Assembly: GCA_039621445.1 (NCBI GenBank) | Contig: CP154954.1 | Span: 22,270,954 to 22,334,953, forward strand | Origin: Euglena gracilis | Lineage: Eukaryota | Reading direction: 5' to 3' | Length of the DNA stretch: 64,000 nucleotides | In this document: piece after piece, positions 1 through 64,000 of the stretch | Numbering within the stretch: position 1 is the first letter of the stretch | Layout: every line of letters begins with the position of its first letter | Notes under the pieces: model-generated | The model's input: the letters and a program-made list of their open reading frames with translations, nothing else | What the model was told of the DNA's origin: nothing | Databases searched by the model: none | Made by a program: the position numbers and the translations under genes

Positions 1-1708
1 CACCGCAGCGCACCCCTGGCCTCCGGCTGCAGCACCACCACCTGAGCGACGTTGTGCTGGATCTGTGCCCCACAGTCGTACGGCAGATTGACGCAGCCGA
101 CGTGCCGGATGGGGTCCCGCATCTGGCCCATCCCACTGCCACACCGCACCATTCCCCTCCGGGAGGGGGGGGGATGGGGTTGTTTCGAGAGAGTCGGGGG
201 GGGGGGGCAATGGGGTGCTCCCCTCGGCAGTGGGATGCTCCGGACGTCCATCGTGATGCTCTGCCGCCGCCCACGGGCCAGGCTGGCCGCCTCTACCATT
301 TTCGAGAAACGGAGCGACGCTTCCTTCCCTGGGTGACCCATACTGCACTTGGGTGTTCAGGCGCTGAGGCAGGAAACCCCAGAAGCGTCCATGCCCCCCC
401 CCCACCATGGTAATGCGCAAAGAAAAATTCATTCACGAACTTTCGACCTAAAAATCGGCGCCGTGGAAAACCCGGGAAGGTATGGTGGGCGGGGGGGGGG
501 ACCCCCAACCACAATCGGGGTGGGGGAGTGTCACCGCCCGGTGGGCTTGCGGGATCCCCGTTCCGCCCTGGACGGCGTTGGGGGGGGGGGGCGTCCCAGA
601 CTCTTCCCCTTAAGGGGGGGGCAACGAGAGGATGGAGCCAGTGAGCCGGGTGAGAGGGGCTGGGGAACCCCAGACAAAACGCGGGACGGGGAAATGGGGG
701 CAGAAAAGGCGTTAGGCCCATTGGGGGCAGCAAACCGCCCGGCAGGGGGGAAGGAGGGTGGCCGCGGCCGATGGGCGCGTGGGGAGCGATAGGCAGGACG
801 GACATGGGGAGGAGGAAGCTCTGCCGGCCGGCCTCCTCCAGCAGGGCGCAGGTGAAGGTGACGTCCAGGGCGGTGGTGGTGCTGGGCTCGAGGTCAGCGC
901 CAGGGGGCCTCAAAGGCAGGCGGGGACCGTGGCGGACAGGAGGGTGGGCGGCCGACGCGTGTGGAGGCGGCTCTCGGAGGCGGAGGCAGACGGAACACGC
1001 GAAGGGACGCACGCTGTGCACCGCTTCAGAGCACAGCACGACGCGGAATGACGGAGACGCATGAGCACCGAGGCGGTGCTGAAGCAAAAAGAAATCCCGT
1101 CCCAGCACATTCGATGAAATCTCCACAAGAAAACGGGCGAAAAAAATGGCCATATTTTGGCGAAACAATGGGTCGACCTTGGGGGGGGGGAGCAATTTTT
1201 GGAATTCCTGGAGCATCACCCACCTGAAAAAATGGCAAAAAAAAAACCCCGTGTTTTCGACATTTCGGACGTCTGGGCGTCAAAGCCGTTCGATGCCTGA
1301 CGCCTGGACCCCCGTTGGCCGCCTTGGGCCTAAGGGCGGTCCTCAAGGGGCGGTCCTTGAGAATAAAAACTTCACCGCCCTGAAGAGCACCACCCACCCA
1401 CACACCCACACACACCCACACCCACCCACACCCACCCACACACACCCACCCACACCCACCCACACACCCACACACACCCACACCCACCCACACACACCCA
1501 CCCACCCACACACACCCACACACCCACACACACCCACACCCACACACCCACACACCCACACCCACCCACACACACCCACCCACACCCACCCACACACCCA
1601 CACACACCCACACCCACCCACACACACCCACCCACCCACACACACCCACACACACACCCACCCCCACCCCCCCACCCACACCCACACCCACACCCACCCC
1701 CCCACACC

Positions 1709-1747
<39 letters not shown>

Positions 1748-1770
1748 ACCCACCCACACACACCCACACA

Positions 1771-1811
<41 letters not shown>

Positions 1812-4800
1812 ACCCACCCACACACACCCACACACACACACACACCCACCCACCCACACACACCCACACACACCCACACACACCCACACACACCCACACA
1901 CACACACACACACACCCACCCACACACACCCACACACACCCACACACACACACACACACCCACACACACCCACACCCCCACACACCACACACACACACAC
2001 ACCCACCCAACACACCACACACCCACACACACCCCACACCCACACACACCCACACACCCACACCCCACCCACCACCCACCCACACACACCCACACACACA
2101 CCCACACACCCACCCACACACACCCACACCCACCCACACACACCCACCCACCCACACACACCCACACACACCCACACACACACACACACACCCACCCACC
2201 CACACACACCCACACACACCCACACACCCACACACACCCACACACACACACACCCACCCACACACACCCACCCACACACACCCACCCACCCACACACACC
2301 CACACACACACACACACACCCACCCACACACCCACACCCACACACCCACACACCCACACACACCCACACCCACACCCATCCACCCACCCACACACACGCT
2401 CGCGCGCGCGCCTTCGCGCAGGAACGGCAAAATAAGCAGCCTGGAGACACCCTGGGCCTGCAGCTGGGGCCCGGCCCAGTAATAATAAAACAGGGAGGGC
2501 GAGCCCTCAGTGAGGTCTGGGCCCGCGCCCAGCGGATATCGTACTGGGTCGCCCTCCGGCGGCACCTCCTCCAACTGCGAGAGGCGGCGGCGGGGGGGGG
2601 GGGGGGCTGTGCTCAGGGTGCACGCAACTCATCTCGAGCAATTATATGGACCACATATCTAACCCCCCCCCAAACGCGTTCTCAGCCATTTGAATCGGGT
2701 AACACTCCATACATGACACAGCTGCGTTCACAAATTGGGTCACCCCCCCAAAAAGTGCACGGGTGCGCACATTTTAAAGACGTCATTTCGGACCCTGAAG
2801 GGGTGTGCACTTAAAGCACGAAATACTTAATTTTCCACCGCTCTTCTTCATTTTTCCCCCTTCTTGTGATGCCAAGCAATGAGTCGAGTGATTATGTGTC
2901 AAATTTCACAGTCTTCCAATGTCTGGCCCACCAGGAAACTGACTGTGCTTCGACAAGGCAGGGTGCCTTCAGCGTAATTGGGTGTACTTTCCGACCTGAG
3001 ATGTGACCTTTGGGCCCAAGTTTCAAACCCTTTGGTGGTGCGCACTTGTTAAGGAACTGCGTATAATTTGGGCACTGCACATAATTACACACTTATTGGG
3101 GGGGGGGGTTGCTCGCGCGCACAGGAAGCGGACCTGCCCAACGCAGGGTTCGCCGTTCAGCTGCCAATGAAAGTCCGAGAAAGCGCGCAGCTCCCCGATG
3201 GGGAAGTAGAGCTCCGCCTCTCGGAACGGGGCCAGGGGCAGGTGGGTAAAGGAGGGGGGTAAAGCGATGCCGGGAAGGGGCTGGGGACTGGGTGGAGGGC
3301 GGGGCACGCATGGGGTGTTCCGTTGACAGAGGAAAAGGGCGACCCGGATTTTTTGTTTGTAGTCACACTGGTCCAAAGAAGGGGGAAAAAAAACTAAAAA
3401 AAATGGTCAATGGTCCGAAATTGGGGGGGAAAACAAAGATGGCATCGTCCCACAAGTATAAACCCCCGGCTTTATATTTGGGCGGGAATTCAGGGCCGTC
3501 GCGGGGGACTTCCGGGATAATCAAAATTTTTGGGCAGACTCCACAAACGTTCACTGCCTTCAATTGGAATCAAATAACAGTTTTTGTACAAAATTTTGTG
3601 CACCTCCTGGTTTCCCCCAAAATACACATTTTTTTGGCCAAAATGAACCAATTATTGTGAACGTTTGTAATTATCCACACAAAATTTTTTTGATCTGCCC
3701 CGAATGGCACAGTTGGGGTGCTTTGGGAGGGGAATTGAACATTTGGGCGGCGAAACCAAACCCCCCTGTGGGGGGAGCTTCATATTTGGGGATGAATAAA
3801 ATGTCTTCTGTGCTGCAGAGTAAGAGAAGCCCACATGGACACAGATGGTGGCGCGCTTCCCCTGGACGTGTTCTCGAACTCATAGTGCAGGTCCACGCTC
3901 GCCTTCTGGTGGCGCAGCTGGACGTGCACCGTGAGCTTCGCGCAGGGGAAGGGCTTGCCGGTGTGGACGGCGGTGGGGCCAACCTTCAGCGAGGGGCCCT
4001 TCAGACGGTCATGACTGCTCTTCGTCAGGCACAGGCGGGTGGGGGCCAACCCTTCCGGGGGGGGGGGGGGTGGCGGTCTCGCCTCCATCGTCAGGCACTG
4101 GCATGGGGGTGAGGGTGACATCAGGGGGAGGGGGTCAGCCGGACAACCAGAGGCGATTTTCTCGAAAATGGCCAAGACAGGGTCCTTTTCTGTTCCTTTT
4201 CACCGACACTGCAAAGTGCTTGCCAGATTCCTTTGGCCATTGACCGGCACAGGACCCCCCCCCCCCCTCGGAGAATCGGCATCCTGTTTTGTAACCTGAG
4301 CCACAAAGGAAATGTGCTTGCATTTGTAACACTGAAAATGAGAAAAAAAATTGCAGTTTGGCTTGAGGTGCTTGTTGGAAGGGTGTGGCATTCAGCAAAA
4401 GCGAAAGGAAACCTTTAGGAGTCTCTCTCCAAGAAGCAAACTTGAGTATATATTTTTACTGACCCGAAAGGGGGAGAGGGGAGTTCGGGCCAAAATCGAG
4501 TCGATTACTCTGAAAAAAAAAATGCGTCAGTCAAACTCTCTGGGGGTCTCAGTGAATTTCATGCATATATTGCCCACATTGTGGGCATGTTGCTGTTGTT
4601 GCCACCGTTGGTTCCCAGAATCTCCGCAGTGGGCGAGCGACCTCATGTCCCCATTTAATCCAACCCACCCCTTTTGAAAGAATCGAAGACCAGTCAGGGG
4701 CTCTCCCGGCGTGCGAGTCCAAAGCGGGCCCACCATTGTGGGCCGCCGCAGGCGGCGGGCAGGGGGAGTAACCTAAGCAGCACAACGAAGAGGGAGCAGA

Positions 4801-5490
4801 ATGGGCCTCCCATCAACGTGGCCATTTTTGGGGCTCCCCAGCACTGTGGCGCAACTCCGGGGGGGGGGGGGCGAACGCAGCTGCATCCTGGTCAAAACCG
4901 TGCCTTCGGAACAAGGGGGCAGTGGTGACTGACCTCATTCTGGCCGATGGAGTGGGTCTGCTAATCTTCTGGAATTATGATAGGAATGGAGGATGGGAAG
5001 GGCAATGCATTTGGTGCCGAATCAAGCTTCAGAAGGGTCACCCAAAACCCCAGGTGTTCCAAAAGAAAAGAAAAACTCCGCCTCCCGAAACGACACCATT
5101 GACCGGCCCTAGCTTGCTTGCGCAGAACAATTTCCCTGTGGGAAACCGGAGGTCAGCAGTGTACCGCAGCAGAGGCCCGACACTGGATGAAACCCCCCCC
5201 CCCAAAAATGCAAATGGTGGTTGTTCTCTCACGTGGCTGTTCCACTCGCAGGCATCAGCCACAGGAGCAGATGCGTGCCGGTATATGTAGGTGGACATGC
5301 ACAGCTGTGGGTGCCAAGTTAGAACAGGGAATGGAGCCTACGGCTGTGCTGCATCGTTTGCCACCCAGCGGTGACGGGGGCAGCGAGACAAGGCCGGTGG
5401 GGGCTCACCCCTGGGCGAAGGGCGCGGGGCTCTCCAGGGGCTGGCTGGGGGACGGCGGGGCTGGGTCGTCCTCGTCCTCGTTGTCCATCG
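1..5490 (-). CDS. Exons of a VIT (vault protein inter-alpha-trypsin)-like domain; gene runs off the left edge; may be the C-terminus of the RRM gene
   Basis: Spliced reading: VHVQLRHQKASVDLHYEFENT (~4026-3868) | FREAELYFPIGELRAFSDFHWQLNGEPCVGQ (3227-3134) | LEEVPP..LFYYYWAGPQLQ (2574-2458) | DLEPSTTTALDVTFTCALL..FLLPMSVLP (895-~775) .. SITMDVR | MRDPIRHV (from 123). Matches by eye the VIT pattern A.v....F.N..EA.y.FP..f....g...G and nl.P..i...L..f.lP. Further probable exons at ~5417-5490, 6500-6640, 7400-7470, 9550-9670 and 10590-10790 are not fully linked. Confidence 0.55.
124..240 (-). other. Nonconventional intron (117 bp) with perfect 12-bp CAT-ended inverted repeats
   Basis: CATCCCACTGCC at 129-140 and GGCAGTGGGATG at 226-237. 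TSD 5/8. Removal restores MDVRMRDPIRH. Confidence 0.7.
896..2457 (-). other. Nonconventional intron containing a 1-kb CA-type microsatellite
   Basis: CAG|GCC-CAGGGTGTCTC ... GAGGCCCCCTG-GCGCT|GAC. Removal restores PQLQDLEPS. Confidence 0.6.
1388..2398. repeat. Complex (CA)n/(CCCA)n microsatellite
   Basis: About 1 kb of CA/CACC units; source of spurious HT/CV-rich ORFs. Confidence 0.98.
3228..3867 (-). other. Nonconventional intron (640 bp)
   Basis: AC|GTC-CAGGGG ... CCCCTG-GCCCC|GTT. Removal restores EFENTFREAELYFP. Confidence 0.65.
4755..5416 (-). other. Nonconventional intron (662 bp)
   Basis: TTC|GCC-CAGGGGTGAG ... CTCCCCCTG-CCCGC|CGC. In-frame join APF|RLRRPTMVGP. Confidence 0.5.
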
Positions 5491-8426
5491 GTGGCAGGCC
5501 CGCCCATCAGCCACGGACGCCGCAGTGCCTTGGGGAACCCCTTTCCCGGCGTCGCTGCGGTCGACTATTTGCAGCCTGCTGGCTGGTGGGGGAAAAGGGA
5601 GGGTCGAGGGTTGCATGAACGTCCCCACCACTGGTTCTCTTCGGGTCTCTTGAGGGGCGCTTCTGTGCCTCGACTCACTCGCCCCCCTCCCCTCATACCC
5701 CCTCCCCTGGGCTGTCCGAAACACCAAAGATTATGCCACCACGTGACACGCTTCAGGGTTCAACTGGTTGCCTTCAGTTCAAGTGGTGTATGACTCAATG
5801 GGTCATTGAGTGGCCTGGCTTCCAGGTCCACTGAGGGATCCGCCTCCTCGTCATTGGGCTTCTTCCGCTTCAGAAGCCTTCAGAGAGAAAAGATTGGCGA
5901 TTGCCTGCTCTGCTTGCACTGACTCAAAACCGGAGAAAATGAAAATATTCTCATGAATCGGGTTAAGCGTCAAGATGCCATTATGAAATGCGATCAACGA
6001 CAGGTGGATGAACCCACAAAATGTTTTTCCGGATTTTGAAGGATGGCTGTTACTCCAAAAATTTCGGGTTAAAGGGCCAGAATCAGTTCTTTGGGCCGCC
6101 AACTAACCTTCCCTGATAAAGGAATGTTGAGAGCCCCTCTGGTGCCAGATAGCAGGTTCTTACTTTGATCAGCACTTCAGACATCCCCTTTCGAAGAGGG
6201 GGTTCTCCAAATCGCTCATCTCGGGGAATATTAACGAGACCCTGTTGATTGGTAGATGAGTTGAAATAACTTACCAATCTTTTCTTGAACAATTTGGATG
6301 GGGCCACAACAAATGATCAGACTGCAATATCAACCGACCAAAAGATGGGGAATCACAACACATTGGGAACTATGCCAAACCATGCCACCGTGCACAGTTG
6401 CAGGGCTCTAAAACGGTTCAAGCGGACGGAGGAGTGGCAGGCAAACATTGGCACAGCACCCTTTGGGGCATCTGGTGACGCAAGAGCCGGAACCCGGTGC
6501 AATTCCAGGTCGCCGGCGAAACGGGGGCCGGAGGGACCTGCTGCTGGCACTGCCCTCCGAGCGATTGGTCCGCGGCGACGTGCTGGCCGACGTCGGGGAC
6601 GACTGGGCGGAACAGCGCACAGATCGCCATCGACAAAACCGTTGCACCCCCATCCATGGCAGGGGTTGGAGGTGGTTTGTGGAGGCTGTTTAACCCGGGG
6701 GGTAAGAGAGGGGGTTTAAAAAAGTTCGAAGAGGCTCGAGTTCGAACGTTGGAGCTCGAGCCTCCTCCTAAGGCACCCCTCCCCCCCCCGCTCGGACGTC
6801 CCTGGCCAACCAACACACGACCGCTCGGGGAAATCATAATCATGAATGGCCAAAAATAGGAGGGGCTCCCCCGACGCCGGAGGCGGCCGTCTGATTGAAG
6901 GGGTTACCACTGGAGAGACGTGGTTGGAACCGCCGACAGAGCGGCAGGCGGGGACTAGCACTGTGCACAGGCGGTGAGCCGGTGACAAGGCAGGGAGGGG
7001 GACACCTGCCGCGGCACTGGTTTGCGGCTGCTCTTCTTAGTTGACCGGCTGACCCGGAGGGGCTCCATCTGGAGGACGTTGCTGAGCGTGGGCAGGGCGT
7101 GTCGCCGGGCCAATCACTGGCCACGAGATGGATCGCTCCATCCCATGACGAGACCCAGATTGAGCAATCGAGACCCACCCAGGACCAATCCATCGCATAA
7201 AGAGACAGAATTGAGCAATCCTGCTCTTCTTCTTGAAAAAGAGAAGATGAAACAAAATATGTTTCGGCATGTACAATTAGAAAAACTAGATGTGTGAATC
7301 GTAACCCAAACACAATTCAATTATAAGAATTAAAAGCCAGTGGAACATTATTGACCACAGAAAACGAGGTTTTAAATCCCGGCACCCCCTGAGGTACGGG
7401 GCGGCTTCGGCATGCTCGCATCCGCTTCATCATGCACTTCTCCAAATGTTTGGTGTAGGCCTCCCTCAGGGCGGGATGAGTTGGTCTCCCCTTCCCCAAC
7501 CCAGGGCTTGACATAAGGGCAGACGGGGTGGGTGAGTCGGACCCTCCTGGTCGAGCAGGGGGAGGGGTGGGGTGGACAACCCCCCTCCCCCCTGAACAGT
7601 GGTGCGGTTCGGGCAACCAAACATTGGCCCGCTTTTCGCTGGGCTGAAAAAAATTGTCCCCCCCAAAATTGCCAAAAGTGCCACTTCGGGGACTTTTTTG
7701 GGCCAAAATGCCAAAATTTTCGGTACAAAGCGCCGGAAGTAAGATCTTTCTTACTTATTGGGGGCCCTGGGTACCCCCCCCCCCCCCCCGGGCTCGGTCC
7801 GGACCTCCTTGGCAGGCGGGGGGGGGGGGGGGGCTGGTCCAGACCTCCCCTCCGGTCCAGGGGGGGACACCCCCCTCTATAACCCGCGCACTCCTTATAT
7901 TGAACCCTGGCCCCTACCTGCTAACCCTTTTCATTCTGGAAGACCAATCAAAAGGTGGGCCTGGGGTGAGGAGTGATGAGGAGAGGTCTTTGCAGTTGCC
8001 ATCGCTGCAAAAGACAGTTTTACTTCATTTTCTTCTCATTTGCATTTTCTGTTGAATCAAATGACCCTCGGGGAAGAAAAATGCATCAATCCGCTTCTCA
8101 TGATGGATGATTTTGTCGGAAAATTGCCCGATTGCACATGCACATGTGCAAACATGCACCAAATTCTCATTCTAACCGACAATAAATTCTTCAACTCCAC
8201 CCTCTCTCTGCCAACCCCCCCCAGCCTGCGTTCAATGGAGGCGGAATTCGACAAGGGGGGAGGTCACAGGGTTGGCGACATTGGGATTCCTTCAGACCCC
8301 GATTTCGGATGAGGTCTCTCAACCCGTCCTGGTGTTGGAGTTGACTACGGACCCACAATTGTCGCATGGGAATAGCACCCCCTGCGAAAAGGGGACACGG
8401 TTGAGACATGGTTGACTGATAGCTTA

Positions 8427-8812
8427 CCCCCCCCCTATGTCCAATGACCAGTAACCTCTGTCCTCTGACCGGGGGGGTGGTCGTTGGACATAGGGTAATG
8501 ACCAAAAAGGTGTCCTCTGACCGGGGGGGGGGGGGGGGTGGTCGTTGGACATGGGGTCAAAAGAAAGTTGGTGGGTGCCCGGGTCCCCACCCACCCAAAA
8601 ATGCCCAAATTTTCCCTTCTGGCGCTTTTGGGCGATTTTGACAATTTTTTGTCCAAAAAGTGTCAAAAATGGCAATTTGGCCAAATTTTTGGCCAAATTT
8701 TGGGCAAAATTTTTCGACCAAAAATTTGGTCAAACCTCCGAAAAGGTGTCCTCTGACCGGGGGGGGGGGTGGTCATTAGACATAGGGGGTCGTTGGACAT
8801 AGGGGGGGGGGG
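8427..8812. mobile_element. MITE with TA TSD
   Basis: TA-CCCCCCCCCTATGTCCAA ... TTGGACATAGGGGGGGGG-TA, with internal repeats TCCTCTGACCGGGG..GTGGTC.TT.GACAT. Confidence 0.8.
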
Positions 8813-10845
8813 TACAGCACAAAAAAAAAGCCAGCCCTGTGCTAAGAAAAGCTGCCAAAAAAATCGTTTTACTTCTTGGCAAACGACAGAGGTGTCCCAG
8901 CCTGAAGCATAGAAAAGTACGAAAACCTTTTCACTTGCTGATTCCATAATTTGAACACTGTGTATGGATTGAGAAGGTCTTGAGCGCTCCACCTAGATAC
9001 TGCGGTGACCTTTTCGCCAACCAAGCGTTTGGGGATGTTTGGATACACAGATGGTCAGACTGGAGATGGTGGGGTTTTTGGTGGCGCGAAAAAAAAAACG
9101 AAAACGTTCTCTGATCAGGGGTGGTTGTCGGATGTGGAGGAATGCAAAAGCTTTCCTCATTTTCGCCAATGGCGTGGGCCACCAGGAGGTTGCATGGTAA
9201 TTATATATATATATATCCCTTTCAAAAAATGCTGGCTTTCCATACACAGGAAAACTTGGGGAAAATTCGATCATGGGCCTCAGCATGCGGACAACACCAA
9301 ACTTTTGAAAGAAGTTTACTATAAGCATCCAAAAAAGAATTCTGGGTGGTCAAGGCCAAAGGTTGGTAACGTTGGTCGGTCCTAATTAGGCGAACCCGAA
9401 AACGCCACTTCTAAAAAAAAGCAGACGCCCCTGATGCCATATTTTCACTCCCACCTTCCACCGCCCAACACCATTGTTGCAAATCCACGCGCCTTCAACG
9501 GTGACATTCTGGCTGTACACCCGGCAGGCACTTGCATGCTGCAGGGAGGGGCAGGGCGAGCACGCGCCTCCCCATCAGCTTCGGCGGCCATTTCCGGAAA
9601 CACCAGCCGCCCCTTGCCCAGGGCCTTCCCCGCCTCCATCGGCCGGTCACATCGTCGGCGGCACGCTGGCGGGCGGGGGGGGGGGGGGCTGGTGTCCAGT
9701 GTGGCGGAGCAAGCCACCGCCAAAGAAATCCTGCTGAGTAGGAAATGGGTTGGGATACGCGATCCTCACGATTCCAAAAATAAGGAGAGATACCCCGCTT
9801 GTCCAGTTGTCGAGAACTTCAACACACAAAGGGTAACAAACCAGTGTGTTGTGTTCTTGCGCGCTTGTCAGGGTACACTCCGTGCTGATTCCAGTTCCTG
9901 GCCATCCGGTGGCAAAGGAGTTGTTGGCTGCACTGGCGGTGAACCCCACCCCCAAAATGCTATGGCTTTGCAATACCCTAATACCTGAACTTTGCAAGGG
10001 GGAAAGCCAAAAATTAGTCTGTCCAAATCCCTTTGTCACCCCTCACAAAGAACAACGGGAACATGATGCATCCTTCCGGAAAGTCAGGAGCCAATGAACA
10101 AAAAAAAAACACCATAAATGCCATGTTCTTGCTGTTCGATGACCAGAAGAATTACACCACGTTAAGCTCTTTGGTAAAAGAAGCATTTTACACCAAATTG
10201 CTTTCAGGGAAAATGGTAACTCAATCCATCAACATTTTCTAGCTTCTGCCCAGATGGCTTTGCAGGGGTAAAAGCTAATGAGTCGAGTAAAAGCGAATGA
10301 TAATTGGTCTATTAACTTTCCAGGGGGCATCGTTATTTGGGGAGTCACCATTTATGGTTGGCTAGGCTGCAATCAACAGGGCTCCCAGGCGGGAAACCAA
10401 GGCATCCTGTTTAAAAAAAAACCAATCAGCTGCACTAGGGGAGGGGGGGGTGGACCAGAGTTGTTCACCCGGCCAGGGGGAGCAACACGAGAGCACTGAT
10501 GTAAGGGGTCCCTGGCCACTCACCACACAAACTGGGCAAGAAGCGAAATTAGCGCCGACCATTAACAGACAAGAAGCCTCACTGTGGACATGATGATCCA
10601 CAATGACATCGTCCGGCTCCGGGGGAAGCCTTGACGCTGGCAACAAGATACAATACGCCTCGCCGACAAGACGGTGCGTGCTGTCTGTCTCGCGAGGTAC
10701 AGGGGGAGGTGAGGGGAGGGGCCAGCGTGCAGCGGAGGTGCCCCGGCGTTGTGCCACCCGGCCCATACCATGGTGGGCCGTGCATCGGAAGCCCGGGCAG
10801 GTGGGTTGGGGGGTGGCCGGTCAGAAGAAGGGAGAGTACTGCCCG

Positions 10846-13800
10846 GGGTCGATGAACGCGGTGGGGTCCGACTCCACACTGCGGCTGGACTCGGCCTGGG
10901 CATCTGTCGGGAAAGGAGCGAGACGGGGCAGCGATGGTGGGGGGGAGACCACATGACGAGCACAACACACAAGGCGTGGGGGCATCCAGGGTTCCGGGGG
11001 ACACCTAGGCCCTAAACCCCCCACTTGTGAACCCCCCGGGGTTTAAAGCGTCCGGCTAGGTTGGTCGGCCGAGGGGGGGGTTTATAGGTGGGGGGTGTCG
11101 CTGAACTCTTATCCCTTTATGGGTAAGAGCGAAGCTTATCCCTGGGGAAAAGGGGGCCCCCCTCCCCCCGCCCCCCCCCCCCTGGGTCGGGGCCACCTCG
11201 GGAACCAGCTGATTATCACCATGATCCCGGCCCCTTTCCCGGAATTTTTTTTTTCCAATCGCGAGCCCTGGGTTGACCCCCAACTCCCCGCCAGGCCGGA
11301 GTTATTCACGCGCGAAGGGGTCCAAACTGGGTAGGATTGGCCCGACCCCCCCCCCCTTTGGACTCTTCCATTTCGGGCCCAAAAATCGATATTTTCAAAA
11401 TACGAAAATGATGCAAAATGAAAGGAAATGTCCCGAGACCTAAATTGAAGCCCTTGGAACGCACTATCTACTGGTATTTTGGTTTCCCCGCAACTCCCCA
11501 CCTAGCCCGAGATACGGCCTTTTTTTTTTCGGCCCAGATGGCCGTTTTGTACACTTTTCCCACTGTCCGACTTCCGTTTTCGGGGGGGGGGGGTCAAAAA
11601 ATCAATGCTTTCAAAATTCCTCGAAAATGAAGCAAAATCAAAGGAAATGTCCTGAGACCTAATTTGAAGCCCATCTGCCGGTGTTTTGATTTCCCCACAA
11701 CTCCCCACCTAGCCCAAGATACGGTCGTTTTTCGGCCAATTTGGGACATTTTGTACACTTTTTCCACTGTCAGACTGAGCCGTTCAGCAGGACAAAAAAG
11801 TCGAAACAAATCCAAAAAAAAATGAAAAATTTTATTGGCCCAAAATCATGTTTTTTGGCCTCCCGGACCCGAAAAAAATGTTTTTGAGCCGAAAATGAGC
11901 GTTTTTCGACCCGCCAGCGCCCCGTTTTGGGCCGCCAACCCATTGACTTTGGGTCAAAACCGGGTCAAAAAATTCGAAAAAAAAATCGAAAAAACTATTT
12001 GCCCGAAACGATGTTTTTTGGCCTCCCGGACCCGGAAAAACTGTTTTTGAGCTAAAAATGAGTGTTTTTTGACCCGCCAGCGCCCCGTTTTGTGCCGCCA
12101 ACCCATTGACTTTGGGTCAAAAACGGGCAAAAATATTCCAAAAAACTTCAAGAAACTCCTCTTTTCTCTGCCCCCCCCCCTTTGAGGGAACAAAAGCTCA
12201 ATCCAAGCAAGGGCTATGACAGCCTTTCAAATCAATGGCTATGGAAGCCAGGAGGGGATTACGGCCAAGGCGGCCCAAGACACAGATGTCAAGATTGGGG
12301 AAGGAGCTGGAAGAGCCAAATGCCGAACTCTTCAGCAGTGGGAACCCCACCGGTCAAACAGACCCACCCATCCCCCCCTCCATAAATCCCTTCAGGGACA
12401 GTGGGAGCAAGAAATGGCATCAACCCTTCAACACAAGGCCCTGGGGGGTATCATGTCAAGGGCCCAGGCTATGGCAGCCTGCAGCATCAGAGCCTGGACA
12501 GAGGCAGTCAATATCATCAAACTGGCAGCAGCCCAGGACAACAGGTCGAACAGATCCACCAACTCCCCCTTTCACTTACCCCTTCACCCCCCTGGGTGGT
12601 ATGGGGGAGTTGAAATTACCTCCCCCCCCCCTTGTCTAAGCACCGGAAAAGATGGGTAAGAACCGGGGGGGTGGTGCTTATTTTGCCAAAATATGGGTAA
12701 GAACCAGGGGGGTGGTGCTTGGACAAGGGGGAAAATTTTGACTGCAAAAAAAAATCCGGCGCTTCGCGCCGAAAAAGAAAATTCACCTCATTTTGGAGGT
12801 CCACTGTTGAACGTACACACATTTGGATGCAGAAACCAACAATACCTCACCAAATCAGGTCTCAGAAGTTGCAGAAATTTCGAAATTTTTGAGAAATTTC
12901 CCTTAAAAATGCACACAAAATAAACCTCCCCATGACGATGACCTTTAAAAAGATGGGTAAGAACCGGGGGGGTGGTGCTTAGACAAGGGTGGTGCTTAGA
13001 CAAGGGGGGGGGAGGTACTGTAAAAAAATCACTGAAAGTTACCGTAAATTGCATGCGTGTAAGTCATAAATTACGCGAAACTTGCAATGCTAGTCTTTTC
13101 GGCCTTCCATCACGTGCAAGTCCCATTAAGAGCTCAGCACTATTCAAACCTGGTTTATAGATCCCGGCATTGTTGGTGATAAATCCTACCTTGCGAAATG
13201 ACCACAAAACCCCCCAAAATTAGCACTTTCTGGCAAATTTGGTCAAAAATGGCATTTTTGATGATGGTCGGTCTCAAAAAACTGCCAAAAAATCAGCTTT
13301 TGGGTGGTTTGCGGCCGAAAAAATCGTCCCCGGCGCTTTTCACTTTTCTTCCCCAGGGGGGGATTGATAAGTCCCGGTTTGGTTGGTCGACTGAAGGGGG
13401 GGGGGTTATAGGTGGGGGGTCGCTGAGCTCTTATCCCTTTATGGGTAAGAGCGAAGCTTACCCCTTGGGCAAAAGGGGGGTCCAACCCCCCCCCCCCCCC
13501 GAGTCGGGTCGGGGCCACCTCAGGAACCAGCTGATTATCACCATGATCCCGGCTCTGTTCCTGGATTTTTTTTCCAGTCGCGAGCGACTGGATTTCTAGT
13601 TTCCGAATCACCTCCGTTTGACCTCTAACTCGAGAAAACACACACCATTTCCGGAAGTGTCTCACTGAAGAAATATACCCATGGAGGCCCTCTATCACCC
13701 CCCCGTTCACCGTTTTGGCGGCCGACATGCCTGGCCAGTGTTCCGGTGTGCTTTTGCGGCCCAAAACAGCCATTTTGGGGAGTTTTTTGAGCCGTTTTTT

Positions 13801-16800
13801 TTTTTCCGGCCAAAAAATCGATTTTTCCAAGATATCTCGACAATGAAGCAAAATCAAAGGAAATCTCCGGAGAGCAAAAACGAAGTCCTTGGAATGCCCT
13901 AAACCATGGTTTACTTTCCCCCCAACTCTTCGTGTAGCCTGAGTTACCGCCGTATTTCGGCCAATTTTGGCCCATTTCAGGGCCATTTTGGGGCTGCTTT
14001 CGGGGTCAAAAATCGACGTTTCCAAAATATCTCGGAAATGAAGCAAAATCAAAGGAAATGTCCGGAGACCTAATTTGAAGGCCTTGGAACGCCCTATCTA
14101 ACAGTATTTTGATTTCCCCACAACTCCCCGCCTAGCCCGAGTTACGGCCATTTTTTCGGCCAATTTTAACCTTTTTTTACAGTTTCGGCCTGTTTTGACT
14201 TTGACTGTTTCGGCCACTTTGGGGTCAAAAAAGTCGGACAAGAAATCGAATTCTTTTTTGCCCGAAACGATGATTTTTGTCCTCGCGGACCCGGAAAAAC
14301 TGTTTTTGAGCCGAAAAAGAGCGTTTTTTGACCCACCAGCGCCCTGTTTTTGGCCCGAAACCCATGGGTTTCGGGTCAAAAACGGGCCAAAAAAATCGAA
14401 AAAAATCAAAAAAAAATCTGCCCGAAATGATGGTTTTTGGCCTCCCGGCCCCGGAAAAAAATTTGGGGCCGAAAAGGAGCGTTTTTCGATCCTCCAGCGC
14501 CCCGTTGTTGGCCCGAAACCTATGGAGTTTGGGTCATTTCCGGGTCAAAAAAGTCGAAAAAAATCCAGGAAAAGGGTTATCGAGGGTATGGGGGGCTCTG
14601 TGAGCTCTCAACATTTCAAAAATAACTGCAAAATTACTGAAAATTACCGTAAATTGCAGGTGTGTTATTTGTTGATATCACATTGCGTGAAATTTGTAAT
14701 GCTAGTTTTTTGGCCATCCGTTACTTGCAAGCCCCATTAAGAGCTCAGCACTATTCAAAACCTGGTTTATAAGTGGGAGGGTGGGGTTTACAGAACATGG
14801 CACCAAGAGGCATCGTTTCCCCCCCAAAAATGTGGGGGTCCTATCATCGTTGAGCCAGACAGTCGACCTCCCTCCACTTCAGCGGGGCTGGAACGGATGG
14901 CACACCGGGGGCCGAGGCAGAGCGGCGCTGCTTCTTCCCCTGAGCGCCGGGTGGCGCGAGGCCGTGGGTCACCTGGGGGCAGGGCTGATTGTGGACGTCC
15001 CTCCTAAGAACTGTAAAAGATGGGTAAGGACCGGGGAGGGGTGCTCAGACAGGGGAGGAATCCCCGACATTTTTTCTCTTTCGCACCGAAAAAGAAAAAA
15101 AAACTTCATTTTGGGGCTTTATTCTTGCCCATCTTTTCAAAAGGTTCCGAAGTCAAACTATTCTCTGAATTTCTTTGCAAAAAATCTTCAAAGTTTTGGA
15201 TTTTGCAGAATTTTCAAAAGATTGATTGGGTGAGTTACTGTAGATTTTCTGCATCTCAATGCCTTTACTTTGGAGAATCTGGGGGCTGGTGCCCAGACAC
15301 CGTGCTTTGGCAGAGGGGAGGGGAGGTGATAGAAAATGAAAGGCCTCTCCAAGACCTCACCCCCGCAATCCTGCATGGGGTGAGCCGGGACGTCCCAGCT
15401 CAGTTACCTCTCACGCACAGCCCTGCGCGGTAGTTCGGGTTGCCGGGCTGCATACTGCGGGGCTCTGCCTTCTTCACATCCACCCGCTGCCCCAGCACCT
15501 GTCGCCGGGCCGCCAATGAAAATGGGCAAGCGAGACGGGGCCCTTCAATGCTGCGCATCTCCAACTCCATTTTTTTTGTGTTCCGGTTTGAAAACGAAAA
15601 CCATTGCTTGGATCGCTCCGCACCACATTCTCCAGAATTTGCATTTTGGGCTCCAATTGGTTTGCTTGTTGACACATTATGTGCAGGTGCCCGATGCATC
15701 AATTGTGTGGCACGATGCACAGGGCTGCTTGGCTGGGAGGGGGCGAAACCAAATGGGATGGAAAGCGAACGGCGTTCTCCGCGTGGTCCTCCGACTCGAA
15801 GACAACAAACCCGCAGCCCTTCGGCCTTTTCGTGACTTTGTCGTACACAATCTCGCAGTCCACGATCTGGAGCACGGCAGTCAGGGGGGAAAGGGCAACA
15901 CAAAGAGGGGATCACCAATGGATGATTGGCGATTGAATTTCAACTCAACGTCTGTTCCGATTTCAGACTTCCCTGGTCCTCTTGCTGCTAATTGAAGTTA
16001 GAGGACATTTCATTCCCTGCGACAATGGTATTTGCTGTATAATCCATCTATCCATCCATACATTTCGACACTTACATCTGGATAGCTCTCATCAGATACA
16101 ATTATTGCCTTGGTTGAAATATAAATGGAGGGTTAATTTGAGGACAGGGCCGGTCAAAGTTCCTCTGGGGGGGGTCTTTTTTTTATGAGCACTTTGATTG
16201 TGCAGTTTAGATCCCACCTACTGATAAAGATAGGGTACATGTCTTTTCAATTTGGGGGAGAGTACGTTACGTTCTTCAAATATTTCTGATGGAGTCTTCA
16301 AAGCAGCCATCGATCTAATACTCCCCACGAACGGCGGACAACCAGGAGGAGGGTGAGCAACGAGGATTGCACACATAGACGATGCGATCGGCCCGCAAAG
16401 CGGCGTCGACAGGGGTGGCCGAGTCCCCAACGGGGATCGCGCGTTGCGCCGGAGCGAACTGTCACGCCAAAGCCGCCACCGCCGTGTGCACGACGCCCCA
16501 CAGGGCCTCCAGGTAGGCCGGGTGAATGGCGGCCACCCCGGCCTGCCACACCCCCTCCCAGTCCTCCGCCAGGGAATCGTGCAGTGACCTTCCGGGGGGG
16601 GGGGGGTTGGGGGCCATACCACTGCTTACCAACCCCTGGGCAGGGGAAGGGGGAGGTCACTTTCTACTTCCAAAAAAAACCAGTCAGTTCATTTGAAAAT
16701 CCAGTCAATCACCCACTTCCACCCCCCCCCCCGGGGGTATCGGTCACTTTAGCCACTCGGGCCAAAATGGTTTAAAACCAATGGATTTTGGCCAAAAAAA

Positions 16801-17330
16801 GCACAAAAACCTCCGGTGCCTTTGCCGCCGGGTGGCACTTTTGGCCATTCCTGGGGGGGGGGGGTCCGGAGCCAAAAAAAAAACAGACAGTCACTCAAAA
16901 AAACAACCAGTCAGTCACCCCCAGGGGTCGGCCACACCTTGCGCAACGTGTAATGTGGTTGGGGTCCAGCTCACAGGCTGGAACAAGGCAGCTTGGCTGG
17001 CTGGACCCCTCCCCCCCGGGGAGGGATGGGGGTCCACTGAGGCTTGAGCGATGCCCTGTCCTCCGCCACCCGCTGCCGTACCTCCTCCCGGACTGCCAGT
17101 ACGCCGTCCACACCAGCCACCGGGGCTCCTGTGGGGCAGACCGTCCTCCGATGGCAGCACATGTTGAGTGTGGCACAAGAGACCGGCAGATGAGGAAAGA
17201 AGAACAGACAGGGGAAGGGGCGTAGGCAGAGGGACCCCGAGTGAGGCGGTCCAGGCACTGGGCAGCGCTTGCCACGCCCAAAGCTGAATGGAAATGATGG
17301 AGGGGGCCTTCACAAGGATTGCATGTGTGA

Positions 17331-17367
<37 letters not shown>

Positions 17368-17776
17368 GGTGGGTGGGTGGGTGGCTGGCTGGCTGGGTGG
17401 CTGGGTGGGTGGGTGTGTGTGTGTGTGTGTGTGTGTATGCGGGTGTATGCATGTGTGTGTGCGTGGGTGGGTGAGTGGGTGGGTGAGCGCGTGCATGCGT
17501 GTGGGTGGGTGGTGGGTGTGTGGGTGGGTGGGTGTGCATGTGTGTGTGTGTGTGTGGGTGGGTGGGGTTGTGGGTGGGTGGTGTGGGTGTGGGTGTGTGT
17601 GTGGGTGGGTGTGTGTGGGTGTGGTGGTGGGTGTGTATGGGTGTATGCATGTGTGTGTGTGTGTGTGTGGTGTGTGGTGGGTGGGTGGGTGGGTGGGTGG
17701 GTGGGTGGGTGGGTGGGTGGGTGCGCGAGTGTGCGGTTGCGCGCGCGCGCGTGTGTGTGTGCGTAGGTGGGGGGGT

Positions 17777-17809
<33 letters not shown>

Positions 17810-20800
17810 GGGTGGGTGGGTGCGCGCGTGCGCGCGCGTGTGTGTGTGGGTGGGTGTTCGCGAGCGTGTATGTGTGTGTGCGTGTGTAGGTGGGTGGGTG
17901 GGTTGGCGCACGAACGTGGGTGTGGGTGTGGGTGTGGGTGGGTGGGTGGGTGTGCGTGCGCGTCACGCTTGTTGTGCGCGCACCCGTACGCGTGCGTGCG
18001 CATATGCATCTTTGGGTGCGAGTGGGCGCATGTGACAGAGGGGCGGAGTTCGCGCGTGTTGTTTCGATTTGCACTCGCACGTGCCTGCATGCAACCACCC
18101 ACCCACCCACCCACCCACTCACCCACCCGCATGCACACACCCATACACACACACACACACACATGCCCACCCACCCACCCACCCACCCACCCACACCCAC
18201 ACACACCACACGCCCACCAACACGCGTGAGCGCGCACACCCACCCACCCACCCACGCACGCACACACGCGCGCGCACGCACGCACGCACGCACGCACGAA
18301 CACACACACACACACACATGCGCGCGCAAGTGCGCGCACACACAGAAAGCGTGCAGCACAAAGGGGGCGAGGCACTCGACAGAGATGGCACAGTACCAGT
18401 TGCAGAATGCCTTCAACCACCATTCTGAGGGGGTGGGCGCCAGGCAGCCCCCCCCCCCCCCCCGCAGCCCCAGTCAGCCCTGGCCACGCCCCGGCCGACG
18501 CACAGCGGGGCGGCGGCGCCCAGCAGGGCGGCGTACTCCCCGCCGCACAAGCACCGCAACGCGCTGGTGAGGTAGCGGTTGGCCAGCAGGCCGGGCGCCG
18601 CCTCGGAGGGCAGCCGGACCGCTGGGTGGGGAGGGTGGGGGGAACCTGCAACTGCCAGGAGAGGGGGGATGAGGGTTGAGGACCTTCGCCAGGAGGATGG
18701 AGCACGGGAGAGGGGTTCACCGCGCTGAATGGCAGGTCAGAGTGTGGCATGCGGGCTATGTCTGCCGCTACGATGCACTGTACATAATGCCGAATGATAC
18801 CGCCTGCCTGCAAATCACAAAAATAATCCGCGGAACGTTCACCACCTGAACGCAGCTGGCTTCTGCGAGGGTGATGGACAAGTCCTGCCTGAGAAAAAGG
18901 GCTACCTGTCCCCAAACAGGGGCCCGGCTGACCATGGCGCAGAGACACGCAATCTCCTTCGGCAGAGAAACTCGGCAGCACGGAATCCAGGAAGTCACGA
19001 ACGCGAGTCTGGTACGACTGAAACGGCGCGGCAAACCAGTGACAGGAGTGCTCCCGGCCTGATTCTCCCAAGGCGTGGTAATCATCTGAGCCATCACAAA
19101 ATTTACACTTTCGCTACATTCGAAAAAATATATATTTGTGCTGAACCAGTGGCTCATATCGGTTTGTGATTATTTATTATTATTATTGTTACTTATTATT
19201 ATTTATTTGTTGCTCTGGAGAACGCATTTGTGGAAAACCTTGCACTCGATCAAAAAGCCATGATTTTTTTTTAGTGTGTGTTGGTGTTGGTAACACAACT
19301 CCCTCTTGCCCAAATGTCAATACACTCCGCCCAGGGATCATCATATTGCGGGGGGGGGGGGGGGGCTCCTGGCCGGGCAGGGTCAATAGTGGCGACGGCG
19401 AGGTCCACCAGGTACAGCCGCCCGCCCTCAGCGTCCAGCACCGCGTTGCCACGGTTGCCCGGGTTGTCCCAGACGTCGCCGCAGGCCACGCTGTCGCCGT
19501 TGTTGAGGAAGACGTTGGCGCAGCGGGCCGGCCTCCCTCTTCCGGCCCCCTGCAGCAGCACCCACCACCTGCAACTCTGCGGACAGTGTTCACTCGACTG
19601 CCAGGGTGTCGACACAGCGATAAGATGGAAACCTGCCCGAAGTGCCACCCATGAATGCACCACCCCCAATAATACACCCGGGTATATGATTTGGGCACCG
19701 GAAATGGGGGGCCAGGGAGGTTTATTATTTGAGTTGGGGATATTAGTTGGCGGTGGGGGGGATATGTTATTTGGGAGGGGTGGGAGAGGATTTCTGTCGG
19801 TCTGTCTTTCCGTCTGTCCGTCTGTCTGTCTGTTGGTCGGTCGGTCGGTCTGTCTGTTCCTCTTCTTCTGTCTGTCTGTCTCTCTGTCCTTCAATCTTCC
19901 CACCCTCTCTTTCTCGAAGATGTCACCTGACAAGTCAGTGGGAACAAGCCCAGGTAACAACTTCTGGGGTCTGGGTAGTTTCTGCAGTGGACTCGGACTT
20001 CCAACGTCACAAATCAGTCGGTATGGGACACCTTCCTGGGGTATGTGACAACATGGCAGGTGACAACTTTCCTAGGGGAGGGGGGGGGGCGCCCCTTGAC
20101 ACGTGGGCCAAATTCTTGCTCTTGCTGCAGCTGTGTTTTTCTCCTTGCTGGGTATATGGTTGCCAGCGCACCACACAGGGACACGTTATAATTATATGGC
20201 ACCATACAAAGCCAGATGTGAAATGCATTTTGGGGATTTGTGTTGCCATTTGTGTTGCCATTCACATTAGAAAATGCCAGGAATGCCACATTAGAGAATG
20301 CCATGCAAGGAAACGCAGAGCCACCTTCAACAATCAACAACAGCAAAGGAGCAAAAAAACCTCAAAGACTCAAGGTCATACTTGCAATGGAAGAAAAGTG
20401 AAAGGGACATCAGCATCAAGGCATTAGCCAGAAAAAAAAACTCACAATACCTTTGCAATGGTCCAACAAAGCAATGACAGTCAAAGCGGCCCTTCCGTGC
20501 GGGTCAGGCCGGGCCGCTGCCGAGGAGCACCGCCTTCCCGACGCGGTACAGTGGGCAGTGCCCGTGCGCCTCCGCGGGGCACCGCAGGCGGCCTAGCGTG
20601 TGCCCCGCGTCCCTCAGGGGCCGCCCCGGGACGCGCTCCTGCACCATGAGCTGCGGCCGCTGCAGGGCCCGGGCCAGGGCCCGCTGCAGCCCGGCGGCAG
20701 GGCCGTCCCCCAGGCTGGACGGAAAAGCTGGCGGGGGGGGGGGGTCGTCGCTCCCACCCCCCACCCGGGAGGCGGGGTGGGTCGACCCCCCCCCCACCCA

Positions 20801-23800
20801 TCATGGCACCCGCTAAACGAATTGTCCCCCAGCTCCTTCGGCGCCGAAGGAAAATTTTGATCTAAAAAATCGGCGCCCCCGGGAATACAGAAAGGCCGGG
20901 AGGGGGGGTTGGACCCTCCGAACCACCAGGATGGGTGTGGCAGGGGGTGGTGGCACAGCCCGGGCTGTCCTGGAACCCGGCAGCCTCGCAGGGGGCGGGG
21001 CTGTGGCTGCGGTGTGGCTGGGCCACGCATATGCACGTGCTGGATGGATGGAGGCGGCAGTTCCGGGATGCCTGGGAAACGGTCCTGACTGGGCGTCTCC
21101 TTGAGACTCGGGAGGGGAGCGGCCAAAATACCCTCCACGACCTTTCATTTTCTCCACCATTATCTCAAAACTCTTTGCTTTGTGCCACAAAGGTTCAGGC
21201 TTCCCTCAAAACCCAATTTTTTTCATCGGTTGCTTTTCGCCTATGCACCGTAACTTATCGGCTGGACTCATACGCCCTGTTTGGCCATTGGGCTCGGGCT
21301 CCGGGGCCATATTCACCAAACTGGCCTCAAAGACAGTTTTTTTGGCTGGTTAGTTAGTTGGTTAGTTGATTGGTTAATCAGAATTAGTCCTCCCATGCAG
21401 TCTTATCGCGGGCATTGGTCCAAAGAGCCGAGGCAAATTCCTTGCAAGCTGACTGACCCTGTGAGTCTCGGCGCGGATTCAGCCCAGACCTGAGTTGACC
21501 GAGTGTGTGGGGAGGAGGAAAACAGATTTCTGTGGGAACAGGGGAACAACCACAGAAGGGGGTCTAAATCCCCCAGGAACCAAAAAGATTTACTCCGGTT
21601 CTTCGCGCTGGGAAAGATGAATTAAATGAAAGATGAAAATTTTTGGTGTATGTTTTGCCCAAGTTTTCAAAAAAAAGTGTGCGAAAACGCGATTGTTTTC
21701 AGGTCATTTTTTCAGGGCCAAAATTATTTTCCGGTGCTTTGCGCTGGAAAATTTTTTGCACAGGGGGAGACCCCCGAACACCCCCCTCCGGGGTCCAAGC
21801 CCCCCCCCTTCCTCCCCGCTCAATACCCTCCCCCCCCCCCCGGTCCGAAGGGGGGTGGTCCCCCCCTGTACAAAACCAACCTTCAGTTAATAATGGAAGT
21901 GGTCCAGAAATCAACATGGGTTCCCAGGACTCCTCTCCACATTTTAACCCCCCAAAAATCTCCACCTGAGGATGCTCTCTTGGCCCATTTTGAGGGGGAA
22001 AATTTTCATCCGGTGGGGGTGACAAATGGGCAGCATGGGGGGGGACAAAAATCCCGGGGAAAGGTAGCCCACACATCCAGATTCGGGTGCCCAACTCACA
22101 TATGACGTAAAGTGGTTCCCCCACAGTGAAATGTGGGGTGTGGGGTGCAGTGGAGGGTGAGTGGCTGACTGTGGGTGTAGTGTGGGGCATGGCGGCTGGT
22201 GATGGTGCACTGTCCATGCAGTTTTCTTCTCAGGTCTGACTTAGACGGCCTTAAAGACACTTAAGGGTTTTTTTGCCCGAAAAGTGGATCGTCCGCGGTT
22301 TTGGGATCGGCCGTGATTACATACACGGTGACGGTCTTCCTGCGCCCTGTGTGACTGTCGCACGTGCGCAACTGCGCCCGTGAAGGCACTCTCAATTCAG
22401 TTGTTTAAATTGCTGAAATGTCATGAGTCCCCCCGACAGAGCGGCACCGCCTCCCTTTTCGCAGACCCCAGAATGGCCGATGCCCTCCTGCCCGTGTAGC
22501 GCGACCGTGCCCGCGCAGTCGGCCATCTGTGCGAGACGAGCTCTGCCACCTGTTTGGGATACCGGGTTCTGTATGGGTCAGGCGTCAGTTTGTCACCGGG
22601 GTGCAGGTCGGCACCACCCGTAGACCGCAGACCCCCAGCAGACGGGTGAGTGTGCCGCGTTCTGCGCGAGTTCAGGGTGGGTGGGTGTGCGCATCTCGGG
22701 CGGTGCACGTCAGGGGGACAGCGTTTGTAGCAGTGTGTACGGCGAGTTCATACGGGAATACGAAAACGTGTACAGAAAGTGGCCAGCGAGCACCGGCAGC
22801 CTGAACCGCGCGTGTGCCTGAAGTAACAGACACGAGCGGTGCATCCCCACCTGTTCAAGAGGTGCGGGCGGGTGAGGGCAGACGACAACAGTCCCTCGTG
22901 CGCAGCTGCGCACCAATTTTGCGAAATTTGTAAAAATCAAAAATTTGATCGCAGGTGCGCCTGAGGGACAGGGTACACATTTGTCAGTGAGGCGGACCAT
23001 TCAGATTGTACAGCTCCAGAAGCAGTTGACAATGGGACAAAGAAGACGGTGATGCTTCCGGTCAAACGCCTACCTCTTGCGCCGGAATTCATGAGACAGG
23101 ACGGTGCGCCAACCTGTCACGACAAACGCAAGGCGACCCAGTGTTCGGTCGCCTACGCTGACTTGACGAGTCAACACTGCAGTCCGAAACGCAAGAGTAA
23201 CACGTCCGCGGTGCGCAGCCCCCGCTCAGTCGAAAGTTCTGTGTTGTGCTGTGTACTCTGAACTCGGAACCGGGCGCACCTGCGCCTGGTTCTCTGCTGA
23301 GAGCCTGACTGAAAAACGGTGCGGGCACGTGCACCGTTTGCTGTGTGTGAGGGTGTCATCGCCCATCCGCCTGAAAATTCCCTATCGTGTATTCAACGGC
23401 GTTCATTGTATGCACTCAATACAGGCATCGCGTGCGCACCTGCGCCCGGTTCTCAATTGCCTTATAATATGTGACAGTGCCAGGCGCATATGCGCACGAT
23501 CAGCCAGGGTGACGGGCGCACAGGGCCGCTGGATAGGCCACAGTGAAGACCAGTGAAGACGGTTGGGATGGGAGAATCAAGTTACCCACGGTCGGTGTTG
23601 GTGTGAACCGGGTGACGGAAGCAGGCATCGGAGCTTCGTCTCGGCCCCAGAAAGCGCGGGCAGGGCGACACACTGCGCAGCGACCTCATCGACCCTGCCG
23701 GTCCCCGCCACCGTTGCTGCGGCCGTCCTCACCGCCGATGTCGAGTTCCACCCCGCCGGGCCGCGGCATCCGGCAGCGTGGGACACAGCAGTACGGCGAT

Positions 23801-26800
23801 GCGCTGCGGCGGGCGGCGGACTCTGGCAAGGTGATGGGCGAGCTGGCGGCGCGGCACCTGGTCCGGACCTTCGACGAGTTCGTCCGGGGCGTGCTGGCCC
23901 CGCCGGAGCACCACCTGCTGCCGTTCGTCGCCCACGTGGCGCACATGCGCCGGCCGCTGCGGACGCGGGGCAGCGGCACGCTGCTGGAGGAGCTGCAGCG
24001 GAACCCCCGGCGGCGGAGCACGACGGTGCTGCTGCAGAACGCCTGGGCGTACTACCGTATCGCCCGGTACGCGGCGTGCCCGCGGCAGGACCAGCCCCAC
24101 GTGCCCGCCGGCGACGTCCCGATGGGGTGGACGCGGGCGGTGTCCCGCTACCTCCGGTCCGCCGGCATCCGCCCCGAGGCGCCGCTGTGGGACGCGGCGG
24201 TGCGGCGGGAGCTGGCGGCCCAGCGGCTGCGGCAGCTGTGGGCGGACATGGAGGGGGCGCACGTGGTGGTCTGGTTCGACAACCTGTACCGCCAGCGGTA
24301 CGTGACCACCCCGCGGGTGCCCCACGCGTCCCTGAACGGCACCATCATGGCCGTGATGCGCCGCACGGACCCCGCCGCCGCGCGCCGGGAGCCCGCCCCG
24401 GCCCTGCCCGCCGTGCGCGTGCTGCTGGCCGACGCCGCGGCGCAGCGGGGCTCGTACCGGTGGTGGAGCGAGAGCCTGGCGGCCTTCGCCCGCGGCCCGC
24501 TGGTGGACCTCCTCGCACGCTGCCGCGGCCCGCTGGCGGAGGAGCAGTTCCGGGTGCCCCTCGACGTGCCGCGCGAGAACGCCTGGTCCCCGGTCTGGCG
24601 GCCGTTCAACCTGTGCGAGACGGTGGTCGGCGCCCAGGTGGGCCTGCTGCAGACCCTCCGCTTCCTCCAGGAGAACGTGCTGCCGCAGGTGGCCGGCCCC
24701 GTCCTCGTCCTGGCGGACGAGAACATCTGGTACCGCGCCGCGCGGCTGCGGTACGGCCAGCTCTCCGCCACCCGCTGGGACCTGACCGCCACGTTCGACC
24801 GGCTGCCCCTGCTGTACGGCGTCTGGCACCCGTACAAGCAGCTGCTGCACGCCCTGCACCGCCGCTTCCTGCCGTTCTACCTGTTCCTGCAGAACGGCAC
24901 GCTGGAGGTGACGGGCCGGCCGCGATCCCCCTACGCCCCCGTGCAGACGCTGGAGCGCTGGCTGGGCGCGCTGCTGCTGGTGGGCGAGGAGGAGGAGCGG
25001 GCGCAGCTGCGCGCGTGGCGGGAACGCCTGGCGACGCGGGTGGGGCGGGTGGAGGCGGAGGTGCGGGCCGGGGCGGCGCGGGGGGAGGCGCCGCGGAGCG
25101 AGAGCGCGTAGGTGCGCCCGGGGACACCGGCGGCGCCGGGTGCGGGGTCCGGCTTCGTGGGGCCCCTGCAGGTGGCCGGAGCGTCCGGGCAGGCGGCGGA
25201 GGAGGAGCTGCGGCAGGGGTGCCTGGCGCTGCAGCGGCTGTGGACGGAGGCGGCGGTGGTGGACGGCTGGCGGGACCTGGTGGAGGTGTGGGCCCCGGCC
25301 GCCCTGGTGCTGGGCTGGATGGTCCGGTCCTGCAGCTGGGACGGACGGGCCGCCGGCAGCGGCTGGCAGGCCCGTGAGGCGCTGCAGACGGCCCTGCTCC
25401 TGCTGGTGCACCTCGAGGTGGGCGTGCCGTCGGCGGCCGCACCGGCCCCCGCCCCGTGGGCCGACGGCCTTCCCCCGCCCGAGGCCGCCGCGGCCGTGCT
25501 GGCGGAGCTGCGGGCCGCGGAGCGCGGCCGCCCGCCGCGGGCCCGGTCCTCCTCCGAGTACGTGCGGACGGTGTCCTGCGCGCTGCTGCTCTGGACGGAG
25601 TAGCACGACCGCCTGCCGGCGTGCTGCTACTCCGAGGAGCTGAACGAGGCCGCCATCAGCCGCCTGGGGAAGGCCCTGAAGCAGCACCCGCAGTCGCAGT
25701 CCTTCGACGAGGCGATGGACCTCTACATCGCCGTGCGGCCGGGCATCCCGGGGGCCAAGCGCATCGGCGCCGGCGGCGTGGGGCGGGAGTGGGTGGCGCA
25801 GTCCACGGAGCGGCTCCGGGACCTGCTGCGACGCTGCGCACCGCGGCGGAGCGCACCTGCGCCCGGCAGAGCGGTGGCAACGTCCGCGGCCACGGCGGAT
25901 GGCGGCGGCCGCGGCCGGCGTCCGGCGTCCGGCGCCACCCGCCCGGGCCGGCGCCGGCGGGGTCCACCGCTGCGGCGGGCCTGGCGTCGCCGGAGCTGGC
26001 CGCCCGGGTGGTCACGTACGTGGAGCGGAGCGGGGCGAAGGAGTGCGTGGCGCAGGCCGCGTGGCCCTCCTGGTGGCGGCCCCCGCGGACACCCACGGCC
26101 GCGCCGCCGCCCGCCGACGACCTGGCCGACGTGCTGCGGCGCAGCCTGCTCCTGATGCTGCGCGACGAGGAGCCCTCGGCCGACGCGGCGGCGGAGCTGG
26201 ACCTGCTGGCGGCCCGGCAGCCGGAGGCCGCCAGCGCGGCGCTGCGGGCGGAGTACGCCGGCGTCCCGGTGCCGGAGCGCGCCCCCAAGGCGCGGGCCGC
26301 GGGCCCGCGGCCGGTCCCGCCCGCGGTCGGCCGGCGTCCCCGGCCGCACCGGGGTGGACCCAGACCCAGACCGACTGTTTTCTTGTCGGTTCGGAGTGTC
26401 TGCGTCTGTGTCCGGTGTCCCGTCGGGTTGTTGTTTTGGGTAGGCACGCACCCGTCTGTCGGGGTACGTCATGTCCCTCCCCGGGCGACTGTCTGGCGCC
26501 GCTGCGCACGCTTTGGGTTCAAACGCAGAATTCACGCGCACCTGCGCACGCTGCCCGCTCGATTTCTGGTTAGTCAATTCGTATGGTTCCGGTCCCGTCA
26601 CCCCCCCCATGACAGTGCGCACTCCCGCACAGGTGAACGCACGACCTTCGTGGGGCGGGCGTGTCGCAAACCGGACCCTGGGTTGTCCCTCCATCGCAGG
26701 TGCGCTCGCTTGCGTATCCCCCCCCGGTGTTTCCCCCCCCCCCCCCCCCCCCTCGTTCCGGTCGCCCGGGGCGTGTCCACTCCGGCACCCAACTGCCGCC

Positions 26801-29800
26801 GTTGTGCCCCAGAGACCGAAGCCCGCCGCGGCCGGAGGTGCGGACGCAGCGGCGCGCCGGGGCCACCGGCGGCCACGATCGGGCGAGGCGACTCGGTCGG
26901 GTACGCCGGCGGCTGCGGTGTCCTCCGGCGCAGCTGCGCACCCGGACGCCGGGGCTGTCCCACAGCGGCGGTTCACCCGTGGTGTGCCGGCTGAGCAGCA
27001 GATCGCACTGCGGCCGCGGCGCGACCGGTCGGCGGAGCCGACGGGTCCGGCGACCCCGTCCGGTGCGGCTCCCAGCCTGCGGCGCCACCACTTCGGTGGT
27101 CGCGTGCGCGCCGCCGCCACCCCCTCCGCCGACTCCAGCGGCGGCGGCAACGTGTACCTCCCGGACGAGCCGCCCGGGCCGGAGGAACACTGAGGACGCG
27201 GCGGGTCGGCGGCGGGGGCGTGCGGCGGGCCCGGACTTCCGACCCTGGGCAGGTGCAATCGGTCTCTTTTTTTTTGTGTGTGTTTCCTCCACACGGCGTG
27301 GTTTTGTATTCTGAAAGATGGCGCGGATAGCCCTTGATCGCTAGAATACCCCGCCCCCGGTCGCCGGACCCAACGGTGCCCGGAATGGGGAGCTTCGTGT
27401 TCCGGACGCGGGGGTCGGAATCTCCGGCCTCGCGACCGAAATCCGCGACTTGAGGACTTTTGTGAAACCGTGTTGTATTCTGGGGTTTTCGCCGCCGATA
27501 GGACCTCGCAACTTCCCAAACTTGTGGATCGGGTTGTAGGCGATCAAAAGGGACCGGGATCCCAATTCGGCGGACATTCGCAGTGAAAGTCCGTGTTTTC
27601 GGCAGTTTGGGGGGGTGTTCCGGCCGATCCGGGGGCTTTTGGCCTGGGCAACCTTCCTCCACCAGGCGGGGGGGTGCGGACACAGGGGGCGGGCCCGGCG
27701 GCGGGGGGTCTGGCACCCCCCACCCGAAATCAACATTTCGATCATGCCATCGCCCAGATTCCCCAGATGAAAAAAAATGTGTTCTCTCCCTGCCCAGGTT
27801 TACAGAATGTGAGATGGAGGAGGGGGGGCCGGGCCCCCCAGCTGAGGGGTCCGCGGCGGCCGGGGGCCCGCAGGGCGGGGTCCCGGCGGAGGCGGCGGAG
27901 CGGACAGAGAGGAAGGAGAAGGGGAAGGAGAAGGAGAAGGAGCGCAAGCGCAAGCGCCCCCAGCCCCTCGTGCCGTCGGGGGTGGAGGACGTGCGGCGCT
28001 TCGTCGAAGGCTGGCGGGACCTCGACGTCGGCTGCCTCGTCATCGACGAGGACCTGACCAAGGGACAGATACGTCCCGTGCGGCAGCCGGCGGTGGAGGA
28101 GAAGTACAACGCCCTGGTGGTGAACCCCCCCGACCACCCCGTGGAGGTGGTGGTGTGGGCGGCGGACCCGCTGGGTATGTTCCCTGTGGTGCGGGGTGTT
28201 GGGTTATGGCGCGCACCTGCGCGCGTCGCCCCTCCCTTTGCCGAAAGTTTTTGGAAACCCTGAATGCATGTGTGCAGATGCGTGCGCACCTGCGCCTGGC
28301 TTCCCCTGTCCCCATGCATACCGTGGCCGGGAGGGGTTTGTTGTCTCCGTGCCCCTCCCCCCTCCCCCTGCCCCTCCCCTCGTAGGTGCCAAGTACGTGG
28401 TGATCGGTGGACAGCACGTGGTCAGCGCGCTGCAGCGGCTGCGTACGGAGTACGCGGCGCGCCGGGAGGAGTACCCCCAGGTCCTGAAGGTGGTGCGGGC
28501 GAAGGTGCTGCGGCACGACACCCCGCTGGCGATGCGGCACGCGGCGGCGGGGGACGCCCAGCACGCCCAGAGCACCGTCCGCGCCCTGCTCCTCAGCGAC
28601 TGGGCCACCCTCCTCCTCACCCCCGACGTCAAGGGGCTGGCCGACCCGGCGGAGCGGCTGGCGGCGGCCATCCGCAAGGCGGGGTTCGCCGAGCGGACGG
28701 CGAGCCGGGTGCGTGCGTTGCTTGTTTCGGGTTGCGGGGTGCACGATACGGCGGGTGCCCGGTTGTGGTTATATTGCTTCGATTCGCGCGCACCTGCGCA
28801 CGTTCTTCACTCCAGTGGAGCTGGCACGCGCACCTGCGCACGATTACAGTGCTTGTTCGTTCGTGTTCAGCCCCCTCCACCCCCCCTCTCTCTCCCCGTC
28901 GTAGGAGGCGGTGGGGAAGGCGTACGGGCCGCTGCAGCGCCTCGTGGAGGAGCAGCCCGCGGCGGCGGTGGCGGGGCTGCGGGCGATGGAGGCGGCGAAG
29001 CCGGGCCTGACGGTGAACGGGCTGCGGGGGCTGCGCACGCTGCTGACGCCGGGGGCGAGGGCGGCGCTGGTGCCCACCCTCCTGCAGGCCCGCCTCCGCC
29101 CCAAGGACCTCGACAACGCCATCGGCCGCGCCACCCACGACATGTGGATCAACTTCCACTGGCGCGAGGGCAACCCCTTCATCGCCCCCCAGATCCGTAT
29201 GCCTCCCCCGCTTGTGTAATGATTGCTCAACGGGTTGGCTCACCCTCGCGCGCACCTGCGCACCAACTCGCACGCATGGCTCTTTTGGACATCCTCCACT
29301 TTGGCGTGCGCACCTGCGCGCGTCATTGCCATTGCCATGCACACGCTGGGTCACCATCCACCCCACCCCACCCTTCCCTCCTTGCCTTCGCAGTGGCGGA
29401 CCACGTCGCCAAGGCGCGGTTCGTGGCGGCGGTCCCCACCCCGGCGCTGACGGTGCGGCTGGGCGGGTGGCGGTGGACGGCGGCCAGCGAGGCCCCCGGC
29501 TGGGACTCCCTCATCGCGGCGCCGGTGTGGGTGGAGTCCAAGTGGGACGCGGCGCGGAAGCTGGTGGCGCAGCCCCGCCAGATGCCGGAGGTGCGGGCGG
29601 TGCCGAACGTGGCGGCGCTGAAGCAGCTGGACGTCCCCGTCGGCGAGGAGGGCCGGAGCCGGGCCTTCCTGTACCCGGCGGCCGGCGAGCTGCCGGCGAT
29701 GGCGGCGGCGTGCCGCATCAAGGCGGCCTTCCTCCTCGCGCAGCCGCCCCCCGAGCCGGCGCTGCAGCTGTGCCCCCAGGCCTGGGGGCTCGTCGAGACC

Positions 29801-32800
29801 GTCCCCGTGTTCGTGTGGGGGCGCCCGGGGCGCGTCGCCGCGGCGGTCGCCACGATCCAGGGCCGCGTCGAGGAGCGGGCGCGGCGGGACATCGACGTGT
29901 GGGTCCGGGAGACCACGGTGCGGCAGATCGGCGCGAGCCGCAGCGCGCTGGCGAAGCGGCAGCTGACCATCCTCCACGCCGGCGGGGTGGACCTCACGAG
30001 GGTGTGATTCCCTGTCCCAGCATTGTCGAAGATCTTAAAAATCCCCGGGCGCACCTGCGCCCGGGGATTTTTTTTGCGTTCCCCCGCTTCCGGAGCAAGT
30101 GGCGCGCACCTGCGCGCGACACCCCACCCCTGTCCTCACACTTCACTGGGCTTGGGTGTTTTGTGTAGTGGCATTGGCATTGGCATTGGCATGGGGCGTC
30201 CGGAGGGTGGCTTGCCCCCCGGCGCACCTGCGCCTGCGCCCCCGCCTCCACTCGTAGGTCGCGCCGGTCGTGATGTGGGACGAGGTCACCTCCTCCGCCG
30301 ACTTCGACGTGCTGCACTGGTACGTGCTGAGGTGGGCCGCCCAGAGGGTCGTCCGCGACTTCGCCCCGGAGGACTTCGTGTTCGTGCAGAGCGCTGCTGA
30401 GGACGCGGAGTTGGTGGGCCACTGCCTGGCCTGGGGCAAGCGGCCCCTGAACATGGTGGTGGCGGTGGACGGGGAGGCGGTGGACATGGAGGCGGTGGCC
30501 CACAAGGCGGCGGACGCGGGGGCGGACCAGTGCCCGGTGGAGGAGGAGCTCTTCGAGGACATGGAGCAGTTCCTGGAGAAGGGCCTCAGCCTGGAGCTGG
30601 TGCGGACCGTCCCCGAGATCCAGCGGAAGCTGGAGTGGGAGAAGGCGAAGGAGGACGCCCGCAAGCTGGAGCGGGTGAACCGGGAGGAGAACAAGAAGCG
30701 CCGGGAGCGAGACCGCAAGGCCAAGGCGCGGGCGGCGAAGCAGAAGGCGAAGGAGAAGGACGACCGACGGGCCGCCCGGGAGGCGACGGCGAAGGACCGC
30801 CCTGCGGGCGCCAAGCCCAAGGCGAAGAAGAAGCCGGGCAAGCCCAAGGCTGCGGGCGCACCTGCGCCCCGCCCCCAGGCCAAGGGGAAGGAGGTGAAGC
30901 GCCGCACCGCGCCGCGAGCACCGCCGGTCGCGGTCAGCAGCACCGAGGACTCCAGCAGCAGCAGCAGCGGGGAGGGGGAGGAGTCCAGCAGCCTGGCGGA
31001 GGAGGTGGAGGTGGAGGAGAGCCCCCCGAGGCGCGAGGGTGGTGACCGTGGAGGCGGCGAGGGTGGTGACGCCGGCGGCGGTGGCGACGAGGGCGTCGGC
31101 TGGGGCGGCGAGGGCGAGGGCGAGGAGGAGGGCGGCGACGAAGGGGAGGGCGGCGGCGAAGGGGCGGAGGCCGCAGGCGAAGAGGGGGAAGAAGGCGGAG
31201 GGGAGGCGGAGACAGCCGAAGGCGAAGAAGCCGAGGAGGCGGCGGCGGGCGCACCTGCGCCTGAGGAGGCAGCACCCCCCGGTCCCCAGCAGCCCCCTGA
31301 AGCCCCCGCGGAAGAAGCCCCCGGTGGGAAGAGGCGGCGCCAGGTGGAGGAGTCGGGCGCAGCTGCGCACGAGGAGGCCAGTGAGGGGGAGGAGGACTAC
31401 AGCGTCACCAAGGTGGTCTTCGGCATCAGAGACTCCCCGCCGCCCCCGGACACCCCCCAGCCCCCGCGGAAGCAGCCCCGCAGCGCGGCCCCCAGCGCCA
31501 GCAGCCCCGCCGCCGGCTCCCCCGGCAAGCAGCCCCGCCCGCGGCCCCCCACCTCCGAGACCCCCTCCTCCAGTCCGTCCAGCGCAGCCGCGCCCGAGGC
31601 CACGACCCCCCACCAGCCGGAGCCCCCCTCCCCGCAGCGGCCGCGCGACCGGGTCGACCCCTTGGAGGAGGACAGTGCCCTGAACCCACCCCCTGCGGGC
31701 GGGGACTCCCCCCTCATCCCCTTCTCCTGCCCCCGTGACCCCCTCCCCGACCCTGGCTCCTCCTCTCCCCCGACCCCACCCTCCAAACACAGGGTGGTCC
31801 GCAAGGGCGACCCGGCGCCGTGAAGACGTGCGCACGCCCCGGCCCCCCGCCCCTCCGCCCCACCCCGCCCCTGCCGTCCCCAGAGGAGCTCTCCCAGTCC
31901 AGCCCCGAGGCCGCCCCCAAGCTGCCCCCCAAAGCCACCACCCCCTGGTCGAAGCCCGACCCCCGGCCCAAGCCCGCCAAGCCCCAGGGCCCCAAGCCCA
32001 GGGCCCCGCCGCTGCCCTCCCACCGCGCCCTGGCCACCCCCACGCCGGAGACCACCCCCCAGGCCGCCTACCTCAAGAAGCCCTGGAACCCACCCCGGAA
32101 GGCCCCCCCGCCGGCAGCCCCCGCGGCCCCGCCCCAGCCCGTGTGGTCCCTCCTCCCGCCGCCCCCAGCGACTCCCCCAGACGTCCCGCCCGCTGCAGCG
32201 CCCCAGCCCCCCAGCCCGACCCCGCCCCCCGGCGCCACCAGCCTCCTCCCGCCCCCGGCCAAGCCAAAGCCCGCGGCGGTCACCCCGGCGGCGGCAGCGC
32301 TGGCGCAGCGGCTGGCGAAGCCCCCGGCGAAGGACTACCCAGGGGCCGGGGTTTCCAGCCGCCTGAGGCGCCGGCAAACGGCTCCCCTTTTCCCTCGGTC
32401 GCACCTGCGCGCGACGGAATCCCCTCTCGTGTCCTTTGCGGGGGGCGGGGCCCCTCCTTCCAGTGGCAGAATGGTGCAGCCCCCTCTCGCACAGACGCGC
32501 GCACGTGCGCACGCACCCCACCCACCCGGTGCGGGCTAGGCCCTAGTACACGCAGGGTTGGGCTTGGGTGGCTGGTCGGGTGCTCACACACACCCCATCC
32601 CCCTTTGCCCCACCCCAAACACTGGCACAGGACGGCCCCTGCGGGTGACCTGCGCAGGTGCGCGCGCTGGCGCGGCGCGGCGTGGAGACCGGCCGGGGCG
32701 GCGAGGCGGCGCGGCGGCGAGGCGGCGCGGCGAGGCGGCGGCGCCCTCACCCCTGTGACACTTCCCCTCTACCCTCTGCACACATTCAACCGTGTCGGCC

Positions 32801-34666
32801 GGGACACTCGGGTGAAAGACCGTTCCCCCTCCCCCCCTCTCACCCGTGTCGTGGCCCCCCTCTCGTGGCAATGCACCCCCCTCTCGTGTCAGACCCTGGG
32901 GTGTCAGAGTGTCCCGGCCCGCCCTCATGCCTTCGGCAGCCCCTCCTTTCCCCCTGGACCTTCCCTCCCTCTCCCCGTGGACCCTGGACCCCTGCACCCC
33001 TGCACCCCTGCACCTCCCTTCACCTCCCTTCTCTTCTGTGGAATTGCAAAGCAAACGGGAGGGGGGTGGGGGTCAGTGCCCAGTAGGTGCGAGGCGCAAG
33101 GACAGGACGGGGTGGGCGGTCCTCGGTCGCAGGTGCGCACGACCCGGGGGCAGTGGGCCTGTGGTTTTTGGATGTCCCCCGGGTGGTGGGTGCCGGGCCT
33201 GTGGGCCCCAGCCGGCGGTGAGTTTTTTTTTATTTTCGGCCTCCGCCGGGGTTTCAACCCCCGGCAGGGGCAGACACCGGACAGGTTTCGAGGGGTCCAA
33301 AAAGTGTCCCGTTTCAGTGCCTTTTCGGGGTTTTTACCCCGGTCAGTAATTTTAGGTGGGACATAAAATAATTCAGGTTTTGACTTGTCGGGCTTACAAG
33401 CACGGTCACTCTCAAAATTGAGGACGCAAAATTGCCTTTGGTGTCCTCGTGCGCACCTGCGCCCAAATTGAAAAAAAACCCTTAAGTGTCTTTAAGGCCG
33501 TCTAAGTCTGATCTGGTGTTTGTGACTTTCGGCTACATCATGCGAAATTATACCCGCTTTCTGCTTCATTGGAATGTGTGTATGCTGAACAGGCCCAAAA
33601 GTACAAACAGGCGGATATTCGGCACCTTGGTACTGTGCTGTCCACATAGGATGTTGGGTTAGGGTTAAAATTAGGATAGCAACAATGGTACCTGAACAGT
33701 AGTACACTTAAAGATCATCAAACAACCTGGCACATAAAAATAAATCGAGCCAGCGGCCATTAACTACTGCCCCCCCCCAAGGGCCCTGTGGTTCACGGGG
33801 GGACCGGGACCCAAAATGGCCTGTGTTTTCCCGCTGCTAAAATAACGGAAAGCACTGCAAAAAAATGCCTTTAAAACCCCATCAGCTTGCGTTTAAGAAA
33901 GTGGACCTCCCCCCTCATTCAACTACCAGGCCCTCCCTTCAGGGGGGGGGGCAGTAGTTAAACTAGTGTGGAGCCCGACTTTGAACAAAGGAGGATGATG
34001 TCTATTTGTTTATATTTATTCATATATTCGTATGGATATATATAATATATTATATATGGCAGCAAGATTCTACTTGCCCCCCCCCCCCGGAGGGGCCAAG
34101 TATAATCTCCAGGGGGGCGGGGGTCCACGTAGCATCTCCTGCGTCCGATCTTCCGGAAACTTCGGGGTTGTTTCTTGGGATAGGGTTAGGGTTGCAACCA
34201 AACTCCCGGCGGGCTCCCTCTTTCGGGGAATTTAAGGAGAGTCAGGCCGCATTTCCGACGGTTTCCCACCGACTCGGGGAGACCGAATCGGGGTCGATTT
34301 TTGGTAAAATTACGACAAAAAAGGCGACCCAAAAATCTTCCAGAACGACGACCTAACTTCCGGCCTAACTTTGATACTAAAAAGTGCTTTTGGCGGCCAA
34401 TCCTAACCTTAACCCTATTCCTCCAATTAAGTGCTGAATCTCCCCGGATCCGACCGATTTTGCCCAGATCTGGTGCCGTTCCAGGGCCCCGCGGGACCGA
34501 AACGGCCCGAAGGTCGGACGCGGGAGATGCTACTTGGACCCCCCCCCCTGGAGATTATACTTGGCCCCCAGGGGGGGGGGGCAAGTAGAATCTTGCTGCC
34601 ATATATATGTGTATATGTATATGCCATATATATACACACACACATATATATTTATATGTATGTATG

Positions 34667-34711
<45 letters not shown>

Positions 34712-36225
34712 GGCAGCAAGATTCTACTTCATATATCCGGGGGGTCTGGGGAGCACCCCCGGAGAAGGCTGAAGGCCGCGTAAATCCAAAAATGATGTCA
34801 AAAAAATCAGCCCCAAAAAGTGATTTGCTGGAGGGGTAAAGTGTGAGGTGACTGCAGCACTGTGGGTGCAGTTGTGGGGTGGCTTTGGGGTGCAGTGCAA
34901 GGTACTGTGGGGGCTCCACTGTTGGGCATCCCTTGCCCAACTTGGCGTTGAGGGTGACCCCAATTCCACGGACACATGGCGGCCAAATGGCTGTTCCACA
35001 CCCAGACCCCAGACGGTCTTGCCACAAACGGGGGAAAACCCTGCCCGGCGCTATTCCCCGGCAAGTGGGCGGCCTCCTGCAGCAGGTGCCAGGACTTGAG
35101 GGCAGACCTTCCTTTTCGAACCGAGTTCCCCATCAAACAAGACTAACGCTGTCTTTGCTTTGGGCTGTGCCATCCTTCAAACCGCACAAAAGCTTCCTCA
35201 GTGGAAGAATTGCACTGCATGTGGTACAAGCCAAAAGTTCACAACGGAGACTGTCACCGCCATACACCATTAGAAAATAAAAAATAAAAAAATGGCGTGA
35301 TTTTGTCCACAGCCTATGTGTTTTCTGAGTGATTTTGCCAATGGGGATAAAATTAGCAAGTTGACCACGTGACCCTTCCCTGAAGATACCAACCTTGGCC
35401 AATCCCAAGGGGGATTTTATCCCTTCGGGTGCATCGTACATCCAAAAATTTTCATCTCTCCAAAACTGCCCAAATTTGAATCTTTGGGGAGATTCTGGGA
35501 CGACAACCAACGCGACCCAATTTGACATGACCTGTCTCTGTGTCAGCCGGTGCTACCTCGGATGCCGTCGGGTCCATCACCGGGCGGGGGAAGGGACGGC
35601 CTGCGCCGAGGGCCAGGCCGCGACGGCGCAGCGCGGCGCGCACACCCCGAGACGCTCCGCCAGCAGGCTTCTTTTTAAGACCCCGGGGGGGGGGGAGGGG
35701 GGGTCCCCCCCACCCACCCAGGGTGGCGCGGGACCCCCCCCCCCGGGGGGGGGGGGGGGGGGCGGGGACCCCCCCAAAATCGGGCCCGTTAAAGGCAATT
35801 TTCAAAAATTTTCGGCGCTTCGCGCCGAAAAGGTATACTCAGCGCCTCTGGCGTGGGACCCCCCCCCCCGGGGGGTCCGGCCCGGACCCACCCACCCCCC
35901 CCAGGGGTCAGGTGACTTAAAAAGAAGCCTGTCCGCCAGGCCCGCCGCGAAGGCCTCGGCGGCGATGGCTGAGGAGCTCTTCAGCACCCGGTCCAGGGCA
36001 CTGCGCTGGCTCGGCTTGCGCCGCCGCCCCCGCCGATGCAGTCAGCCAAAGGGCCCCCGCAAGATTGGAGCGTCTCACTCGTTGCAGAGGGCTGCTTCCA
36101 AAAGCATAGAGTTTTTGAAAGGGTACTGAGCGCGCCGGCGTGTTGCCAGCATGAGGAATGCTCCCCCTGTGCTCTCCCTCTTCCCTCCTCTCATTCTGAA
36201 TGCTGTGTGCATGTGCTGTGTGTGC

Positions 36226-36285
<60 letters not shown>

Positions 36286-39200
36286 GGCGGGCGGGCGGGC
36301 GGGCGTGCGTGCGTGCATGTGTGTGTGCGCGTGTGTGCGCGCGCGTGTGCGCGCGCGTGTGTGTGTGCGTGTGCGCACGCACACTGTCCTGGATTTGATT
36401 TGCACACTTGTTTTTTGGAGAGAAACTATTGCAGACGGGGTATTGCATCAACCTCATGCAGTGCAGTGGCTGTGGTCCTCAAAATGCAGAAAGAATACCC
36501 CGCCTGAGCTCCCGTCCTCCGCCTGCTCAATGGACCGGACTCCGCCACAGTCCGCCTGTGCCAGAGCTCGGCCGAAAACCAGTCAGAAATGGGGACCACT
36601 CACGAGATGCATTTCAGGGAACGTGATATCAACAGCAGAGGGGGTGTGAGAACCCCCCAGACGGCGGGCCATCCGGGCCCTGGGCAGCTCCACAAGGGAC
36701 AGTGGCGGGGTACGAAGGGGTTGGCGGGGGGCGGGCGGAGCCGAGATTGCAGCCGCGGGAGGCCGTGGGGGACCGGTGGGCGCGGACAACGCAGGAGGGG
36801 GAGGGGGAGGGGGAGGGGGCGGTGGTGGATGGGAGGCTGCCGGTGTGAGAATCCGGAAGAGGCCGGGTGGAGGAGGGGGCGGGGGCGGGGGCGGAGGTGG
36901 GGAGGAAGGTGGAGGCGTGGGCTTGGTACCTTTGGGAATGTGCAGGCGGGGGGGGGAGGCTTGGGAAGGGGAGCCTGTTGCATCGCCTCCACCACAGGGG
37001 AGGGGCAGACATGTCCGGGGCTTGAAAACGCAAACGTAAATGCAAACGCACGGTTGGTTGCATGGGGAGGGCTGCCGCATTGCTGTGGTGGCCAGCGGAG
37101 CTTGGCGAATCGGGACCACGCGGCGGGAGCCGCACCTTGTCGTCCGGGGCAGCACAGGCAATGGGGAGAGGGCCAGCCATTCGCTGGCCTGTGCCCGTTG
37201 CAAGTCTGAGCACTGCGCAGCTGAGAATCTGAGTGCGGGTGGCTGTTGGGCAATATTGGTCCCGGTGACCCCGATGGACACATCACCTTTTGCTGCTGGG
37301 TTGCCCCAGGGCTGAAAAACAGACCCACCACATCCTGGGCTGGCCGGGCACCACTTCCACCACGGGGCTCACGTCGATGCCCCAGCGCTCCTGCAGCGCC
37401 GCCCGCCACGCGCCGTGGGCGGCACTGAGGTCGCCTGCAAGTGTGGCGGGGAAGGGCCGGCCGCCCTCCAGTGCTTGGAGGCGGTGCAGGGCGAGCCCGA
37501 GGCTGTCGTTGGCATGGCTGCAGGCCCCGGCCAGAGGCGGTTGTTTGGGTCCCGCCCCCCATCCCTGGGGGGGGTCGGCATTACGAACTGGTTGAAATGT
37601 CTCCCTCCACTTCGTTTTGCAAAACATTCTCCTATTAAAACAACTTTTGATAAATTCACCGCACAGAACATTGGACAGCCAGGGCTGGATGTATTTTAAT
37701 ATGTTGGCAGCCCCGGGGGAATTCCAGCTGCCCCCAGTCAAACCAGTCAAACCAGCATCACAGGTGGTACGCTTCTGATACTGTCCCCAGCCCGGCGTTG
37801 AACAGTGTCTTCGCCCCCTCCCAGACCAGGGTCTGGTCGAGGCTCTGTAACGGGTAACGCCCACAGGGAATGCCGCGTCGCCAGCGCCAGGGCCTTGCAG
37901 GCGGTGCGTCCCTCCGGGGTGGCGGCGCTGGGCACCGCAGCGAGCAGGGCGGCGATGGCGCCAAGCCACCGCCCTACCCCCATCACCACTCTCTGGCGCA
38001 GGGGGGGGGGGAGGGGGCCTACAGCCTTAGGGACGGGGGGGGGGGAGGGCTGTGGGCGGCTAACCAGCTGCGCTGCAGACTGGTGGCGGGCCAGCAGGTC
38101 CCGGGCGGTGGGGCTGGCCGTGGTGTGGTGCCTGCCACCGGCTCACCTCCAACGGAGCTGACGCAACAACAGGAGGGGAGCATACGCTCATGGGACAGGA
38201 AGGCCCCTCGACATGTCCCAGCCAGGGCATGTGGGAAGGCTTGGCGAGGGGTCGACCCCCACCCACCACCCATAGGGTTGCCAGGATGCCCGTTCAGCCC
38301 TGGCCTCAGCCCTGCCCATCAGCGCAGCAATGTAGGAAAGGCAGACATTTCCCCCTCCCCCGACACTGTTTCCAGAAAAGTAATTGACAAGGTCCCTGTG
38401 AGGACAAATCAGGGAGTCCAGCGCATACAACTGATTACCAACCCCCAATGACCCCCAGAGGGAGGGGGGGTGGGGGGGGGCAGAGGCGGCGGCAGGGTGC
38501 GCGGCAGGGGTGGGAGGCGAGGGCCAAGTTGCCCACAGCGCGGCCCCGAACGCCTCGCAGTTCTCGCGGAGGGCGGCGTACTGCTCGTCCGTGGCGGGCT
38601 GCTCCCCGGGCAGCACCTTGTGGGAGGCGGCGGGGCGGAAATGGACCAGCGTCACGCGGGCGGCGGGGGCGGGGGCGGGCGGGAGGCGCTTCCAGAGCCA
38701 GCGATTCGCTTGGCGATTTCCCTCCGGGCGGCAGGTTTCCCAGGGCCCAGACTCACCTACCTACTTTTGAAACCCCACCCACCTGTACCCTCACCCTCAG
38801 GGGCAGGCACCTAGGGTCACTTGCTTTTTTCAGGCCGGTCGGGATGCACCTGGTCCCCACCCCAAGCCAAGAGGATGGGGTTCACGGGCATGCAGGGACT
38901 CTTTGGTCAGAATGCCACGAGGTCCCATAACACGTCTGAGGCCCATAGGCCAGTGTTCAGTGGGAGAGAACAAAATTCCATGCTTGATCAAGATAACATG
39001 ATTATGGCTTGCAAGTACCGAGGGTAGCCACGCTGTGAAATGCAAGGGGTTGACTCCATTAGCCCCCCAAGGACTTTGGCGAAATCGAAAAAAGAGAACA
39101 AAAAAAAGGTTCACAAATTGTGACAGGGGATGCATTGTAAATGTACGTATGCATGTATTCAGATAAACCATGTCGCCATAAAAATGCAAAACCCTTGCAG

Positions 39201-39991
39201 CCAACGCGGCCCCGGCGGCCAGAAGATGCGCCGCATGGAGCCCTCGGCGGCATGCACCCCCGCCACCCGGGTCAGTACGTCGCATCCAGGGCGGCGAGGA
39301 CCAGGTTTTCCGGCGCCCCCGACGCGGAGCATCCGCAACGCCACGGCGTATTCAATCGGGCTTCACAGTTCGCCCGACCCCTGACGGTCGATGCCACCAT
39401 CCCAGCGGGTGTGGCAATCCCCTGTGTCCCAAGGCAAGTCAATCCGAACCCCCAATGAGACGGGGTTGGCTGGCCATACCTGGTCCGACCCCCAGAGGGG
39501 CCACTTTCAAAAAAGTCAGTCCCTTTTCAAAAACCAGTCACCCACCTCCCCCACGGGGAGGGGGTCGATCACTTTGGCCACTCGGATGTCGGGTCGGCCT
39601 TGGCCATCTCCGAGCCTTGGCGCTGGGGCGCGAACCTGGCCACCCCCTTGGGTTAAGCCAAATGCAGTACCGGGGGGGGGGGTAGCCACGCTTAAGCAAG
39701 GGGTTGCTCCTGGGGCCCCCAAGGACTTGTGGCGAAACTCGAGAACAAAATTCATCACACCCCCCACCAAAAACCCCCCACCCCCCCCCCCCCCCCCCCC
39801 GGCCCCCCCCCCCCCCCCCCCCCACCACCCCCCCACCCCCCCCCCCCGCACCCACCACCCCAACACCCAAACCCCCCCCCCCCCCCCAAAAACCACACCC
39901 AAAAAAAAAAAACCCAGCCCCCCCCCAAAAAACCAGTCAAAACCAAAAAGCAAAAAATCAAAGAAAAAAAAAAAAACAAAAACACACACCC

Positions 39992-40023
<32 letters not shown>

Positions 40024-40533
40024 CCCTGGCCGCGGCAGGGAAGGCCGGGCAGACCACCCCCAGCTCCTGCAGCGAGTTGTCCACCAGCAGCACCCGGCCG
40101 ACCGCGCCGCCGCCGGCCAGCGCGCGCAGCACAGCGCACGGGCCGGTGTGGTATGGGGAGTCCCCGCTGTCCCCGCGAGGTGCGTTGTGGCGTTTGTTTG
40201 GAGCCATTTCCTGACCGAGCAATAATTTACGTGTTTTCTGTGAGTCAGAGTGCTCTCCATTGGGCGACAAGAAGCCAAATCCCCCCTTAAGTTGCACTAA
40301 GGCTTCTTGTCTGACTTCGCTGACTTCGCCTCTGGCCCAGTTGTGTGGTGAGTGTCCAGGGACCCCTTACACCAGTACTCTTTTGTTGCTCCCCCTGGCC
40401 AGGTGAGTAACTCTGGTGTTATTCCAGTGCTGTGGGGACATACACTCACCTTGTGTGGTTGGTGTGGTCCCCAGAAGCCAAATCCCCCTGACATTACACA
40501 ATCCACAAAACCCCCACCATCACCAGCGCTTTG

Positions 40534-40608
<75 letters not shown>

Positions 40609-43600
40609 GCCCTGGCCATCCAACTTTGAGGCATCCTCCAGGTGGATGCAGAGGGAAGAGGGCGGGAGGGCGTCCCGTTTCGTCGATATGCCAACGGCCC
40701 CATCCAGTGTGAAATGACGACTGTCGGGCAGCTGGAGCAGGGTTGTTCCTTTGGCCATTGGAAGGAGGGCCGGAGCGTACCACCCGCCCAAACACATGCA
40801 GCAACTCAGAAACAACCCTGATTGGAAGATGTGACTGCCCAGGGTCAGAGACAGGTCCTCGGTTCAAAAAGTACAGCCGGAGTCCGCTCATCAAATTAGA
40901 AGGCCACCGGTGAACAGAACACTGGACTACACTAAACTATGACAAAAAAGACAGCTCTCAGGATGGGAGGGGCTCTTCAGCACACGGAGGGGAGCGGGTG
41001 GGGGCCTGGGGGGAACGCCGAAATGCCGGCGGAAGGGACGGAGGCGCGGCACGTGGCGGTCGCTCTGCCGTATGAAAAGGTCCGTGACAGAGCCGGCGGT
41101 CAGCAGTAGGTGGTGGGTGGGGTCGGGGGTCAGGCTGGTTTTAAGACCACGGGACTCCGGGGGGGGGGGGGGGGGGGGGACCCGGCATTTCTAACAGTTT
41201 TCCTGCGCTTTGTGTCGAAACCCACCCACCCAACCACCCACCCCCTGGGTGGGGGGCTTTCCAAGGGAAAAAGGAGCCTGGGCGGGGAGGTTCCGGCACG
41301 CTGCGAGGAGGTCGGCCAGCCCCTGCTCGTCCACCAGGCCGCAGGCAAACACTCCTCTGGGGAAAGTCCCAGCGGCCAGAGGGCAACAACGCTGTTGTTG
41401 GCTAACCCACGGAGTCCGACAGTGTCGTGAACAACCTGTTCACAATTGTGCTGTAGTCCCCCCGGGGGGGGGGGGGGGGGCTGGGTTTGTATGGGAAGCC
41501 CTGGGGGTCCAAGCCCTCCCCCAACGAGGGGTGGGTCGGACCCCTTCCTACCTCAAAAAGGTGAGGGGCCGGGACAATTTTCGGTTCTGTGGACGGTCAA
41601 AAGGCTGGATACCAGCCAAAATCGTTGAAAGGTCCCTGGTTTTTCTTTAAGAAAAAACCCCAAAAAGCTCAGTTTTCGAATTCTTCGAAAAAATTTTATG
41701 TGGGAAACACCAAAAGATAAAAAACGTCGCATTTTAAGGTGCGCAGCACCGCAAAATTTTTCGCTATTTTTGGAACCTGAAAAGGGGGGGCTGGGAGTCC
41801 GGGCACCCTTCCGGGGGGGGGGGGGGCCGGGCCCCCCAACAACCCACCTATACCGGACACCGACAGGCTTCCCAGACATCCCTGCCTGGAGGGGGGTGTT
41901 CTTTGGCGGTGAGAAACAGCCTGAATGCGACCGCTGCACCACCCCACCGGGCAAAGATTTGCCTCAGGCGAGCCAGGGATGGAAGGGATGGAACGTGTGA
42001 TGCCTCACTGGACAGCGAACAACGCGCCGGTGCAAAGTGTGCCAGTGTGGTGTCCACCTTCCGCGTAAAACGTTGGAGGATTGCGCCCGGCGGGGCGGGT
42101 CGGACGGGGCCGGTGAACGTCATGCAACGGGAGCCAGGGGGCCTTTGGGCGCTGCGGGGCCCGGCGGTGGCGGTGGTGCACAGCAGCGTGTCGTCCACGT
42201 CCCACACGATGAGGGTGGCCCTGCCCATAGGCATTCCCTTCGTGAATACGCATTTCCTTGGGCCCAACCCCACCTTCTTTCAGGTGCCCACCCACGCACG
42301 ACCCCCCAGGGAGATCAATCCACCCACCCACCCATTCACCCACCAAAACCTAACCTCCCACCCCAGCCTAATAGAAGCATGGGTGCGCGGACCGCCGCCT
42401 CTGGCGGCGAGGGGGGGGGGGGTGCGCTGGTATTTGGACCCAAGCCGTGTGATTTTTGTTGGTTTCCTTCAGATATCTTATCATAAACGGGGGGTGCTGG
42501 ACCGCCACCTTCGTTGGGGGGAGGCGTTTTTATTTGGACCCTGCGCTTGTGGTGGCCCCGTGCTTCTCTTAGGGGGGGGGGTGCCAATTGCCCGAAACCC
42601 TTGAAAACACTTGTACCAGGCCAGACTGATCCCTCTCTGGGGGTTTAAGAGAATCTATGGCCCCATCGCAGAGGGGCAGCAGCTCCGTGTAGCGCTGGAT
42701 CAGGTGGGGGAAGCAGTGCCGGTGGCTGGCCATTTGCGTGGGGAGGAGGAAGGGGGTGGGGCTGAGGCACGAGGACACCGGGGAGTGGGAAAGAAAGGGG
42801 GGGGCCGCGCCACACCGAGCCAGGGACCGGGGGCAACGTTGCGGAGGACACCGGCATTGGGTTTCACCGCCCGGCCGACACACCACAACGCCAGGCTTTC
42901 CAGCCAGCAGCTCGTAGCTGGGCTACGGACCCCCCCCCCCGGGGGGTCGAACGGTAATAAAGTTTCACAGCCTACAGGCCGGTCGACTGGCACGTCTCCA
43001 GGCATGCACCACGCCCCTGAATGGCGAAGCCACCGGCGGAAGGCGGCGCACACCCGTCCAAACTGCTGGAAGTGCTCCCACAGGACCTCTGTGGTGGCGG
43101 TGGGCGGCAACGCCCCGATGAAGATCCGCCGCGTCCGCATCACCGTCGCCAGCTCCTCCTCTGCGGACCCGCAACGGGAGGGGCCCGGGAACGGAGGCAC
43201 TTCAACCATTTCCCGCCCAGAGGCTACAGCGCCCAGTCAGCCCCCTGGAGGGAACTCTGAGCTGACTGACGCTGAAGGTGGTGCGATGAGTTGCTTTGCC
43301 CAACTAAAGCGATGGGGGGGGGCCCACTTGCCGTCCCTGGCCGACGTTTGGCCTCGCTGCAGCTCATTCCCACGGAAGGGAACACAAATGCAAAAGCAGA
43401 AGCGTGACAGCCGTCCATCCAATAGGCAAGTTAACTCTCGGCTGTATGGAATGGAAAGATGGTTCTCGTTCTTCTTTTGAGCGTTTGGCTGGGGGCGGAG
43501 GACCAGTTGACCAGGCGAAGGCGAGGGGGGAGCGCGCAGAGGCTGGGGAATGAGGCGCACCAGGGACTGCACTCTTCACGTCGAGGGTGTTCCCCTGCAA

Positions 43601-46600
43601 TGTGTGGGCATGCACCATCGGCGACAAGAAACGGGCGTTGACGAGCGGCGTGCCACCCCGGGCTCTGTTTCATCCGTCCCAGGTGGGTCTTGGACTCTCC
43701 AGTCCCCCCCCATTCTGAGTAAACAACAAAAAATTCCCATTCATCATTTTTTCTGATCATTTCCACAAATTTTCGAGTGCTTGGAGCCAGGACTTTATTT
43801 AGACTCACACAAATAACACACTTCCCACCACTGAATCGAGACAAAAGATAAACCTGTTACACCGTTTGGAAACCTTTCAGAAGCATATGCTGCACCATTT
43901 GGTGGGGGATTTGACTCAAAGGGTTACGTGCAACTGGACGCGATAAAAACATCAGAAGTGTGTTTCATCCGTCCTCACAATCCAAAACCAGAAACAATTT
44001 TCTTCCACAGAAAACAACAAAAAACAGGTGCAGGGGTGCAAAGGAGAGGGGCAAAGAGCATTCCCGCCCCAAGTTCTGTGCCCACAAATACCAAAACAAA
44101 ATTGTCTCCTCCGGCGGAAGTTTTCCTTCAAAGCCTGTGCCACCCTGGGATCTGGGCGCGACCAGACGACGGCGCCTCGCAGCCGTTCCTGGGCAGTCCG
44201 TTGCGCACCGCCTCCTCCGGGCTGGTAAACGTCACGAAGCCAAAGCCCCGCGACTTGCCATCCTGGACGACGACGCGCGCCTGCTTCACCTGGGGGGGGG
44301 GGCAGGGCGGTGTGGCGGTGATGCACGCGTCTGCCTGGGGTGGGGGGTGGGGGGGGTGGCAACTTGCAGCCTTTTGGACTCAACCACTGGCTGTTGGCAA
44401 CAGGGTCATCGGTGAAGGCGTCCTTTGAAAAGCCAATGAGCATTACTGTTGGGCAATCTTGCACTGACCTCTTGTTAGTAGAAGGACCAAGAAGGCGACC
44501 GAATCCGTTGCCCAGCGAAATGCAGGAGACGGTGGAGAAAGAAGATAGCCAACTGGACCGCATTGGTTTGAAAATTTGGAGTGGTGGAGGGCCCATGCCC
44601 CTCCTTTCTTGACAAAAACCATGTGCCTGCGGCCTCGGCATGAGCACAGCCAGAGATAGAATAAAAAAAATGCAATCACCAACACACCTCACCGAAGCGC
44701 AAGAAATAGTCCCGGAGGTCCTCATTTGTGGTGGCTCTGTTCAGCCCGCCAACGAAATACATACCTGGCAGACGGCGGGAAAATGGATTCATAAAATTCC
44801 TGCTTCGGTTTGATCCATCCGCTCCCGAGCCAGCTCTAAAGGCTTGGACTGCGTTTGATTTCAGTGGAGCTGTTCGGCCCTCCCGCCACCTCGGAACAGA
44901 AAGCCCCCCCCTCCGTCACTTGGCCATGGGGTGTGGTCCAAACCCAGAGCCACCGGACTGCTGGCCGAACTTGGAGCGGGAACCCTCTGCCCGTGAGGCA
45001 CAAACCCCCGATACTGGGGTTGTGATGCACAGAAAGCCAACTTTGGGGCACTGAGGGCGACCCCAAAGAAGGGGGAGGCAGCGCGCGGCGGTGTGAAGAG
45101 GGGGGCCGACCGGTGACGTCCTGCGCCCGGCGGGGCTTCTGGCCCGGGAGGGGGAGCGGCGCCGGCGGCCCGAAGGCGGCCGCCGCGCTGTCCCAGTGCG
45201 TCGTCCCCAGGGCTGTACGGGGTGGCCTGGGGGGGGGGGCGACCAGGCTGTTTCTAACCCACCCGGGGGGGGAGGGGGGGTCCGGAGTGCCTGTGAGTGC
45301 CTGCCCAGGCAGACACCCCCCCCCCTGTGTGCACTGTGGCTGTTTTTTTTGGTGCCTTTTATCCCTTCTTCTGGCCCGGCGCTGTTGTTCGCCTCTGGCC
45401 CTTTTTGTCTGTGTACGTGGAGGTGGCCGGACCCCGGGGGGGGGGTCGGCACCCAACTAAAAAACAGCCTGGGGGCCACCCTCCAACCTGGAGGTGGGGG
45501 GTCGACCCCCCCCACCCACCACAACATTTTCACAGATTTTTTTTTACAAATCCACCCGGCGCCTTTGGCAGTGGGAAAAAAATTTGGGGTCGAAAATTGG
45601 TGCTCCCAGAAATACGGCATGAGGTGGTGGGGAGTGGTCGACCGCCCCCTCACCCACAATGCAGGAGGGGGGGGGGGTCGACCCCCCACCATACAATTTT
45701 TTACCGACCCCTCGAAAAACCAGTCAGTCACTTTTTTGGGAAACCAGTCAGTCACTACCCCCGGGGGGGGGGGGGTCGGCCACTCTGGAATCCAAAGGAA
45801 ATTTGACCAAAAACATGAAAAAAAGCCATTTTTTTCCGGTGCCTTCAGCGCCGGGTCACTTAAGTGGATTTTTGCTGAGCCCCCTGGGGGAGGGGGTCTG
45901 GGCCAAAAACCAGTCAGTCACTCTGAAACAACCAGTCAGCCACCCCCCCCCCCGGGGGGGTCAGCCAGTGACGAAGTGATTGACTGCCCCCCACCACCCT
46001 GGCTGTTTGGCCGCTTCCCGTACTGCCCTGGTCCTCGCCCCTGGGCTGGGACCGCCATAGGGGGGTGGGGGGCCGGCCATGAGAGCGGCAGGGAACGCCG
46101 CACCGGGCCGGCCCCCAGCGGGGGAGGGCGCCCAGTCCGGGCTGGGGGCAGGCCCCAGCAGGGGCGTGGCCTCCGGAGGGGGGGGGTCTCCGTGGGGTCT
46201 GGGGTGAGACCCCGTATTGCACCGGCATTGCACCCGCACTGCACCTGCACTGCACCCGCACTGCACCCGCACTGCACCCGCACTGCACCCGCACTGCACT
46301 AGAAGGTGTGCCAAATCGAGGCGGGGTGGCTGGGGAGTGTCGGGTGGCGGAACGCCCCCGAGACACAACTGCAGCCCTGTGCGGCGTGTGATTTGGACGC
46401 GCGAACACAGCAGAACTTGGGCGAATAATCTTGACATTAACGCGCAAAGAAGCTATCCATTTCTTCGGATGGGTCTGTGTCTTTCACGCAAGATTCATCA
46501 AACAAAAAATAGAAGGGGGAAACCACAGGTTTGTTTGACAGGTGGAGGCCATTTACTGCAGAAAAACCTCTGAAACGTTTTGGGGTTGTGTCTAGTGCAA

Positions 46601-47598
46601 AGTGCTGCAATTGCGACCAGGGTGATATTTGGGGGATTGGAGAGGGCGACCGTGCCCAAAACGTGGCTGACAGCGCCAGTTTTGCCGCTGGGGGGGCGTC
46701 TCTTTCGGCCATTCCAAAAGAACAAGAACAAACCCCTTCATTCGCAGTCCAGCCGGAGGCCCCCCTCATCTGGTCTGGGGTTGTGTCACACTCCTCCGAG
46801 GCCTGAGCAAGGGGCACGCCGAGGGGCCCCATCGTCTCCCGCCTGCAGAGACATCGACGTGCACAGGGACCTCCATGGCAGTGGCAGGCAGGCAGTTGGC
46901 GGAGCGAGGCGGACACAACGCACTGCCGCGGAGAAATCATGGCATGTGGTTGACGGGTGAATGACAAGAAACCAACTGGTTTGCCCCAGGGGCTAGGCCA
47001 CCACAGTACAAGCACTCACCCGCAACTTCACAACCTCGGGGCAGGAGGGAACGCAAGGGGGGTCGGAGCACACTGGGGCTTGGGGTCCGCTTTCTTCACG
47101 TCTGCCCGCTTCCCGCGGAACTCATGCACTGAGCAGCGCACCGCGCAATCCGCCCCGTCGTCGTTCTCAAATGTGACAAATGCACAGTTCTGCAACGAAC
47201 AACAAAATACCAAGCGCTCAAATTCAAATAGCAGAAAAGCTGGTGAGAACTCCTCCATGTGAACAAGCTGCATTACCGACAGGTAACGGGGGACCCCGCC
47301 TCCATGACACTCGACCTCACGTGGGGGGGGGCTACCAGGAATTTGCCGGTGCCCTTCTCGTGCAGCAGCTCCACAGCGGTGACGCGGCCAAACTGCTGGA
47401 AGTGGGCTGCCAGCTCCTCCACGAGGATATCCCGTGGCAGCGCCCCGACGAAGCACCGTCGAGTCTTCACCAGCAGGTGCATCTCATGGGCTGTTGGGTA
47501 GAGTGGCAGGCAATGCAGCATGCGCGCGTGTGTGTGTGGCGTGCGCGCGCATGTGTGTGTGTGTGTTGTGTGGGTGTGTGGTGTGTGGTGTGGGTGTG

Positions 47599-47673
<75 letters not shown>

Positions 47674-47682
47674 TGTGTGTGT

Positions 47683-47717
<35 letters not shown>

Positions 47718-49408
47718 TGTGTGTGGTGTGGGGGGGGGTGTGTGGGTGGGTGTGGTTGTGTGTGTGTGTGTGTGTGTGTGCTTGCGTGTTATATGTTTGT
47801 GCGTGTAAGTGTGCGCACGCGTGCCAGTGCAGCACAGGCCCTTCGGATAAGTCTTAGGGCGGTGCAAAACACACATCGACAGGAAAAACTGAAAAAAAGA
47901 AAAACAACACGCAAAAACTGTGTGGTGATGACATCCCTGTCAGTCTCCAGAAATTTTGGGGATTTGGGTTCAGCTTTTGTGTTGGGGCACAGATATGCAA
48001 CCCCCCCCCACGTCCCACGTGGACCCTGGGCGGGAGAGGCCCGCACCAGGCACTGCCAGCTTGACCTCCACCACCTTGCCATTGATACAGTGCTCCGAGG
48101 TGGTGAGGGCCAGTTCATCCTCCTGTGCGCGACAGGGGGACCTGCCATCACTGCCAATACCTTTGTGGAAAGCAGGAACTGTCGGAGGGAGGACAGAGAA
48201 ACAAAAGGGGGCGCGACAAAACCGACTAAGAGGCAGCGCCACAACTTTTGTAATTGAACGTTCCTGAGTGCAAGAATGGGCCTTGGGCATGGGGGAAAAT
48301 CGGTGGCACCGCCAACAAAAAAATCACTGGAAATAACAATTTCACATATGGTGGAGGGGGTGCAAATATGGTGGTGGATTTTAAAGCTGGAGTGTTGTTG
48401 GGCAATACCAAAATTTGGGAATGTGAATCTCTACGTTGGTGGAAAATGCGTGCATCTGATGTACACTTCATTTTCAGAGGCAAATTGCTAAATTTCTGGT
48501 CTAATGTTAAAATTATGGGGTTCTAGGGGCAGAGTTTTTTTTTTATCGAGCAACTCCCAGTTTTGGTTGGGAATTCCTGATTTTGGATGTCACCGTCTTT
48601 TATCGCATATCGGTAGAGACATCAGATTTTGTAGCTAAACTTCCCCTGCCTTGAACCCATGTTCAATTTCTTTTGGTTTTGGCCAAAAAATTGGATTCCA
48701 AACCAAAACCGAGTGTGAAAACGCTAAGAATCCAAAACGAAAAGGCTCAAATGTCGACAGAAAAAAAGCTATATCGAGAGGGGGACTGAAATATTGAGAA
48801 AGATATATCAAACACAAACCAGATTCCCTCAAATGTGTGCTGCGAAAAGGCGAATTGAATCACACCTGGACGGTGACGAACCCAAAGCCTCGCGACTGTG
48901 ACGTCCCCTTGAGCCGCATGACCTTTGCCTCCAGCACCTGCACAGACACCAGCAAACTGCATGGACAGCTCCCCTCCCCCCGCCCGCAAGTCCTGCAAGT
49001 TGGGGGGGGAAACTTGCCAAAGCTAAGCTGCCCACTGCCAAAGACGCCGGTGGCTTTTCGAAAATGTGGTCGAAATTTGTTGATTTTGGATGACTGGAGC
49101 GGTAAACCCTAACCCCTAAACCCTATATTACCATTTTTTACGCTACACCTGGGGGGATTTAGAATGGATTTTTTGAAAGGGAACGTGACCCCCCTGCCCC
49201 CAGTGGTCGGCAAGCAATGGGTGCACGGGATCACTCTGCCGAGACAACAAATTCTCCGGAAGAAAGCGTAGGCCAACTCTCCTCCCCGAAGACATGGGGG
49301 TTCCCCGCCGTCCCGGCACACCGCCCCAAACGCCTCGAAATGGACCCGCAGGTCATCGTCCGTTGTCTCCGGGGACAGGCCCCCCACGAAGTACTGCGTC
49401 CCATCCAT
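10846..49408 (-). CDS. Multi-exon RNA-binding protein with four RRMs (Musashi/hnRNP A1/DAZAP1-like RRM pairs); probably continues into the VIT-like exons at 1-5490
   Basis: Hand-spliced exons. RRM1: 49322-49408 (MDGTQYFVGGLSPETTDDDLRVHFEAFGA), 48866-48937 (VLEAKVMRLKGTSQSRGFGFVTVQ), 48047-48122 (HCINGKVVEVKLAVP). RRM2: 47336-47490 (RRCFVGALP..HFQQFGRV), from 47189 (NCAFVTF..GKRADVKKADP). RRM3: 44688-44764 (MYFVGGL), 44195-44289 (SRGFGFVTF), 43561-43619 (HTLQGNTLDVKSAVP). RRM4: 43054-43160 (RRIFIGALP..QFGR), 15750-15866 (IVDCEIVYDKVTKRPKGCGFVVF), from 15498 (VLGQRVDVKKAEP). Then 14906-14974 and from 10903. RNP1/RNP2 motifs are clear and most junctions are in-phase GT-AG; the linker at 46100-47050 is unresolved. 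Confidence 0.85.
11058..14770. repeat. Two diverged tandem copies of a complex repeat (~11058-13158 and ~13381-14770) in an intron
   Basis: Shared start (GGTTGGTCG..CTCTTATCCCTTTATGGGTAAGAGCGAAGCTTA..CAGCTGATTATCACCATGATCCCGGC), shared internal ATGAAGCAAAATCAAAGGAAAT subrepeats and shared end CCCATTAAGAGCTCAGCACTATTCAAA(A)CCTGGTTTATA. Confidence 0.8.
12619..13015. mobile_element. MITE with TA TSD
   Basis: TA-CCTCCCCCCCCCCTTGTCTAAGCACC ... GGTGCTTAGACAAGGGGGGGGGAGG-TA. Confidence 0.8.
16462..36760 (-). CDS. Actin-fragmin kinase (AFK)-like atypical kinase domain; multi-exon, C-terminal part of the nested gene
   Basis: Spliced reading: LVEL|ADCGGVRSIEQAEDGSSGGVFFLHFE..VLKSSSAIAAEAFAAGLA|ERLGVCAPRCAVAAWPS|KSWHLLQEAAHLPGNSA|GLQRALARALQRPQLMVQERVPGRPL..VGKAVLL|NVFLNNGDSVACGDVWDNPGNRGNAVLD..LYLVDL..|EDWEGVWQAGVAAIHPAYLEALW..ALA*, with TGA at 16462-16464. 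Motif order (GS.GV.F, V.K, E.F...LA..LG...P, mE.v.G, NN.D..W.N.GN..N, hhD) resembles AFK/PHS1 kinase domains; the usual DR reads DS. Confidence 0.75.
16565..17061 (-). mobile_element. Nonconventional intron with perfect 8-bp TSD
   Basis: TSD TCCTCCGC at 16562-16569 and 17059-17066. TIRs CAGGGAATCG and CAGGGCATCG (9/10). Removal restores RVAEDWEGVW. Confidence 0.85.
17274..18485 (-). mobile_element. Nonconventional intron with perfect 8-bp TSD, filled with GT/CA microsatellites
   Basis: TSD GCCACGCC at 17271-17278 and 18483-18490. Minus-strand ends are CAGGGCTGACTGG and CCATTCAGCTTTG. Removal restores GRGVASAAQCLDRL. Confidence 0.85.
17325..18345. repeat. (GT/GGGT)n arm at 17325-17960 and complementary (CA/ACCC)n arm at 18090-18345
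   Basis: Read directly from the sequence. Confidence 0.95.
19517..20521 (-). other. Nonconventional intron with atypical 6-nt (2+4) offset
   Basis: TIRs CAGCGGCCCGGCC vs CAGCGGGCCGGCC (12/13). The in-frame join VGKAVLL|NVFLNNGD needs 6 rather than 8 flanking nt removed. Confidence 0.6.
23738..26370 (+). pseudogene. Academ-like DDE transposase with two in-frame TAG stops and a probable frameshift
   Basis: One frame runs across ORFs 23543-25111, 25112-25603 and 25604-~25850. Motifs: VVWFDN (D at 24278), PVLVLADENIWYRA (D at 24716), LLYGVWH (24818-24829), SEELNEAAISRL (~25634-25648). These resemble the Academ D / D-x-x-(L/I)W..A / GxxH / E pattern (recalled, not searched). TAG at 25109-25111 and 25601-25603; coding-like sequence shifts frame at ~25850-25990. 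Start codon uncertain. Confidence 0.6.
27814..31823 (+). CDS. ParB/Sulfiredoxin-like N-terminal domain protein with a possible degenerate DNA-methyltransferase-like fold and a Lys/Glu/Pro-rich tail; at least 5 exons
   Basis: In-phase GT-AG introns 28175-28385, 28709-28904, 29197-29393 and 30002-30257. Spliced reading: GQIRPVRQPAVEEKYNALVVNPPDHPVEVVVWAADPLG|AKYVVIGGQHVVSALQRL, a ParB/Srx-type R..P.hhh..YhhhxGxH..A pattern. May extend to 32539 through an acceptor at 31792. Confidence 0.7.
33764..33957. mobile_element. MITE flanked by TTAA
   Basis: TTAA-CTACTGCCCCCCCCC ... GGGGGGGGGCAGTAG-TTAA. Confidence 0.75.
34058..34600. mobile_element. Long-TIR MITE inserted in a (TA)n tract
   Basis: ~90-bp TIR beginning GGCAGCAAGATTCTACTTGCCCC..GGGGCCAAGTATAATCTCCAGGGGG. 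A third terminus copy at ~34712 also follows (TA)n. Confidence 0.85.
35098..35606 (-). other. Nonconventional intron (509 bp)
   Basis: TCG|GCG-CAGGCCGTCCCTTCC ... GAAAAGGAAGGTCTG-CCCTC|AAG. Removal restores WPSKSWHLL. Confidence 0.7.
35659..35934 (-). mobile_element. Nonconventional intron = 268-bp hAT-like MITE plus one TSD
   Basis: Perfect 16-bp TIR CAGGCTTCTTTTTAAG (35664-35679, 35916-35931) and perfect 8-bp TSD TCCGCCAG (35656-35663, 35932-35939). Removal restores GLAERLGVCAP. Confidence 0.9.
36225..36383. repeat. (GCGT)n/(GT)n microsatellite
   Basis: Read directly from the sequence. Confidence 0.95.
36557..36685 (-). other. Nonconventional intron (129 bp)
   Basis: CT|GCC-CAGGGCCCGG ... 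CCGAGCTCTG-GCACA|G. Removal restores VELADCGG. Confidence 0.65.
37090..42733 (-). CDS. HAD-superfamily hydrolase-like exons; probably the N-terminal part of the same gene as the AFK-like domain
   Basis: ATG at 42733 follows a pyrimidine tract. Spliced reading: MASHRHCFPHLIQRYTELLPLCDG|ATLIVWDVDDTLLCTT (motif I DxD)..PRS|GLVDEQGLADLLAACRNLP|DPTHHLLLTAGS (motif II)..RVLLVDNSLQEL (motif IV, ~40070-40100). More coding-like exons at ~39200-39282, 38480-38687, 37850-37975, 37373-37525 and 37135-37190. Junctions between 40980 and 37100 are not all resolved. Confidence 0.6.
40536..40606. repeat. (CA)n microsatellite
   Basis: Read directly from the sequence. Confidence 0.97.
41125..41283 (-). other. 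Nonconventional intron of the same TIR family as 35664-35931
   Basis: CAGGCTGGTTTTAAG from 41131 and AAAAAGGAGCCTG ending 41280. Needs a 3+6 offset (one extra C in a homopolymer) to restore NLP|DPTHHLLLTAGS. Confidence 0.6.
41341..42150 (-). other. Nonconventional intron with CAA/TTG ends
   Basis: AGC|GCC-CAAAGG ... GTTTG-CCTGC|GGC. TSD 5/8. Removal restores PRSGLVDEQ. Confidence 0.65.
42221..42662 (-). other. Nonconventional or intermediate intron with CAT/ATG ends
   Basis: GG|GGC-CATAGATTCTCTT ... AAGGGAATGCCTATG-GGCAG|G. TSD 5/8. Removal restores LCDGATLIVWD. Confidence 0.65.
43620..44194 (-). other. Nonconventional intron inside RRM3
   Basis: CT|GCC-CAGGAACGG ... CCGTTTCTTG-TCGCC|GATG. 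Removal gives FTSPEEAVRNGLMVHAHTLQGNTLDVK. I found no in-phase GT-AG alternative. Confidence 0.75.
45203..46033 (-). other. Nonconventional intron, TIR 12/13, TSD 6/8
   Basis: CAGGGCTGTACGG from 45208 and CCGTACTGCCCTG ending 46030. Minus-strand flanks GCGAGGAC vs GGGACGAC. Removal restores PGAR|THWDSAAAAF. Confidence 0.75.
47520..47781. repeat. (GT)n microsatellite in an RRM-gene intron
   Basis: Read directly from the sequence. Confidence 0.97.
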
Positions 49409-51862
49409 GCAACATGCGGGCGCGGGGAAGGGCCTGGGGGCCGGGGCGTGGGGCGTGAAGGGCTGGGGATCTCTCACCCGCCCAGCCAGGAAACAGGCGT
49501 GTCACCCCATGGCAAACCGGAATGCCGCATGGAATGGAAAGTAGCAGAGACCTGGGGAAAATTCGGCATGTGGAAACCAGGCATCAAAAATGTGTTGCAG
49601 ATATGGAGAAAAAAGTGGGGATTTTCCGTGCGTATTGGGTACACACACATACTTTGGCACTGAGTGGACATTTTCAGCCACTTTCAGCTGGTTCTGGCCA
49701 ACTCCACCCCTGGGAGTCTGGGAGTGTCTGGGGCTGGTGTTCACCCCGCCATTTTTCAGCAGAAGCTCAAAAAAATTTTGGGGCCGCAAAAAATGAACCC
49801 CCCCCCCCCAATGGGTTCCCCCCCTCCAGCCCCACCCCAAGGTGTGTCTGACCCCTTGGGGGATGACTGACTGGTTTTTTTCTGAGTGAGTGAGTGAGTG
49901 ACTACTTTTGGCCCTCTCTGGTTTTTTGATTAGAAACCATTTAATCCGATATGCATGCGCACTGTGTACCAGGGCGTCGCTTAACGACCCCCCAGAGGGT
50001 CCAGATCAGAGGACGGAGAATTTGGGCTGGCTGGAAAAAGACTGCTGGCTGAGCCCGCCCCCTCCTGCCTGCGTGGGTCCCAGGGTCACACACTTCCAAT
50101 CATTCAGAAAATTGATTTTAACCAAAATTTGCCCTGGACAGCCCAACACCAATCCATTTTACCCATGTTTTTTGGCACTTCTATTTTCTATTGGGGGCAG
50201 GGGTTTCTCATCAACGTCCAGATATCAGTAGATGGATGTTCAACAAATTTTGATTGTTTCTCTAGGGCAACCCTCGAGCCAGGACTATCCCCCCTGGTTT
50301 TGTTCCTTCTCGGCGCCCAAATTAGGAATTTCTCCAACCAATCAATCAGGATTTGCGAATGCCAAATCCAAAACATTTGGGGGGGATGTTCGCGAGCACT
50401 CAATTGTTAAACAGCGTTAATTGTAGCCATGTTCCAGTTTGGCATTCCTATCATGATATCAAGAAAGGAGGGTGAGGCATCCTCAGGTTTTCGCAAATGG
50501 GAAACGTTAACCCCCCCCCAAATAACCTGGCGGGGTCCTTGCTCCTGGCGGGGGCCGAATAATTTGGTGGGGGGAGGGGCAAAAAAGATGGTTCCAGTTA
50601 CTTGGCACCTCCCCTTTAAGGTAAAAATTCGTTTATGACGCTGAAAAAAAGGGCCCAAATTACCTGGCAGGGGGGGGGGGCAGGCCAAAAGTTGGCTCCA
50701 ATTACCTGGCACCCCGCCAGGTTATTTGGGGGGGGGGGGGGGTTACAGGAGGTGAACATGAATGCTGAACCCACTGAGGTCCTTGATTTGACGACCGAGT
50801 ACGGCACTCCCCCGCATTGGGGCTCGGGATTGGGTGAGGCACGCAGAATTCGACGTTTATGACCCAGGCACCAGAAGGACCCACACGTTTTTGTTGGTTT
50901 GAAGTGGAGTGGAGGAAGCGAGTTCCGCTTCCTCACCTGACCCCCCCCCCGTTTCTGGGGAGGTCCATTTTGGGCCGTTTCTGCTGGTTTGATTATTCAA
51001 AAAGAACTCTGACTATTTTTGCACCCCGGGAGCAAGAAATCCATTACTATCCAGCTGCAGCTGCAAAAAGAAAAAAAACTTGTCGTGGGGAGGAGCAGGG
51101 ATAGATGTGGAAGCCTTGGGAAGGTGGGGGGGGCGGAGCCCTGGGGGGGGTCGGACACGCCCTCCAACCTCGAAACTGACGTGGGCCCAGAAAACTTTCG
51201 GTTTTGTGGACGGACAAAGGGCAGGATCCCAGGCCAAAATTGGTCAAAAATCCCTTTTTTTGCTGATTTTCCGGCGTTGTTCCAGAAGCAAAATTTTCGC
51301 TATTTTTTTGGGAACCTGTCGAGGAGGGGGTTTCCAGACACCCCCTCCCAACATCTAGGGGGGGGGGAGGTGGTCAGTACCCCCCTACCACCTACCTCAA
51401 AACCGAAGGGCTTCTCATCTATTCCTGGGGAGGGGGGTCCATGGCTGCTGGCTGGAAAAGGGTGCTGGCTGGCTGGATGCCCCAGGGATGGGCCCACCAG
51501 GGCTTACGCGACGCCCTGGTGAGGACGCGTATTGTTGAGGAGGTGGGACATCGAGACGAAATGCTCTCCCCAATTGTTCTATTATCGGTTCATCTGGGGG
51601 GCGGTGCCCAGGGGAATTCCACATAGGTCTTTTAACCCTCCTGTGCGCATCTCACCAATCCCTGATTGGTGAGCTGGGGGAAAAGGGGGGACTCGCCAAT
51701 CCGAAAATTTCGGCAGGCAATTCAACGGGGGTTCACAATGCAAACGATGCATCTGCAAGACACAGCCAGCGGGCGGATAGACCACTGCGCTGGTGGGCAA
51801 CTGCAACAAAACAAAGGAGTTGGGACGTCGAAATCGCGCGTGCCGCGGGGCCGGGCGGCGCG

Positions 51863-52001
51863 TCACGGGCCCCGGGCCGCGGCGGCCAGGGCCAGCAGGC
51901 CCACGGCGGCCGCCATCCCGCTGCAGGGCGGCGACGCGGAACAGGAGGCTGGCGCTGAACAGCGTCCACCCCGTGAGGGCCTCGGCGAGCCGCAGCCACG
52001 G
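51863..52001 (-). CDS. Possible terminal exon of an upstream membrane-protein gene
   Basis: Acceptor-like cacag followed by WLRLAEALTGWTLFSASLLFRVAAL, then hydrophobic AAAVGLLALAAAARGP* in another frame; GC-rich third positions. Frame not resolved. Confidence 0.3.
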
Positions 52002-52088
52002 CTGTGCGGGAAGGCGAGGGGCTCACTCTGTTTCGGGATGGGGGTGGGCGGGGTGGGGCAGGTGGGGGGTTGAGCTCCCCTCCCTCTG

Positions 52089-52302
52089 CAGGGCTGTACG
52101 GGAAGGCCTGGTGGGGGGGGGTCGATCCCCGCACCCGCGAAGTCGACCCCCTGCCCGCCACAACACCCACGCAAGAAAAAATCCTTCGGCACTGAAGGAA
52201 AATTTTTGACCTAAAGATTGGCGCACTCGGGAATACGAGAAGGCCTGGGGGGTCGAACCCCCCCAACACCCATAAGATTGTGGAGATTCCTGTACAGCCC
52301 TG
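52089..52302. mobile_element. hAT-like MITE sharing its TIR with the intron at 45203-46033
   Basis: CAGGGCTGTACGGGAA and TTCCTGTACAGCCCTG (15/16); TSD degenerate. Confidence 0.7.
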
Positions 52303-52667
52303 CCCCCTGGTCAAAGGGGACCCTGCCCATCTAAAGCCTGTGACATCCGGTGCAGCGTAACGAGGAGGGCGGGGCGGTGGCTGGGCGGGCGCCGCTCCAC
52401 GCACCGGGCGACCCAGCGGGACCTGCACAGGGGGATTGCTCCAGCGCTGAGGGCAAGCCGACTGGCGGGGGAGGGGGGGTCCCCTTGGCGAGGGCCCGAT
52501 GATTTTCTTTGTCTGTCCCCAAAGGGCGCGTGAAGTCCCGAAGCAACGGTAACCCACCAACATGTTCATGGAAAGATGGGTATTTGCTTGACGTCGGGCC
52601 TAACTTTTGCCCCTAAATAGGCCAATTTTTGGCGCGACGATCCCAACCCTTGAGCTAAAGATATATA

Positions 52668-53531
52668 CAGTGCGGTGCATAAGTTTTTACGATACTCTGG
52701 GGCAAAAGTCCTTACGACCCCCGTAAACAGGGGGCTTCTGAGCTGGATAATTCCAGGGGTAAGGGTGCGTGCTGTGTGCTCGTTTGGATTTGTGTGCATT
52801 TTTTTTCATGTCCGCATACCTCCGCGTCCTTTCTCAGATTTACAGAATGCCTTCTCCGCAAAAAAAAAATGCGGCTGAAAGGCGCCGTGAGAAGATTATA
52901 GAGCTACACTTGCTTGGGTGCAACAACTGTGAAATATCCAGGAGGTTTGGCGTAACGGAGGGCTGTGTCCAGTACACAATCAAAAAGTGGAAAGCGGACA
53001 ATAAGCCTGTGGATGCGAAAAATAGTCCAATTGTGAAAGACAAGCCAAGGAGTGGCAGACCTTCAGAAATGACTGCCAGGTTTTGCCATTCCCTTCCTAC
53101 CCTTTTTTGTACCAAAATCTTTTTTCAGGTATCGGCGGAAGATACTCAATGTGGCTCAGAAGCACCCATTTTGGTCTTCCCGTAGAATCGCGGACAGCGT
53201 GCACAAACATTTTGTGAGGGGGTTGTTCAAACCTGTCCAGGCCAAAGAGTCCTGGTGTTCAAGGTTTTGGAGACCGGTAAATTTCATTTCTTCATCCCAG
53301 GTCCCCCACAAGTTTTCTCGGTGGACCGTTCACAGGCTGTTGAAGAATCATGGGTTTTACAGTTGCTGGGCTGCTCACAAGCCTTTGCTGTCTGCCTCCC
53401 ACATCAACAAGAGGATGGCTTTCGCCGAAAAGTTTTCTGATTTCAACTGGGAAAGAGTTATTTTTTGCGACGAAAAAATCTTTCGAATTCGACCTGGAGG
53501 GCGGGTGCGAGTTTGGAGGCGTCGTGGGGAC
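52668..53531 (+). mobile_element. Tc1-like transposon, 5' half (left TIR and transposase N-terminus with short introns)
   Basis: TA-CAGTGCGGTGCATAAGTTTTTACGATAC TIR; ATG at 52847. HTH (EISRRFGV..V.YTIKKW), KPRSGRP, KPLLS..H..KR..FA, WERVIFCDEKIF (first catalytic D), RVWRR. Confidence 0.9.
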
Positions 53532-55313
53532 CAGGGGTTTTCTTAAGGACCGGGGGGGGGGGGGTCCAGCCTCCGGCTGGCAAAAAGGCTGCTGGCTGGA
53601 AATGAGCTGCTGGCTGGACCCCAGGGGGGGGTCCGGGGCTGGAGGGGGCTGGGCTGGGCTGGGTCGATGAAAAACAAAACACATTTTTGCATTTTCGACA
53701 TTTTGATGGATGGAGCTAGGTCAAGGCGGACCATAATCAGCCAGTGCAATTTTGACTGGACTTGGGGGGGGGAGGAAGTTTTGTTCAGTAACTGGCAAAC
53801 AAAACCGTCTTTGCATTTTTTGGATTTTTGGGAACAAAAATTAAAGCAAGAAAAACCCGTAAGAAGTCTCATTTCCACATCCGCATGAATCGCAGAAGAT
53901 ATATTATTTCCCAATTGGGGGAGAACTTTGATTGGGGGAGGACTTTGGACCCTCCTCGGGGGGGTCCAGCTGGTGACTTTTAGGCTGCAGCTATTGGAAA
54001 TCCCAGCCAGCGGACCTCCCCCCCGGTTTCTCGAAGCTGAGGCCTTATCACAACACTTTAATCGTTGATCACCATCCTTAATCATTTGGTGTTGCAGTGT
54101 GATGAAATGTCGAATTAAATGAAATCAAATGAAAGGGATTAATGGCCAAAAAATAACTCTTATATTGTGCTTCCCAATTTATTCTGGCCTGAATTTTGAA
54201 GGGATGCATTCTATGGGGATTTTGGTGTTTTTGTCCCGCAATCAGGCATTTCTCACAGAAAAGATGATTATTTCTCAGTGCGATATAATTTTATTTCAAG
54301 TTCATTGATGCCCGGTAGTGATTTTTTTCTGGTACTAATTTTTTGACCAGTTTTTTTGCATATTTCGTGATTTTGACTTCCATCCTGATCCTTAATCATC
54401 CATTACTCATCAGGTCTCAGCTTTGGACATCTCCTCTTTCCAGTCTTCCTTCCGTTGGCTTATCTTACCATTTGTTTCATGACGATATCTGGGTGTTGTG
54501 CTTGTTTTCCTGTTGTTTTTATGTTCACTTGGCTCGAGTTGACGCGGTGGTCTCCACCCTGCTCCAATGTCTGAGGGGGCACCACCCCCGTTGGGTGGCC
54601 CCCGCCCAATCCACGTTATCACCTTTTTTGGAGGGGGCGGGGATCAGGTGTCGTTTGAGAAAGATCGCAACCCGGGGCAGGGGACAATTCTGACACACCC
54701 AGGGGGTGTTAGTGCTTTAGCACCCCCCCCCCCCCGACACCGAATGGGCCAGGGGCCCAAAAATGGCCAGTTCCAAGAGAGGTTCGTCTGGGTGGGACCC
54801 AGACGGAGGGCCGTGGCTGGGACCCAAAGCTGTGTGCTCCGGGCAGCAGGGGGGGACCACCCCTTGGTGGACCACACCTTAAAATTCAGCCGGTTCCCCA
54901 GAAACTTCATTACTGGGAGCAGGGTTTGAAATAGGGCCAGGTGGGGTTGGGGGGGGGGTCCGCCCTTTCAGTAAAGGAGGAGGGGCACCCCATCGCAAAA
55001 GCCCCCCCCCCGGTTTGTTAAAAAGATGCCTTCCTGGGATCCCGTCAGAAACGAAAGTTTTCATTCTCGCTCCGTGCCAGTAGATATTTAGGGTTTCTGG
55101 ATTTTGGGTCTTTGGAGGGATCCCCCCCCCCAGGCTGAAGGGAGAGACTGCTAAGAGTGACCACCAGATTTTCAAAAACGACGGACTGTTTTTTCCCGAA
55201 AATGGAATGAAACTTCCCCTTGGGGGTTGGTAAGCAATGGTGTGATCTACGTGCATCCTGTGTAAATGTATGTATGCAGTATGCATGCGTGGACGTTGAA
55301 ATATGCACACATA

Positions 55314-56307
55314 CAGTGCGGTACATACGTTTTTACGATACACTGGTGCAAAAGTCTTTACGACCCCCAAAATTTTTTTTCAACCAAAATGCTTTTCTTA
55401 CAATATTACAATGAAGCGGAATCCATCCACATGATGCATCGACCAGGTGTGCAGCAAGGCAAAGGCAGAGGATCTCTCCAGTGTCTTCTCAGTATTTCGT
55501 GTGACTGCCAGCAGCTGCTCTTACAGCCGCGACACGGTCAGGAAGGGAACGATACAACGACAGAATGGCGGCAGGTGTGATAGCCTCAAAAGCAGCCTTT
55601 AAGGCAACCCATAGGTCAGATTTGCTATTAAACACACGCCCCTGCAGCTGCTTAGTCACCAATGGCCATACATGTTCATCCGGATTTAGGTCCGGAAACA
55701 TGGGTGGCCATATACCTTGATTGAAAAGCTTCACCTTTTTGTCCTTCAGAAATTTTATGGTTTCCTTTGCCTTATGAATACTCGCTCCGTCTTGTTGGTA
55801 TGATTTGGATGTAAACCACAATAGACACAATATTTGTTGAAATCAACAAAAATTGGTAGGGTAGGCAGTCAGATAGCACACTACTTGCTGGTACACCATG
55901 AAAACGGTTGTTAAAAGTGGCCAACGAGTCAGCGAACGTGCCCGTGAAACATCGCGCGATTCTGATTAAGATACAGCAGTTCCTAATAAGCTTCGTTCTG
56001 CCAACAGAATCGTCATGGGCCGAACGATTCGATTAATCGGCGATGACAAACGATTAATTAATCGATTAATCGAAACAGCCCTAACATACCTTCGTGTGAT
56101 GAATGTGAGCGCAGATTCCAAGAGTCGAATACATGCCTCAGAATTCATTCTGTCGTCACATTTCTTGATGAGATGCTCCCTGTTCTATCGATTCCACACC
56201 AAACCATGACTCCCAGTGTGCTGTATGTATTTTGCCTTGTACCTGAACTAACGGCAGAAATACGGCAAAGAGGGCAAGGATGTGAAAGATTTTTTACCTG
56301 TCCCCAC
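55314..56307 (-). mobile_element. Tc1-like transposon, 3' half, inverted (DD37E)
   Basis: VMVWCGI, MNSE..I.LLE, QQDGASIH..PDLNPDEHVW..SLPDR..AV..A.G.HTKY*. 37 residues lie between the second D and E. Second TIR TA-CAGTGCGGTACATACGTTTTTACGATAC starts at 55314. Confidence 0.9.
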
Positions 56308-57485
56308 CAGGGGTTTTCGTAAGCCGGAGGGTACCCCATCCCCCGGGGGGGTCCAGCCAGCCAGCAGCTCAAATCCAGCCAGCAGCCCAAATTCGGGCTG
56401 GGAGCCCCCCCCCCCGGGGGTCAAGTGAAATAAAGTTGGGTCCAGCCGGCCACAGGCCGGCCCAGCCGGCCGAAGGCCGGCCAGCCAATTGGGCTACCCA
56501 GCTCACCTATCCCTGCATTTTTTCCCCTCATCACAGCTTCCTCCATCACAGCACCCCACGGCTGTAGCCCAGAGCAGGGTTGATAGGGGGTGGTGCGGGT
56601 CACGGGGGGTCACGGGGGGGGTCACGGGGGAAGTATGCCACTTTGGAGGTGGTTGGGAGGCAGCATCCATGTTGTTGCATCCCATCACGAGAAGGGCTGC
56701 ACGCATCACAAAATCGGTGATTTTTGGGTCCAAAAAGCAATCATTTTTGGCCATTTTTGGGGCATTTTTTTTGAACAAAAAATGCCTTTTGGTTTGAAAA
56801 TGGTCATTTTTGGGTGATTTTTATGTCCAAAATTGGTCATTTTTTCATTTTTTTGAAAAGGAATTTTGTTAGGATTTCCTTGACCGTTACATTTTTTGGG
56901 ATGCATTTTGGGCCATTTTTGAAAAAATGGCCCAAAATGGCTATTTTTGAAGCGGGAAAAAATAGCCAAAAAATTCTGTTTTGGTTGCAGAAATGCACCA
57001 ATTTTTGGCACTTTTTTGGGGGGGACAAGATTTTTGGCCATTTTTGGGTGTGGAGGTGCGTTGGACGTTGGGTGCCAAAAAGGGGTTTGGTTGTCCAAAT
57101 GGAAGGTGGGGTGAAGACAATTCTTTTCTGTTTTTGGGGGGGTTTTCTTCCACAAAAATTTCATGTTTCCCCTCCCCCCTTTTTGCCATGAAATTCTTTC
57201 CTACTTGCGCAATCTCCCCTTTTGCCAATGTTTTGGGTCAAATTCATATCCCCACCCACCCACCACGGCATTTTCACCATTTTCTGGGTGGAGAGCAACG
57301 AATTTTTACGGCCGCACTGACTGACTCCGCCGGAAGCCGGAGGGGGGCAGAGAAAAAAACAACCACGCAGCACGGAAAAGCCCCCCAAAACAACACAAAT
57401 TTTGCAAAAAAAAACGCAAACAAAACGCTTTTGTGCCCCCCTTTCCAAGAGAACCGCACCCAAACAACCCCTTCCTGAGAGAAGT

Positions 57486-57732
57486 GGCCCAAAACTGCCC
57501 ACGACCTTTGGCCAAAAACTGGCCACCACATCTGGCCCAAAACTGGCCACCAAAATCTGGCCATGACCTGTGGCCCAAAACTGGCCACCACATCTGGCCC
57601 AAAACTGGGCATCACATCTGGCCCAAAACTGGCCAGCACATCTGGCCCAAAACTGGCCATGACCTGTGGCCCAAAAATGATGAACACATCTGGCACAAAA
57701 CTGGCCAGCACACCTGGCCCAAAGATGGCCAC
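57486..57732. repeat. 24-bp tandem repeat, about 10 copies
   Basis: Unit approximately CTGGCCCAAAACTGGCCACCACAT. Confidence 0.9.
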
Positions 57733-58299
57733 AAGAAGTGAATCAAACCATTGAAAAGTAAACCAGAATACAATGATATTACAAAAAAAATGGACAGACA
57801 AAAACCTTCGACTTTTTAGGCACAGCAACAGGAATCAGAAAACACACAAGATAGACATTCCCAACATAATGTAGCAGTTTGTCCAGCTCCAGCAAACTCC
57901 TTCCAATAAGTTCATTTCACCTCAAGCCACCTGTGCAGCACTTAGTGTACTCAGCACCATATCATCATCTCCAACAGCGCCTTTGCCCAGGTCAAATGAC
58001 TCTGTACTGCAGGTCTGACATTTTCTGTCCTGCAATGAAAATGTGAAGTTGCGGAAAACACCCTGAATCAGGACTTGCCCGGATCGCGGGGCTTTTTTTT
58101 CAGCTAGTTTCCCATCGCGGCCAGCCAGACCTCCTCCTCCTCTTTCAGATCCTCAACACTGAATCCAGCCAGACCTCCTCCTCCTCTAAATCCACCCAGC
58201 CAGCCGTGGCTGGCCATGGCTGGCCAGACCTCCTCCTTTTTTTTGCCAGCCAGCCAGCCGCGGCTAGCCGCGGCTAGCCAGATCCCCCAGCTCCCACCT

Positions 58300-59720
58300 G
58301 CAACACCACGTGGTCGTTGTCCCCTTGGAGGTGGCTTGACTGGCCGTAGCGTTGCAGGCCCATGCCCACCATCTCGGCGGCGTTGCGCACTCCCACCCTG
58401 CACTGCCGCGGTTGTAGGGCTGCCAACTCCATCGTCACCGCTTCAGAATGGACAAGGCACTTGCCCACCACTCGCCGGAGTGTGTCCCCGACGGCAATGG
58501 GCCGCACCCCCCCATCCTTCTTGCGGAGCGGGATGAGCGTGGAGGCGCATAGCACTTCTCGCACGCTCTCCGGGAATGACGTGGTCAGGGCCGTCGCAGC
58601 AAGCTTGCCGAGGGCTTGGACCAGGGGCCCCCCCGGCCCCAGCTTTCGGCAACACTCACTGAGGTGGATTGGACGCAGCCCAGATGGTCCGCCTGCGGAC
58701 CCCGGGGGGAAGGAGACCACGGCTGCCCAGGCCCGCTTGGACCACTGCTCGTTGCTCTCCTCTTCGTCCATGCCCTCGTGCACCAGGCGGCAGGCAATCG
58801 AGGTGGGCAAATCCCCTGCCGGGACCAAGTGTGGCTGTGGTGGGGGATGGAGGTCCCTCAGTACGGCTTCCACACCTGGTTCCTGCGAGTTGACCAGCCC
58901 CTCTGACACCAACAGCTTAGCGGCCTTGGACAGTGCGCCTTCCTCCACCAACCCCACCTGGGATGGTGACATTTCCCCTTCCTCCTCCCGCTTGGCCTGT
59001 GCCCTTGTGCGCGCCGGTTGGTCCAATGGGGTCTGCCGTGCTTGGGCGTTCGCCTCGGCCCACAAGGTTCCCAGTTGGCCTTGCTGAAAGAGACGCAGCC
59101 GTCGGTCCATGTCATGTGCTGCCTTCCGCTGCTGTTTGCTTCCACCCCGGCCTGATGAACGCAATACCAGCTTTGGGAAACACATGAGACGGCAGGTTGG
59201 CACTGGGACTGCCACATCCCTCACCAGATGTGCCAGCTCTTGGGAGATGGCGGTGCGACACATTGCCGGGATGTGTCTCACCGTGGGCACATGCACGACG
59301 AGCACCCCATCAAACGTCGGCGTCATTTGTGGGCATCGGCTTGTGGTTGGTGTTCCTGGCTGTGGCAGGGCTGCATCCCTCGGGGGGATGAGAGACACAG
59401 GGCCCCGTGTTTCCTCTGCGGTGTCGAGGCCTTGCGGTGCCACCTGGCAGTTCCTGCATCTTTTGCTTTGGGGCACAAGTGAGCGGCAGGGGCCTGCGCA
59501 GTTTGGAGGACTGCTGGCGGCACCAATTGGCCGTGCGACACGTGGCGCGCGGCCAGGTGCGACACCAACGCTTTGCGGGACTTGGTGGTGAGGGCTTCTG
59601 GGCACGATGGAAAGGGACACATGAGGGTTGGTGGTCCCTCTGCTTCTGCTTCTTCCTCTTCGTCCTCAGCCGCCACGTCATCCCCTTGCTTTTCTTCGAC
59701 GTGGCGGCCGAGTGCCACGG
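58300..59720 (-). mobile_element. CRE/NeSL-like non-LTR retrotransposon: C2H2 finger and N-terminal RT, truncated and frameshifted
   Basis: CPFPSC..SHLAARH; EEGALSKA; GSAGGPSGLRPIHL; LIPLRKKDGGVRPIAVGDTLRRVVGK; Q..VG..NAAE; VVLQV, then breaks off. Confidence 0.85.
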
Positions 59721-59869
59721 GAACCCGTGGCGTGTCCCTGCTTTCTGCCCCCTTCCCTCCCCTTGGGGATGTTCTTCTTGGTGGTGCCTTTGGCTTGGGT
59801 GTGGTTGTGGCTGTGCTGCTGCTCGCTCTGCTTCGCTTTTTTCACCAGCCGTCCGTCCGTCCGTCCTTC

Positions 59870-60578
59870 CGCCCCCCTTGCAAGTCTTCGACACCGACTT
59901 GGGCAAGAGGTCCAGCCACTGAAGGACTGGTTTGAGACGCCCTCCTCTATCCAGAGAGCGAGCCTGCAAGAAACTCGACAACAATTTTGGCAAGATCGCA
60001 TGAACGCCCAGAGATACAAGGAATGGAAGCAAACTGGCAGCCACCGAGACTTGTGTCGCAAAAGCTTACAGACCGCCAACTCAGGGGCTTGGAAAAATTG
60101 ACGCCCTTCTCAAGCTCTTGGAACCCAGATGGAACATGTTGATCATCGCCTGGCACTCCAGTGGTGGCTTGGGCTCCCACTGCTCAACCCCAATGAGGTG
60201 GGAGAATTTGTGCCCAATGTATAGTATGGATGCATGGGGAGACCATGTAGTTACCTGCAAGGCCACTCAACGCCAACTCTACTCCAAGACTGGTTACTTG
60301 CCACAGCACGAGAGGATGGTATTACCTCCTTTAAAGAAGCACAACTGCTGGATGGCTCCCGACCTGGTGACGTACCTGGCGGGGTGGACCACCCTTGGCT
60401 ATTGATCTCACTATTGTGCACCCATTGCGACCTTCTGAACCAGCCCCTCACCAGACTCTGTCAAGAAAATGTTGCTACGTGAAGAACAAGCCAAACTCAA
60501 TAAATATGCAGTGGCATGTGAGAAAGTCCGATGGGACTTCAAAGCATTGGTCCTTCACCTGTGGGGAGGCATGACCAG
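59870..60578 (+). mobile_element. Restriction-like endonuclease (RLE) end of a CRE-like element, opposite orientation, degraded
   Basis: CP..SMDAWGDHVVTCK, RPGDV, IDLTIVHP and EEQAKLNKY..C....WDF..LV....GG, spread across frames. Confidence 0.75.
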
Positions 60579-60765
60579 TAGGGTAGATTCGATTAATCGA
60601 TTAATCGACTAATCGTCCGTGGCCGCCGATTAATCGAATCGTTCGGTGGGGGGAGATTAATCGGTCCACAAAAACAGGTCAACGGAAACAAGACAACATC
60701 TCACCATGTCATACCCCAATGTTCAAGACAAAGGTTATTATGGAAAATGTTCCTATTAAGTAACA

Positions 60766-60837
60766 ATACATGTAGTTCAGTGGTACAACGCATACTTCAC
60801 AGCTGTGAGGTCGTGGGTTCGATCCCCACCATGTATG
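60766..60837 (+). tRNA. tRNA-like cloverleaf (anticodon CAC, Val-like); probably not a canonical tRNA
   Basis: Acceptor stem ATACATG/CATGTAT, A-box TAGTTCAGTGG, T-arm GTGGG-TTCGATC-CCCAC; D and anticodon stems imperfect. Confidence 0.5.
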
Positions 60838-60901
60838 AAGTTTTGTAACCCATTTTATCCAACTTTTGTTGGTGGTTTTGTCAACAAAAGTTGAACTTTA
60901 A

Positions 60902-60973
60902 AAGACGAGGCAGGAATCGAACCCACGACCACACGGTCATAGAACACACGCTCTACCACTTGGCCACTCGTCT
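60902..60973 (-). tRNA. tRNA-like sequence (pseudo)
   Basis: Acceptor stem AGACGAG/CTCGTCT, TGGCCAAGTGGTAGAGC, GGTTCGATTCC; anticodon stem broken. Confidence 0.4.
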
Positions 60974-62224
60974 TGCTGTACAATTACAACCCATAAACAA
61001 GGTAAAGAGGTTCTTTTCCTGGTTTTCCAGTGGTTATCCTGGTTTTCGCCCCATCACGATGAATGTTTGGTATGAAGTGTACTATTTTGGTTTTTGGGGT
61101 TGTTTCAGTGATTCCGAAGGCAGCCAGAGTTATTAGTCACAATGTCGTCGTGGGTTTGGGAACACTTCAAGAAGGGCGGCGATAAGAAGTCTGTCAGTTG
61201 CAAACACTGCCCAGACGGAAACACTTTTGCATACCATGGTGGGACAACATCCATGATTTTCCACCTGCGTTCGAAGCACAACATCACACAGTCACCCACA
61301 CCAAAAGGTTTAATTTCAAAAATTTAAGATAAAAACCCTCAATAATCTATTCAGGACAGTCAACACTTACCTCCCACCTTTTGAGGAAAGTTCTTGTTGA
61401 AAGGGCTCGTGAAGAATTGACCTCAGAGGAGTTCATTTGCGCTATATGGGCTCGAAAAGCTTTAGCATACGATCTCATCGAGGACGCAGCCATACAATTC
61501 CTTTCCACGTTTTATAATCAAATAATTTTTGCGGAAATATCAACGTATCAACGAATCTGTGTACAAAAAGATCGGACGAGGAATTGTCACCTTGGGAGTA
61601 GATGGATGGACGAACACGCGGCACAGGTCAAATACTTTAGTAAATTTGACAAAAATCATTTTTATCACACTTGTTGGCAACCCACATTTTCGAAGCAAAA
61701 AAAATGCACCATGGACCATGAAGGATTTTTGGGAGGGGGCTCAGAAATGCATCTGGGGACCTCCCCATCGCTTGCAATTTAATTCCAAGTGGTCTGAGCT
61801 CCAAGTGGTCTGGGCGACACCCTGCAAAAGAGCTTTTCTGCACAAAGTTTGCTTCATTCTGACCTCCGTTCCTGCCTCTCCGAGGAGAGTATTCGTGCCC
61901 TCATGTCAGTTCGCATGAACATTTTGCGACTGTACGATATTCCATGTATGCCTCGGCGGAAAAAAGCTAAAAAGCAATGAGCACAATAGAAACAGAAGGA
62001 ATTTGGCTGTCCAATCCAAGTGCTTTGCCTCCTGTGTCTGGGTCCAGTCCACACATTTTCTCACTGACTAGCCATTACATTCTTCGAAAAGTCAGTCGTT
62101 TTTTTTTTTTGCGGAGAACTGTCAATCACCACCCCCCCCGGGGGGTCGGCACATCACATTTGCCCTCAAAACTCCCAGCACTGAAAAACCGACTTTGCTC
62201 GGCCTTTGAAAAACGGCCTTTGCC

Positions 62225-62515
62225 TATACTCCACCACTGAGCTATTCGCTTTTTGGTGGATTTCACATTTCCGACACATTTTCTTTTAAACACTAAAACA
62301 AACTCTTCTGAAAAAGGAAAAATGTCCAAAAAGGGGGCGACCGGGGATTGAACCCGGGACCGTAGAGTTGTTACCCTTATGCTCTACCACTAAGGTATTC
62401 GCCTTCTGACCACACATTCCTTTTTGACACAATACCAGACTCTTCTGAAAAAAAGGAAAAAGTCCAAAAGGGGGCGAACCGGGATTGAACCCGGGACCAT
62501 ACGGTTGTAACCGTG
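62225..62515 (-). repeat. Tandem ~135-bp units carrying tRNA-like sequences (62333-62405 near complete, 62470-62515 partial)
   Basis: AGTGGTAGAGCA ... GGTCCCGGGTTCAATCCC..TCGCCCCCTTTTGGAC repeated, each followed by oligo-T. Confidence 0.6.
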
Positions 62516-63249
62516 AATAGAGGCCCGGCGCCTGCCCTGTTTTTCGTGGGTGTGAACACGGAAAACAGGGCATATTTTCAATTCACGAAAATATGCCCTG
62601 TTTTTTGTGAACAGGTATTCACGAAAAACAGAGCATATTTTCGTGAATAGGAATTTTAACTGAAATGAAAAACAAAAACCTAAACATGAAAAAGGAACAT
62701 CTGATGCAAAAAAACTGATTGCTTTGAAATAAAATCAGAGCAAATGGATGACAAAACAACACACGGAGGTGTGACGAAGTCGGAGCATGACCAGTGCAAC
62801 GACAGACAGCACAATGCTGTGGATGGTCAGAGGGAGACACACTAACGGGGTTTGCACGAATGACACATCCACGACCCATGTTTGGGCTCGTGGCACAAAT
62901 TCACGCAACACCAATGGTAAGACAAGGAGCACACGTCACATTGCACACGATTCATATCACGACAAGGAGAACGCGGGGGAACAACCACACCACATCGGGC
63001 GCAGGCGGGGGCGGAAGGCACAAGGCGGCGTTTTTGGAGGGAGGGGCAGTGGCGGACGTGGACACGGCAACGGAAGGAAAGACAGAGGGCAAGTCAGAGA
63101 GGTCCTGTGCCACGTCTGCCCCCTCCTCCGCCGGCGGTGCCTCCCACGCCAGCCGCCGCGCCCACTGCTGGCGGTTGCGTTCGACGGCGTCATCGTCATC
63201 ATCCGACTCCAACTTGAAGTGGATGTCCCGCGACCATGCACTTCGAGAT

Positions 63250-63955
63250 GGCTGCGTCAGCGGAACCCAGTCATCATCCTCCTTCACAAGGATGTAGTTT
63301 GGTTGGATTGGTCTGAGGATAAATGGACTGAGGTGTATGCAGTTAATGCTGTGGTGGCATACGGTTCAGGTTGCTTCTTATCCGGAGGCGGTTCAGATAC
63401 GGTTCAGATCAATTTTTGCAGTTGTGGGAGTTGCGTGTCAGAGGATGGCACAAACGGGGTTTCTGGCTGAGATGAGGCATGGATGCGGGCAACTGCGTTC
63501 AGATAGCCCCTGAACGTGGATGCTTTCAATTGTCGGAATTTGAATTGATGGCCACATTGTACCCGGCGTTGGTCCTCGCATTGTTTGATAACCGCTTGCC
63601 CATCAAACAACAGAGGAGGATCAAGCGCCCAAGCCGCCCAAGCACAAAGGAAGGCATCCAATTCGTCATAGACAGCGCCAAGGGCATTGCAGACCTCCTC
63701 AAATTCAAGGAGATGTGCCAAAGCCGATTGCTCTGTCCCTTCCGAACCGGACGCTTTCTTTTTGGTAGCCTCCGCCAGAAGGTTGCCATGCAAGGGGTCA
63801 ACGGCAGGGTTCTTTCTTTTGTCCCATCCCTGCTTAATTGTGGCCAAAAATTCAGCAACTTTTGGGGGTTGTGGCAACATTCGGTCCATGGTGTTTGCGG
63901 CTTTCTTCGCCATTTTTGCAAGAACAGACTGAGGAACAACACAAGCAGTGTGCAT
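63250..63955 (-). pseudogene. Possible tyrosine-recombinase-type (Crypton/DIRS-like) N-terminal remnant
   Basis: LKASTFRGYLNAVARIH resembles the T...Yl.av...H motif of the integrase core-binding domain. Stop at 63404; no catalytic domain seen. Confidence 0.3.
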
Positions 63956-64000
63956 AAAATACTGACCCTCTGTTATCCATTAGGCTCTAACCCCCCCCCC

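What the first reader, a model, noticed from the sequence alone, without database searches (positions are those of the whole stretch)
124..46033. Nonconventional introns are hAT-type MITE insertions: the 3+5 nt splice offset equals an 8-bp TSD (introner system)
Seen: at least 14 interruptions of clear reading frames lack GT-AG and read exon|NNN-CAG...CTG-NNNNN|exon with paired ends. Three have a perfect 8-bp direct repeat around the paired core (35664-35931, 17279-18482, 16570-17058). Others decay through 7/8 (20698-35043), 6/8 (45208-46030) and 5/8 to unrecognisable. Removing 3 nt of the first copy, the element and 5 nt of the second copy deletes exactly one TSD and restores conserved kinase, RRM, HAD and VIT motifs. 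Known: euglenid nonconventional introns have CAG at +4..+6 and CTG at -8..-6, and hAT elements have CAG/TAG ends and 8-bp TSDs; a transposon origin of these introns has been suggested before. Inference: that consensus is a hAT terminus plus TSD, and the host machinery excises such insertions scarlessly. Many unrelated MITE families would then act as introners, and this window shows an age series.
Basis: partly seen in the sequence, partly recalled or inferred. Interest (0 to 1): 0.93.

Follow-up and report, generated by a model that had tools for sequence, protein, structure and literature searches.

The report
Transposon footprints explain euglenid intron ends
In this euglenid DNA, some unusual introns are recent transposon insertions whose 8-base target duplication equals the 3+5 bases that the cell's poorly understood splicing system removes, which offers a testable origin for these introns.

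Summary
The window is euglenid nuclear DNA. All five named CAG...CTG elements and their flanking 8-bp repeats (8, 8, 8, 7 and 6 of 8) are real. Among 20 nonconventional introns I called, register 8 stands out (4 of 20 at 7/8 or better, P about 2e-7). Five CAG elements outside exons show the same register (28 of 40). Two TSD-bearing introns are multicopy, with about 90 DNA contigs diverging exactly at their ends. The flank consensus of one family is GTnnnnAC, the shape of hobo and P targets. RNA-contig ends and an orthologue fit the published 3+5(6) splice code.

Limits: the other 15 introns are at chance (42 of 120), so there is no smooth age series. Four of the five lie in one weakly covered gene. 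Only one perfect case has RNA support, and it is indirect. hAT is likely but unproven, and P-type elements remain a rival.

A MITE origin, one 8-nt-repeat new intron and the 3/5 spacers are already published. I did not find the equation 3+5 = 8-bp TSD in my searches.

The parts
35659..35934 (-). Nonconventional intron A1: 268-bp element 35664-35931 with 14/14 TIR and perfect 8-bp TSD (35656-35663, 35932-35939); multicopy
   Evidence: 91 X14 contigs diverge before 35664; an X15 contig piece ends at 35655 as predicted
20693..35046 (-). Intron A3: core 20698-35043, flanks 7/8; composite, holds an 11.3-kb nested transposon
   Evidence: splicing not tested
17274..18485 (-). Intron A6: core 17279-18482, perfect 8-bp TSD, CAG...TTG ends paired by G-U, microsatellite interior
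   Evidence: splicing and copy number not tested
16565..17061 (-). Intron A7: core 16570-17058, perfect 8-bp TSD, TIR 11/14
   Evidence: splicing not tested
45203..46033 (-). Intron in the linker of the four-RRM gene: core 45208-46030, TIR 13/14, flanks 6/8; multicopy
   Evidence: loose ends pile up at 46030/46031 in X1, X14 and X15
45244..45471 (.). Non-exonic CAG element nested in the intron above, flanks 7/8
51096..51427 (.). Non-exonic CAG element, flanks 7/8; related sequence at 41528-41646
49970..51518 (.). Non-exonic CAG element, TIR 13/14, flanks 5/8, GT....AC-like site; related ends at 53532 and 56308
52089..52302 (.). Non-exonic element of the same end family as 45208; flanks 4/8 (6/7 at register 7)
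40246..40415 (.). Non-exonic CAGAG-ended element, flanks 5/8, related to 10454-10579
41125..41283 (-). Intron H3: 3+6 spacers, flanks 4/8 (6/9)
   Evidence: an X15 piece ends at 41123 as predicted for 3+6
40733..41011 (-). Two short nonconventional introns (40733-40823, 40847-41011) around a 23-nt micro-exon; flanks 4/8 and 3/8
   Evidence: X15 record 21 pieces end at 40732 and 41012 while DNA contigs run through; called after seeing the RNA; 24 letters lie between the pieces, one more than the model
38127..38498 (-). Intron H8 with inverted CTG...CAG ends, flanks 3/8
   Evidence: X15 piece begins at 38497 as predicted for 3+5
37516..37838 (-). Intron H10, flanks 1/8, interior at single-copy depth
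   Evidence: X15 piece ends at 37515
43620..44194 (-). Nonconventional intron in the RRM gene (CAG...TTG), flanks 2/8
   Evidence: orthologue P0001 aligns best when core plus 8 nt is removed, 151 against 140 or less; X15 record 23 runs through it unspliced
14975..15428 (-). Nonconventional intron in the RRM gene, flanks 4/8
   Evidence: orthologue score 126 for core plus 8 against 115 or less
35098..35606 (-). Intron A2, flanks 3/8 (one of the 15 introns without a recognisable TSD; others at 117-245, 896-2457, 3228-3867, 18647-19378, 19548-20525, 37212-37345, 41364-41939, some uncertain)
60579..61977 (+). Decayed hAT-like transposase after a TAGGG end: BED finger plus weak hAT dimerisation region; no right end or TSD found
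   Evidence: zf-BED E 1.2e-8; Dimer_Tnp_hAT E 0.091, below cut-off

Best explanation
New nonconventional introns in euglenids arise from cut-and-paste TIR transposons with CAG ends and an 8-bp target duplication, most likely non-autonomous hAT elements. Step 1 (shown for 5 introns and 5 non-exonic elements): the element inserts and duplicates 8 bp. Step 2 (published for Euglena, fitted here by RNA contig ends): the nonconventional machinery reads the stem closed by CAG/CTG and cuts 3 nt before and 5 nt after it. Step 3 (arithmetic): 3+5 removes exactly one copy of the duplication, so the exon is restored for any target sequence and in either orientation, because the ends are symmetric. Step 4 (inferred): only insertions with a purine at target position 6 of the sense strand are spliced well; all five here have G. 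Step 5 (inferred): the intronic halves of the duplication and the interior then drift while pairing is kept, leaving introns with no visible TSD. The shared pyrimidine|purine consensus at both junctions and the A and C at exon positions 2 and 3 would be relics of the duplicated GTnnnnAC-type target. Odds: 3+5 = TSD for young introns about 0.85; hAT rather than another 8-bp family about 0.65; most or all nonconventional introns arising this way about 0.55.
For: Register 8 alone carries perfect repeats among registers 6-12; P(4 or more of 20 at 7/8) = 1.6e-7. Blind scan: 4 of 205 strong CAG...CTG pairs reach 7/8 against 1 of 1159 control pairs. Five non-exonic elements give 28 of 40 at register 8 against 36-53% at other registers. 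Summed DNA depth in bins holding A1 and 45208 is 2.6e5-9.5e5 against about 50-240 in the low bins; 91 X14 contigs diverge exactly before 35664, and 99+92 X1 and 84+87 X14 contigs behind 46030/46031, into unlike flanks. The consensus of those 91 flanks ends in GTCCCAAC (agreement 0.34); hobo's target motif is GTNCGNAC (PMC3276498); 6 of 16 curated sites match 3 or 4 of the GT....AC positions, P 8e-5. X15 piece ends fit 3+5 or 3+6 at 7 junction sides, each end fitting only 10-14 of 99 spacer pairs. A strain-specific new intron in E. agilis gapC has 8-nt direct repeats and is absent from other strains; downstream exons have A at position 2 in 43 of 55 and C at position 3 in 30 of 55 (PMC4770533). 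Knock-in tests fix the spacers at 3 and 5-6 and require a purine after the intron (PMC12501133).
Against: 15 of 20 introns have no duplication above chance (42 of 120). Four of the five TSD-bearing introns sit in one weakly covered kinase-like gene. No RNA joint was displayed (1403 joints hidden by repeat copies); the A1 evidence is a piece end whose partner piece was not shown; X15 is only guessed to be RNA and also has contigs running unspliced through 43620-44194 and the A2 donor. Three of the 7 fitting ends (H4, H5, H11) were called using the RNA, and it also chose between 3+5 and 3+6 for H8. The hAT remnant has TAG, not CAG, ends and no TSD. A young CAG-ended 11.3-kb element (TIR 42/44) has only 4/8 flanks and a DUF6589-like protein. 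T at target position 2 is not common in the 20 introns (5 and 3 of 20), although a palindromic target predicts it. The 16 curated sites were chosen by eye, partly after I noticed the AC pattern; across all CAG sites there is no AC excess.
Confidence: 0.75

Rival explanations
1. Same model, but the elements belong to another 8-bp-TSD superfamily, chiefly P-like transposons, or to several superfamilies.
For: The P element has an 8-bp TSD and the target motif GTCCGGAC, 6 of 8 identical to the flank consensus seen here. No transposase was linked to a CAG-ended MITE. A CAG-ended non-hAT element lies in the window.
Against: A BED plus hAT-dimerisation remnant is present, and its family's TAGGG ends resemble the CAG element ends beyond the first three bases (4.5 and 3.3 of 9 against 2.3 and 2.2 for all CAG sites), though much of that is the shared GG. 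CAGGG/CAGAG ends resemble Ac and hobo ends (recalled).
Confidence: 0.25
2. Only a minority of nonconventional introns are transposon insertions. The splice code is older and independent, and CAG-ended 8-bp elements merely happen to fit it.
For: 15 of 20 introns show no TSD, and three of them (A2, H10, 43620-44194) lie in bins at single-copy depth. Scores are bimodal, not graded.
Against: Loss is expected once half of each copy is intronic. The TSD-less introns keep the same pyrimidine|purine pattern at both junctions (intron first base purine in 13 of 15, exon last base pyrimidine in 12 of 15), although knock-ins found no requirement for the last exon base. An exact 3+5 = 8 fit would be a coincidence.
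Confidence: 0.35
3. The TSD-bearing elements are plain insertions in a dead or barely expressed gene and are not spliced.
For: Four of five lie in one gene nested in another gene's intron, with low RNA depth; frame restoration is automatic for a perfect TSD; no displayed RNA joint.
Against: All five obey the knock-in code, including the purine; the frame continues without stops across the junctions of that gene; 45208-46030 lies in a conserved RRM gene whose frame matches the orthologue downstream; an X15 contig stops at 35655 instead of entering the element.
Confidence: 0.12
4. The direct repeats come from double-strand-break repair that captured foreign DNA, as proposed for the gapC intron.
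For: Proposed in PMC4770533.
Against: The repeat has one length, 8, in all perfect cases; the inserted DNA has terminal inverted repeats and ends at the same base in about 90 different flanks; flanks show a transposase-type target motif.
Confidence: 0.05

Closest known systems
Euglenid nonconventional introns (PMC3935182, PMC4770533, PMC12501133, PMC6221363)
   Same: No GT-AG, paired ends, CAG at +4..+6 and CTG at -8..-6, 5-6 nt 3' spacer, purine as first exon base; MITE origin already proposed; one new intron with an 8-nt repeat already reported.
   Different: In the parts I read, the 8-nt repeat was put down to break repair or called TSD-like; no TSD length, superfamily or link between spacer sum and TSD was given.
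Introners of Micromonas and other algae (review PMC11282704, passages)
   Same: Non-autonomous TIR elements with TSDs that become introns and leave one TSD copy in the mRNA.
   Different: Those carry or co-opt GT and AG for the spliceosome and, in Micromonas, have 3-nt TSDs. Here both signals are the TIR stem and the cuts fall at fixed distances outside it, so no target dinucleotide is needed and either orientation should work.
Noncanonical introners of Amoebophrya and Fritillaria (PMC7789003 and PMC11282704, passages)
   Same: Noncanonical ends, inverted repeats, direct repeats over the junctions.
   Different: Amoebophrya repeats are 3-5 nt and vary in length and position; Fritillaria introns are thought to use a modified spliceosome.
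hAT transposons (hobo, Hermes; maize Ds as a de novo intron)
   Same: 8-bp TSD, nTnnnnAn or GTNCGNAC target, short TIRs, BED-finger transposase. A Ds-made intron is cited in PMC3935182 (reference title only seen).
   Different: No transposase tied to the CAG families here; Ds splicing uses spliceosomal sites (recalled).
P-element superfamily
   Same: 8-bp TSD, GTCCGGAC target.
   Different: No P-type transposase found in the ORFs I scanned; ends look more like Ac/hobo (recalled).

Membership tests
Euglenid nonconventional intron | Host is a euglenid | tested here: met
   A top hit of an exon of the RRM gene is an Entosiphon sulcatum protein; species not determined
Euglenid nonconventional intron | No GT/GC-AG ends | tested here: met
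   0 of 20 have an equivalent within the slide window
Euglenid nonconventional intron | N3-CDG...CHG-N5/6 then purine, with paired ends | tested here: met
   Used as the calling rule apart from the purine; first exon base is a purine in 19 of 20; A1 folds with z -6.0
Euglenid nonconventional intron | Removed from RNA | tested here: inconclusive
   7 contig piece ends fit; both pieces shown only for record 21; joints hidden; X15 only guessed RNA
MITE / introner | Terminal inverted repeats, no coding capacity | tested here: met
   TIR 10-14 of 14 for the five named; A3 holds a nested coding element
MITE / introner | Multicopy family with common ends | tested here: met
   Met for 35664-35931 and 45208-46030; not tested with reads for A3, A6, A7
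MITE / introner | Empty site with one copy of the TSD | tested here: inconclusive
   The X15 piece ending at 35655 could be spliced RNA or an empty allele; a published case exists for gapC
hAT superfamily | 8-bp TSD | tested here: met
   shared with P elements
hAT superfamily | nTnnnnAn / GTnnnnAC target preference | tested here: inconclusive
   Flank consensus GTCCCAAC from 91 contigs and 6 of 16 curated sites; does not separate hAT from P; weak in the exonic cases
hAT superfamily | Autonomous partner with hAT transposase and the same TIR | tested here: inconclusive
   Only a decayed TAG-ended remnant; its catalytic fragment found no homologue; no genome held
P-element superfamily | THAP/P transposase partner | not testable with these tools
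   Whole genome not held

The most novel reading that the evidence does not exclude
The dominant intron class of Euglena is a domesticated answer to one transposon superfamily: the splice code (CAG/CTG stem, 3+5 spacers, pyrimidine|purine at both junctions, A and C at exon positions 2 and 3) is the fossil of a hAT terminus plus its 8-bp GTnnnnAC target, and the RNA machinery undoes such insertions without a scar in either orientation. The tolerated 3+6 spacing would also admit elements with 9-bp duplications.
Probability: 0.5. Interest if true: 0.92.

Novelty: new variant of a known kind. Interest (0 to 1): 0.78.

Why it matters
The origin of euglenid nonconventional introns is stated to be unclear, although they make up 71.8% of introns in E. 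agilis (PMC12501133). The model turns a general MITE suggestion into numbers that existing genomes and RNA data can test: a peak at register 8, a target motif, empty alleles and a transposase partner. It would explain the odd 3/5 spacing, part of the frequent short repeats at junctions and an unexplained exon consensus. It would also describe a splicing geometry that neutralises a whole transposon class in coding sequence.

Tried and rejected
No whole genome is held. No indexed holder was on record as RNA; that blank is no evidence. The single read-laying run covered 34950-47540 only, with 4 of 24 listed runs; its joint, loose-end and piece tables were truncated by repeat copies (15 joints, 24 loose ends and 24 piece rows shown), and raw-read run X21 gave no displayed host-exon joint. 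Homologue searches with a kinase-like exon, a HAD-like exon and the hAT catalytic fragment found nothing, so the kinase, HAD and VIT labels are recalled motifs: Pfam gave no significant hit on the exons tried and the Atlas gave kinase-clan leads at 0.84-0.85 only. An unrestricted inverted-repeat scan and clustering of all CAG ends (p 0.50) were too noisy. Metagenome scans for the A1 family end and for the RRM orthologue found nothing. Stem strength as a clock: TIR identity correlates with TSD score (rho 0.66, n 20; 0.48 and p 0.07 without the five named), but pairing is under selection, so I do not take it as an age series. Two papers were not held, so TIR consensus definitions of hAT and P are from recall; the search for them gave nothing relevant.
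Full report
Setting. The window is 58% G+C eukaryotic DNA; the host genes I modelled all lie on the minus strand. An exon search returned a 438-aa protein from a 1,461-nt contig (P0001) and an Entosiphon sulcatum protein, both with the same four-RRM layout. The host is therefore a euglenid; I did not determine the species.

Observation. The five named elements and their flanks are as described. To avoid choosing by the repeat, I enumerated in-frame junction candidates at 23 places under the published splice rule and ranked them by end pairing only. I kept 18: 14 top-ranked, A5 and H8 from ties or frame variants, H11 chosen to fit RNA, and one chosen from the orthologue. I dropped 5 as ambiguous or GT-AG compatible and added 2 from RNA contig ends. 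All five named elements came out top-ranked by pairing. Flank identity at register 8 is 79 of 160. Permuting flanks between introns never reached the observed mean in 20,000 trials; registers 7 and 9 were not raised, and register 5 was (p 0.003). The signal comes wholly from the five named introns. The other 15 give 42 of 120, which is chance. So there is a sharp 8-bp duplication in a quarter of the introns and nothing visible in the rest.

Are they transposons? A scan blind to genes found 4 of 205 strong CAG...CTG pairs with 7/8 or better, against 1 of 1159 for four control trinucleotides; two of the four are non-exonic. Five non-exonic elements give 28 of 40 at register 8. In two DNA runs laid on 34950-47540, bins with elements reach a summed depth of 1e5-1e6 (X1) against about 50-240 in low bins; this shows many copies but is not a copy number. 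Contigs diverge exactly at the proposed ends: 91 before 35664 in X14; 99 and 92 behind 46030 and 46031 in X1; 84 and 87 in X14; flank agreement is only 0.34-0.42. This fixes the element boundaries independently of the repeat. The consensus of the 91 flanks ends in GTCCCAAC, with its only T at position 2 of that 8-mer. I infer that the consensus abuts the place from the row at 45344, and flanks ending in G are excluded from that row. hobo (hAT) prefers GTNCGNAC and the P element GTCCGGAC, both with 8-bp TSDs (PMC3276498, passages); Hermes gives nTnnnnAn (PMC2803484, passages). Three TSD-less introns (A2, H10, 43620-44194) lie in low-depth bins, as expected if they are old, but H3 and H8 lie in raised bins.

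Are they spliced at 3+5? The joint table was swamped, but contig pieces of X15 (guessed RNA) end at 35655, 37345, 37515, 38497, 40732, 41012 and 41123. Each equals the leftmost joint predicted for 3+5 or 3+6, and each fits only 10-14 of 99 spacer pairs. DNA contigs run straight through 37515, 40732, 41012 and 41123. A1, H10 and H3 were called without the RNA. For A1 the piece stops just before the first TSD copy, which fits loss of the element plus one copy, by splicing or as an empty allele; the partner piece was not displayed. Against: X15 also has contigs that cross 43620-44194 and the A2 donor unspliced, and record 21 has 24 letters where my micro-exon has 23. Late removal of nonconventional introns is published (PMC6221363, passages), but DNA in the run would look the same. 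The orthologue aligns best when core plus 8 nt is removed at two RRM-gene introns. A3, A6 and A7 lay outside the stretch laid.

Which superfamily? A decayed element at 60579-61977 has a BED finger (E 1.2e-8) and a weak hAT dimerisation match (E 0.091). It starts with TAGGG; no right end or TSD was found. Its family's ends resemble the CAG ends modestly. A young CAG-ended 11.3-kb element with a DUF6589-like protein has no 8-bp TSD, so CAG ends alone do not make a hAT. I file the elements as 8-bp-TSD TIR transposons, probably hAT.

Mechanism. Insertion duplicates 8 bp. The machinery cuts 3 nt upstream of the CAG and 5 nt downstream of the CTG and needs a purine next (PMC12501133, first three of six parts and passages read). 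The sum is one TSD, so the exon is restored in either orientation. All five TSD-bearing introns have G at target position 6. The model also predicts the same bases at both junctions. PMC4770533 (section 8 part 1 and passages) reports pyrimidine|purine at both junctions and A (43 of 55) and C (30 of 55) at downstream exon positions 2 and 3, which are positions 7 and 8 of a GTnnnnAC target. That link is my inference; the matching G,T at positions 1 and 2 is not clearly raised in this small set. Whether the machinery evolved to fit the TSD, or a pre-existing geometry filtered for 8-bp elements, cannot be told. The enzymes are unknown.

What is in print. A MITE origin was proposed in PMC3935182 (passages) and repeated in PMC12501133; a review calls the junction repeats TSD-like (PMC11282704, passages). 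PMC4770533 reports a strain-specific intron with eight-nucleotide direct repeats and reads it as break repair. PMC12501133 notes that 84.4% of introns are slidable and sets those aside; the terms TSD and hAT do not occur in its main text. PMC11170887, PMC12621601 and PMC7789003 (passages) add no 8-bp link. Searches found no paper equating the spacers with an 8-bp TSD or naming hAT. The library lacks most subscription papers, and I saw no supplements or figures; Table S3 of PMC4770533, the supplement of PMC12501133 and the sequence logos could bear on both the claim and its novelty.

Verdict. The core idea holds for young introns and gains independent support from non-exonic copies, contig ends and the literature. 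The age series, the hAT label and the extension to all nonconventional introns remain open. New variant of a known kind; interest 0.78.

Noticed in passing
window about 15870-43050 (minus strand): The fourth RRM of the RRM gene is split by about 27 kb (orthologue residues 303-340 at 43161-43048, 338-378 at 15869-15747). The gap holds a HAD-like and a kinase-like reading frame on the same strand. Every intron I could call firmly there is nonconventional, while most introns of the host gene look GT-AG by eye. Nested young gene, or a scaffolding artefact.
   Followed up: partly
window 22231-33515: 11.3-kb element with 42/44 terminal inverted repeats starting CAG, G+C-rich ORFs, DUF6589-like by Atlas features (0.91); flanks 4/8, or a perfect 5-mer if the ends are 22240/33506. 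Superfamily unknown.
   Followed up: partly
window 52668-53543 (+) and 55314-56300 (-): Two Tc1/mariner-type transposase copies (HTH_Tnp_Tc3_2 E 1e-12, DDE_3 E 8e-8); the first is interrupted by a CAG element at 53532, the second by a TAGGG-ended element ending at 56083.
   Followed up: partly
window 58277-59665 (-): 463-aa frame that looks like a non-LTR retrotransposon protein by recalled motifs; no Pfam hit.
   Followed up: no
window 60766-60837 (+) and 60901-60974 (-): ARAGORN calls tRNA-Val and tRNA-Ile inside the hAT-like element, upstream of the BED finger; further tRNA-like repeats at 62274-62512 by eye.
   Followed up: no
window 40824-40846 (-): Predicted 23-nt micro-exon between two short nonconventional introns; the RNA contig has 24 letters there.
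   Followed up: partly
window about 8420-8815 and 12618-13020: TIR elements with other ends that appear TA-flanked by eye; they lie outside the exons I modelled.
   Followed up: no
window 38132-38495, 18652-19375, 123-242: Intron ends that depart from CAG...CTG: inverted CTG...CAG, and CGG...CAG with a mismatch at the middle base.
   Followed up: partly

What the first reader, a model, noticed from the sequence alone, without database searches (positions are those of the whole stretch)
35656..35939. Youngest-looking MITE-intron: perfect 16-bp TIR and perfect 8-bp TSD inside a kinase motif
The element splits AEAFAAGLA|ERLGVCAP of the AFK N-lobe. A diverged member of the same TIR family (CAGGCT..TTTTAAG) forms another intron at 41125-41283 in the same locus, so one family has produced introns twice here. 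This is the best single test case for recent intron gain.
Basis: seen in the sequence. Interest (0 to 1): 0.8.

Follow-up and report, generated by a model that had tools for sequence, protein, structure and literature searches.

The report
Polymorphic mini-transposon forming a euglenid intron
A small, very abundant jumping element sits inside a coding exon of a Euglena-type gene, is likely absent from some copies of that gene in the same species, and has exactly the ends that would let these algae's odd non-GT-AG splicing cut it out cleanly, so it likely shows a new intron being born.

Summary
Observation confirmed: a 268-nt element (35664-35931) with perfect 16-nt inverted ends and a perfect 8-nt target duplication (TSD) interrupts a minus-strand exon. 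Removing 276 nt restores the frame; retention gives a stop. None of the 9 possible cut positions is GT/GC-AG. One fits the Euglena nonconventional-intron code (N3-CAG...CTG-N5|purine) exactly, and its 3+5 spacers are one copy of the 8-nt TSD. The family is very abundant (thousands-fold contig depth), and three introns of this gene keep 7-8/8 TSDs. Added at this locus: contig ends in a DNA run are best explained by empty alleles, probably beside a filled allele on the same haplotype. So this is likely a segregating intron gain, and a plain RT-PCR loss of 276 nt would not prove splicing. Splicing of the filled allele is predicted, not shown; the AFK label and hAT parentage are leads. A MITE origin was proposed in 2014, and a strain-specific intron with an 8-nt repeat was published in 2016. 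My paper searches did not find the hAT 3+5=8 link, but this scan noted it earlier (93 notes; the 8 shown lie on other DNA of this genome).

The parts
35656..35663 (.). left copy of the 8-nt target-site duplication
   Evidence: identical to 35932-35939
35664..35931 (.). 268-nt non-coding MITE with perfect 16-nt TIRs (35664-35679, 35916-35931) starting CAGG; very abundant family
   Evidence: 9734 contigs laid in DNA run X1; 13+19 contigs with foreign flanks ending at 35663/35664
35932..35939 (.). right copy of the 8-nt target-site duplication
35659..35934 (-). predicted 276-nt nonconventional intron: 3 nt of one TSD + element + 5 nt of the other TSD; CAG at +4..+6, CTG at -8..-6, next exon starts with G
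   Evidence: 1 of 9 slid cuts fits the code, 0 of 9 GT/GC-AG; ends pair in the MFE fold, z -7.0
35935..35988 (-). upstream exon of the host gene (upper end predicted from the code)
   Evidence: about 4 RNA reads at 35970, none at 35995
35607..35658 (-). downstream exon
   Evidence: 34 read-bases = 2 reads x 17 exonic positions in bin 35576-35623
35047..35097 (-). next exon
   Evidence: 3.8 read-bases = 2 x 2 positions in bin 35096-35143; lower end predicted only
41125..41283 (-). older predicted intron from a diverged member of the same family (element 41131-41280; TSD 4/8; 3+6 spacers)
   Evidence: no RNA data
16565..17061 (-). second young predicted intron in the same gene, different CAGG family (element 16570-17058), perfect 8-nt TSD, frame restored
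   Evidence: no RNA data
20693..35046 (-). predicted 14.3-kb nonconventional intron of the same gene with a 7/8 TSD, holding other large elements
   Evidence: no RNA data for its ends
45244..45471 (.). further member of the CAGGCT TIR family with a 7/8 TSD, nested in a larger CAGG-ended element (45208-46030)

Best explanation
The element is a recently inserted, likely hAT-type MITE that likely segregates with empty alleles and is predicted to be removed from the RNA as a euglenid nonconventional intron. Shown: TIRs, 8-nt TSD, exonic position, high abundance of the family, transcription of the flanking exons, exact fit to the published splice code. Inferred: a transposase supplied in trans inserted it and duplicated 8 nt. 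In the pre-mRNA the TIRs pair, and the unknown nonconventional machinery cuts 3 nt before the CAG and 5 nt after the CTG. Because 3+5 equals the TSD length, the cut removes the element plus exactly one TSD and restores the original message. An insertion of a CAG-ended, 8-nt-TSD element whose TSD position 6 is a purine would thus be an intron from birth. TIR and TSD later decay, as in the older introns of this gene (8/8, 8/8, 7/8, 4/8, 3/8).
For: (anatomy, frame). (1 of 9 cuts fits N3-CAG...CTG-N5|R, 0 of 9 GT/GC-AG; retention stops at codon 61; TSD identity of five introns). (terminal helix; 0 of 200 shuffles fold as well). (CAGG...CCTG pairs with an 8-nt repeat: 4 in the window against a mean of 0.17 in 30 shuffles; repeat lengths 6, 7, 9, 10 gave 1, 2, 0, 0). 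(element depth 0.8-1.0 million against 127-168 in the flanks; other copies end at the same base).+51 (of four haplotype models only 'filled + empty on haplotype A, empty on haplotype B' gives both the 130-nt contig starting at 35932 and the 149-nt contig with 19 non-element letters). (PMC12501133: fully synthetic introns with these features were spliced in E. gracilis; spacers of 3 and 5 are preferred). (PMC4770533 Table S3: the strain-specific gapC intron 4 has its 8-nt repeat split 5|3 in the same way; read by eye). (a hAT transposase relic lies in the window). (8-bp duplication and short TIRs are hAT features).
Against: No RNA joint across the element was displayed (9 joint rows were hidden). 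Only 1 of 3 RNA runs had exonic reads, about 4-5 of them, and 2 of 4 at 35970 carry the haplotype-B letter, whose DNA likely lacks the element. The empty allele is inferred from contig ends, not from displayed letters, and one unlisted SNP position was fitted after the fact to give 19. One contig (record 4) is ambiguous: if its 3 unaligned letters lie right of the TSD, the filled allele's left junction is missing from that run's graph. Run X1 reads C at 35577 at full depth where the window has T, so the window's own haplotype is not seen there. No transposase with this family's ends was found; the hAT relic seems to start at a TAGGG-type end. The organism is inferred, not given. The 41125 intron needs 3+6, and the two oldest introns keep little TSD.
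Confidence: 0.75

Rival explanations
1. The insertion is real but not spliced. It is a young null allele (stop at codon 61 of the retained frame) tolerated because empty alleles supply the protein, and all spliced-looking RNA comes from empty alleles.
For: Empty alleles inferred. 2 of 4 RNA reads at 35970 are haplotype B, and the other 2 could come from the empty form of haplotype A. No RNA joint displayed.
Against: Exact match to every element of a code shown to be sufficient in knock-ins. Two other introns of the gene with 8/8 and 7/8 TSDs have the same geometry and also restore the frame.
Confidence: 0.13
2. The element is fixed in all alleles, and the 'empty allele' signal is an artefact of contig building around a very abundant repeat, or of cDNA or pre-mRNA in the run. 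It would then be an ordinary young nonconventional intron.
For: Only contig coordinates were seen, not the 19 letters; 14% of run X1 was not read and the tool filters records.
Against: A both-filled model predicts 19 element letters that would have aligned, and never a contig starting at 35932. The contigs concerned run on into intron sequence on both sides (35545-35606, 35989-36061), so they are not mature mRNA.
Confidence: 0.07
3. The 8-nt repeat comes from double-strand-break repair that captured a repeat fragment (the reading of Milanowski et al. 2016 for gapC intron 4), or from a transposon superfamily other than hAT that also makes 8-nt TSDs.
For: Published alternative. No partner transposase identified. 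P elements and some others also make 8-nt duplications (recalled, not tested).
Against: The insert ends exactly at perfect TIRs, many other copies end at the same base, and four CAGG-ended elements in 64 kb share the fixed length 8; break repair gives no fixed length. A hAT relic is present in the window.
Confidence: 0.05

Closest known systems
Euglenid nonconventional introns, code 5'-N3CDG-/-CH'GN5-6|R (Nomura et al. 2025, PMC12501133)
   Same: CAG at +4..6, CTG at -8..-6, paired ends, purine-initial next exon, no GT-AG, slidable ends
   Different: Here the spacers are visibly one 8-nt TSD and the body is a high-copy MITE. In the parts I read (1-4 of 6, with the Discussion) the paper suggests only MITE-like elements and does not link spacer length to TSD length.
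Strain-specific gapC intron 4 of E. agilis ACOI 323 (Milanowski et al. 2016, PMC4770533)
   Same: Recent gain within a species; 8-nt direct repeat split 5|3 around paired ends
   Different: Read there as break repair, with no repeat family reported in the passages seen and ends starting CAT. Here a family is evident, and filled and empty forms likely occur within one run.
MITE-origin hypothesis for nonconventional introns (Milanowski et al. 2014, PMC3935182; review PMC11282704)
   Same: TIRs and TSD-like repeats at the junctions point to MITEs
   Different: No superfamily or TSD length named: 'hAT' has 0 occurrences in both main texts.
Introner elements of Micromonas and others (as described in PMC11282704)
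   Same: DNA-transposon-derived introns that use the TSD for scar-free removal; mass intron gain
   Different: Introners supply or co-opt GT/GC and AG sites for the spliceosome. Here no such site is used; the cut is measured from the TIR ends and falls inside both TSDs.
hAT-superfamily non-autonomous elements (Ac/Ds, Tol2; PMC4818426)
   Same: Short TIRs, 8-bp TSD
   Different: Partner transposase not identified; exact RNA-level removal is not a general hAT property (recalled).

Membership tests
Euglenid nonconventional intron | CDG at +4..+6 and CHG before a 5-6 nt 3' spacer | tested here: met
   cut 35934-35659
Euglenid nonconventional intron | purine as first base of the next exon | tested here: met
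   (G)
Euglenid nonconventional intron | ends brought together by base pairing | tested here: met
Euglenid nonconventional intron | no GT/GC-AG borders | tested here: met
   0 of 9 positions on the gene strand
Euglenid nonconventional intron | removed from the mRNA of the allele that carries it | tested here: inconclusive
   no joint displayed, few reads, empty alleles confound
Euglenid nonconventional intron | host is a euglenid | tested here: inconclusive
   organism is coded; inferred from introns that fit the code, with RNA edges at three predicted exon ends
Euglenid nonconventional intron | released as a full-length RNA circle | not testable with these tools
   feature taken from PMC11282704
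MITE | short, TIR-bounded, flanked by a TSD, no transposase | tested here: met
   268 nt
MITE | many copies with the same ends | tested here: met
   (depth, 9734 contigs, shared boundary); not a copy count
hAT superfamily | 8-bp TSD | tested here: met
hAT superfamily | short TIRs | tested here: met
   (16 nt)
hAT superfamily | autonomous partner with the same TIRs that encodes a BED/DDE/dimerisation transposase | tested here: inconclusive
   relic at 61142-61977 (zf-BED 7.8e-9; Dimer_Tnp_hAT 0.076, below cut-off) does not show this family's ends; no homologue
Spliceosomal introner | GT/GC donor and AG acceptor giving exact removal | tested here: not met
   in-frame GT-AG pairs exist only inside the element and would leave element sequence in the mRNA
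Actin-fragmin kinase (host gene) | match to the AFK catalytic domain family | tested here: inconclusive
   no Pfam hit on single short exons, no PDB match, kinase-clan lead under 0.9; the spliced protein was not searched

The most novel reading that the evidence does not exclude
Euglena's nonconventional splicing code is the footprint of hAT transposition (spacers 3+5 = the 8-bp TSD; the shared purine at both junctions = TSD position 6), and this locus is an intron gain still segregating inside a cultured lineage: filled and empty alleles on an otherwise identical haplotype, made by a MITE family that is active now or was very recently.
Probability: 0.5. Interest if true: 0.8.

Novelty: new variant of a known kind. 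Interest (0 to 1): 0.62.

Why it matters
Nonconventional introns are 71.8% of E. agilis introns (PMC12501133), and their origin is stated there as unclear. A named, high-copy family whose insertion geometry equals the splice code, caught with and without the element on the same haplotype, turns the MITE hypothesis into direct tests. One can compare expression of filled and empty alleles, count exonic insertions by TSD position 6, and look for the transposase. It also suggests why this splicing system exists: it would make a whole class of exonic insertions harmless.

Tried and rejected
No whole genome is held, so copies could not be counted or classed as exonic or intergenic. No indexed holder is on record as RNA (no evidence either way). 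RNA runs X24 and X15 had no exonic depth. The phmmer search with the 37331-37537 exon gave 3 hits, all repeat-rich proteins, judged spurious. Homologue searches with the kinase-loop exon and the BED exon found nothing (weak evidence). The PDB search gave no kinase. The Atlas search of the 20513-20692 exon was uninformative. The element's 5' end had 0 matches in JGI metagenomes. The automated junction search covered 16 exon pairs that I chose by eye. It was clear for 4 (35935|35658, 35607|35097, 35047|20692, and 17062|16564, ranked second behind a G/C-run artefact); the rest were ambiguous, missed or empty and were left out of the counts. Spliceosomal excision was rejected. Literature searches returned mostly unrelated genomes.

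Full report
Observation. The 8-mers at 35656-35663 and 35932-35939 are identical and flank a 268-nt element with perfect 16-nt terminal inverted repeats. It was the only exact 8-nt repeat plus TIR hit in the window under that scan, against a naive expectation of about 3e-6. The frame then stays open for 109 codons across three predicted junctions, while retention stops at codon 61.

Splicing route. The cut can slide over 9 positions; 0 of 9 have GT-AG or GC-AG ends on the gene strand, and 1 of 9 (35934-35659) has CAG at +4..+6, CTG at -8..-6 and G as the next exon base. That is the code defined by knock-in in E. gracilis, where synthetic introns with these features and paired ends were spliced (PMC12501133; main text parts 1-4 of 6 read; supplement files 1 part 1 and 8). 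The predicted intron folds with its ends paired (z -7.0, 0 of 200 shuffles). The 3-nt and 5-nt spacers lie inside the two TSD copies and sum to 8, so the cut removes the element plus one TSD (shown by the sequence). The first base of the intron and the first base of the next exon are then the same TSD position, which would explain the published purine at both places (PMC4770533 passage; inference).

The pattern repeats in the gene. The intron 16565-17061 has an 8/8 TSD and restores the frame; 20693-35046 has 7/8; 41125-41283 has 4/8 with a 6-nt spacer; 35098-35606 has 3/8. These five are the junctions I could place; 16 exon pairs were tried and the others were ambiguous. CAGG...CCTG pairs with an 8-nt flanking repeat (at most 1 mismatch) occur 4 times in the window against a mean of 0.17 in 30 shuffles, and lengths 6, 7, 9, 10 gave 1, 2, 0, 0.

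Abundance. In DNA run X1, 9734 contigs were laid on 34760-36190. Summed depth reached 0.8-1.0 million inside the element against 127-168 in covered flank bins, and 13 and 19 contigs with foreign flanks ended at 35663 and 35664. The tool warns that this is no copy number; it does show a very large family with a shared boundary.

Presence and absence. In the same run, one contig (record 6, depth 61, five differences, four listed) aligns from 35932, the first TSD base, with 19 unaligned letters before it. Another (record 7, depth 83, identical to the window) begins exactly at 35932. A third (record 4, depth 136) ends its alignment at 35663, the last base of the left TSD, with 3 unaligned letters. 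I simulated k=31 unitigs for four haplotype models. Both-filled predicts 19 element letters that would have aligned. Only 'haplotype A filled + A empty + B empty' gives a 130-nt contig starting at 35932, for either SNP position tried, and it gives the 149-nt contig with 19 flank letters when the unlisted fifth SNP is placed at 35943 (fitted). These contigs extend into introns, so they are not mRNA. I take empty alleles as likely (about 0.85) and filled plus empty on one haplotype as probable (about 0.6). Against: the letters were not displayed, 14% of the run was unread, record 4's orientation is ambiguous, and X1 reads C at 35577 where the window has T. Ploidy of E. gracilis is described as unknown, with a polyploid configuration suggested (PMC9836076 passage), so three haplotypes are not implausible if that is the species.

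RNA. Of three RNA or RNA-like runs laid, only X21 had exonic depth, all with first mates on +, as expected for a minus-strand transcript in most stranded libraries. Read-bases per bin fit the code-predicted exon ends: 34 = 2x17 at 35607, 3.8 = 2x2 at 35097, and no reads at 35995. This supports transcription and the code. It does not show splicing of the element: no joint was displayed (9 rows hidden), and 2 of 4 reads at 35970 carry the haplotype-B letter.

Parent element and host gene. An 8-bp duplication with short TIRs is a hAT feature (PMC4818426 passages). A decayed hAT transposase lies at 61142-61977 (zf-BED E 7.8e-9; dimerisation domain E 0.076, below cut-off), but it does not show this family's ends, so the partner is unknown. 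The host looks like a kinase-fold protein with an N-terminal HAD-like motif (motif recognition recalled). AFK was not confirmed. 'Euglenid' is inferred from intron anatomy; the organism label is coded.

What is known. A MITE origin was proposed in 2014 (PMC3935182 passages) and repeated in 2024-2025 (PMC11282704 passages; PMC12501133 Discussion; PMC12621601 and PMC11170887 passages). A strain-specific intron with an 8-nt repeat was reported in 2016 and read as break repair (PMC4770533 passages). Its Table S3 shows the repeat split 5|3 around paired ends (whole supplement read), which fits the geometry independently. Searches for Euglena + introns + hAT + target site duplication and Euglena + intron + presence-absence polymorphism returned 0 papers; searches listed none that states the link by title or abstract. 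Subscription journals and bioRxiv supplements are outside this library, so the link may be in print. This scan had already noted the 3+5=8 reading: 93 notes hold the search words, and the 8 shown lie on other DNA of the same genome. I wrote the idea down before seeing them, and they are not independent support. Two notes report empty sites in a neighbouring copy or a paralogue; none held all the words for an allelic polymorphism.

Verdict. A real, very young MITE in an expressed exon, with the exact anatomy of a euglenid nonconventional intron and likely still polymorphic. Best explanation 0.75. It is a new variant of transposon-born introns and a good test locus for an open question; interest 0.62.

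Noticed in passing
window 61142-61977 (+): Frameshifted, shortened hAT transposase relic (BED finger, dimerisation-like end), downstream of a TAGGG-type end near 60579 and two tRNA-like stretches (about 60770-60970).
   Followed up: partly
window about 22240-33510: Large GC-rich element inside the 14.3-kb intron, with inverted ends (near 22245 and 33500), many copies of a 12-nt motif and several long plus-strand ORFs with no Pfam hit (4 pieces scanned); its own introns appear to be GT-AG.
   Followed up: partly
window 34058-34600: 543-nt element with perfect TIRs and a TA-repeat target, a different MITE class.
   Followed up: no
window about 52660-56080: Tc1/mariner-like transposase pieces (HTH_Tnp_Tc3_2, E 2e-7), interrupted at 53532 by a CAGG-ended element.
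   Followed up: partly
window 58382-59302 (-): Open frame that resembles the start of a non-LTR retrotransposon reverse transcriptase (recalled resemblance; no Pfam hit).
   Followed up: no
window 35995: The haplotype-B SNP turns the upstream intron's CTG into CCG on the gene strand, a change at the degenerate position of the splice code.
   Followed up: no
window 51096-51427 and 45208-46030: Further CAGG-ended elements with 7/8 and 6/8 flanking repeats; the second lies between exon-like stretches of an RRM-type gene at about 43000-52000 (-).
   Followed up: partly
window 42190-42231 (-): The first exon of the host gene has a HAD-like aspartate motif, which suggests a phosphatase-like plus kinase-like fusion (recalled motif; best Pfam hit E 0.16).
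   Followed up: no
window 19385-19525 (-): The putative catalytic-loop exon lacks residues expected in an active AFK-type loop (recalled), so the protein may be a pseudokinase.
   Followed up: no
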